This document shows, in pieces, positions 1 to 36,660 of a DNA stretch of 36,660 bases. A model generated the notes under the pieces. The model searched no databases. It was given only the letters and a program-made list of their open reading frames with translations, and was not told the origin of the DNA. The stretch lies in the sequence record SRR2962707_774; one strand, given 5' to 3'. A program made the position numbers and the translations under genes. Numbering within the stretch: position 1 is the stretch's first letter; each line of letters opens with the position of its first letter.

Positions 1-24
1 CATCCCGGCGAAAGCCGGGATCCA
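1..24. repeat. REP-like palindromic element (GAAA-tetraloop hairpin), probably clipped at the window start
   Basis: ATCCCGGC (2-9) GAAA (10-13) GCCGGGAT (14-21) is a perfect 8-bp stem followed by CCA; it resembles the GTCATCCCGGCGAAAGCCGGGATCCA-type intergenic repeats common in alphaproteobacteria. Confidence 0.65.
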
Positions 25-365
25 TGGGCCGTGCGTCGTACTCCGGCCGGCACGCCTGTGTACTCCAAAACCGCGCATAACTTTTTCCTCGCCGAACATC
101 TGCAAGTGCCCAAAAGACACGGGGATTATTTCTTCGAGCCCGTCGCGCGGGCCGGGCAGGGCGGGGATAACTCTCAATCAATCCGTACACAAATTAAATG
201 ATCCCGCGTTTATGACGTTCGTGTAACAGTTCAGTGACAGCCACCCCCGCTTTATCCCCCTTCGGCGGAATCCCGCGCTTTTTCAGGGTCCTGCGGCAGG
301 CGCGGCGTCGCGTGTGATCCTGTGTTAATCTCGTCTTCGGAAGTGGTCACAAATGGCAGGGCTGT

Positions 366-1814
366 TTGCCGGATTTCTTAACCAGACCAAGGGCTTGGGC
401 GCAGCGTCTGCGCGCGCTCGCGGGCGTTTTCGCGCCGCGTCTGGGACGCAGCCGCATCCCCTGGGTCGCGCCGGTCCTCCTCGTCCTGTTCGGGTTGAAC
501 CATCTCGCTTACCTCTATGTCTACGTCCCTCCGGTCCCTCAAGGCCTTGAGAAGATTAAGGAATCCGGAACCCTCGTCGTGCTGACGCGCAACGCGCCGA
601 CCACCTGGTACGAAGGCATCGAGGGCCTCACCGGCTTTGAATACGAGATGATGACGCGCCTCGCGAAGTCGCTCGGCGTCGCGGTCGAGTTTCGGATTTA
701 CGAGACAGAACAAGGGCTTATGGACGCGCTGGCGGGCCGCAAGGGCCACATCGCCGCCGCCGGCCTCGTCGCCACGGAGGCCCGCCGTGAGGTCTTCGCC
801 GTCGGCGCGGAGTATGAGGAGGTCCGCCAGCAGGTCGCCTGCCGCCGCGGCATCAAGCTCCCGAAAAAACCGAGCGATCTCAATGGCTTGTCCGTCGCCG
901 CCTCGGCCGGCACGCCCGCCGCGGAGGCGCTCGCCGCCGCTCTTGCCGATGTCGAAGACGCCGCGCCGCTGCGCCTCGAAAATCAGCCTACGGAGGATCT
1001 GCTCAGCCGCCTCGCCGAGGGCGATCTCGATTGCGTGGCCGTCGATGAACTCGTGCTCCGCGTCACCAATCCCTATCACCCGGAAATCGCGCAAGCCTTT
1101 GATCTGACAGGGGAACAGCCCATCGCCTGGCTCCTCGCGCCGGGCTCCGAAGACCTGGGCGAGCCCGTCCGCCACTGGTTCGCGGGCACCAAAAAGTCGG
1201 GCACCTTCGCCTCGCTGGAGCGCCACTTCTTCGGTTTTCTGCCGCTTTTCGACTATGTCGATATCCGCGCCTTCAAGCGCGCGGTCGATGAGCGCCTGCC
1301 GGACTACGAAAAGGCGATCCGCCGCGCCGCACGCGAAAATAACCTGCCGTGGCAACTACTTGCGGCTGTTGCGTATCAGGAGTCGCACTGGAAGCCCGAT
1401 GCGAAAAGCGGCACGGGCGTGCGCGGTTTCATGATGCTGACGCAGCAGACCGCACGCGAACTCGGCGTCGAAAACCGTCTCGACGCGCATCAGAGCATCG
1501 ACGCGGCAGCGCGCTATCTCGCTGATCTGAAAAGCAGAATCCCCGTCAGCGTCGCGGAGCCGGACCGCACCTGGTTCGCGCTCGCCGCCTACAATATGGG
1601 CCTCGGCCATGTCTATGACGCCCGCGCGCTCGCCGCCCGTCTGGGCCGTGATCGCGACAGTTGGACGGATCTGCGCCGGGTTCTGCCGCTTTTGAACAAT
1701 GCGGCGTATGCGGACGGTCTCCGCCACGGCAAGGCGAGGGGCGGGCAGGCGGTTCATTTCGTGCAGCAGGTCCGCACCTACATGCACATTCTGGACGGTG
1801 GCGCCGGGACCTAA
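366..1814 (+). CDS. mltF: Membrane-bound lytic murein transglycosylase F (SBP family 3 domain + SLT domain)
   Basis: N-terminal hydrophobic anchor; GTLVVLTRN..TTWY and GFEYEM SBP-like domain; SLT motifs AYQESHW (catalytic Glu), SGTGVRGFMMLT and ALAAYNMG; TTG start, exact start uncertain. Confidence 0.9.
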   Translation: MPDFLTRPRAWAQRLRALAGVFAPRLGRSRIPWVAPVLLVLFGLNHLAYLYVYVPPVPQGLEKIKESGTLVVLTRNAPTTWYEGIEGLTGFEYEMMTRLAKSLGVAVEFRIYETEQGLMDALAGRKGHIAAAGLVATEARREVFAVGAEYEEVRQQVACRRGIKLPKKPSDLNGLSVAASAGTPAAEALAAALADVEDAAPLRLENQPTEDLLSRLAEGDLDCVAVDELVLRVTNPYHPEIAQAFDLTGEQPIAWLLAPGSEDLGEPVRHWFAGTKKSGTFASLERHFFGFLPLFDYVDIRAFKRAVDERLPDYEKAIRRAARENNLPWQLLAAVAYQESHWKPDAKSGTGVRGFMMLTQQTARELGVENRLDAHQSIDAAARYLADLKSRIPVSVAEPDRTWFALAAYNMGLGHVYDARALAARLGRDRDSWTDLRRVLPLLNNAAYADGLRHGKARGGQAVHFVQQVRTYMHILDGGAGT

Positions 1815-1835
1815 GCACTTGAGATCGCTGGGGTA

Positions 1836-2675
1836 TCAAAGCCAGTCGTTGACCTTCACCCCGAAATCTTCCGCCAGAATCCGGTTCGGGAGCCGGTAAT
1901 AGCTGGAAAGGTAGGCGATGAGCTCCGGCGAGGGCGGGTCGTATGTCTTGACCCCCTTGTTCTCGACGCTGAGCACCTGCCGCCCGGCTCCGAGAAAGTC
2001 GCAAATCCGGTCGATTTCCTGCTGCGGCGCTGCGTTGAAGTCCTCAAGGCGCAGCAAATGGATCTGCGCCGCATCGAAATGTCTGCGCATCCGGCTGATC
2101 TGAAGATGATAGAGGCCGCGCGCATGATAGCCGTAAGGCGAGGTGCGGAAGGGCTTCACGTCATGGCGCGATATGTCCCGCTGGTCTTCAAGCAATTCAT
2201 CGAAAAACGCCCTGCCGGTTAGTTTACGGATGCGCAGCGAGTGATTGATGTGGGAAACGGCGCGCTTCACGGGATCGCGCATGATGAAGATCAGCTTGAG
2301 CGCCGGATTGTACTGCGCCAGGCGCTCCATCGTCGCTGGATGATACGCATAGGAGGGTGTGCTCTCCCCCCGCAACTTCAAGTGGCGGCCGCCTTCGAAA
2401 TGCATCTGATAGCTCGCGACCGAAGGAGGCAAGGGTTTGTCCCAGGCATGCAGCTCCTTGCGGGCCGTCATGAAGATTTCCGGATGCTGCGTGAGCGTCG
2501 CATGGAGCGTGCTCGTCCCCGCCTTCATGGCCCCCACGATCATGAAGGTAGGCCCTGCAGGCAGCTCCTTGCCGAAACGGGATGCCAGCTGCCGCATCGC
2601 GATCGAAAAGGCCCCGGCAGGATGGAGGTATTTGGTGCCGGCGCGGCGATTGGGGGATGGTCGGGAGGACTTCAT
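1836..2675 (-). CDS. PAPS-dependent sulfotransferase (Sulfotransfer_1, heparan-sulfate O/N-sulfotransferase-like)
   Basis: 5'-PSB loop FMIVGAMKAGTSTL, KELHAWD, ESTPSY and 3'-PB motif RDPVKRAVSH; start could lie further downstream (MRQLASRF). Confidence 0.85.
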   Translation of the reverse strand: MKSSRPSPNRRAGTKYLHPAGAFSIAMRQLASRFGKELPAGPTFMIVGAMKAGTSTLHATLTQHPEIFMTARKELHAWDKPLPPSVASYQMHFEGGRHLKLRGESTPSYAYHPATMERLAQYNPALKLIFIMRDPVKRAVSHINHSLRIRKLTGRAFFDELLEDQRDISRHDVKPFRTSPYGYHARGLYHLQISRMRRHFDAAQIHLLRLEDFNAAPQQEIDRICDFLGAGRQVLSVENKGVKTYDPPSPELIAYLSSYYRLPNRILAEDFGVKVNDWL

Positions 2676-2828
2676 TTAACCGGCGGTTTCGGCCCCGGAC
2701 GGTGATCTGCGGGGCTGTGGACTAATTCTTTCACAGGGTTATACCCTGCCTTGCGCCGTCGCAACACACTCGCCTAGTCTGCCTGTTTCAGGGATACGGA
2801 TCGGACATGAGGTTGGTCAGGGACCGGG

Positions 2829-5438
2829 TTGGGCCGCAATCAAGCTGAACCGCAAAACGAGAACAAGAAGTCCTCGCCAGATGAAAGTCGGACCGGACCA
2901 GTGAGTAATAGTCATATACCGGCTTCTCCGGTCACCTGGCGGTCGTTCTTGTTGCGTCGGGACAGGCTGCCGCTGCTGCGGGCCTATCTGCACATCTGGC
3001 GCTCCGGCTTGTTCGATCGCAAATGGTACTGGGAACAGAATCCCGACGTGCAGCGCCGCCGCGTCGACACCCTTCTTCACTATCTTCTCCGGGGCGCATC
3101 CGAAGGCCGCAAGCCCAACGAGGTTTTCGACAGCCGGTGGTATCTCGAAACCCACGGGGACGTTGCCGAGGCAGGCGTCAACCCGCTGCTGCACTACGTG
3201 CTCAGCGGTGCAGCCGAAGGCCGTCATCCGTCCGGCGATTTCTCCGTTCACGAGTATCTCGGACAGAACCCGGACGTGGCCACATCCGGCATGAACCCTC
3301 TCCTGCACTACCTGAAGTTCGGGCGCGGAGAAGGCCGGCGCATCGGCTACAACGACGACAATGTGTCATGGAAGCCCGCCCCGCGCCCGCTCGCGCCGCA
3401 CGCGGAAACCTGGCGTGATCTGGCGGAACACAAGGGAAGCTCCGGCGAACCGGCTTCGATCGATGTCGTTATCCCCGTCTATGCCGGCTTCGACGATACT
3501 CTTGCCTGCCTCCATTCTGTCCTGACGGCGCGGAACAGGACCGCCCATGAAGTCGTCGTGATCGACGATTGCTCTCCCGATCCGGCCCTGTCGGAAAAGC
3601 TCGACGAAATTTCGTCACTCGGCCTGATCACGCTTGTGAGGAACGAACGAAACCTCGGCTTTGTCGGAACGGCAAACCGGGGCATGCGGCGGCGGCCCGA
3701 TCGTGACGTGGTGCTGCTCAACTCGGATACGGTGGTCTATGGCGATTGGCTGGACCGGATTGTCGCGCATGCCGGTGAGGGGGTGGGAACGATCACGCCG
3801 CTTTCCACAAACGCGACGATCTGCAGCTATCCGGTCATCAACCGGAACAATTGCGAGCAACTGGAAATTCCGTTCGATGAACTCGACCGGATTTGTGCGG
3901 AAGTGAACGAGGGGCGCTCGGTTGAAATTCCGACCGGCGTCGGCTTCTGCATGTTTCTGAAGCGGGAGGTGCTCGACCAGGTGGGCTATTTCGACGAGGA
4001 AGCCTTTGGACGAGGCTATGGCGAGGAGAACGACCTCTGCCGTCGCGCTGCAGCCTCCGGCTGGAAAAACATCATGGCAGCCGACGTGTTCGTCCGGCAT
4101 ACCGGCGAAGTCTCTTTTGCGGCTTCCGCGAAGGAGGCGCAGCGCAAAGCCATACGCACCTTGCTTCGCAAGCACCCGCGTTACATGACGGAGATCAGGG
4201 ACTACATGGCGCGCGATCCGGCCGCGCCTCTGCGCAGACGCATCGACGCCGGCCGTTTCACGCTGAAGCACGAAAAAAACATTCTCTTCGTATCGCACAC
4301 CTGGGGCGGCGGTATCGAGCGGCATATTCGGGATATGTCCCGAATGTTATCGGGATCGGGCATCGGCGTTATCGTCCTCCGGCCGAGATATGCGAATAGT
4401 CTGTTGGCCACCATCGGATCATTGGATGCGGTGCGCATTCCAAATTTGAAGGCCCTCGATCTCGGGGGTGACTTGTCGGAGATCGTCGAATTGATGCGTC
4501 TCGCGGGAGTGACCGCGGTGCATGTTCATAGTCTCGCCGGCTGGGCGCCGGGTATTTACCAAGTGCTACCCGCACTGGCGAAGGATATGGGCGTGCCGAT
4601 GGATTTTACCTTCCATGATTTCATGGCGATATGTCCGCGTATAAATATGGTCACGACAGCTGGCCGGTTTTGCGGTGGACCGGAAAAAGCGATGTGTCGT
4701 GCCTGTTTGAAGGACGGCAACGAGTTCTCCGGCATCGATATAGAAACGTGGCAAAGTACATTCCTGCAATTCATCCAAGGTACTCGGCACCGCTACGCAC
4801 CGAGCGGCGACACGGCCAGTCGCATGAAGCCGTTTCTGAACGGGTTGAACGTGAGCATCCGTCCTCACCCTGAGCGCGAAGCGCCACAGGGGCTGGCTGC
4901 GGCGCCGTTCTCCGATGGAGACGTTTTGCGCGTCGCGGTCCCGGGCGCTATCGGCGTTCCCAAGGGCGCGGAAATTCTTTACCGGGCCGCCCGAAATGCG
5001 AGTCTTCTGAAGCTGCCTATCGAATTCGTTGTCGTGGGGTACACGGATCGCGACGCGGATTTCGAGAAACTCGGAAATGTGAAGGTCACAGGCTTATACT
5101 CGCACAAGGATATCCATGAGATGCTCGTGCGGGAGAGATGCCACCTTGCGATGATTCCATCGGTGTGGCCGGAAACATACTCCTACACACTGTCCGAACT
5201 TCTATCGTCGGGATTTCATGTTGCGGTTTTCCCGTTTGGCGCCCAATACGAGCGGCTGATCGAAACGGCACCGCATCTCGCGATCTGTCTCCCGATGGAG
5301 GGGCTCGCCGATCCGGTACTTATTAACCAATGTCTTCTCGAGAACCGGGCTGATATTGTAAAAAAAGAGGATCGCAAAGCTGCGCATCTTGAGCGTTCAT
5401 ATACTTATTCTTCCTATTACGAGACTGTAGATGACTGA
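2829..5438 (+). CDS. Multidomain glycosyltransferase: N-terminal 38-aa repeats + GT2 domain + GT4-like (GT-B) domain
   Basis: GT2 motifs VVIPVY, VIDDCSPD, NLGFVGTANRG, LLNSDT and GYGEENDLC; C-terminal HTWGGGIERH, TFHDF..CP and PSVWPETYSYTLSE; TTG start uncertain. Confidence 0.88.
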   Translation: MGRNQAEPQNENKKSSPDESRTGPVSNSHIPASPVTWRSFLLRRDRLPLLRAYLHIWRSGLFDRKWYWEQNPDVQRRRVDTLLHYLLRGASEGRKPNEVFDSRWYLETHGDVAEAGVNPLLHYVLSGAAEGRHPSGDFSVHEYLGQNPDVATSGMNPLLHYLKFGRGEGRRIGYNDDNVSWKPAPRPLAPHAETWRDLAEHKGSSGEPASIDVVIPVYAGFDDTLACLHSVLTARNRTAHEVVVIDDCSPDPALSEKLDEISSLGLITLVRNERNLGFVGTANRGMRRRPDRDVVLLNSDTVVYGDWLDRIVAHAGEGVGTITPLSTNATICSYPVINRNNCEQLEIPFDELDRICAEVNEGRSVEIPTGVGFCMFLKREVLDQVGYFDEEAFGRGYGEENDLCRRAAASGWKNIMAADVFVRHTGEVSFAASAKEAQRKAIRTLLRKHPRYMTEIRDYMARDPAAPLRRRIDAGRFTLKHEKNILFVSHTWGGGIERHIRDMSRMLSGSGIGVIVLRPRYANSLLATIGSLDAVRIPNLKALDLGGDLSEIVELMRLAGVTAVHVHSLAGWAPGIYQVLPALAKDMGVPMDFTFHDFMAICPRINMVTTAGRFCGGPEKAMCRACLKDGNEFSGIDIETWQSTFLQFIQGTRHRYAPSGDTASRMKPFLNGLNVSIRPHPEREAPQGLAAAPFSDGDVLRVAVPGAIGVPKGAEILYRAARNASLLKLPIEFVVVGYTDRDADFEKLGNVKVTGLYSHKDIHEMLVRERCHLAMIPSVWPETYSYTLSELLSSGFHVAVFPFGAQYERLIETAPHLAICLPMEGLADPVLINQCLLENRADIVKKEDRKAAHLERSYTYSSYYETVDD
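3012..3347 (+). repeat. Three tandem intragenic 114-nt (38-aa) repeats, consensus F.x.xWY.x.xNPDV.x.GxNPLLHY.x.xG.xEGR.P
   Basis: Phe codons start units at 3012, 3126 and 3240 (exact 114-nt period): FDRKWYWEQNPDV..LLHYLLRGASEGRKP, FDSRWYLETHGDV..NPLLHYVLSGAAEGRHP, FSVHEYLGQNPDV..NPLLHYLKFGRGEGRRI. Confidence 0.9.
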
Positions 5439-6228
5439 CAACGCACCCTTTTTCATCCTGGGCTGTGTTCGTTCGGGAACGACGCTGCTGCGCGACGTGC
5501 TTCGAACGAGCGAGCGCCTGGAGTGTCCGGAGGAAACCCAATACTACCGCTGGGGCCAGCCTTTCGGTGGCAACGGTTTTAGTAATCAGGTGCTGAAGCC
5601 GCAATTGCTCAAGCGCCACCGGAAAATGGACAAGGTCGATGAGACGTTGTTCGAGGAATTGATGGCCACTTCGCTGTCCCGCAAACATCTGCAGGATAGG
5701 TACATGGAAGCCTATCTGACCGCGCAATCGAAAAAGGCAAGCAGGTGGTTCGACAAGTCGCCACAGAATATCTATGGCTTGCCGCTCCTTTCGCATGACT
5801 ACCCCTCCGCAAAATTTGTGCACATCGTGCGGAATCCGTTGAATGTTGTGGCAAGCCTGATGGTCGGAAAGGTCGTCAAAGCACCGAGTGTCATCTCCGC
5901 AGCTAACTACTGGCGAGAGGCGGTGGCGATTTTCAACACGAGTCGCCCGCTTGTTAACAAGCGTTCTCGCGAGCTGCGGTATGAAAGCTTGACGTCAAAT
6001 CCGCAAGTTGAACTGCGGCACCTTTTGAACTTCGTGGGCGAAGACCCGCAATCTCTGTCATACGATCTCTCGAAAATTCACCCTGAGAAGGATCAGTACA
6101 AAAAGGTGCTCACTGACGAAGACATTGCGGTGGTTCGCGATATCTGCGGCCATTGGGCGAGGCATTATGACTACGACCTTTCGGTCAAAGGACTTGCCTC
6201 GCAACATAGAGAATCGAACGCGACATGA
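5431..6228 (+). CDS. Sulfotransferase (Sulfotransfer_3, TPST-like family)
   Basis: FFILGCVRSGTTLL (5'-PSB), DKSPQN, HIVRNPLNVVASL (3'-PB) and LRYESL; start overlaps upstream stop (ATGACTGA). Confidence 0.88.
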   Translation: MTDNAPFFILGCVRSGTTLLRDVLRTSERLECPEETQYYRWGQPFGGNGFSNQVLKPQLLKRHRKMDKVDETLFEELMATSLSRKHLQDRYMEAYLTAQSKKASRWFDKSPQNIYGLPLLSHDYPSAKFVHIVRNPLNVVASLMVGKVVKAPSVISAANYWREAVAIFNTSRPLVNKRSRELRYESLTSNPQVELRHLLNFVGEDPQSLSYDLSKIHPEKDQYKKVLTDEDIAVVRDICGHWARHYDYDLSVKGLASQHRESNAT

Positions 6229-6279
6229 TCGGGGAAGCCGGATTCCGCCTGCTGTGTTTGCGCCGCGGCTCGTTGGCTG

Positions 6280-8148
6280 GTGAGGTGGATACCCGGCGTT
6301 CGGAGCGTTGCCTCCGGACTCGCAGCTGACATGCTGCAAATTCTCCGGTTGATCGAAGCCGCCGAAACGCTCGGCCGGCTGGCCCTGTCGCGTTTCAGCT
6401 ACGTGGCCGCCCTGGAACGTTTTCACAAGAAGCGTGGAAATCCCGCTCCCTCGCGTGCCCCGCTTCCCGCTTTCGGCGGTGAGCGAAACGAAGCCAGCCC
6501 AGAGTTGATTTCTCTTGTCGTCCTGTCGCTGCACGGCGCAGAAATGTTGCGGACGCTCTTTGCGTCTATCATCCGGCACAATACCTGGCCCGATGTTGAA
6601 GTGCTGATCGTCGATCACGGTGGCGACGAGGAGACCCAAACGGCAATAGAAGAAGCCAGTCGGCACTTGAACATTCGTCATCTGAAGCCGGGTAGAAACT
6701 TCAATTTTTCATTTTCCTGCAATCGTGCCGCGCAAGTCGCGCGTGGCGATGTCGTCGTGTTCCTGAACAACGATATCGAATTCACCGAAGACATATTGCC
6801 GGGCATCGTGACTGCCGCGCGGAGCGGCGAAAACCTCGTCGGTGTGAAGTTTTGGTACAAAAAAGCAAACGGCGACGATGCGGAACGGCCCCAAACCGGT
6901 ATTCGCTTTCGCTGGAATGAGAGGCGAGGCTGGACAGTGCCCTACGAGGCAATTGTGGAGGGGGCCTCGGCAGACCGGCCGTGCGAGATACCCGCCATAA
7001 CGGCTGCCGTACTCGGGGTTTCCCGGAAACAATTCCTCAATATGGGCGGGTTTCACGAGAACTATCTCTACGCTTATGAAGATGTCGATTTTTGTTTGAA
7101 AGCGGAAACGCGCTTCGGAAAGAAAGCGATTTCCCTGAACGGCCTTTCCGCGAGACATTTATGGGGCGCAACCCGCATCAAGCGCTCATCACGCAAGAGG
7201 CGCCGCGACTGGCACCGCTACAGCATGTCTGTGTTTCGGTCTCGCTGTGGCTATCTCAGCAGGCGTCTGGCATGGCTCGGCTTGTTCGACGGCTCCGGGT
7301 TCGATTGGGGCCGCGGCCCGGCGATCGCGTTGATCGCAGGCAAAGGGACGGTGGGGCACGACGAGGATTGGAGAGGTGTTCCGGGATTCGAGGCCGTTCA
7401 GGCCGGCCTCGCTGGGTATAACCTCTACGGATACGATGTCCTTGTCTGCGGGAGCCCCGGCGTCTCGCCGGGCGCCATGCGTCACCTTGGCTTGATGACG
7501 CTGCGCGTCGCGTGGGTCTCCGCCAGCGACGAGGATTGGTCGTCGGTTTCAGACTTTTACGATGTGTTTGTCGCCAAGACGGGCGCGGCGGCGAAAACGG
7601 CTTCGCGCGCTCTGGATCGCCCGGTCCACTGTCTGGAACGGAGACAGGACGCGGATGGGCTGCGCGCTCTTCTGGCCGATTTTATCAAAACCCGTTTCCG
7701 CGTTCTTGTCGTTGCGTCGTCGCATGGAGGTGAAGTTGCCGCGCTGGCTGCGGGGTTTCGCAGGGAGGGGCACTCTGTCCATGTCCGGAGCGGTATCGAG
7801 CCCAGGGAGACGCTGCGCTACGATGTTGCGATCTGGTTCGAACCGACGACGCATGTCCCGGCTGCTGGTACGATACATGTGGTCATGCACGAGGTGGCGG
7901 AAGACTGGCGTGATTTTTACGATGTGCATTGCGGGTCTCGCGACGGCAACATCGAGATCTGGTTCGAAGCTTTGATGAGAGAAGTTTGGGCTTGTCACGA
8001 AAGGTTTATGGCGGGTCCTGAAGACGCCCCGCTGGACGACGTCGTCGCCTTCGATGATGCTGATGCGGAAGTGTTCTGGAACAGCCATGAAGATCCGACT
8101 GCCGGTCTGATCGGGCATACGGCACGTCCGCACGAGGAGAGGGCCTAG
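6280..8148 (+). CDS. GT2 family glycosyltransferase with uncharacterised C-terminal region
   Basis: EVLIVDHG, NFNFSFSCNRAA, VFLNNDIE and GGFHENYLYAYEDVDFC; start uncertain (GTG 6280 or ATG 6331). Confidence 0.82.
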   Translation: MRWIPGVRSVASGLAADMLQILRLIEAAETLGRLALSRFSYVAALERFHKKRGNPAPSRAPLPAFGGERNEASPELISLVVLSLHGAEMLRTLFASIIRHNTWPDVEVLIVDHGGDEETQTAIEEASRHLNIRHLKPGRNFNFSFSCNRAAQVARGDVVVFLNNDIEFTEDILPGIVTAARSGENLVGVKFWYKKANGDDAERPQTGIRFRWNERRGWTVPYEAIVEGASADRPCEIPAITAAVLGVSRKQFLNMGGFHENYLYAYEDVDFCLKAETRFGKKAISLNGLSARHLWGATRIKRSSRKRRRDWHRYSMSVFRSRCGYLSRRLAWLGLFDGSGFDWGRGPAIALIAGKGTVGHDEDWRGVPGFEAVQAGLAGYNLYGYDVLVCGSPGVSPGAMRHLGLMTLRVAWVSASDEDWSSVSDFYDVFVAKTGAAAKTASRALDRPVHCLERRQDADGLRALLADFIKTRFRVLVVASSHGGEVAALAAGFRREGHSVHVRSGIEPRETLRYDVAIWFEPTTHVPAAGTIHVVMHEVAEDWRDFYDVHCGSRDGNIEIWFEALMREVWACHERFMAGPEDAPLDDVVAFDDADAEVFWNSHEDPTAGLIGHTARPHEERA

Positions 8149-8151
8149 CCA

Positions 8152-8736
8152 ATGGAAATACGTATGGGCTGCGCGGCCGATACCGACAATCTGGTCAGGT
8201 ATCTGTTGATGGCTGGCGAAGGAATTTTCGAGCACCTCTTCGACGATGCCTATCCGGGTCTCACGGCACGTGACGCGCTTGCACTCGGCGTGGGCGACGA
8301 AACAAGCCCTTACCATTTCGAAAATGCGTATCTCGTCGAAGCGGAGAATGGCGCGGTCGGATGCCTTGTCGCGTTTCCTTCCGAAGAGCTCGGTCTGCCG
8401 GAAATCGTCTACAGTGTGCTGCCCAAGGAACGGATCGACCCGGCGCGGCCACTTTTTGAGCAGCGTGTCCCGGACAGTTTCTACATCAACACCCTGGCTG
8501 TGGATGAAGCGGCGCGCGGGCGGGGCGTGGGGACGCTGTTGCTGGACTTTGCGTCCGAACTCGCTCGCAGTTCAGGTTGCGACAGTCTCACCTTGCATGC
8601 ATGGGGTGACAACGAACCGGCACTTGCCCTCTATCGGTCTCACGGATTTCAGGAACTTGAGAAAATACATCTTCCCAAGACACCCGCACTGGCGCATGAC
8701 GCGCCAATGCTCCTGCTGAAATGCCCTCTCGCGTGA
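8152..8736 (+). CDS. GNAT family N-acetyl/acyltransferase
   Basis: FYINTLAVDEAARGRGVGTLLL (acetyl-CoA motif A) and NEPALALYRSHGF (motif B); SD GAGGAG upstream. Confidence 0.9.
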   Translation: MEIRMGCAADTDNLVRYLLMAGEGIFEHLFDDAYPGLTARDALALGVGDETSPYHFENAYLVEAENGAVGCLVAFPSEELGLPEIVYSVLPKERIDPARPLFEQRVPDSFYINTLAVDEAARGRGVGTLLLDFASELARSSGCDSLTLHAWGDNEPALALYRSHGFQELEKIHLPKTPALAHDAPMLLLKCPLA

Positions 8737-9551
8737 CCACGATGAAGCGGGAAGATAAAACCGCGCCGGCAGTCATCGTCATTACCGGGGCGGGTGGCGG
8801 TATAGGCGCGGCACTGTCGCGCGCATATGCGGCGCCGGGCGTTCATCTCGGCCTCCTGGGCCGAAACGAAGCCGTACTTGAGAGTATCGCGGGGGAATGC
8901 CGAAGCCTTGGCGCGTCCGCCGAGGTGTTGATCGCGGACGTATCCGAACCGGATGTCGTTGAACGGCTGCTGGAATTCGATGCGCGTTATCCCGTGGACC
9001 TGTTGATCGTCGGGGCCGGTGTTACCTCAGGTATTCCCGGCCCACACTGCATGGAGCCGTGGGAGAGCGCCGAGCACGTCTTGCAGACCAATTTCACCGG
9101 GGCCATCCGGACGATTGCACCGGTTGCCGCCCGGATGGCAGAGCGTGGGCACGGCCGGATCGCAGTTATCGGCTCGCTGGCGGCCCTGACGCCGCTTCCG
9201 TTCAGCCCCGCCTATAGCGCGGCAAAAACGGGTCTGAATGCATACGCCGTAGCTCTTGGACGGTTGCTTGCGCTCAAGGGCGTGCGGTTCACGGTCGTGA
9301 ACCTGGGCTATGTGGACACAGCGATGAGCCGGAAGCTGAGCGGCACCAAGCTGTTCATAACGACGCCGGAAAAGGCTGCTCAGGTGATAAGGCGAGGATT
9401 GGACCGCGGCCGGGCTTATGTGAGCTATCCTGTTGTATTGGCAACAGGAATTCGTCTTCTGAACCTGCTGCCCGAGCCCGTTGTACGCTTGATCCTTCCC
9501 TTCTTTGCTTTTACGCTTTCGGGCCGGGAAGCTGATGGCGGGGGCGTCTGA
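8733..9551 (+). CDS. wcbP: Short-chain dehydrogenase/reductase, WcbP/RkpH-like
   Basis: ITGAGGGIG Rossmann motif, catalytic S...YSAAK and GYVDTAMS; context next to wcbQ/kpsS-like genes; GTG 8733 overlaps the GNAT stop (GTGA). Confidence 0.78.
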   Translation: MTTMKREDKTAPAVIVITGAGGGIGAALSRAYAAPGVHLGLLGRNEAVLESIAGECRSLGASAEVLIADVSEPDVVERLLEFDARYPVDLLIVGAGVTSGIPGPHCMEPWESAEHVLQTNFTGAIRTIAPVAARMAERGHGRIAVIGSLAALTPLPFSPAYSAAKTGLNAYAVALGRLLALKGVRFTVVNLGYVDTAMSRKLSGTKLFITTPEKAAQVIRRGLDRGRAYVSYPVVLATGIRLLNLLPEPVVRLILPFFAFTLSGREADGGGV

Positions 9552-9577
9552 GTGAACGCAGCTTCCACAAGGAGCAG

Positions 9578-11182
9578 GTGATGTTGGGCGGTCTTGCGGG
9601 ATTTTTTACTGCATTTCTCGCAGTGCTCGTGCTTGAGCGGTTCGCCGAACCGGGCCATCCCGAACGGCCTATCCTGCACCGCATGAGCCTGCTGGCGGCG
9701 ATGCCGCTCATTCTCTTCTATTTGTCTGTGTTCATGGCCACCTACAGGCCGCTTTTCGCCACGCTTTTCACCATCATCGTCTTCCTCGGCATTGTGGTCG
9801 TCAACAATGCCAAGGTGCGTGAATTGAAAGAGCCTCTGGTCTATTCCGACTTCGCGCTGCTGCGTCAGGCCATCGAACATCCAGGGCTCTATGTGACCTA
9901 TATCGGTCCTTTCAAAGTGGCCGCGGTCCTTCTGTCGGGCAGCGCGACCATCCTCGCTTGTTTTGTGTTCGAACCCCCCGTGGTCCAGCGCGATACCGCC
10001 GCTGAATGGATCGCACCGCTCGCCTATTTTCTGGTTTTCTTTGGAGCCATCTACGCGATTACCCGCGGGCCTCTCCGAAATGAATTCAGGGAAATACTGA
10101 AGAAATTCGGTGCTTCGACCGATATCCGCGAGGATGTCGATAAACTCAGTCTCGTCATCTCGCTCATCTTCTATTTTCTTCTGGCTGGAGAGCAGGGCGA
10201 AGCTGTTGCCGTATCCGAACGAAACGAGCGTGAAGACCGGTCACGGTTACTGAAGGATGGCACCTCGCGTCCCGCCGTCGTGGTGGTTCAGAGCGAGTCA
10301 TTCTTCGACGCTCGTCGCATCATGACCAGCGTGCCGAAGGGCTTTCTTGCCGAATTCGATCGGATGGCGGGCAATGCCCGGTATGCCGGGCGGCTTCGTG
10401 TGCCCGCCTGGGGTGCAAATACGCTGAGGACGGAGTTCGCTTTCTTGTCAGGAATTCCCGACGAGGCGCTCGGCGTTGACCGTTTCAACCCCTACCTCAA
10501 ATACTGCAACAAGCCCGTGTGGACCGTTGCGTCTTACTTTCAGAGCATCGGATACAGGACGGTATGCATTCACCCGTTCCACAAATCTTTTTTCAGAAGG
10601 AACAGGGTTTATCCATATCTCGGATTCGACGAATTCATAGATATCTCGGAGTTCAATACTTCCGACAAGCTGGGGGCTTATGTCTCGGATGCCGCAGTAA
10701 CGCGGAAGATCGAGGAAAAGTTGAACGACGGCGACCGTCCTCTCTTTATTTTCGCGATCACAATGGAAAATCACGGGCCGTGGCGCGCGCAACGGATCGA
10801 CGTGCCGGACAAGTTGCTGGAGGCGACGCCAAAAAAAGCCAGAAATGTCGCGCAGTATCTCGCTCATCTGGCCAATGCTGGAGCGATGATAGGACGCTTG
10901 CGTCAGGTGCTCAAAAAGCAGGAAGAGGGCGGGATATTCTGTTTTTACGGCGATCATCTTCCAGGGTTCTCGAAATTCTTTAACTCGATCGGAATGAACG
11001 ATCCCAGAACGGATTATTTCATCTGGCACACCGGCACGCGCGATGTGAAGCAGCGCGCGAATGTGAGCGCCGACGGGGTCAATCGCATGATCTTGGAAAC
11101 CTTCATGTCGGTCGCGGCGAACGGAAAGCCGGACGCCGTGCGAAGTGACTTGCCCCAGTCTGCTGCGGGGAAAAATACATGA
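9578..11182 (+). CDS. wcbQ: LTA synthase/alkaline-phosphatase superfamily membrane protein, WcbQ/RkpI-like
   Basis: Several N-terminal TM segments; K..LKEPLVYSDF, QSESFFD, WGANTLRTEF (Thr nucleophile position), TMENHGPW and YGDHLP; SD AAGGAG upstream. Confidence 0.82.
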   Translation: MMLGGLAGFFTAFLAVLVLERFAEPGHPERPILHRMSLLAAMPLILFYLSVFMATYRPLFATLFTIIVFLGIVVVNNAKVRELKEPLVYSDFALLRQAIEHPGLYVTYIGPFKVAAVLLSGSATILACFVFEPPVVQRDTAAEWIAPLAYFLVFFGAIYAITRGPLRNEFREILKKFGASTDIREDVDKLSLVISLIFYFLLAGEQGEAVAVSERNEREDRSRLLKDGTSRPAVVVVQSESFFDARRIMTSVPKGFLAEFDRMAGNARYAGRLRVPAWGANTLRTEFAFLSGIPDEALGVDRFNPYLKYCNKPVWTVASYFQSIGYRTVCIHPFHKSFFRRNRVYPYLGFDEFIDISEFNTSDKLGAYVSDAAVTRKIEEKLNDGDRPLFIFAITMENHGPWRAQRIDVPDKLLEATPKKARNVAQYLAHLANAGAMIGRLRQVLKKQEEGGIFCFYGDHLPGFSKFFNSIGMNDPRTDYFIWHTGTRDVKQRANVSADGVNRMILETFMSVAANGKPDAVRSDLPQSAAGKNT

Positions 11183-12489
11183 AACGTGTTTTCCTGTTTC
11201 TTCAGGGAAGCAGCTGCCACTTCTTTCCGGCGTTGGGCAAGGCGCTGGCAGAGCGCGGCTATGGCGTTCGCCGGATAAATGCGAGCGGCGGAGACTGGTA
11301 TTTCTGGCGCGATTGGAACGCGGTCGACTACAAGGGCGACCCGGCGGATTTCGGCGCGTTTGTGAAATCGAAAATCCAGTCCGACGGCGTTACAGACATT
11401 GTTCTTTATAATGATTGCAGGCCTCTCCACAGGTTTGGTATCGAGGCTGCACGTAGCCGGGGATGCCGCGTCTGGGTCTTCGAAGAAGGTTACTTGAGGC
11501 CCTATTGGCTTACGTTGGAAGAAGGCGGCGTCAACGGACACTCCTCGCTAATTCACGAAGCCGGACGGTCTTGTTTCGAGGCGATTGAGGATCGGGATAA
11601 CGATAACGAGATATTGTACACCCCTACATCTTCCGCCTTGTTCTGGCGTGTTCTCTATGACTTTCAGTGGCAGGGCTGGAATTACCTTCTGCACTTTCGG
11701 TACCCGCGCTACAAGACGCATCGCCCGTTTCCGATCTGGGCGGAGTACGCAACCTGGGCGATGCGGCTCGCGAAGTTGCCCTTGTCTCGCCGTCGCGCCG
11801 CCGAAACGATTGACGGACTGGTTCGGTCCGAAGCGAGCTATTACGTTTTCCCCATGCAGCTCGAAAGCGACTCGCAGGTGGTTGCCCATTCTGATTTCTC
11901 AGGTATGGAACAGGCGCTGGAAAGTGCAATACAGAGTTTTGCCAACCATGCGCCGAATGGCACGCAATTCGTCGTCAAGCTGCATCCCATGGATAACGGC
12001 TGGATCAATTTCCGTCGCATAACGGGCGAGCTGGCGGCACGATACGGAGTGGCCGATCGCGTTGTCTATATCGATGGCGGAAATCTCGATACGCTGATCG
12101 ATGGTTCGCAGGGTATTGTCACCCTGAACAGCACCGTCGGTCTCTCCGCACTGAAACGAGGCAAGCCGGTGATTTGTCTGGCCAAGGCCGTGTTCAACCT
12201 TCCCGGGCTGACTTTTCAGGGCGGACTTGACAGTTTCTGGGTAGAAAAATCCCCGCCCGACAACGCATTGTTGCGGGGTTTCCTTGCTTATTTGATGAAG
12301 CACGCGCTTATTGTCGGTGATTTTTATACCTCTGAAGGCGTGGCTCTTGCCGTGACGAACGCCATTGATAGATTTGAGCGCTTGGGACCGGAGGATACTC
12401 GGTTGGATCAAGACGGCGGGGAGCCGCAAGCGAGTGCTCACGACGGGGAACGTCGATTGAGCGTATCGGCGATGAGATCTGTGTCATGA
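11179..12489 (+). CDS. kpsS: Capsule biosynthesis beta-Kdo transferase KpsS/WcbO/RkpJ family (GT107-like)
   Basis: FLFLQG, VFEEGYLRPYWLTLEEGGVNGHS, PMQLESDSQ, VKLHPMD and TLNSTVGLSAL; ATGA overlap with upstream gene. Confidence 0.88.
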   Translation: MKRVFLFLQGSSCHFFPALGKALAERGYGVRRINASGGDWYFWRDWNAVDYKGDPADFGAFVKSKIQSDGVTDIVLYNDCRPLHRFGIEAARSRGCRVWVFEEGYLRPYWLTLEEGGVNGHSSLIHEAGRSCFEAIEDRDNDNEILYTPTSSALFWRVLYDFQWQGWNYLLHFRYPRYKTHRPFPIWAEYATWAMRLAKLPLSRRRAAETIDGLVRSEASYYVFPMQLESDSQVVAHSDFSGMEQALESAIQSFANHAPNGTQFVVKLHPMDNGWINFRRITGELAARYGVADRVVYIDGGNLDTLIDGSQGIVTLNSTVGLSALKRGKPVICLAKAVFNLPGLTFQGGLDSFWVEKSPPDNALLRGFLAYLMKHALIVGDFYTSEGVALAVTNAIDRFERLGPEDTRLDQDGGEPQASAHDGERRLSVSAMRSVS

Positions 12490-12526
12490 CGATGGTTCTT
12501 CTTGCCAGTACGGCCGGCCTTGTCCC

Positions 12527-14350
12527 GTGAGTGACACCCACTCGAAGCAACACGACATCGCCGGTCCGGCCGACGAGTTCTCGAAGCTCTTCGCAGCGGG
12601 AGATGAGAGCGGGGCGGTTGATGTCGCCATGGCGGCGTTGTCGTCCGGGGCTGCGTTCGCTCCCCCCTTTGAAAGCGTGTGGTGGCTTTGTGATGAACTG
12701 CGGCAACGCCGCCGGTTCCGGCTTGCCCTTCTGCTGCTTTTGCAAGCGGTTGATCGCGGCTATAGCGGCTGGCGCGCGCTTTATCTGAAGGGAACGCTTG
12801 AAGCGTTGAACAGGCGCATGCCCGAAGCCGCCGAAACGTTGAAGAAGGCCCTGAAACAATCTCCAGAAGACAAGCGAGCGGAAGTGGCGATCCTTCTTGC
12901 CCGGGTCAATGTCATTCGCGGTGACGATTTGGCTGCGCAGCTCCTTTTTCGAAAACATTCGACTATTCACGATCTGTCGCCACGTCTCGCCGACATTGCC
13001 GTCAAGGCCGCCTTCAGGTCAGGGAAGGAGGACGTTGCCCTCGCATGGGCGCGCCGATCCACAAACACCCATGGAACGACAGCGAAACGCGCTCGCATCC
13101 TGGCCCGCATATACATGGACCGGGCTGAGTGGGCGGAAGCCCGCAAAATTGCCGAAGAAGGGCTGAAGGCAGATAGCGGAAACGTTGAACTGAAGCGATT
13201 GATAGCGATCGCCCTTTTCCATGAGGGGCGCATCGTTCTTGCCATTACTCATCTGGAGCAGATTGCGGCTCCCGAAACCGATTGGACCGAAGGAAAGATC
13301 ATACTGTGCAAGTGCCTGATTACGGCAGGTCGTACACACGAAGCACAGAAGGTTTTCCGGTCGATTGAAGATGAGACCGGCTTCACCCATGAGATGATGT
13401 TTCTTCGATCTCGTTTGGGCCAGGACGGCGTTGCGCCTGATGGAAACCCGGCAAAGACGCGTGATCGCCGCAAGAAGGACCCTCTGGAGGATCCCGAAGT
13501 CCGGCACATTCTGTCGAATATACCCGACGATTTCGTTCCGAGCTGGACGCCGGAAGCAGTATCGAAGAGTGGCAACATTCCCCGCGCAATCGGGAAGCTC
13601 TTTCATTCGGTTCGCACGATAATGCTGCGGGAGACGATGGCGCGGTTCGGCAGACACGAAATGGGCTATTTGTGGGCGATCATCGAGCCTCTGATACACG
13701 TCGCCGTTGTGTCGTGCATTTTCTACTTTATTCGTGCGCGCGATACGCTCGGAATGAACGTGGTCCTGTTCGTGGCGACCGGTGTGATCCCGCTCTTTTT
13801 CTACATGAAGACCTATTCCGGGCTCACCAATATACTGAAACAGAACCGTCCCTTGCTGAATCATCCCGGCGTTCAGCCCATGGATATCTTTCTGGCAAGA
13901 AGCATACTGGAATTCTTCACCCAGATTTTTGTCTTCATTATATTTGTCATCGCGATCTACTTGTTTGTCGAGGAGTATACATTCGGCAATGTGTGGTCGG
14001 TGCTGACCAATGTGTTCGGCCTATGGATCACCGGCATCGGGATGGGGCTGTTCATCGGCTCTATCGTCGTGTTCGCGGAGTCGATCAAGAATGTCATGGA
14101 CGGAACAAACAGGCTTATCTACATCACTTCGGGCGTTTTCTTCACGCTCGACATGATGCCCCAAGCCGTTGCGGAATATCTGAAGTGGAATCCATTGCTC
14201 CACTTTGTCGATGGAGTGCGCGGCAATTTCAACCCGTTGATGGGAGGGACGCGGGTCGATATCGGCTACGCATACATCTGGGCGGTTGCGATATTGTTCT
14301 GTGGCCTCGTCGCCGATCGCGCGCTGCGACACAAGGTTCTCGATAGATGA
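12527..14350 (+). CDS. kpsM: Capsule ABC transporter permease KpsM fused to an N-terminal ~300-aa TPR-like helical domain
   Basis: C-terminal ABC-2 permease motifs IMLRETMARFGRHEMGYLWAIIEPL, SGVFF and WNPLLH with ~6 TM segments; N-terminal TPR-like repeats (ALYLKGTLEALNRRMPEAAETLKKALKQSPED; ARIYMDRAEWAEARKIAEEGLKADSGN); continuous ORF. Confidence 0.85.
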   Translation: MSDTHSKQHDIAGPADEFSKLFAAGDESGAVDVAMAALSSGAAFAPPFESVWWLCDELRQRRRFRLALLLLLQAVDRGYSGWRALYLKGTLEALNRRMPEAAETLKKALKQSPEDKRAEVAILLARVNVIRGDDLAAQLLFRKHSTIHDLSPRLADIAVKAAFRSGKEDVALAWARRSTNTHGTTAKRARILARIYMDRAEWAEARKIAEEGLKADSGNVELKRLIAIALFHEGRIVLAITHLEQIAAPETDWTEGKIILCKCLITAGRTHEAQKVFRSIEDETGFTHEMMFLRSRLGQDGVAPDGNPAKTRDRRKKDPLEDPEVRHILSNIPDDFVPSWTPEAVSKSGNIPRAIGKLFHSVRTIMLRETMARFGRHEMGYLWAIIEPLIHVAVVSCIFYFIRARDTLGMNVVLFVATGVIPLFFYMKTYSGLTNILKQNRPLLNHPGVQPMDIFLARSILEFFTQIFVFIIFVIAIYLFVEEYTFGNVWSVLTNVFGLWITGIGMGLFIGSIVVFAESIKNVMDGTNRLIYITSGVFFTLDMMPQAVAEYLKWNPLLHFVDGVRGNFNPLMGGTRVDIGYAYIWAVAILFCGLVADRALRHKVLDR

Positions 14351-15003
14351 TCCACCTGATCGGAGTCGAAAAACACTACAAAACCGAAGTCGGCATCAGA
14401 CAGGTGATCCGCGAAACGAACCTTTCGATTCCAACGAACAAGCGCGTAGGGGTTCTCGGCCGAAACGGTGCCGGGAAAACGACATTGCTGAATATGGTGG
14501 CAGGTGTCGATCAGCCCAACCACGGAATGATCTTGCGCCACGCCCATTTGTCCTGGCCTTTGGGGTTTGCCGGCGGGTTTCACGGTGATCTGACAGCTCG
14601 CGAAAACATATCGTTTGTGGCGCGGCTTTACGATGTTGACTATGACAAGACGTTCGCTCTTACGGAGGAATTCGCCGAGATCGGGGCTTATGTCGATATG
14701 CCTGTCCGCACTTACAGTCAGGGCATGAAATCCAGGCTTGCATTCGGGCTCAGTCTGGCAATCGATTTTGACTGTTATCTTATCGACGAAACGATTGGCG
14801 CCGGGGATCGCTTCTTCAGACAAAAATCGCGTGCAGTATTTCTCGAACAATCGAAAGGGGCAGGTATGCTCTTGGTTTCGCACAATGAAACGACGGTAAG
14901 GGAGTATTGCGAAATCGCGTTGGTCATCTATGAGGGAGTGTTGGTTCCTTTTAGCGACGTCGACGAAGCGATCGACTTTTATATGCGGAAATGCGCTCCA
15001 TGA
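14347..15003 (+). CDS. kpsT: Capsule ABC transporter ATP-binding protein
   Basis: Walker A GRNGAGKTT, SWPLGF.GGF, signature YSQGMKSRL, Walker B YLIDE and VSH; 218 aa. Confidence 0.92.
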   Translation: MIHLIGVEKHYKTEVGIRQVIRETNLSIPTNKRVGVLGRNGAGKTTLLNMVAGVDQPNHGMILRHAHLSWPLGFAGGFHGDLTARENISFVARLYDVDYDKTFALTEEFAEIGAYVDMPVRTYSQGMKSRLAFGLSLAIDFDCYLIDETIGAGDRFFRQKSRAVFLEQSKGAGMLLVSHNETTVREYCEIALVIYEGVLVPFSDVDEAIDFYMRKCAP

Positions 15004-16226
15004 GCCCAAGATTTGACAGAGACCGGCTGGCGAGAATTGTGCGGGAGGACGGTCCTGCAGGGAGGGCGATCCTCTTTTGGAAAGAGCGTGCGATGCCCCT
15101 CCTCAAGGAGCGGCTGCTGCCCATTCTCGGGCTGGGTGTTTCCAAACTCCTCTTCATCGCACTGGTGATATTTCCTTCAGCTCTTGCGGCCGTGTACTTC
15201 GGTCTTTGGGCATCCGACCGATACGTATCCACCACGCTGATGACGGTTCGCACGTCGGACTCGCAGATTGCTTCCGCCTTTACTGGATTGCTGGGTTCGC
15301 TTGGCGGGCAGACCGGTCTGGTCGACGGGTACGTCGTTGAGGAATACATCCAGTCGCACGAGATCGCGCGAAAACTTCAGGAGTCGATCGATCTAAGGGC
15401 GATCTATTCGGTCGAAGAGGCAGACTATTGGTCGAGGCTCGACGCGGACGTGACCTTCGAGGACTTCTTCAGCTATTACCAAAGCCGTATAGACATCTAT
15501 TTCGATTCCGAAGCCAACGTCGTTCATCTCGATGTTCAGGCCTACAGGCCCGAGGATGCACGGAACATAGCGGCGGCAATCGTCAAGCTCAGCGATGACA
15601 TGGTGAACCGCATCTCCGAGCAATCCCGCAGCGATGCCGTCAAGTTCGCCGCCGAAGAAGTGACGCTTGCCGAAAACAGGCTTCGGGATAATCGCCTTAC
15701 CCTGTACCGTTTCCGGGAAGAACATGGGGAGCTTGATCCCGTGCGCTCTGCCGAAGCGATCGGCGGTATTGTTTCGAAGCTTGAAGAAGAGCTGGCAAGA
15801 TACAAGACCGAGCTGGCATCCCTGCGCAGCTATATGCGCGAAGACAGTGCGCAGATCGCAGGCGTGAAGGCGCGGATCGGTGCCATTGAGCAGCAGCTCC
15901 GCTCGGAGCGGGGGCGCCTCACCAGCAGCCCGGACGATCCGGCGACGACTTTTTCGGATGTGCTCGCCGACTACGAACGTCTTCTCATCGAGGAGGAGTT
16001 CGCGAGATCGGCCTACACTTCGGCTGTGTCGGCCCTGGAGATCGCGCGCGCCGATGCCGCGCGCAAACAGGCCTATCTGGTCGCTTTCGTCGAGCCGTCC
16101 CTGCCGGACGCGGCATCGAAACCCGACAGATTGCTGATTGTCGTCTCCGTTGTGGCATGTGGCCTGTTGGCATTCGGCCTGCTAATGTTGATCGGGGCAG
16201 CCATTAAGGAGCATGCGCGGATATGA
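15000..16226 (+). CDS. kpsE: Capsule export inner-membrane co-polymerase (PCP-3)
   Basis: N-terminal TM followed by ASDRYVS, EYIQS, periplasmic coiled coil, YLVAFVEPSLPD..P.R and C-terminal TM ending IKEH; ATG 15000 overlaps kpsT stop (alternative ATG at 15093). Confidence 0.88.
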   Translation: MSPRFDRDRLARIVREDGPAGRAILFWKERAMPLLKERLLPILGLGVSKLLFIALVIFPSALAAVYFGLWASDRYVSTTLMTVRTSDSQIASAFTGLLGSLGGQTGLVDGYVVEEYIQSHEIARKLQESIDLRAIYSVEEADYWSRLDADVTFEDFFSYYQSRIDIYFDSEANVVHLDVQAYRPEDARNIAAAIVKLSDDMVNRISEQSRSDAVKFAAEEVTLAENRLRDNRLTLYRFREEHGELDPVRSAEAIGGIVSKLEEELARYKTELASLRSYMREDSAQIAGVKARIGAIEQQLRSERGRLTSSPDDPATTFSDVLADYERLLIEEEFARSAYTSAVSALEIARADAARKQAYLVAFVEPSLPDAASKPDRLLIVVSVVACGLLAFGLLMLIGAAIKEHARI

Positions 16227-17989
16227 AGGTTTGGGGGGTGTTTTCCGTCGCGCTGCTGGCGCTGGCGTTCAGTGCAGATTTGGCCTCCGCTCAGTCGGAA
16301 ACGTCGTCGCAACGGCGCATGCCGGCGGCGGGGATGGAAGGACGGTCCATCGACGGCGGTCTGTCGGAGGTATTCGGCGATCCGGGCGGCTATGAACAAC
16401 CCAAGGCCATCGAGTCCGCGCCCGTGGGTGGTGACATCCTGCTTCGCGAACAAAGCAGCTCCCGCGTCGATATTCCCAACGCGGTGCCGGCGCTTGACGA
16501 TGCGCTTCAGCCCTACGGCTCGCAGATTTTCACGAATTCGTCGCTGGTCGACCGAAGCGTCGGGGTCAACCCGGATTACCGCATCGCGCAGGGCGATCGC
16601 ATTGCGGTTCGTATGTGGGGTGCCCGCACGTTCGACAGCGTTCTCGTCGTCGATATCCAGGGCAATATCTTTCTTCCTGAAATCGGCCCCGTTAGCGTCG
16701 AAGGCATCAACAACAGTCAATTGTCGCAGCGGGTGCGTTCGAGCGTGGCCAGCGTCTTCACAGACAACGTGAAGGTGTACACAAACCTGCTCGGAACGCA
16801 GCCCCTGGGGGTGTTTGTTACGGGTGCCGTGCCTTTTCCCGGGCGGTATCCGGGGTCGAAGGATAACAGTGTTCTCTATTATCTCGCGCGCGCCGGCGGC
16901 ATCGATCCGGAAAGTGGCAGCTACCGCAACATCGAGATCGTGAGAAATGGAAGGGCAATCGCCCAGATCGACCTGTACCGTTTCCTGACGAAAGGCGACA
17001 TGCCTTCGGTGCGCTTCTCCGATAATGATGCGATCGTTGTCAATCCGCAAATGCCGACAGTGGCAGTGTCGGGCGATGTCCGAAATGAATATCGCTTTGA
17101 GTTTGATCCCGCCGATGGCTCTCTGGCGGGAGGTGTTTTGGCTCTCGCGCAGCCTGTCCCTGCCGCCAGCCACGGCCTGCTGCAGGGAATCCGGGACGGC
17201 AAACAATTCAACACCTACGTTCCCCTGCCTCAACTCGCAGCATACTCTCTGGCTGACGGTGATGCGATTTCGGTTCAGGCAGACCGGGAAGCCGAAACGA
17301 TTGTCGTGAAAATCGAGGGTAACGATGCCGGGCCTTCCGCCTTCGCCATCCCGCGTGCGACGCGCCTCGGAGCCGTTGCGCAGCTGATCGAGGTGGATCC
17401 GGAAATTGCCGATATCGATGCGATATACCTGCGCCGCGCGTCGGTGGCAGCCCGGCAGCAGCAGGCGATCGATCGGGCCCTTTATGAGCTGCAGCGGTCT
17501 GTTCTCACCGGCAATTCAATCAGCGCGACCGAGGCGGAAATGCGTGTTCAGGAAGCCGCTCTCGTGGAGCGCTTTGTAAGCCAGGTCAGGACTGTACAAC
17601 CCGAAGGGCGTGTCATCCTGGCCGAAAGCGATTGGCGCAGCATGCTTCTGGAGGACGGCGACGAGATCGTGATCCCGAGGAAGAGCGATGTTGTGCTGAT
17701 TTCCGGCGAGGTCAAGGTGCCGCAGACGGTTCTCTGGAAGGAAGGAAGGTCGATCAGCTCGTATATCGACGCGGCTGGCGGTGTCAGCAACCGGGGTGAC
17801 TCCGGTCGCGTCCTCGTCCTTCGCAATGACGGTTCGATTGAGGAGGGTAACGCGCGCATTCGCAAGGGCGATCACATCATGGTGTTGCCGGCGCCGACGG
17901 ATAAATCCTTTGCTGTCTTCAGCGATATCATAGAGATCATATACCGTGTGGCTCTCTCTGCCGCTGTCGTCATCCGAGCAGGCGACTAG
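16223..17989 (+). CDS. kpsD: Capsule export OPX protein (Poly_export + SLBB repeats), KpsD-type
   Basis: Sec signal peptide without lipobox (ASA/Q); NPDYRIAQGDRIAVRMWG and VDIQGNIFLPEIGPV; repeated VTGAV..PG, VSGDV and ISGEV..P SLBB starts; amphipathic C-terminal helix. Confidence 0.85.
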   Translation: MKVWGVFSVALLALAFSADLASAQSETSSQRRMPAAGMEGRSIDGGLSEVFGDPGGYEQPKAIESAPVGGDILLREQSSSRVDIPNAVPALDDALQPYGSQIFTNSSLVDRSVGVNPDYRIAQGDRIAVRMWGARTFDSVLVVDIQGNIFLPEIGPVSVEGINNSQLSQRVRSSVASVFTDNVKVYTNLLGTQPLGVFVTGAVPFPGRYPGSKDNSVLYYLARAGGIDPESGSYRNIEIVRNGRAIAQIDLYRFLTKGDMPSVRFSDNDAIVVNPQMPTVAVSGDVRNEYRFEFDPADGSLAGGVLALAQPVPAASHGLLQGIRDGKQFNTYVPLPQLAAYSLADGDAISVQADREAETIVVKIEGNDAGPSAFAIPRATRLGAVAQLIEVDPEIADIDAIYLRRASVAARQQQAIDRALYELQRSVLTGNSISATEAEMRVQEAALVERFVSQVRTVQPEGRVILAESDWRSMLLEDGDEIVIPRKSDVVLISGEVKVPQTVLWKEGRSISSYIDAAGGVSNRGDSGRVLVLRNDGSIEEGNARIRKGDHIMVLPAPTDKSFAVFSDIIEIIYRVALSAAVVIRAGD

Positions 17990-18004
17990 AGCATCCGGGA
18001 GGAC

Positions 18005-19054
18005 GTGATGTTGTCCGGGTTGCGTTCATGGCCCCGGGCCTTTCGGTGTGAAGGTTCTTACAGGCGCCGGGCTGAGTGCATCGTCGTGCTGTCGCAGGAG
18101 ATTTCTCCGACTTGCGACTTCTATTTGCGCGCCAGGCTCAACCGGGCGGCATTGCCAGTGCATTACTGGAAACTCGGCGAAGAGCCGCCCGTCTCGCTGG
18201 AGGGTGCTTATGTCATCGTCGTTCGCTATGTCGACGGAAATTCCAGTTCCGTCATCGGCAAGGCTCGTCCGCACCTGGCGGGCGTGGCCTATCTTCTCGA
18301 TGATGACCTTGTCGCCGCGATAAGCGACCGGACTTTACCTCCCCACTACAGCCTTTTCATGCTGCAATTCTGGATGCGTTACGGCGCGTGGCTGCGGCGC
18401 ACGGTGAGCGAGCTGTGGGTTGCATCCGCGGTGCTGGAGCAACGATATAGTGAGGCTGGTGCGGTCTTTCGCATTGGTCCAGCGCCAACCCCCTTTCCCT
18501 TGCCACACGAGCGCCCGCCGGTTGCGACGGATGAGGTCAGGATTTTTTATCACGGGCAAAAGACGCATCTGCCGGAGCGGCGCTGGCTCAAGGACATCAT
18601 CACGGCGGTGCATGAGACGGCCCATCATTGCACTTTCGAGATCATAGGAGGAACGGAGACCCAGCGCTGGTATCGCGATCTGGAGCGTGTTCGTGTTTGT
18701 CCGTTGGAGCTCTGGCCGGAATATCAGAGGCGGAGCGCCCGGGAACGCTTTCATATAGGCCTCGCACCTCTTGTCTCGACTCCGTTCAATACGGCGCGCT
18801 CCTGGGTCAAGTATCTGGACATCGCCCGCTTTGGTGCCGTCGGAATATTTGCGGACTGCGCGCCTTACAGTGAAATTATACGGAGCGGGGAAAACGGGAT
18901 CTTGTGTCCCCGTGATGATAAAGATGCATGGATTGAGGCACTCACGTTGCTCGCGGGCGATGCCCCGCTCCGCAACCGTCTTGCTGCCCGGGTGGACTGG
19001 CCACCATCGCCGGTGCCACCCAGCCTTCTGTCGATGCTGGCGCCTGAGACATGA
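18005..19054 (+). CDS. GT-B fold (GT4-like) glycosyltransferase
   Basis: YLLDDDL, IFYHG, IGLAPL..TPFN.ARSWVKYLD and PYSEIIRSGENGIL; SD GGGAGG upstream. Confidence 0.75.
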   Translation: MMLSGLRSWPRAFRCEGSYRRRAECIVVLSQEISPTCDFYLRARLNRAALPVHYWKLGEEPPVSLEGAYVIVVRYVDGNSSSVIGKARPHLAGVAYLLDDDLVAAISDRTLPPHYSLFMLQFWMRYGAWLRRTVSELWVASAVLEQRYSEAGAVFRIGPAPTPFPLPHERPPVATDEVRIFYHGQKTHLPERRWLKDIITAVHETAHHCTFEIIGGTETQRWYRDLERVRVCPLELWPEYQRRSARERFHIGLAPLVSTPFNTARSWVKYLDIARFGAVGIFADCAPYSEIIRSGENGILCPRDDKDAWIEALTLLAGDAPLRNRLAARVDWPPSPVPPSLLSMLAPET

Positions 19055-19148
19055 CAGCGGCGCTTTCTGTGGTAGAGTTGGCCCCGTCGTCGCCAAGTTT
19101 CTTCGTCTCTGACGACAAGTCTATATCCGTTTCAGGGGAAGGCGATCC

Positions 19149-19478
19149 ATGCACCGGCTGGTTCTCATATTGGCGTTGAGCATCGGTCTCGCAGCTTGCG
19201 AGACAGCTCCTTCAAACCAGGCGGCTTCTCTTGCGGAGACAGCCACCCCGGTCGCATCGGATGCCGTAGCGCGCTATGCGGTTGAAGCTTCGGCGGGCGC
19301 CTCCGCTCCGGTGATGTCCAAGAGCGGGTCCAACGTCACAGTGCAGGTAGGTTCCTACTATACCTCGGCGTTGGGAGAGCGGTGTCGGCGTATCGTTCTG
19401 TCGGACGGCTTTGGCCGTTCGCAGGTCAGCGCTGTCTGCCTGGTGGACAATGGCTGGACGACGGTCGTCGGTCTCTAG
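19149..19478 (+). CDS. Small lipoprotein, DVU3141/17-kDa surface antigen-like
   Basis: Lipobox LAAC after a hydrophobic signal; YTSALGERCRR and a second Cys in AVC; SD GGAAGG upstream. Confidence 0.72.
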   Translation: MHRLVLILALSIGLAACETAPSNQAASLAETATPVASDAVARYAVEASAGASAPVMSKSGSNVTVQVGSYYTSALGERCRRIVLSDGFGRSQVSAVCLVDNGWTTVVGL

Positions 19479-19479
19479 A

Positions 19480-20850
19480 TCAGGCCACGGGGCCTTCATG
19501 CAGCGGCGCATCTTTCAGCCGCGTCATATGCGCTTCGACCCGTGAAATCGTATACCTGATCTGCTCTTCCGTGTGAGCGCTTGAAATGAAAAATCGCAGA
19601 CGGGCGATGCGTTCTTCTACGGCGGGATAGATGATCGGCGGCACGTTGATGTCGTCTTCGAACAACGCCTTCGCCAGACGCACGGCAAGCAGCGAACTGC
19701 CCGTTATGACGGGGAGAACGGTCGTTCCCATCGCATATCCAGTGTCGAGGCCGGCCTCACGCGCGAGCTGAAGCATCAACTGCCCGTTGTCCTGCAGCTT
19801 GCGCACGCGCTCGGGTTCGTCCTCCATCACGAGAAGAGCTTCCAACGAGGCCGCGGCGATGGGCGGCGGCATGCCCACGGAATAAAGGAAGCCCGAAGCG
19901 GTGTGCTTCAGGAGAGAGATGAGCGCATCCGATCCCGCGATGTAGCCGCCACACCCGGCCAGCGTCTTCGAGAGCGTTCCCATCCAGATATCGACGTCGT
20001 TGGGAGCGAGACCGAAATGGTCCCCCACACCTTTTCCCGATTTGCCGAGCACCCCGAAGGAATGTGCCTCGTCGACCATTACGAGAGCCTTGTGCTTCCG
20101 CGCGACGTCGATGATTTCGGGCATCGGCGGAATGTCGCCGTCCATCGAGTAGACACCTTCGACACAGATCAGCACTTTTTCGAACTTCCGGCGCGATCGA
20201 GAAAGGAGTTCGTCAAGACCGCGCCAGTCATTGTGGTCGAAAGGCTGCCGCTGCGCTCCCGACAGAAGGGCCCCTTGCATGACTGAGTTGTGGATCAGCC
20301 GGTCATGCAGAATGAGATCTCGCTTTCCGAGAAGCGTACCTATTGTCGTAACGTTGGTGGCATGCCCCGAGACGAAGGTGAGCGCCGCCGGGGTTCCGTG
20401 AATTTCGGCAATCTTCGCTTCGAGATCGCGATGGGGTCGCCGCTCGCCGGAAACCAGGCGGCTGGCCGAAGCGGAGGTCCCGTAAGTCTTCATTGCCTCA
20501 TAGGCGGCTTCGACGACCCTCGGATGCCCGTTCAGGTTCAGGTAGTTGTAGGTCCCGAAATTGATGACCTTCCGGTTCCCGATAAGAGCGGTATCGGTGG
20601 ATATTGAGTCGTGTTCGACGAAATAAGGGCTTTCGAGGTTGATCTTCTTGGCCAGCATCTGCTGGAGTTCCAGCGTCTGGTATTCTGTGAACTTGTCGAA
20701 GCGATAGTAAGACTCCGGAATGTCCCGTGGCGCACCGTTAGATGCCGCCGTGCCGGCGATATCCTTGCGCTTTTCGAGTATGCGCCGCAGGGCCTCTTCC
20801 TTGGATTCCTTGGAGAGCTTGCGCTTCTTGCTGAGATCGTCGTCTGTCAC
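19480..20850 (-). CDS. wcbT: PLP-dependent alpha-oxoamine synthase (BioF/SPT family), WcbT/RkpG-like
   Basis: NFGTYNYL, SASRLVSGE, EGVYSMDGD, VDEAHSFG and GTLSKTL (PLP Lys); GTG start overlaps the PKS stop. Confidence 0.85.
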   Translation of the reverse strand: MTDDDLSKKRKLSKESKEEALRRILEKRKDIAGTAASNGAPRDIPESYYRFDKFTEYQTLELQQMLAKKINLESPYFVEHDSISTDTALIGNRKVINFGTYNYLNLNGHPRVVEAAYEAMKTYGTSASASRLVSGERRPHRDLEAKIAEIHGTPAALTFVSGHATNVTTIGTLLGKRDLILHDRLIHNSVMQGALLSGAQRQPFDHNDWRGLDELLSRSRRKFEKVLICVEGVYSMDGDIPPMPEIIDVARKHKALVMVDEAHSFGVLGKSGKGVGDHFGLAPNDVDIWMGTLSKTLAGCGGYIAGSDALISLLKHTASGFLYSVGMPPPIAAASLEALLVMEDEPERVRKLQDNGQLMLQLAREAGLDTGYAMGTTVLPVITGSSLLAVRLAKALFEDDINVPPIIYPAVEERIARLRFFISSAHTEEQIRYTISRVEAHMTRLKDAPLHEGPVA

Positions 20851-23800
20851 GTGCCGAACTGCGTTGCAATGCTGGATTTTTCATCTGCCGGCTCCGCTCG
20901 CCTGGCATTCTCTATATCGCTGTCGTTTACATGACGAGAGATGATCGTGTCCACATTTTGTAAAAGTTCGTCGGATGAGTCCGCGTCCTCGTCCCTGATC
21001 TGCATGACAATCTGGCGCGAGAGTGTGGTGAGGCTGCCACCTTCGGAAAGGGCCATGACGGGGATTTCGATGCGGAATCTGTCTTCGATGCCAAGCTTGA
21101 GTTCGAGGGCCATCAAGGAGTCCATGCCAAGATCGAATATGGACTTGCTCGTGTCGATCTTGTCCGTTGTCAGGCGCAGCACCAAGCCGATCTCTTCAGC
21201 AAGAATGTGGGAAACATAGATCGCGCCTTCTTCCGTGGACATGCCTGCCAGATTTTCAAGAATATCGTCGTCACTTGTGTCTGCTCCCGCCCGCGCGGTG
21301 CCGGGCGCAACCTCCCGATAAGCAGGTTGCTGAAGGATGGGAAGTCCAGCGCGAAGGCGCTGCCAGTTGATTTCCCCGGCATAGAAATTTGTTTCGTCTT
21401 CTACGATCATCTCTTCAAGTTCAAGCAGGGCTTCTTCTGCTGTCATAAGAGCGTTGCCCATGCGCGCACTCAGTTGTTCGCGCAGCTTTTCATTTCGGGC
21501 GAGAAAGCCTGTGTCCGCGATCGCGCCCCAGCCTATTGCTTGCGCCGGAAGACCAGTGGCACGACGGTGTTGCGCCAGAGCTTCGAGAAACGAGTTCGCT
21601 GCAACGTAACTTGCTTGTCCCGGATTGCCGAACGCAGTGCCGATCGTTGAATAGAGTACGAAGAAGTCGAGAGCGCGCTCTGCTGTGGCTTTGTGCAGAG
21701 CCATCGCACCGAGAATCTTCGGCGCAACAACGCGCCGGTACTGGTCGGCTTCGACCCGCTCAATTGTCGCGTCGTCAAACACGGCGGCGGCGTGGACGAC
21801 GCCGCGTATGGGCGTTCCGGCCGCCTCTGCTTCCTCGAACAAGGCTTTCACGGCGTCTTCGTCAGTCACATCGCAGGCACGCGTAACGACGCTCACTCCC
21901 TGCGCCTCGAGTGCATCGATGATGTTTCGCGATTCGCCGTTTGCGGGGCGGCCGGATCGGCCCGCGAGAACCAGGTTTCGTGCGCCGCTGGAGGCGAGCC
22001 AACGCGCGGTTGCGAGGCCAAAGCCGGAAAGACCGCCCGTCACGAGATAGGACGCATCCGCTCGCGCGGCGAATTTGGTCCGGCGCTCTTCCGACGCGCT
22101 GACACCGCTCTGCGGCGGCCGGATCAATATCTTGCCGATGTGTCCCGATTTCTGCATGAGCCGGAAGGCATCAGATATCCGTGAAGCGTCAAAGACGCGG
22201 AAGGGAAGGGGAGTGTAAATGCCCTGCGTGAAGCGTTCGACCAAGCCGGCAAATATTTCTCTGGCGAGGTCCGGCTTCTCCTCCATGAGCTGATCCGCGT
22301 CGATACCGAAATAACTCAGATTGTTGCGGAAGAATTTAAGCCCGATCCGGCTGTTCTCGTAAAAGTCACGCTTCCCGAGTTCGAGAAAACGTCCAAACGG
22401 CCGCAAGATGGCAAGGTTGCGGTGGATTGCGTCACCCGCAAGCGAATTAAGAATGACGTCAACGCCCTCTCCGTCGGTCGCAGCAAGGATGTCGTCGGCA
22501 AACTGAAGCGAACGTGAGTCAAAAATGCGCCGCTCCGGTATACCAAGCTCCATCATCAGCGCGCGCTTCTCAGGGCTTCCCACTGTCACGAATATATCGG
22601 CACCCGCCTGCCGGGCGACCTGCAGAGCAGCGAGGCCTACGCCACCAGCCGCACCGTGAATGAGAAGACGCTCGCCTCGACGTAAACGGGCGAGGTAATC
22701 GAGAGAATACTGCGCGGTGAAGAAGGCTGTCGGAATGGTTGCGGCGTCTTCGAAGCTCAGATTGGCCGGCTTGTGAACGGCGGATGTGGTTTTGACGACA
22801 ACACGGCTGTCGAAACAATTGGGCGCAAAGAAAAGAACTTCATCGCCTGTCTTGAAGCCAGCGGCGTTTGCCCCGGCCGTTGTGACGACACCCGACGCTT
22901 CCATGCCCAGGCAGGCTCCTGCGAAGCCGTCTTCCAAGGCCTCGGCGGGCAACACACCGAGAGCAAACATAACGTCGCGAAAATTCAACCCTGCGGCACG
23001 CGGCGCGATCACGATTTCGTCTGGGCCTGGTTCAGGAGCCTGCGTTCTTTTCCACGCGAGTGAGCCAAGACGGCCACTGGTGAAAGTGAGTTTCTCAGCG
23101 GAAAGCCCGTTGCTCTCATTGTCACCAGGTGCAGGCCGTAAACGAGGTGCGAAAGCTCCGTCGGAACGGAGGATTATCTCGGCTTCCGCACCGTTTTCGA
23201 GGAGGACATGCGTCAAGCGGGTCATCATTTCTGCGGACGCAGTGTGGTTGCCTTGCAGATCAAGCAGGCGGGCCCGGATACGAGGAACCTCGTTGGCGAC
23301 GACGCGCCCGATACCCCACAACGGAGCCTGCACCAGGTTCGCGCATTTGTTTGGCTCGAAGCTCGCGGCGTTGCAGGTCACGATGTTAAGTCGTGGCGCA
23401 GATGCGAAGTCGACCTTGGACATTGCGCGGGCGGCGAGGAGCGCACTCCAGCCGGGCCGCTGGTCGGACGAAATGTCTCCGAACAGTACAACGCCCTCAA
23501 GCGGAACCTCTGCGTTTTGAACCATCTCATACATGTCGAGCCACTGCGCCTCGTCGTCGGCGTCGAGCGATATCGCGTCCGCAAGTTCTCCGTCACCGGA
23601 AACGTGCGCACGGATGACAAGCGCACCGCTACGCTCCATCGTGTCGCACAGTCTGTCCGCTCCGTCCGCATCCGGCTTCGCCGGATCGTAAACAACGAGC
23701 CAGCAGGTGCCGTCGGCGTCCGGCAAAGTATTTTCAAGAGAAATATCGGATGCGCGATCATGGTCCAAGTTGCCGTCTGCGATCAGAATGACAGTTTGCC

Positions 23801-26800
23801 CGCAGGCGACGGCCCGGGCGTTGCGATACCCGGCGCGCGTGAAGTGGTCACTGAACTGCTCTGCGGATGCCAGCGGTGAGGTTCCATCCGCTTGCCACCA
23901 ATGGCTGCGAGCTCCGAAGGCCACGTCCGCCCAGAAAGAAGGCAGTGGATTGGTGGCCATGACAACGCCGCCCGGAACCAGCAGGCTTCGAACGTTGTTA
24001 AGCAATGCCGTCGTCAGCCCGCATTCCACCGAGACCATCGGCATCACGATGAGATCGAATGCACCGATCTTCGCTAGATCGTTCTCGGAAAGAATGCCGG
24101 CAAGGTCTGTTTCGACAAACCGAACATCGGAGGAATCGATATCCCGTTCCAGCGCTGATATCCGTGCGCCGTCCGCACAGGTAACAGTGACATCGATTTC
24201 ACGCCGTGAAAGCAGATCGCGAACATCCCGGACCAGCGCATTTGCACAGCCGATTTCAAGAATGCGGAGACGGCGGGTTTCCGGCCATCCTTCGGCGAAC
24301 GTCGTGATTGAATCGCGCAGCAGCGCCCGTCCGGCCCCGTAACTCGGTGAGGAAGACAGAAGGTGGTCTGTCGTCGACGCTGACAGTTTGTCTCCGCCGC
24401 GCCACGACCCTTGGCGAAATGCCTGCGCCTCATAAAGAAGGGTCACAAGTTCGGAAAGATGATCGGGATACTTTGCAAAGGCCTCGTTCCAGAGAATCGC
24501 ACCACCTTCCCGGTCTTCACCGTTCGAATTCTCAACTGTCGTTGAGCGCAAACCGGCGAGCAATCCCGCAGGGAGCGCGGGTGCAATGGCCGTCTCCCGC
24601 ACGGAATCGCGGCCGGCTCCAGACAGGAGAGAGGCGGCAATCATGTCCAGCGGAGGAACCCCGTCAATAGTCCCTGCCGCCGCGCGTCCCTCAAGGTCGA
24701 GTGCATCCGCAATCAGGGCGGTGTTCGGTGCTGTATCTTTCGTGTTCCGGTAGTCGAGAGGAATAGTTTCGAAACGAAACCGCTTGCCGGTTGCTGTGTT
24801 CGCCTGCAATTCAGCAAGCATGAACCGAACGCCAGTCGCTTCCGCGATGCAGCGGCCTTCGCGATCGAAGAGCAGGAAATCCGCAACGAGGGACTTTTCC
24901 TTTCTCTTGCGCAGAACGGTACGGCAGCTTGAAACTTCGGCACGCGGTTGGAAGATTTTAAGGCGATTGATCTGATAGGGCAGATAGGCGTCAGCAGACC
25001 GTTCTCCTTTAGCGTAGATAAGGGAGAAGAGCGACTGGAGACACCCGTCCAGAAAACTCGGATGAAGGATGAACTGGTGCAGGCCTTGCTGTACGGCGTC
25101 GGGTGTCCGGAAAATGGCAATCGCGGTATCGCCGGAGACGCGGACAGCTTCCACAATCCGGAACGCAGGTCCGTACTCAAGACCGAGAGCCTCTGCAATG
25201 CCGTAGTGCTCGTCATGGTCAATTTCGGTTGCATCGCCGGATATATCCGACGAGCGTGATGCGCGATCTTTGTCGAAGTCCGGAAAGCTGAAACGCCCAA
25301 CGGCGTTCAGCGACCATCGGTCGTCACTCGCCCGACGCCTCGTCTCAATGCGAAATGCTTTGTCTTCCTCGTCATAGACGAAACGGAAATTCATGACCTG
25401 GTTGCGCGTCAGCACAATGGGTCGCCGAATTTCGAGCATCTCGATGTCGCCCGTTTCCTCGCCGAAAAGCGCCGCCGATGCCTCGAGCGCGCATTCCACA
25501 TACCCGGCTGCCGGAAACACGATCGCATTGCCGACATTGTGGTCGGCCAAAAAGCGAAACCGCTCGGTGTCGATTTGACCTTCCCAGGTCGCATGCGACG
25601 ATTGCGGACGAACGCCTATGAACGGCCCTTCGCTTCGCCGGTACATCGGCCCGACGGCCTCGGTGCTTGGCTTGAACCAATGAGGCTCGCGCTGCCATGG
25701 GTATCGCGGTAACTCTACACACCGCCCGCGAACGGGGAATGAAGAGGAGAGATCGACTGTTGCTCCGTTGCAGAAAGCCGCATCGACAGTTCGCTGGATA
25801 AGACGTGCGCCGGGCTCGCTTCGAGACATGCTGCCGAGCGGTGTGAAGTCGCTCTTTTCATCTCGCAGGATTTGTCTCAGATATGACGTTAGGACGGGGT
25901 GCGGACCGATCTCCACAAGCAGTTCTATGCCGTCATGCACCATTGCTCCGACAGCGTCCTTGAAGAGGACCGGCTTTCTTATGTTTTCCCACCAGTAGCC
26001 GGCGTCGAGTAAAAAGTCGTCCGTCACGCCCCCTCTCGCCGAGGAATAAAACGGAACTACCGGCATTCTTGCATTGAAGTGTCCGAGGAGGTGCAGGAAT
26101 TCGTCGCGCACAGGCTCAAGCGTGCGGCTATGGAAGGCATAATCAAGGTCGAGCAATCTGAAGAAAATACGTTCGACATCCAGCTCTCTCCCGAGCGTCT
26201 TGAGAGCATTTTCGTCGCCCGAGAATGTTACCGAGTTCGCGGCGTTGACCGCCGCCAGTTCGATCTTCCCTCCCGATGCTTCTTCGATAGAGCGGGCTCG
26301 TTCAGGCGAAACACCTGCCGCCGCCATGCGTCCCTTGCCATGCGTGAGCTTTTGGGCCTGAGACCGGGCGACAATCAACTGGGCAGCTTGCTGAAGATCG
26401 ATCGCGCCGGCCACATAGGCGGCTGCGACTTCGCCGACACTGTGCCCCGTAACTGCATCGGGCGTGAGGCCAGCATGCCTCAAGCAAGCCGCGATGCCGA
26501 TTTGCACTGCGAGGAGAGCGGGTTGTGCGATGTCGGTATGGCGAAGCTGTTCTTCACTATCTTCCGCGAACAACGTCGCGACAATTGACCAATTTGCAAT
26601 CCGCAGAACTTCGGCGTTGAGGCCGTCGACCTCCGCGCGAAACGTCTCGCTCTCCTGGTAGAGCTCTCGTCCCATGCCGGCCCATTGGGCGCCATTGCCA
26701 CTGAAGACAAACCCGGTCCGCGCGTTCGTTGCCTTTGTTTCGCCGAAGGTGCTGGTGCCGCCACCGGCACAAAAAGCATTGAGCTCGCTGGCGATGGCTG

Positions 26801-28319
26801 GCGCGTTCTTCCCCCGCGCGATCAGCCGGTGGGGCAATTGCTCCCGGCGATATGCGACAGTGTGTGCGGCGTCGTAATAGTCCCGTTCCGACATTCCATC
26901 GAGGAAGGTCCCCCATTTTCCGGCCGTGTCGCGAAGTGCGGAGGCAGACTTCGCCGAGAGAATGAGGGGCGGGGTAGGGGGTATCTGTGCTCGCAACGGA
27001 ATTTCCGTGCCGACATGCTCGCGCAAAATGACGGTGGCGTTTGCACCACCAAAACCAAATGAATTCACGCCTGCCATTATCGGGCTGCTCTTTGCCCTCA
27101 GGTGCGTCAGTTTTTGTACCGGTGAGATATTCAGCCCGCTGAAATCGATATTCGGATTCAGCGGTGTCGCATGGAGAGTTGCCGGTATAGCGCGATGCTT
27201 GATCGCCATAATCGTTTTGATGAGGCCGGCCATGCCCGACGCGGGTTCCAGATGTCCGATGTTGGACTTTGCGGAGCCCACAGGCAGCGGCCCGCTTTCC
27301 GGACGTCGGCGTTGACCAATTGCCTCACCGATGGCCCGGCTCTCGGCGGGATCGCCAACCGAGGTTCCGGTGCCATGCGCCTCGAAGAAATCGATCTCGG
27401 CCGGATCGATGTCGAATTTAGCCATCGTTTCTTCGATCAACGCGCGCTGGGTGGCATGCGATGGCAGCGCAATGCCGTTCGTGCGGCCATCGGCGTTGGT
27501 GCCGGAACCGCAGATTACAGCGTGGATTGGATCGCCGTCGCGTAGGGCGTCGGCCAGCGGCTTGATGGCGATGACGCCGCCTCCTTCGCCGCGCACATAC
27601 CCGCCGGGCTCTGCGCCGAATGCACGGCACAAGCCATAGTCCGACAACATCGTCGCCTTGGCGAAGCCTACAAAGGGCAGGGGCGTAAGCAACAAGCTGA
27701 TGCCGCCGACCAGCGCCATGTCGCAGCGTCCTGCCCAGAGCGCGTTTAGCGCCTCGTTGAGAGCCACCATGGCGGAAGAGCACGCGGTGTCGATCGCCAT
27801 GCTGGGGCCGCGCAAATCGAACTGATAGGAAAGCCTGTTGGCGGCAATCGACAGCGTTGCACCCAGCATCAGGTAGGCGTTCATCGCCTCCGGATCGTTC
27901 TGCTGGATGGAGCCATATTCGGTGGAGGAAATGCCGACATAAACCGCGCAATTTCGGCCTTCCAGCCGGCTTGGAATTTGTCCCCCCGACTCGATCGCTT
28001 CCCATGCCATTTCGAGCAGCAGGCGCTGCTGCGGGTCCATCGCGTCCGCCTCGCGGCGCGAGATCCCGAAGAAGGCTGCGTCAAAGCCGCGTATGTCGTC
28101 GAGAACGCCTGCTGCGAAAGTGTAGGAGCGGCCCGGGACGCGCTTGCTGGGATGGCTGAGGATGTCCTTGTCCCACCTGTCGGCGGGAATTTCAGTCACA
28201 GCGTTCCGTCCCCCGGCCAGAAGCTCCCAATAAGCCTCGGGAGTATCGCAGCCTCCGGGAAATCGGCAGGCCATTCCGATGACGGCCATGTCGGTTCGCT
28301 TGATGCCGGGAACCCTCAT
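20847..28319 (-). CDS. wcbR: Single-module reducing type I PKS, WcbR/RkpA-like (KS-AT-DH-pseudoMT-ER-KR-ACP), no thioesterase
   Basis: KS DTACSS, EAHGTGT and KSNIGHLE; AT GHSVG and YAFHS; DH HNVGNAIVFP and LDGCLQ; MT-like ILEIGC; ER LIHGAAGGVG; KR VTGGLSGFG, VFDD and GQASYVAAN; ACP LGMDSLM. Confidence 0.93.
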   Translation of the reverse strand: MRVPGIKRTDMAVIGMACRFPGGCDTPEAYWELLAGGRNAVTEIPADRWDKDILSHPSKRVPGRSYTFAAGVLDDIRGFDAAFFGISRREADAMDPQQRLLLEMAWEAIESGGQIPSRLEGRNCAVYVGISSTEYGSIQQNDPEAMNAYLMLGATLSIAANRLSYQFDLRGPSMAIDTACSSAMVALNEALNALWAGRCDMALVGGISLLLTPLPFVGFAKATMLSDYGLCRAFGAEPGGYVRGEGGGVIAIKPLADALRDGDPIHAVICGSGTNADGRTNGIALPSHATQRALIEETMAKFDIDPAEIDFFEAHGTGTSVGDPAESRAIGEAIGQRRRPESGPLPVGSAKSNIGHLEPASGMAGLIKTIMAIKHRAIPATLHATPLNPNIDFSGLNISPVQKLTHLRAKSSPIMAGVNSFGFGGANATVILREHVGTEIPLRAQIPPTPPLILSAKSASALRDTAGKWGTFLDGMSERDYYDAAHTVAYRREQLPHRLIARGKNAPAIASELNAFCAGGGTSTFGETKATNARTGFVFSGNGAQWAGMGRELYQESETFRAEVDGLNAEVLRIANWSIVATLFAEDSEEQLRHTDIAQPALLAVQIGIAACLRHAGLTPDAVTGHSVGEVAAAYVAGAIDLQQAAQLIVARSQAQKLTHGKGRMAAAGVSPERARSIEEASGGKIELAAVNAANSVTFSGDENALKTLGRELDVERIFFRLLDLDYAFHSRTLEPVRDEFLHLLGHFNARMPVVPFYSSARGGVTDDFLLDAGYWWENIRKPVLFKDAVGAMVHDGIELLVEIGPHPVLTSYLRQILRDEKSDFTPLGSMSRSEPGARLIQRTVDAAFCNGATVDLSSSFPVRGRCVELPRYPWQREPHWFKPSTEAVGPMYRRSEGPFIGVRPQSSHATWEGQIDTERFRFLADHNVGNAIVFPAAGYVECALEASAALFGEETGDIEMLEIRRPIVLTRNQVMNFRFVYDEEDKAFRIETRRRASDDRWSLNAVGRFSFPDFDKDRASRSSDISGDATEIDHDEHYGIAEALGLEYGPAFRIVEAVRVSGDTAIAIFRTPDAVQQGLHQFILHPSFLDGCLQSLFSLIYAKGERSADAYLPYQINRLKIFQPRAEVSSCRTVLRKRKEKSLVADFLLFDREGRCIAEATGVRFMLAELQANTATGKRFRFETIPLDYRNTKDTAPNTALIADALDLEGRAAAGTIDGVPPLDMIAASLLSGAGRDSVRETAIAPALPAGLLAGLRSTTVENSNGEDREGGAILWNEAFAKYPDHLSELVTLLYEAQAFRQGSWRGGDKLSASTTDHLLSSSPSYGAGRALLRDSITTFAEGWPETRRLRILEIGCANALVRDVRDLLSRREIDVTVTCADGARISALERDIDSSDVRFVETDLAGILSENDLAKIGAFDLIVMPMVSVECGLTTALLNNVRSLLVPGGVVMATNPLPSFWADVAFGARSHWWQADGTSPLASAEQFSDHFTRAGYRNARAVACGQTVILIADGNLDHDRASDISLENTLPDADGTCWLVVYDPAKPDADGADRLCDTMERSGALVIRAHVSGDGELADAISLDADDEAQWLDMYEMVQNAEVPLEGVVLFGDISSDQRPGWSALLAARAMSKVDFASAPRLNIVTCNAASFEPNKCANLVQAPLWGIGRVVANEVPRIRARLLDLQGNHTASAEMMTRLTHVLLENGAEAEIILRSDGAFAPRLRPAPGDNESNGLSAEKLTFTSGRLGSLAWKRTQAPEPGPDEIVIAPRAAGLNFRDVMFALGVLPAEALEDGFAGACLGMEASGVVTTAGANAAGFKTGDEVLFFAPNCFDSRVVVKTTSAVHKPANLSFEDAATIPTAFFTAQYSLDYLARLRRGERLLIHGAAGGVGLAALQVARQAGADIFVTVGSPEKRALMMELGIPERRIFDSRSLQFADDILAATDGEGVDVILNSLAGDAIHRNLAILRPFGRFLELGKRDFYENSRIGLKFFRNNLSYFGIDADQLMEEKPDLAREIFAGLVERFTQGIYTPLPFRVFDASRISDAFRLMQKSGHIGKILIRPPQSGVSASEERRTKFAARADASYLVTGGLSGFGLATARWLASSGARNLVLAGRSGRPANGESRNIIDALEAQGVSVVTRACDVTDEDAVKALFEEAEAAGTPIRGVVHAAAVFDDATIERVEADQYRRVVAPKILGAMALHKATAERALDFFVLYSTIGTAFGNPGQASYVAANSFLEALAQHRRATGLPAQAIGWGAIADTGFLARNEKLREQLSARMGNALMTAEEALLELEEMIVEDETNFYAGEINWQRLRAGLPILQQPAYREVAPGTARAGADTSDDDILENLAGMSTEEGAIYVSHILAEEIGLVLRLTTDKIDTSKSIFDLGMDSLMALELKLGIEDRFRIEIPVMALSEGGSLTTLSRQIVMQIRDEDADSSDELLQNVDTIISRHVNDSDIENARRAEPADEKSSIATQFGT

Positions 28320-28646
28320 GAAAATAGTATTTCCCCGCTAGCAACCACTACACTCAAACAGATGCCGCTCGGATCCAACCGGCGTCACCACCCCACCGAA
28401 GCCCCCTTGCGGATGAGGTATCGCAAACCCTAGCCCAATGGGCCGGGGGCAGCCAGCGCTCATAGCTTTGGATTGGCTCCTCAGCCGCAAAAATCAAGGA
28501 TAAAATGGCCTCTTGCTCTTCTTGTTCACCCTTTCGGGTGACGGCGTGCGGCGGCTTTTCCTGACTTGAGTTGCGGCGGCCGGATGTTCATTGTGGGGCG
28601 CGCTGCGGAGGCGCCACCGAATGTTTGCGATACCCGAGGAGTCTCC

Positions 28647-29462
28647 ATGGTTGTCTTGCGTTACCGACAAGGAATACACGAAAGCGCAATCCTGCAGCAT
28701 TTCGGCGAGAAGGCCTGCCAGTCGGATGCCTATGCCGGCGATGTACCAGCAGGGCCTTCCGTTTTTCTGTGTTTTACCAATCGCAGCGGTTCAAATTTTG
28801 TCGCTAATTGTCTGGCGAGCACCGGGCATTTTCGGGAAGCGCGGGAGGCGCTCAACGGGCCGGTAGTTGTTAACAATAGCGTGAAACGTGGTTTCACCTC
28901 GTTCCCTGAATACTGCGCGGTCATCAAGCGTCAGGCAGAGGGCCAGCGGGGTGAGTTTGCGGTCAAGGCAAGCTGGAACCAGCTCTTCTTTCTGCATCGT
29001 CTCGGCATTCTCGACGCGATTTTTGCGGACAGGCACTACGTTTTTATCAGGCGGCGGGATCTTGTCGCCCAGGCCGTATCTCATGCCATTGCCATCCAAA
29101 CGAGAAAGTTCAAGTCCTCGCATACAGGGACAGGCGCCGAACCGGAATACGACTTCCGCAAGATCGCGGGTATCCTTCGGTCGATTTCGGCTTCGAATAG
29201 GTTTTTTCTGGAGTTTTTTGCCGTAACGGGCGCGCCTTATTTCGAAATTGTCTACGAGGATTTTATAGAAGGTCCTGCGGCTCATCTCGACAGTTTGTGT
29301 CAGCGGCTATCGTTGCCTCGCTATGCCTTGGACGCTGAGAAAATTACCCTTCGTGTACAGCGTAATGAAATCAACGAAGCCTTTCAGCGAAGATTTCTCG
29401 AAGACATGAAGTCGGCCAAGGTGAACATTGGCAGCGCCGAGATTGATGGGCTTTTGTGTTGA
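28647..29462 (+). CDS. Stf0/LpsS-family sulfotransferase
   Basis: CFTNRSGSNFV (5'-PSB), IRRRDLVAQAVS.AIA.QT and IVYEDF; ATG 28647 has SD GAGGAG, preferred over the TTG at 28566. Confidence 0.82.
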   Translation: MVVLRYRQGIHESAILQHFGEKACQSDAYAGDVPAGPSVFLCFTNRSGSNFVANCLASTGHFREAREALNGPVVVNNSVKRGFTSFPEYCAVIKRQAEGQRGEFAVKASWNQLFFLHRLGILDAIFADRHYVFIRRRDLVAQAVSHAIAIQTRKFKSSHTGTGAEPEYDFRKIAGILRSISASNRFFLEFFAVTGAPYFEIVYEDFIEGPAAHLDSLCQRLSLPRYALDAEKITLRVQRNEINEAFQRRFLEDMKSAKVNIGSAEIDGLLC

Positions 29463-29557
29463 TCATCTGTCTGCCTCGAATGGGATTTCGCGCAGACTCG
29501 ATCTGGGTTTTCCGTTAGGGCCCATTCTTCTACTCCCTTTATCTGGGAATCTCCGGC

Positions 29558-30844
29558 CTACTCGCGATGCCGAAATTCTTCCATTGAGGCCGGTTTCATC
29601 TCGATGCTGAAGCCGGGCGTGGAGGGGGGCATGTAGCGGCCGTTTTCCACGACGCAGGGCGTGACGAAATGCTCGTGCAGGTGGTCGACATATTCCGCGA
29701 CCCGGCCTTCATCTGTGCCCGAGATTGTGAGGTAATCGATCATCGAGAGGTGCTGCACATACTCGCATAAGCCGACGCCTCCCGCGTGAGGACAAACGGG
29801 CTTCCCGAACTTTGCCGCCATGAGCATGATGGCGAGGTTCTCGCTAAGACCGCCGACGCGCGCCGCGTCGATCTGCACGATGTCGAGCGCGTCCGCCTGC
29901 ATGAACTGCTTGAAGAGCACCCGGTTCTGGCACATTTCGCCCGTCGCGACCTTGATAGGCGAAATCGCCTCGCGGATTTGACGGTGAGCGAGAACGTCGT
30001 CGGGCGACGTCGGCTCCTCAATGAACCACGGATCGAAGCGGGCGAGCTCGTTCATCCATTCGATGGCTTCGCCGGCTTCCCAGACCTGGTTGGCGTCCAT
30101 CATGAGCTTGCAATCAGGTCCCACCGTCTCGCGTAGCAGCGCCGCGCGGCGCATGTCGTCGCCGAGGTCTCGGCCCACCTTCAGCTTGAAGTGCCGCCAG
30201 CCCTTGGCATGGGCCTCGCGTGCGGAACGGCGCAGTGTGTCGTCGTCATAACCGAGCCAGCCGGCGGAGGTCGTATAGGCGGGATAGCCTTGTGCGAGGA
30301 GCTGAGCGCGACGCGCACCCTTGCCCTGTTGTGCGCGGCGCAGGATGTCGAGCCCTTCTTCCGGTGTGAGCGCGTTCGTGAGATAGCGAAAATCGATGCA
30401 GCGCAGCAGTTCTTCCGGCGTCATGTCGGCGACAAGCTGCCAGACCGGCTTTCGTTCGGCGCGCGCCCAGAGATCCCAGACCGCGTTGACCACGGCGCCG
30501 GTAGCCAGATGCATGATGCCCTTGTCCGGCCCCAGCCAGCGCAATTGCGAGTCGCCCGTGATGAATCGCCAGAAGGCGGCCATGTCTGCCGCGATGTCGC
30601 GCATCGGCATGCCGACGAGTTTTTCGGCGAGCAACTCGATTGCCGCGACACAGAGTTCGTTGCCGCGCCCGATGGTGAAAGTGAGGCCATGGCCCTCTAG
30701 CCCCGGCCGGTTCGTTTCCAGAACGAGATAAGCCGCCGAGTAGTCCGGATCGGCATTCATGGCGTCCGAGCCGTGGCCGCCATGCGAAGTCGGGAAGCGG
30801 ATATCGCCGGTTCGCCACCCTGTGATCCTGAATTCGTCGATCAC
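29558..30844 (-). CDS. fucD: L-fuconate dehydratase (enolase superfamily, FucD/ENOSF1-like)
   Basis: DIRFPTS..GSDAMN.DPDYSAAY, FTIGRGNE, QLRWLGPDKG, AYTTSAGWLGY, KLKVG, MMDANQ, EEPTSPDD, TGE and CPHAGGVGLCE. Confidence 0.9.
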   Translation of the reverse strand: MIDEFRITGWRTGDIRFPTSHGGHGSDAMNADPDYSAAYLVLETNRPGLEGHGLTFTIGRGNELCVAAIELLAEKLVGMPMRDIAADMAAFWRFITGDSQLRWLGPDKGIMHLATGAVVNAVWDLWARAERKPVWQLVADMTPEELLRCIDFRYLTNALTPEEGLDILRRAQQGKGARRAQLLAQGYPAYTTSAGWLGYDDDTLRRSAREAHAKGWRHFKLKVGRDLGDDMRRAALLRETVGPDCKLMMDANQVWEAGEAIEWMNELARFDPWFIEEPTSPDDVLAHRQIREAISPIKVATGEMCQNRVLFKQFMQADALDIVQIDAARVGGLSENLAIMLMAAKFGKPVCPHAGGVGLCEYVQHLSMIDYLTISGTDEGRVAEYVDHLHEHFVTPCVVENGRYMPPSTPGFSIEMKPASMEEFRHRE

Positions 30845-30930
30845 GGGAAAGTCTTTCTGTTAGGGTTTTCAAGGCTGCGAGGCGGTCTTTTGGTGCGATC
30901 GCTCAATCGCAGGCCGAGTGGACGGACTGT

Positions 30931-30968
30931 TGTTTTATATGTAAATCATGACTAACATATATAAAACA
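30931..30968. promoter_or_regulatory. Putative operator in the fucD/iclR divergent promoter
   Basis: Perfect inverted repeat TGTTTTATAT (30931-40) N18 ATATAAAACA (30959-68); AT-rich island; similar to 31942-31976. Confidence 0.65.
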
Positions 30969-30999
30969 TGTGGGTCAATGACGAGAGGCGTGAAAACAC

Positions 31000-31827
31000 G
31001 TGACCAAGGCGGACAAAGAGAGGAAGACAGTGGCCGCCGATGCCGGCAGCGAAGCTGAGAACGGCGGAAAAAGCAGCTTGCGCTATTCCGCTCCCGCGTT
31101 GGAGAAGGGCCTCGATATTCTCGAGTTTCTGTCGGAGAAGGCGCGGTCCTATTCGCTGGCGCAGCTTGCCGAGGAGATCGGCCGTACCAAGGGCGAAATC
31201 TTCCGGATGCTCGCGGTGCTGGAAGCGCGCGGTTATGTGGAGCGCGCGCCGGACACGGATGACTACCAGGTGACAGACCGTCTGCTCAGGATCGGCCTCC
31301 GGCGTCCGAAATATCGCGCGTTGACCGAAACAGCCCGCGCCGTCATGGAGCGTTTCGCCGCGGAGACGCGCTACCCCTGTCATCTCGCAATCGCATCCGA
31401 CGAACAGATCGTTGTCGTGGCGCGAGCGGAGTCGCCCGACCTTGTCGGCGTCACGGTGCGCGTGGGCTATCGCCAGCCGCTTCTCGAAACGGGGTCCGGC
31501 CGTTGCATTCTGGCTTATATGGATGAACCGCAGCGCGAGCACGTGCTGTCGATCCTGAAGCGGCAGCCGGGCGGCGTGGACCTGACACGGCTGGACGCAG
31601 AGCGCGAGCAGATCAGAAAGAAGGGCTCGATCGTCGAGGAGAGCCGGATCATGGAAGGGGTGTGGGACATATCCTGCCCAATCCTGAGCACAGGCAACGA
31701 AGAGGTCGTCGCCGCGATTACCACGCCCTATGTGCGGCTGGTCATCAACCAGATCAGCAAGGACGAAGTCGCAGCCAGGCTCCGCGAGGCGGCGCGGGAA
31801 ATCTCCGAGAAACTCAGCGCGGTCTGA
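31000..31827 (+). CDS. IclR family transcriptional regulator
   Basis: YSAPALEKGLDILEFL, HTH LAQLAEEIGRTKGEIFRMLAVLEARGYV, TGSGRCILA and DISCPI..VVAAIT; SD GAGG upstream of GTG. Confidence 0.92.
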   Translation: MTKADKERKTVAADAGSEAENGGKSSLRYSAPALEKGLDILEFLSEKARSYSLAQLAEEIGRTKGEIFRMLAVLEARGYVERAPDTDDYQVTDRLLRIGLRRPKYRALTETARAVMERFAAETRYPCHLAIASDEQIVVVARAESPDLVGVTVRVGYRQPLLETGSGRCILAYMDEPQREHVLSILKRQPGGVDLTRLDAEREQIRKKGSIVEESRIMEGVWDISCPILSTGNEEVVAAITTPYVRLVINQISKDEVAARLREAAREISEKLSAV

Positions 31828-31851
31828 CCTTCAAGAAAATCTACACCGTGA

Positions 31852-31880
31852 CGCGGCACCCTTTGGGTGTGCTGCGGTTT
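31852..31880 (+). terminator. Possible weak intrinsic terminator after iclR
   Basis: Imperfect GC hairpin cgcggcaccc-ttt-gggtgtgctgcg followed by only a short T run. Confidence 0.3.
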
Positions 31881-31941
31881 CGTGCCTGCCGCAGGGACGG
31901 ACAGCCTCTCTTTGTCGATTCCGGCGAGGCGTGCGGAATCG

Positions 31942-31976
31942 ATTTACTTGTAAAACATAATCTTGTATATAAAACA
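31942..31976. promoter_or_regulatory. Putative operator/promoter upstream of the catabolic operon
   Basis: ATTTACTTGTAAAACATAATCTTGTATATAAAACA aligns with 30933-30968; lies just upstream of SD GGGAGG and ATG 31992. Confidence 0.62.
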
Positions 31977-31991
31977 CAAGGGAGGACGAAA

Positions 31992-33026
31992 ATGGCACCG
32001 ACAAGTGTGCTCGGCTCGTCTGCGGGAACGCTTCCGGCTTTGGGGTTTGGGGCTGCGCCGCTGGGCAATCTCTACCGTCCGTTGACGGATGGAGACGCGG
32101 AAGCGCTGCTTCGAGCGGCGTGGAGCGCGGGCATGCGCTATTTCGATACCGCGCCGCTATATGGCTTTGGCTTGAGCGAGCAACGGCTCGGTACGTTCCT
32201 CCGGCAGAAACCGCGCGCCAGTTTCATCGCCTCTACCAAAGTAGGCCGTGTCCTTGTCCCCAATGAGGGCTGGCACGAACAGCGCGATTATTTCATCGAT
32301 GCACCCGCCTTCGAGCCGGTCTTTGACTATTCCTACGACGGCATCATGCGCTCCTTCGAAGAGAGCCTCGAACGGCTGGGGCTCGACAGGGTAGATATTC
32401 TGCTGATGCACGACATTGGCGAGAAGACGCACGGCCCCGCCCACGCAGACCGATTTCGCATCGCAATGGATGGCGGCTATCGCGCACTGGACGAACTCCG
32501 CCGTTCCGGAGCTGCGGGCGCCATTGGCATCGGCGCAAATGAGTGGCAGGTCTGCGACCTTGCGATGGACCGGGGTGATTGGGACTGCTTCCTGCTCGCA
32601 GGGCGCTACACGCTGCTGGAGCAGGGCGCACTGGTTCCCTTTCTCGAACGATGCGCGCGCGAGGACAAGGGAATTGTTGTCGGGGGTGCCTTCAACTCCG
32701 GGATTCTGGCGACGGGCGCTATTGACGGTGCGCGCTTCGACTACGAAACGGCGCCTGCCGAAATCGTCGACCGGGTGCGGAAGCTCGATGCCGTCTGCCG
32801 GAAACACAGCGTACCGCTTGCCGCGGCGGCACTGCAATTCCCTCTCGCGCACCCCGCCGTTCGGACCGTCATTCCGGGCTTCGGTAGCATGAAGGAGCTC
32901 GATCAGGTTCTGCAATGGATGGCATACGCTATTCCGGCGGAACTTTGGCAAGAGTTGAAGCACGAAGGATTGATCGACCCGCAGGCACCCGTTCCCTCCA
33001 GCACGACCTGCATGGTGCTGCCATGA
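31992..33026 (+). CDS. Aldo/keto reductase, L-fucose (D-threo-aldose) 1-dehydrogenase-like
   Basis: LGFGAAPLGNLY, YFDTAPLYGFGLSE, STKVGR, FDYSYDG..RSFEESL.RLG, HD and LAGRYTLLEQ; SD GGGAGG supports ATG 31992. Confidence 0.85.
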   Translation: MAPTSVLGSSAGTLPALGFGAAPLGNLYRPLTDGDAEALLRAAWSAGMRYFDTAPLYGFGLSEQRLGTFLRQKPRASFIASTKVGRVLVPNEGWHEQRDYFIDAPAFEPVFDYSYDGIMRSFEESLERLGLDRVDILLMHDIGEKTHGPAHADRFRIAMDGGYRALDELRRSGAAGAIGIGANEWQVCDLAMDRGDWDCFLLAGRYTLLEQGALVPFLERCAREDKGIVVGGAFNSGILATGAIDGARFDYETAPAEIVDRVRKLDAVCRKHSVPLAAAALQFPLAHPAVRTVIPGFGSMKELDQVLQWMAYAIPAELWQELKHEGLIDPQAPVPSSTTCMVLP

Positions 33027-33916
33027 GGATCGACGCGCATCAGCATTTCTGGAGTCTCTCAAATTCCTTCTGCGACTGGCCGACGCCCTCGGAAGCGACG
33101 ATCTATGCCGACTTCGGACCCGAAGACCTGGAGCCACTTCTCGCAGCGCACGATATCGACGGGACTGTGCTTGTGCAGGCCGCTCCTGCCTTCGCTGAAA
33201 CGCTCTTCCTTCTCGAAATCGCGGAGCGCACGCCTTTTGTGAAGGGGGTGGTGGGCTGGATCAACTTCGAGTCTGCTTCTGCGGTCTCCGATCTCGAAGT
33301 GCTCGCTTGTCGCTCGCTGTTTCGCGGCGTAAGGCCGATGCTTCAGTCGATCTCCGATCCCGCATGGATGCTCAACCCGGCATTCGACCGAATATACGAA
33401 CGGCTCGCCGAACTCGACCTCTGCTTCGATGCGCTGGTAACGCCGGCTCACCTCGATGTGCTCCCGGAACTGGCGAAACGCCATCCCGGTCTCACAATCG
33501 TCGTAGATCACGCCGCCAAACCCGCCATTCGCGATGGCAACGGCGCTTATGAATTCTGGACGCCACGCATCGCGCAGCTTGCGGGATTTGGCAATGTCAG
33601 TTGCAAGGTGTCGGGTCTTCTGACCGAGGCGATGCCGGACGCTGACCTGTCGGGCCTGCAGCGCTGGTTGGATCACCTCTATACGGCTTTCGGCCCTGAA
33701 CGCTTGCTATGGGGCAGCGATTGGCCGGTCGTTCTGATGGAGGCGGACTACGCGCGCTGGCTTTCCCTTTGCGAAGAGTGGCTCGCGGACAAGCCTCAAT
33801 CGGCGCGCGATCAAGTGTTCGGAATGGCGGCTTGCCGCATCTACGGTCTCGCCGATGCGGCGGAACGAGGCGAGCGTATCCATGCAACGGGAGGCGGACG
33901 GCATGGCGCGCATTGA
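33023..33916 (+). CDS. Amidohydrolase_2, L-fucono-1,5-lactonase-like
   Basis: IDAHQHFW, TVLVQAA, GVVGW, VDHAAKP, CKVSGL and FGPERLLWGSDWPV; ATGA overlap with AKR. Confidence 0.87.
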   Translation: MRIDAHQHFWSLSNSFCDWPTPSEATIYADFGPEDLEPLLAAHDIDGTVLVQAAPAFAETLFLLEIAERTPFVKGVVGWINFESASAVSDLEVLACRSLFRGVRPMLQSISDPAWMLNPAFDRIYERLAELDLCFDALVTPAHLDVLPELAKRHPGLTIVVDHAAKPAIRDGNGAYEFWTPRIAQLAGFGNVSCKVSGLLTEAMPDADLSGLQRWLDHLYTAFGPERLLWGSDWPVVLMEADYARWLSLCEEWLADKPQSARDQVFGMAACRIYGLADAAERGERIHATGGGRHGAH

Positions 33917-35015
33917 GTTTGCGGAAATATTTCTGGTTAATCTCGAACCGAAGGTCGTGCGGGTTGATGCGATCCAGCAGTTTGTCAGCCAGGAGACGGT
34001 GATCGTCCGCGTTCACGATGCCGAAGGCGGCTTCGGTACGGGCTACAGCTATACGATAGGCACCGGTGGCTCGTCGGTGGTTGCCCTGCTTGCCGATCAT
34101 CTGTTGCCGAAGTTGATCGGCCGGGAAGCGGAAGAGATTGAGGCAATCTGGCGCGATCTCAAGTTTCACACTCATGCGACGACGGTGGGCGCCATAACTT
34201 CGCTTGCGCTCGCCGCCATCGATACCGCGCTGTGGGATTTGCGTACCTTGCGCGCCGGGCTGCCGCTGCATCTCGCGGCCGGCGGCGCGCGCACGCGAAT
34301 ACCGGCCTACACCACGGAGGGGGGCTGGCTGCATCTCTCCGAGGAGAAGCTCGTGGAAGACGCCGAGCGCGCACGCGAGGAAGGTTTTCATGGCGTGAAA
34401 ATCAAGATCGGCAAACCGTCTGTCCGAGCGGATGTCAGGCGTGTCGCCGCCGTGCGAGCCGCTATCGGCGACGATCTCGAGCTGATGACCGACTGCAATC
34501 AGGTCTTCGCCGTCGATGAGGCGATCCGCCGGGCGCAGGCGCTTGCGAGTTTCGACATAGCATGGATGGAGGAACCGCTTCCCGCCGACGATCTCGACGG
34601 CCATATCCGGCTTGCGGCTTCGACCTCGATCCCAGTAGCGGTTGGTGAATCGATTTATGGCCTTCGCCACTTTCGGGATTTCATGCAGCAGCGCGCATGC
34701 TCCATCGTGCAGGTCGATTGTGCCCGCATAGGCGGTATCACGCCCTGGCTCAAGACGGCGCATCTCGCAGAAGCCTTCAACATGGCGGTCGCGCCGCACT
34801 TCCTGATGGAACTGCATGTATCGCTTGCCTGCGCCGTGCCGAATGGCCGCTGGGTCGAATACATCCCCCAGCTTGACGAGATCACGACATCGCGCCTGCG
34901 CATCGAAAAGGGCGACGCCTTTGCGCCGGTCGAACCCGGCCTCGGCATCGCCTGGGATTGGGATGCGATCCGTGCGCGAAGCGAAATCAAGCACGCCGTG
35001 CGCAAGGCGGCCTGA
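33903..35015 (+). CDS. Mandelate racemase subgroup enolase-superfamily protein (acid-sugar dehydratase)
   Basis: GTGYSYTIGTGG, AIDTALWD, KIKIG, metal ligands MTDCNQ / EEP / GE, and APHFLME; SD GGGAGG upstream. Confidence 0.87.
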   Translation: MARIEFAEIFLVNLEPKVVRVDAIQQFVSQETVIVRVHDAEGGFGTGYSYTIGTGGSSVVALLADHLLPKLIGREAEEIEAIWRDLKFHTHATTVGAITSLALAAIDTALWDLRTLRAGLPLHLAAGGARTRIPAYTTEGGWLHLSEEKLVEDAERAREEGFHGVKIKIGKPSVRADVRRVAAVRAAIGDDLELMTDCNQVFAVDEAIRRAQALASFDIAWMEEPLPADDLDGHIRLAASTSIPVAVGESIYGLRHFRDFMQQRACSIVQVDCARIGGITPWLKTAHLAEAFNMAVAPHFLMELHVSLACAVPNGRWVEYIPQLDEITTSRLRIEKGDAFAPVEPGLGIAWDWDAIRARSEIKHAVRKAA

Positions 35016-35025
35016 GGTGAACAAG

Positions 35026-35367
35026 ATGGGCGAGAAAATACAGCGAATGGGCATGGTGATTACGGTGAAGCCCGAAAGGATCGCCGACTACAAGCGCCTT
35101 CACGCAGATGTCTGGCCCGAGGTGCTGGAGATGATCCGCGCCTGCAATATCCGCAATTACACGATCTTTCTGCGCGAGCCGGAGAATCTCCTCTTCAGCT
35201 ATTGGGAATATGCCGGCCAGGATTTCGAGGCCGACATGGCGCGCATGGCGGAGCATGAGCCGACGAGACGCTGGTGGCAGCTTACGGACCCGTGTCAGAC
35301 CCCGTTGGCGAGCTGTGTCGAAGGCGAAAAATGGGCGGGTATGGAGGAGGTTTTCCATGCCGGCTGA
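35026..35367 (+). CDS. RhaM-family mutarotase (probably acting on L-fucose in this context)
   Basis: YKRLHADVWPEV, NIRNYTIF, LFSYWEY, RRWW and MEEVFH; SD GAGG upstream of ATG 35026. Confidence 0.85.
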   Translation: MGEKIQRMGMVITVKPERIADYKRLHADVWPEVLEMIRACNIRNYTIFLREPENLLFSYWEYAGQDFEADMARMAEHEPTRRWWQLTDPCQTPLASCVEGEKWAGMEEVFHAG

Positions 35368-36109
35368 ATTGAACCCAAAGGGACGTCTCGCTGGCAAGAA
35401 GGTGCTGCTCACGGCCGCGGCGCAAGGCATTGGCCGCGCAAGCGCGGAGGCGATGGCGCGTGAAGGCGCACATGTCATCGCGACCGACCTGCGCGACGAA
35501 GCCTTTTCAGGTCTCGACGTCGCGGAAATACATCAGCTCGATGTGACGGATCGCGACGCAGTCACGCGTCTCGCGGGAAAGATCGGTGCCGTCGACGCGC
35601 TCTTCAATTGTGCGGGCTTTGTGCACCACGGCACTATCCTCGATTGCGGTGAGGCGGATTGGGACTTCTCGATGGAGCTCAATGTCGGTGCGGCCTACCG
35701 CGTGATCCGCGCTTTCCTGCCCGCCATGATCGCAGCAGGCGGGGGCTCCATAATCAACATGGCCTCGGTCGCTTCTTCGGTCATTGGCGTGCCCAACCGC
35801 TTCGTCTACGGCGCAAGCAAAGGCGCCGTGATCGGCCTCACGCGCTCTGTCGCCGCGGATTTCGCGGGGCAGGGTATCCGTTGCAATGCAATAGCCCCCG
35901 GCACGGTCGAAACGCCTTCCCTCGACGAACGTATGCGCGCGCGAGGCGATTACGAAACGGCACGCGCCGCTTTCATCGCACGCCAACCCATGGGCCGGAT
36001 CGGGAAGCCCGAGGAGATTGCCGAACTCGTTGTTTATCTCGCCAGCGATGCGTCTTCGTTCATGTCCGGTAGTGTCCTGACTATCGACGGCGGATGGAGC
36101 AACATATGA
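35357..36109 (+). CDS. SDR, 2-keto-3-deoxy-L-fuconate dehydrogenase-like (BDH2/DHRS6 type)
   Basis: LTAAAQGIG, LFNCAGFVHHGTILDC, NRFVYGASK, PGTVETPSL and DGGW; SD GGAGGAGG upstream. Confidence 0.87.
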   Translation: MPAELNPKGRLAGKKVLLTAAAQGIGRASAEAMAREGAHVIATDLRDEAFSGLDVAEIHQLDVTDRDAVTRLAGKIGAVDALFNCAGFVHHGTILDCGEADWDFSMELNVGAAYRVIRAFLPAMIAAGGGSIINMASVASSVIGVPNRFVYGASKGAVIGLTRSVAADFAGQGIRCNAIAPGTVETPSLDERMRARGDYETARAAFIARQPMGRIGKPEEIAELVVYLASDASSFMSGSVLTIDGGWSNI

Positions 36110-36660
36110 AGCTCGCCCGTTATGGAAATGCCGGTCGCGAAAAGCCCGGTCTTGTTGATGCCGAGGGCCGCCTGCGCGACCTGAGCGCCTATGTCCTGGA
36201 CATAGCGGGTGCGGCGTTGCTGCCCGAAGGGCTTGCCGCGCTCCGCGAAATCGACCCGGCTTCTCTTCCGCTCGTGGCGGAAGGCGTGCGGCTCGGTCCC
36301 TGTGTCGGCCAAGTTGGCAAGTTCATTTGTGTCGGGCTGAACTATGCAGACCATGCGGCGGAGTCCGGCATGGAAGTGCCGTCCGAACCGGTCCTCTTCT
36401 TCAAGGCGACGAGTGCCATCTGCGGCCCGAACGACGATGTCATCATTCCGCGCGGAGCGGTGAAGACCGACTGGGAAGTGGAACTCGGCGTCGTGATCGG
36501 CCGTGAAGCTCGTTATGTTGATGTCGCCGATGCGCTGGATCATGTGGCGGGCTATTGCGTCATCAACGATCTCTCGGAACGCGAGTTTCAGCTCGAGCGT
36601 GGTGGCCAATGGGTGAAGGGCAAGAGCTGCGACACCTTCGGCCCGATCGGCCCATGGCTG
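36106..36660 (+). CDS. Fumarylacetoacetate hydrolase family protein (2,4-diketo-3-deoxy-L-fuconate hydrolase-like), truncated by the window end
   Basis: Not in the ORF track because there is no stop; own translation gives MKLARYGNAGREKPG..KFICVGLNYADHAAESG..EPVLFFKA..DWEVELGVVIG..NDLSEREFQ..GQWVKGKSCDTFGPIGPWL; ATGA overlap with the SDR. Confidence 0.9.
   Translation, partial: MKLARYGNAGREKPGLVDAEGRLRDLSAYVLDIAGAALLPEGLAALREIDPASLPLVAEGVRLGPCVGQVGKFICVGLNYADHAAESGMEVPSEPVLFFKATSAICGPNDDVIIPRGAVKTDWEVELGVVIGREARYVDVADALDHVAGYCVINDLSEREFQLERGGQWVKGKSCDTFGPIGPWL

Follow-up and report, generated by a model that had tools for sequence, protein, structure and literature searches.

The window analysed here, the 36,660 nucleotides of record SRR2962707_774, was searched by ORF calling and with Pfam and NCBIfam profiles, which found every gene named in the first-pass annotation where it had been placed. 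It belongs to a marine Parvibaculum-type bacterium. The relevant features are as follows.

1836-2675, minus strand: sulfotransferase, a glycan-specific gene (Pfam)
2829-5438, plus strand: GT2+GT4 fusion, glycan-specific (Pfam)
5431-6228, plus strand: second sulfotransferase, glycan-specific (Pfam)
6280-8148, plus strand: GT2b, glycan-specific (Pfam)
8152-8736, plus strand: GNAT N-acyltransferase, 194 aa (Acetyltransf_1, E 1.4e-14)
8721-9551, plus strand: SDR of the RkpH/WcbP/SgaC type, proposed 3-keto-sphinganine reductase (adh_short, E 2e-36)
9578-11182, plus strand: RkpI/WcbQ, a polytopic membrane protein with an LTA-synthase/phosphoglycerol-transferase domain (Sulfatase family, E 7.5e-32)
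11179-12489, plus strand: KpsS-type beta-Kdo transferase, RkpJ/WcbO (Capsule_synth, E 2.8e-80)
12527-17989, plus strand: export genes for KpsM (12527-14350, with an N-terminal TPR region), KpsT, KpsE and KpsD (Pfam, NCBIfam)
18005-19054, plus strand: GT1-family glycosyltransferase, kept in Parvibaculum loci (Pfam)
19149-19478, plus strand: DUF5061 small lipoprotein-like protein, kept in Parvibaculum loci (Pfam)
19480-20850, minus strand: PLP-dependent alpha-oxoamine synthase (AOS) of the RkpG/WcbT/SgaB type, SPT-like (Aminotran_1_2, E 1.5e-46)
20847-28319, minus strand: iterative, fully reducing type I PKS of the RkpA/WcbR/SgaA type, 2490 aa (Pfam)
28566-29462, plus strand: Stf0-type sulfotransferase, divergent from the PKS gene (Pfam)

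On the evidence of its genes, this is a KpsMTED ABC-transporter capsule locus for a sulfated polysaccharide, and a predicted lipid module of the rkp-1/wcb/Sga type sits inside it. KpsS scores 259 bits against the NCBIfam KpsS model, under the equivalog cut-off, and no KpsC was found in the window; each of three Parvibaculum genomes has just one Capsule_synth gene. The run from the SDR through RkpI/WcbQ to KpsS is as the first-pass annotation described it. The order GT2b-GNAT-SDR-RkpI-KpsS recurs in all 11 Parvibaculum-type loci that reach past the GNAT gene, so the arrangement is not a matter of chance. Parvibaculum loci all have GT2b, but not all have the GT2+GT4 fusion or the sulfotransferases.

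The PKS begins directly at its KS domain (residues 10-384), without a loading module, and continues with AT (537-850), DH (905-1166), ER (1765-2066), KR (2089-2268) and ACP (2373-2435) domains. A weak methyltransferase-like stretch at 1334-1500 (E about 1e-4) is probably a pseudo-MT. Pfam finds no TE or R domain beyond the ACP, and the TGA stop of the PKS gene overlaps the GTG start of the AOS gene as GTGA (20850-20847), which bears out the earlier description of a TE-less reducing PKS coupled to an AOS. Identity to the PKSs of other RkpI loci is 65-84% within Parvibaculum and 33-47% outside it. The AOS scores under the NCBIfam cut-offs of both the bioF and the SPT equivalogs; its best solved relatives are the Sphingobacterium SPT structures 3a2b/8guh (E 4e-70), and against the AOS proteins from 27 RkpI loci outside Parvibaculum its identity is 52-60%, apart from a single outlier, L063, at 42%. 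The SDR gene adjoins RkpI in 73 of the best 80 RkpI loci.

Together with RkpI and KpsS these genes form a set of the rkp-1/wcb kind, and sphingolipid-like chemistry has been established by experiment for homologues, as had been supposed for the window (PMC12134224). Peters et al. (2025, Nat Commun) showed that SgaA (PKS), SgaB (AOS) and SgaC (SDR) of Pseudomonas fluorescens MYb115 produce C24-C28 sphinganines, SgaB having SPT activity with specificity for L-serine (PMC12134224). Besides free sphinganines, the paper reports species with 154 Da of additional mass, which it assigns to phosphoglycerol sphingolipids; neither is described with an N-acyl group (PMC12134224). In a term search of the main text, capsule, wcb, acetyltransferase and phosphoglycerol transferase gave no hits (PMC12134224). 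The PKS/AOS/SDR core put forward as a candidate pathway is accordingly not novel, having been shown for the SgaABC homologues in 2025; the new element is the GNAT.

RkpI is proposed, from its sequence relationships, to donate the phosphoglycerol head group. Its best solved relative is the phosphoglycerol transferase GacH (E 4e-22), with LtaS next, and the metal and nucleophile residues E240, T282, D459 and H460 are invariant across 15 homologues. Residues 1-204 hold five or six hydrophobic segments, and by a crude positive-inside count the catalytic domain more probably faces the cytoplasm. Catalysis by LtaS and GacH takes place outside the membrane, which counts against a lipid head-group role for RkpI.

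The AF2 model of the GNAT has a pLDDT of 94.3, and the nearest structures by Foldseek, 4m85 and 1u6m, are small GNAT acetyltransferases. The CoA-binding motif R122-x-x-G125-x-G127 is present, N154 and Y161 are conserved, and in NCBIfam only the acetyltransferase models RimI, AAC and ArsN1 match, all weakly, with no ceramide-related model among them. Transfer of acetyl had been judged more likely than that of a long acyl chain, and this judgement fits the single 194-aa domain, the nearest structures and the formyltransferase that takes the place of the GNAT in other lineages. The GTGA overlap reported between the GNAT and SDR genes stands if the SDR starts at GTG 8733, which overlaps the GNAT stop (TGA 8734-8736), but two in-frame ATGs, at 8721 and at 8742, are equally possible starts; whichever applies, the two genes overlap or lie no more than 5 nt apart. 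The GNAT start is also only 3 nt past the stop of the upstream GT2b gene (8148), so tight coupling alone leaves the GNAT unassigned to the lipid genes. This coupling of the Parvibaculum GNAT to a glycosyltransferase counts against an N-acetylated lipid.

The synteny survey suggested by the first-pass annotation finds the GNAT clade together with SDR and RkpI genes in several alphaproteobacterial lineages. In all 11 informative Parvibaculum loci the gene immediately downstream of the window-type GNAT is the SDR. The same holds for 10 distinct loci outside Parvibaculum (L038, L040, L041, L042, L043, L075, L122, L132, L185 and L186), except that in Dongia RkpI takes that place. The lineages with the linked subclade are Parvibaculum, Novispirillum, Magnetospirillum, Dongia, a Rhodospirillaceae MAG and Sneathiella. 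In the 10 loci the upstream neighbour varies (GT2b, GT1, AOS, KpsD, an unknown 514-aa protein, CysD on the opposite strand, or BipA). Magnetospirillum molischianum carries PKS-AOS-GNAT-SDR-RkpI-KpsS on a single strand.

A tree built from 85 GNAT rows places the linked sequences in two well-supported clades, one of Sneathiella (4/4 linked) and one of 17 rows (15 linked). The 60 unlinked rows, Bradyrhizobium and Azospirillum among them, group apart in a clade of their own (SH-aLRT 88) and have varied, unrelated gene contexts. The two exceptions in the 17-row clade are L119, a 4.6-kb contig from a MAG that has SDR-RkpI on another contig (L044), and L121, whose genome holds a PKS-AOS-KpsS locus elsewhere, with an AOS 58% identical. 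RkpI was not found in four of five searched genomes holding an unlinked GNAT, the fifth giving only weak 26% matches, and the rkpG-type AOS is absent from the four of these five that belong to the unlinked clade, which argues that the GNAT family is not intrinsically sphingolipid-specific. Linked and unlinked clades have nearly all conserved residues in common and differ only at Y111/F and M186/S. That so few residues separate them counts against the N-acetyl reading.

Other transferases occur at the same module. Among the best 80 RkpI loci, 14 have the window-type GNAT, 13 a Formyl_trans_N protein and two an unrelated GNAT; window-type GNAT and formyltransferase occur together in none. The formyltransferase retains SAHFNQ, NIHPSLLP and LDTG, the Asn-His-Asp motifs. 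A GNAT had been thought to lie outside the described wcb/rkp-1 sets; the review descriptions agree, but in the loci themselves the AOS is followed immediately, and on its own strand, by the formyltransferase in 9/9 showing both, and RkpI is followed by an unrelated GNAT in 15/15 loci of the Pseudomonas fluorescens group. The latter is about 20% identical to the window GNAT and of a different family. MYb115 lipids are described without N-acetyl or N-formyl groups, yet the fluorescens-group loci carry this GNAT, and that too counts against N-acetylation. Neither kind of transferase is found in 12 of 35 RkpI loci with an AOS in view, which means that the module can do without N-capping. The repeated recruitment of N-acyl and N-formyl transferases suggests that their acceptor is the sphingoid amine.

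We propose that the GNAT gene is an accessory to the lipid module, confined to certain lineages, and encodes an N-acetyltransferase for the sphingoid amine. By analogy with characterised homologues, the iterative PKS would build a very long saturated acyl chain on its ACP. The SPT-like AOS would condense this chain with an amino acid, probably L-serine, in a decarboxylative release step that gives a 3-keto-sphinganine, and the SDR would reduce the 3-keto group. RkpI, as a GacH/LtaS-type enzyme, could then place sn-glycerol phosphate on the C1 hydroxyl; the product would be a phosphoglycerol sphingolipid with one chain, a mimic of lyso-phosphatidylglycerol. KpsS would put the first Kdo on this lipid, the glycosyltransferases and sulfotransferases would build the polymer, and KpsMTED would export it. 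As a lineage-specific tailoring enzyme, the GNAT would N-acetylate the C2 amine, probably at the unstable 3-keto-amine stage, as bCerS acts before CerR; the anchor would be an N-acetyl (C2-dihydroceramide-like) phosphoglycerol sphingolipid, and the same amine may be capped in other lineages by the formyltransferase or the different GNAT. We infer both the lipid N-acetylation and the capsule-anchor role from gene content and context, and give an N-acetylated phosphoglycerol-sphinganine priming the capsule a tentative probability of about 0.45.

It is unlikely that the GNAT works on the glycan side, N-acetylating an amino sugar, a nucleotide-sugar precursor or a linker, and so belongs with the glycosyltransferases. 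The gap to GT2b would fit, as would the adjacency of the two genes in every Parvibaculum locus showing the upstream side of the GNAT, the position of L121, which lies apart from the PKS locus of its genome and has GT1/GT4 genes and a GINT1_N-like protein as neighbours, and the report of the characterised Pseudomonas system without an N-acetylated lipid (PMC12134224). However, Pfam finds no sugar aminotransferase or amino-sugar gene among the window's ORFs, and outside Parvibaculum it is the SDR or RkpI directly downstream that stays constant while the upstream neighbour changes. The GNAT is also retained in Parvibaculum loci without the GT2+GT4 fusion and sulfotransferases, and the formyltransferases follow the AOS rather than lying among glycosyltransferases.

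Somewhat less likely still is a general small-amine or protein acetyltransferase that detoxifies free sphingoid base or polyamines, or is regulatory, with no part in the final anchor. The nearest solved relatives are polyamine, arylalkylamine or N-terminal acetyltransferases or have no known function, members of the sister clade turn up in varied, unrelated contexts and in genomes without RkpI, and clade-specific residues are very few. Against this stand the subclade- and position-specific linkage across several orders and the parallel recruitment of two further N-acyl/formyl transferase families.

The bacterial enzyme bCerS has a GNAT fold, and the window GNAT might likewise be a true ceramide synthase, using acyl-CoA or acyl-ACP to attach a long acyl chain to the sphingoid amine and so form a two-chain anchor, as bCerS does in Caulobacter; this we consider improbable. 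The bacterial pathway as outlined runs Spt, acyltransferase (bCerS), reductase (PMC11087976), an order mirrored by the Magnetospirillum genes AOS-GNAT-SDR. The base, however, is already C24-C28 in the characterised system (PMC12134224). The GNAT is also just 194 aa, has none but RimI, AAC and ArsN1 among its weak profile matches, and is replaced elsewhere by an enzyme adding a one-carbon cap.

GNAT-type loading domains occur in PKS systems, and a PKS that opens with its KS could be primed by a GNAT decarboxylating malonyl-ACP/CoA to acetyl, like the CurA loading domain, but this is highly improbable: most RkpI/PKS loci have no GNAT of any kind, no CurA-type entry is among the 60 profile matches listed or the listed Foldseek matches to solved structures, and the gene is coupled to the SDR rather than the PKS.

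Among the closest known systems, SgaABC matches the predicted pathway in its core: an SPT-like AOS comes after an iterative type I PKS, and a KDSR-like SDR is nearby. The phosphoglycerol head group reported there agrees with the prediction for RkpI. The KpsS-SDR-RkpI block is also present in the fluorescens-group loci compared, whose AOS is 52-56% identical to that of the window, whereas the window has the alphaproteobacterial order GNAT-SDR-RkpI-KpsS and its GNAT is of a different family. RkpI has the same catalytic domain as GacH and LtaS, with conserved Glu, Thr and Asp-His positions, but would have a hydroxyl group of a lipid as acceptor in place of a glycan or an elongating LTA chain, and its loop charges faintly suggest the opposite membrane orientation. 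The Caulobacter Spt-bCerS-CerR pathway likewise proceeds by PLP-dependent condensation to an amino ketone that is N-acylated and then reduced, as outlined in PMC11087976. In the window, by contrast, the acyl chain would come from a dedicated PKS instead of fatty-acid synthesis, the reductase is a classical SDR and not an NDUFA9-like CerR, and the GNAT is small, with acetyl-CoA as its probable donor. Sinorhizobium meliloti rkp-1 (rkpA, G, H, I, J) and Burkholderia wcbO-T combine the same PKS, AOS, SDR, LTA-synthase-like membrane protein and KpsS, and the synthesis or modification of a lipid carrier for the capsule has long been the role proposed for them (PMC4881576; PMC11766843). The window differs from them in lacking KpsC and in having a GNAT, which these review descriptions do not list (PMC4881576; PMC11766843). 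A GNAT beside sphingolipid-type genes offers a clue to how such capsules are anchored.

By sequence affinity, the window derives from a Parvibaculaceae-type alphaproteobacterium, and the best named relatives of its GNAT are Parvibaculum and Parvibaculaceae proteins (66-89% identity). An ORF listing with Pfam and NCBIfam scans gives a single long plus-strand operon running from a GT2+GT4 fusion to a DUF5061 gene, on which a type I PKS gene converges from the minus strand. The assignments below come from Pfam and NCBIfam, with the GNAT called by Pfam Acetyltransf_1 and the PKS and alpha-oxoamine synthase (AOS) by Pfam.

2829-5438, plus strand: GT2+GT4 fusion
5431-6228, plus strand: sulfotransferase
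6280-8148, plus strand: GT2b (622 aa)
8152-8736, plus strand: GNAT
8721/8733/8742-9551, plus strand: SDR
9578-11182, plus strand: RkpI, a WcbQ-type membrane protein of the Sulfatase/LTA-synthase family
11179-12489, plus strand: KpsS
12527-14350, plus strand: KpsM with an N-terminal TPR region
Following, plus strand: KpsT, KpsE and KpsD, then a GT1-family protein, then a DUF5061 protein
19480-20850, minus strand: AOS
20847-28319, minus strand: type I PKS, 2490 aa

The first-pass annotation had described two GTGA overlaps, one joining the PKS to the AOS and the other the GNAT to the SDR, and both are indeed present. The SDR may start at any of three codons in one frame (ATG 8721, GTG 8733 or ATG 8742), and the gap between GT2b and the GNAT is 3 nt. 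The N-terminal fusion of KpsM, about 350 aa with TPR repeats, is 52-74% identical among Parvibaculum loci. The small DUF5061 protein (17-kDa common-antigen-like; 19149-19478, plus strand) has an N-terminal hydrophobic segment; its gene keeps its place between those for GT1 and the AOS in Parvibaculum loci, and a DUF5061 protein is also found near the module in Sneathiella and a Rhodospirillaceae MAG. Past the capsule locus, 29558-36660 holds two enolase-superfamily (MR_MLE) genes and genes for an IclR regulator, an aldo-keto reductase, an amidohydrolase, an SDR and an FAA-hydrolase, a cluster unrelated to the capsule locus that looks like sugar-acid catabolism genes.

The PKS (RkpA/WcbR/SgaA type) is a single reducing module with the Pfam order KS-AT-DH-weak MT-like-ER-KR-ACP; it has no release domain and extends 55 aa beyond the ACP. 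Directly downstream, through the GTGA overlap, lies the AOS (RkpG/WcbT/SgaB type), which has SPTs as its best solved relatives, the closest being that of Sphingobacterium (E 4e-70). It is 52-60% identical to the AOS of 27 non-Parvibaculum loci that carry RkpI, with one at 42%, and 52-56% identical to the AOS of Pseudomonas loci. The SDR, the LTA-synthase-family membrane protein and KpsS are encoded together as well (Pfam/NCBIfam). The module belongs to the rkp-1/wcb/Sga kind, with every gene-level defining feature present.

The chemistry of such modules has been studied in the Sga system of Pseudomonas fluorescens MYb115 (Peters et al. 2025). As reported there, the PKS SgaA and the AOS SgaB are needed for C24, C26 and C28 sphinganines and for +154 Da species assigned as phosphoglycerol sphingolipids, SgaB shows SPT activity when purified, preferring L-serine almost exclusively, and the neighboring SDR, SgaC, is proposed to be a 3-keto-sphinganine reductase; 6101 homologous clusters were found, the majority in Burkholderia (PMC12134224). 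A very-long-chain sphinganine/phosphoglycerol product and an L-serine-specific AOS are established for MYb115 only and are predicted by analogy for the window. Elsewhere the module varies. In a Legionella sp. MAG (L063, 2404-11440), a fatty-acyl-AMP-ligase-type AMP-binding protein and a small ACP-like ORF take the place of the PKS and are followed in order by the AOS, SDR, KpsS, a fatty-acid hydroxylase and RkpI. Genes for PhyH-like dioxygenases (L057, L075, L084, L085 and L190) and FA_hydroxylase proteins (L063 and L190) recur in or beside the lipid module, which suggests hydroxylated variants of the sphingoid chain.

The GNAT matches Acetyltransf_1 with an E value of 1.4e-14 in Pfam, and NCBIfam gives only weak RimI/AAC/ArsN1-type matches below their cut-offs. 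Its AF2 model, from a 70-sequence input alignment, has a pLDDT of 94.3 and a pTM of 0.90, and Foldseek aligns it with many GNATs at a probability of 1.00. The best profile and Foldseek matches, 1u6m and 4m85, are structural-genomics GNATs without known function; PaiA and arylalkylamine, diaminobutyrate and N-terminal acetyltransferases come next, and no CurA-type GNAT loading-domain entry stands among the best solved-structure matches listed (profile, Foldseek). The alignment conserves R122-x-x-G125-x-G127, which fits the R/Q-x-x-G-x-G/A acyl-CoA binding motif, along with N154 and Y161. Acyl transfer to an amine is suggested by genomic context, as are the putative donor and acceptor. Nothing in the model or its matches points to a long-chain donor, and the replacement of the GNAT in other lineages by a system with a formyl (one-carbon) donor favors a small cap. 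A profile search of 1.84 billion representatives returned 132 clusters at E <= 1e-30 and 1216 at E <= 1e-10; six longer matches inspected for informative fusions held only tandem GNATs or unassigned extensions. A word-based search had returned Parvibaculum-type proteins only, and the picture of a genus-restricted GNAT that this gave was overturned by the RkpI-centered survey and the profile-based locus search.

Within Parvibaculum the order GT2b-GNAT-SDR-RkpI-KpsS is found in all 11 loci that extend past the GNAT (locus L009 ends inside it). Because the whole operon is conserved in the genus, this order cannot by itself separate glycan from lipid genes. The wider survey was anchored on RkpI, since no other component is as specific to the module. 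Searching with a profile built from 15 RkpI homologues gave 555 stretches in one-genome-per-species contigs, and the best 80 of the 555 were examined with 10-kb flanks. The SDR adjoins RkpI in 73 of these 80 loci, and five of the seven misses start at RkpI. Eight Parvibaculum-type loci among the same best 80 have a window-type GNAT (30-88% identical) immediately upstream of the SDR, and the same placement is found in Novispirillum (L038), a Rhodospirillaceae MAG (L040), Magnetospirillum molischianum (L042) and Sneathiella (L043 and L075); in Dongia (L041), with no SDR in view, the GNAT is directly upstream of RkpI. M. molischianum has the genes on one strand in the order PKS-AOS-GNAT-SDR-RkpI-KpsS. 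The upstream neighbors of the GNAT vary by lineage (GT2b, GT1, AOS, KpsD, a 514-aa protein or opposite-strand genes), while the SDR/RkpI side is constant. In an unbiased sample of the class, RkpI occurs in 8 of 301 genomes and the GNAT adjoins the SDR in three of those eight.

Some of these loci carry further genes. A large subtilase (Peptidase_S8, 800-935 aa) sits between the SDR and RkpI in Novispirillum L038 (7430-9835) and its relative L185 (10955-13762). In Dongia L041 (7602-9146) and a Rhodospirillales MAG, L121 (6417-7952), the gene immediately preceding the GNAT encodes an unannotated protein of about 512 aa; the two copies are 35% identical (E 2e-76), have no Pfam match and show, by eye, a GQxLxD stretch reminiscent of Kdo-transferase motifs. 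One contig of a MAG labeled Candidatus Obscuribacterales (CBDDIJ010000006.1, loci L012/L116) encodes the same GNAT sequence as a Parvibaculum MAG (L011/L117), in matching synteny, and is probably a mis-binned Parvibaculum contig.

A reciprocal search used a profile of 11 linked GNATs, i.e., those beside SDR/RkpI-type genes, and returned 153 stretches; the best 80 of the 153 were examined, and 77 of them were new loci. Rkp-type genes lie within 8 kb of the GNAT in 14 of these 77, and the other 63, from Bradyrhizobium, Nitrobacter, Azospirillum and others, have none within that distance. In a maximum-likelihood tree of 85 rows (L009 and L010 left out, with three gammaproteobacterial GNATs as the outgroup), the linked GNATs form two well-supported clades, one of Sneathiella with four of four linked and another with 15 of 17 linked; the 60 remaining unlinked rows form a clade of their own (SH-aLRT 88). 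As for the two unlinked members of the second clade, L119 is on a 4.6-kb contig from a MAG that carries SDR-RkpI on another contig (L044), and the L121 genome encodes PKS, AOS and KpsS at another locus, where the AOS shares 58% identity with the window's; a search of that genome found no RkpI. The L121 GNAT also adjoins a protein (8627-10285, minus strand) that matches GINT1_N (E 1.2e-29), the N-terminal domain of the plant glucosamine inositolphosphorylceramide transferase, from a sphingolipid-glycosylating family.

Searches of four unlinked-clade genomes detected no RkpI in three, the fourth giving only 26%-identical sulfatase-family matches, and none of the four has an rkpG-type AOS (best matches 35-37% identical). 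The split between clades and these module-free genomes indicate that linkage characterizes a subclade rather than the GNAT family at large. The linked and unlinked clades have nearly all conserved residues in common, Y111/F and M186/S being the only two positions that tell them apart. No residue signature for GNAT specificity emerged from this comparison, and the finding of only two discriminating positions counts against a highly specialized acceptor site. The neighbors of the unlinked GNATs, which include a CDP-alcohol phosphatidyltransferase, hydrolases, transporters and a transposase, give no consistent clue to a substrate.

Other transferases at the module came from a Pfam scan of 218 unassigned ORFs around the best 80 RkpI loci, followed by a tblastn census. 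A Formyl_trans_N protein of about 250-330 aa is encoded in 13 of the best 80 loci, and in nine of nine with both genes in view it comes next after the AOS in the same orientation, with 6-72 nt separating the alignment ends. Its alignment retains SAHFNQ, NIHPSLLP and LDTG, which we take to be the Asn-His-Asp catalytic motifs of N10-formyl-tetrahydrofolate transferases, and among solved structures it is closest to Met-tRNA, sugar and ArnA N-formyltransferases. A second, unrelated GNAT, about 20% identical to the window's, occurs in two of the 80 loci (Pseudomonas L078 and Azonexus L071). In all 15 loci recovered with this second GNAT it comes after RkpI; 14 of these loci are in named Pseudomonas genomes, mostly of the fluorescens group, and 13 of the 15 show both the AOS and the PKS. 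At L058 a protein with a 2-oxoacid_dh-type acyltransferase domain adjoins the AOS. None of the best 80 RkpI loci combines a window-type GNAT with a formyltransferase, and the 35 loci with an AOS in view divide into 12 with a window-type GNAT, nine with a formyltransferase, one with the second GNAT, 12 with none and one that cannot be judged. Going by gene content, three different N-acyl/N-formyl transferase families have been recruited to the module. The simplest reading would be an amine-bearing lipid diversified by optional tailoring enzymes.

RkpI has the phosphoglycerol transferase GacH as its closest solved relative (E 4e-22), with LtaS next, which makes it the clear candidate to attach the 154-Da head group. 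E240, T282, D459 and H460 are invariant in an alignment of 15 RkpI homologues and presumably occupy the positions of the LtaS metal ligands and Thr nucleophile. A crude topology estimate, from a Kyte-Doolittle scan and a K+R count averaged over the 15 homologues, gives five or six hydrophobic segments with K+R enriched in loops 20-35 and 77-113 and after residue 163. This distribution suggests, though not reliably, a catalytic domain on the cytoplasmic side, where RkpI could partner cytoplasmic KpsS; the orientation hinted at by this weak evidence is opposite to that of LtaS and GacH.

KpsS, a beta-Kdo transferase of RkpJ/WcbO type, is called by both Pfam and NCBIfam in the window. No KpsC was found in any of three related Parvibaculum genomes (G001, G002 and G003, those of loci L002, L005 and L011), each of which gives one Capsule_synth match, so this is not a full E. 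coli-type KpsS/KpsC poly-Kdo linker system. The linker in Parvibaculum may be a single Kdo or may be extended by another enzyme, e.g., the conserved 622-aa GT2b. Three sulfotransferases of different families (Sulfotransfer_1/3, Stf0) flank the locus at 1836-2675 (minus strand), 5431-6228 (plus strand) and 28566-29462 (plus strand), and the capsule is therefore probably sulfated. The window holds no PAPS-synthesis genes; CysD/CysN-type genes adjoin the module in related loci L038, L039, L043 and L045.

A pathway can be proposed on this basis. As known from homologues, the PKS, an SPT-like AOS using serine and the SDR would yield a very-long-chain sphinganine, of which a phosphoglycerol derivative exists. 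RkpI would add the phosphoglycerol, KpsS would take the phosphoglycerol sphingolipid as its acceptor, and the GNAT would N-acetylate the C2 amine of the sphingoid base, possibly at the unstable amino-ketone stage by analogy with the order Spt-bCerS-CerR described for Caulobacter (PMC11087976). We put the chance that a capsule-priming lipid is the target of the GNAT, through its sphingoid amine, at about 45%. Against this reading, the report on MYb115 (PMC12134224) describes no N-acyl species even though Pseudomonas loci carry a GNAT, a third of the modules have no N-acyl/formyl transferase gene at all, the sister clade of the GNAT resides in module-free genomes, and the Parvibaculum GNAT is coupled equally tightly to a glycosyltransferase.

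The product of rkp-1/wcbPQRT has been a question since the 1990s. These proteins are still called little known in a 2025 Cobetia paper (PMC11766843), and reviews continue to call what they make an undefined "lipid carrier" (PMC4881576, PMC11766843). In the literature searched, primary rkp papers aside, neither a GNAT nor a formyltransferase is described as belonging to the rkp-1/wcb sets and, supplements of PMC12134224 aside, nothing ties the Sga sphingolipids to capsule priming or to an N-acyltransferase; in a term search, capsul*, wcb, acetyltransferase and phosphoglycerol transferase all proved absent from the main text of PMC12134224. In the window and its relatives, Sga-type enzymes share an operon with KpsS, a capsule exporter and a homologue of phosphoglycerol transferases. 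The value of these loci lies in the comparative pattern, where the recruitment of three transferase families gives a concrete candidate structure for the anchor, directly testable in non-pathogenic organisms.

In E. coli-type systems, the natural lipid terminus of the capsule is the lyso form of phosphatidylglycerol. A single-chain lipid with a phosphoglycerol head, as predicted here, would resemble lyso-phosphatidylglycerol, and phosphatidylglycerol is the reported terminus that bears the Kdo linker built by KpsS/KpsC (PMC13721041). A broader and distinctly more tentative proposal, on balance unlikely in its full form, is that rkp-1/wcb/Sga capsules are anchored not on lyso-phosphatidylglycerol but on a very-long-chain phosphoglycerol sphingolipid made by the PKS, AOS, SDR and RkpI. 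Its amine would be capped according to lineage: this GNAT would add acetyl in Parvibaculales, Rhodospirillales and Sneathiellales, the unrelated GNAT acyl in Pseudomonas and the formyltransferase formyl in many gamma- and betaproteobacteria, the cap turning a zwitterionic base into an anionic lyso-phosphatidylglycerol mimic for glycosylation by KpsS. If true, the textbook view of lipidation of ABC-transporter capsules would change for many environmental, symbiotic and host-associated proteobacteria, and the "secondary-metabolite" sphingolipids described from Pseudomonas in 2025 would join the 30-year-old unsolved rkp-1 "lipid carrier."
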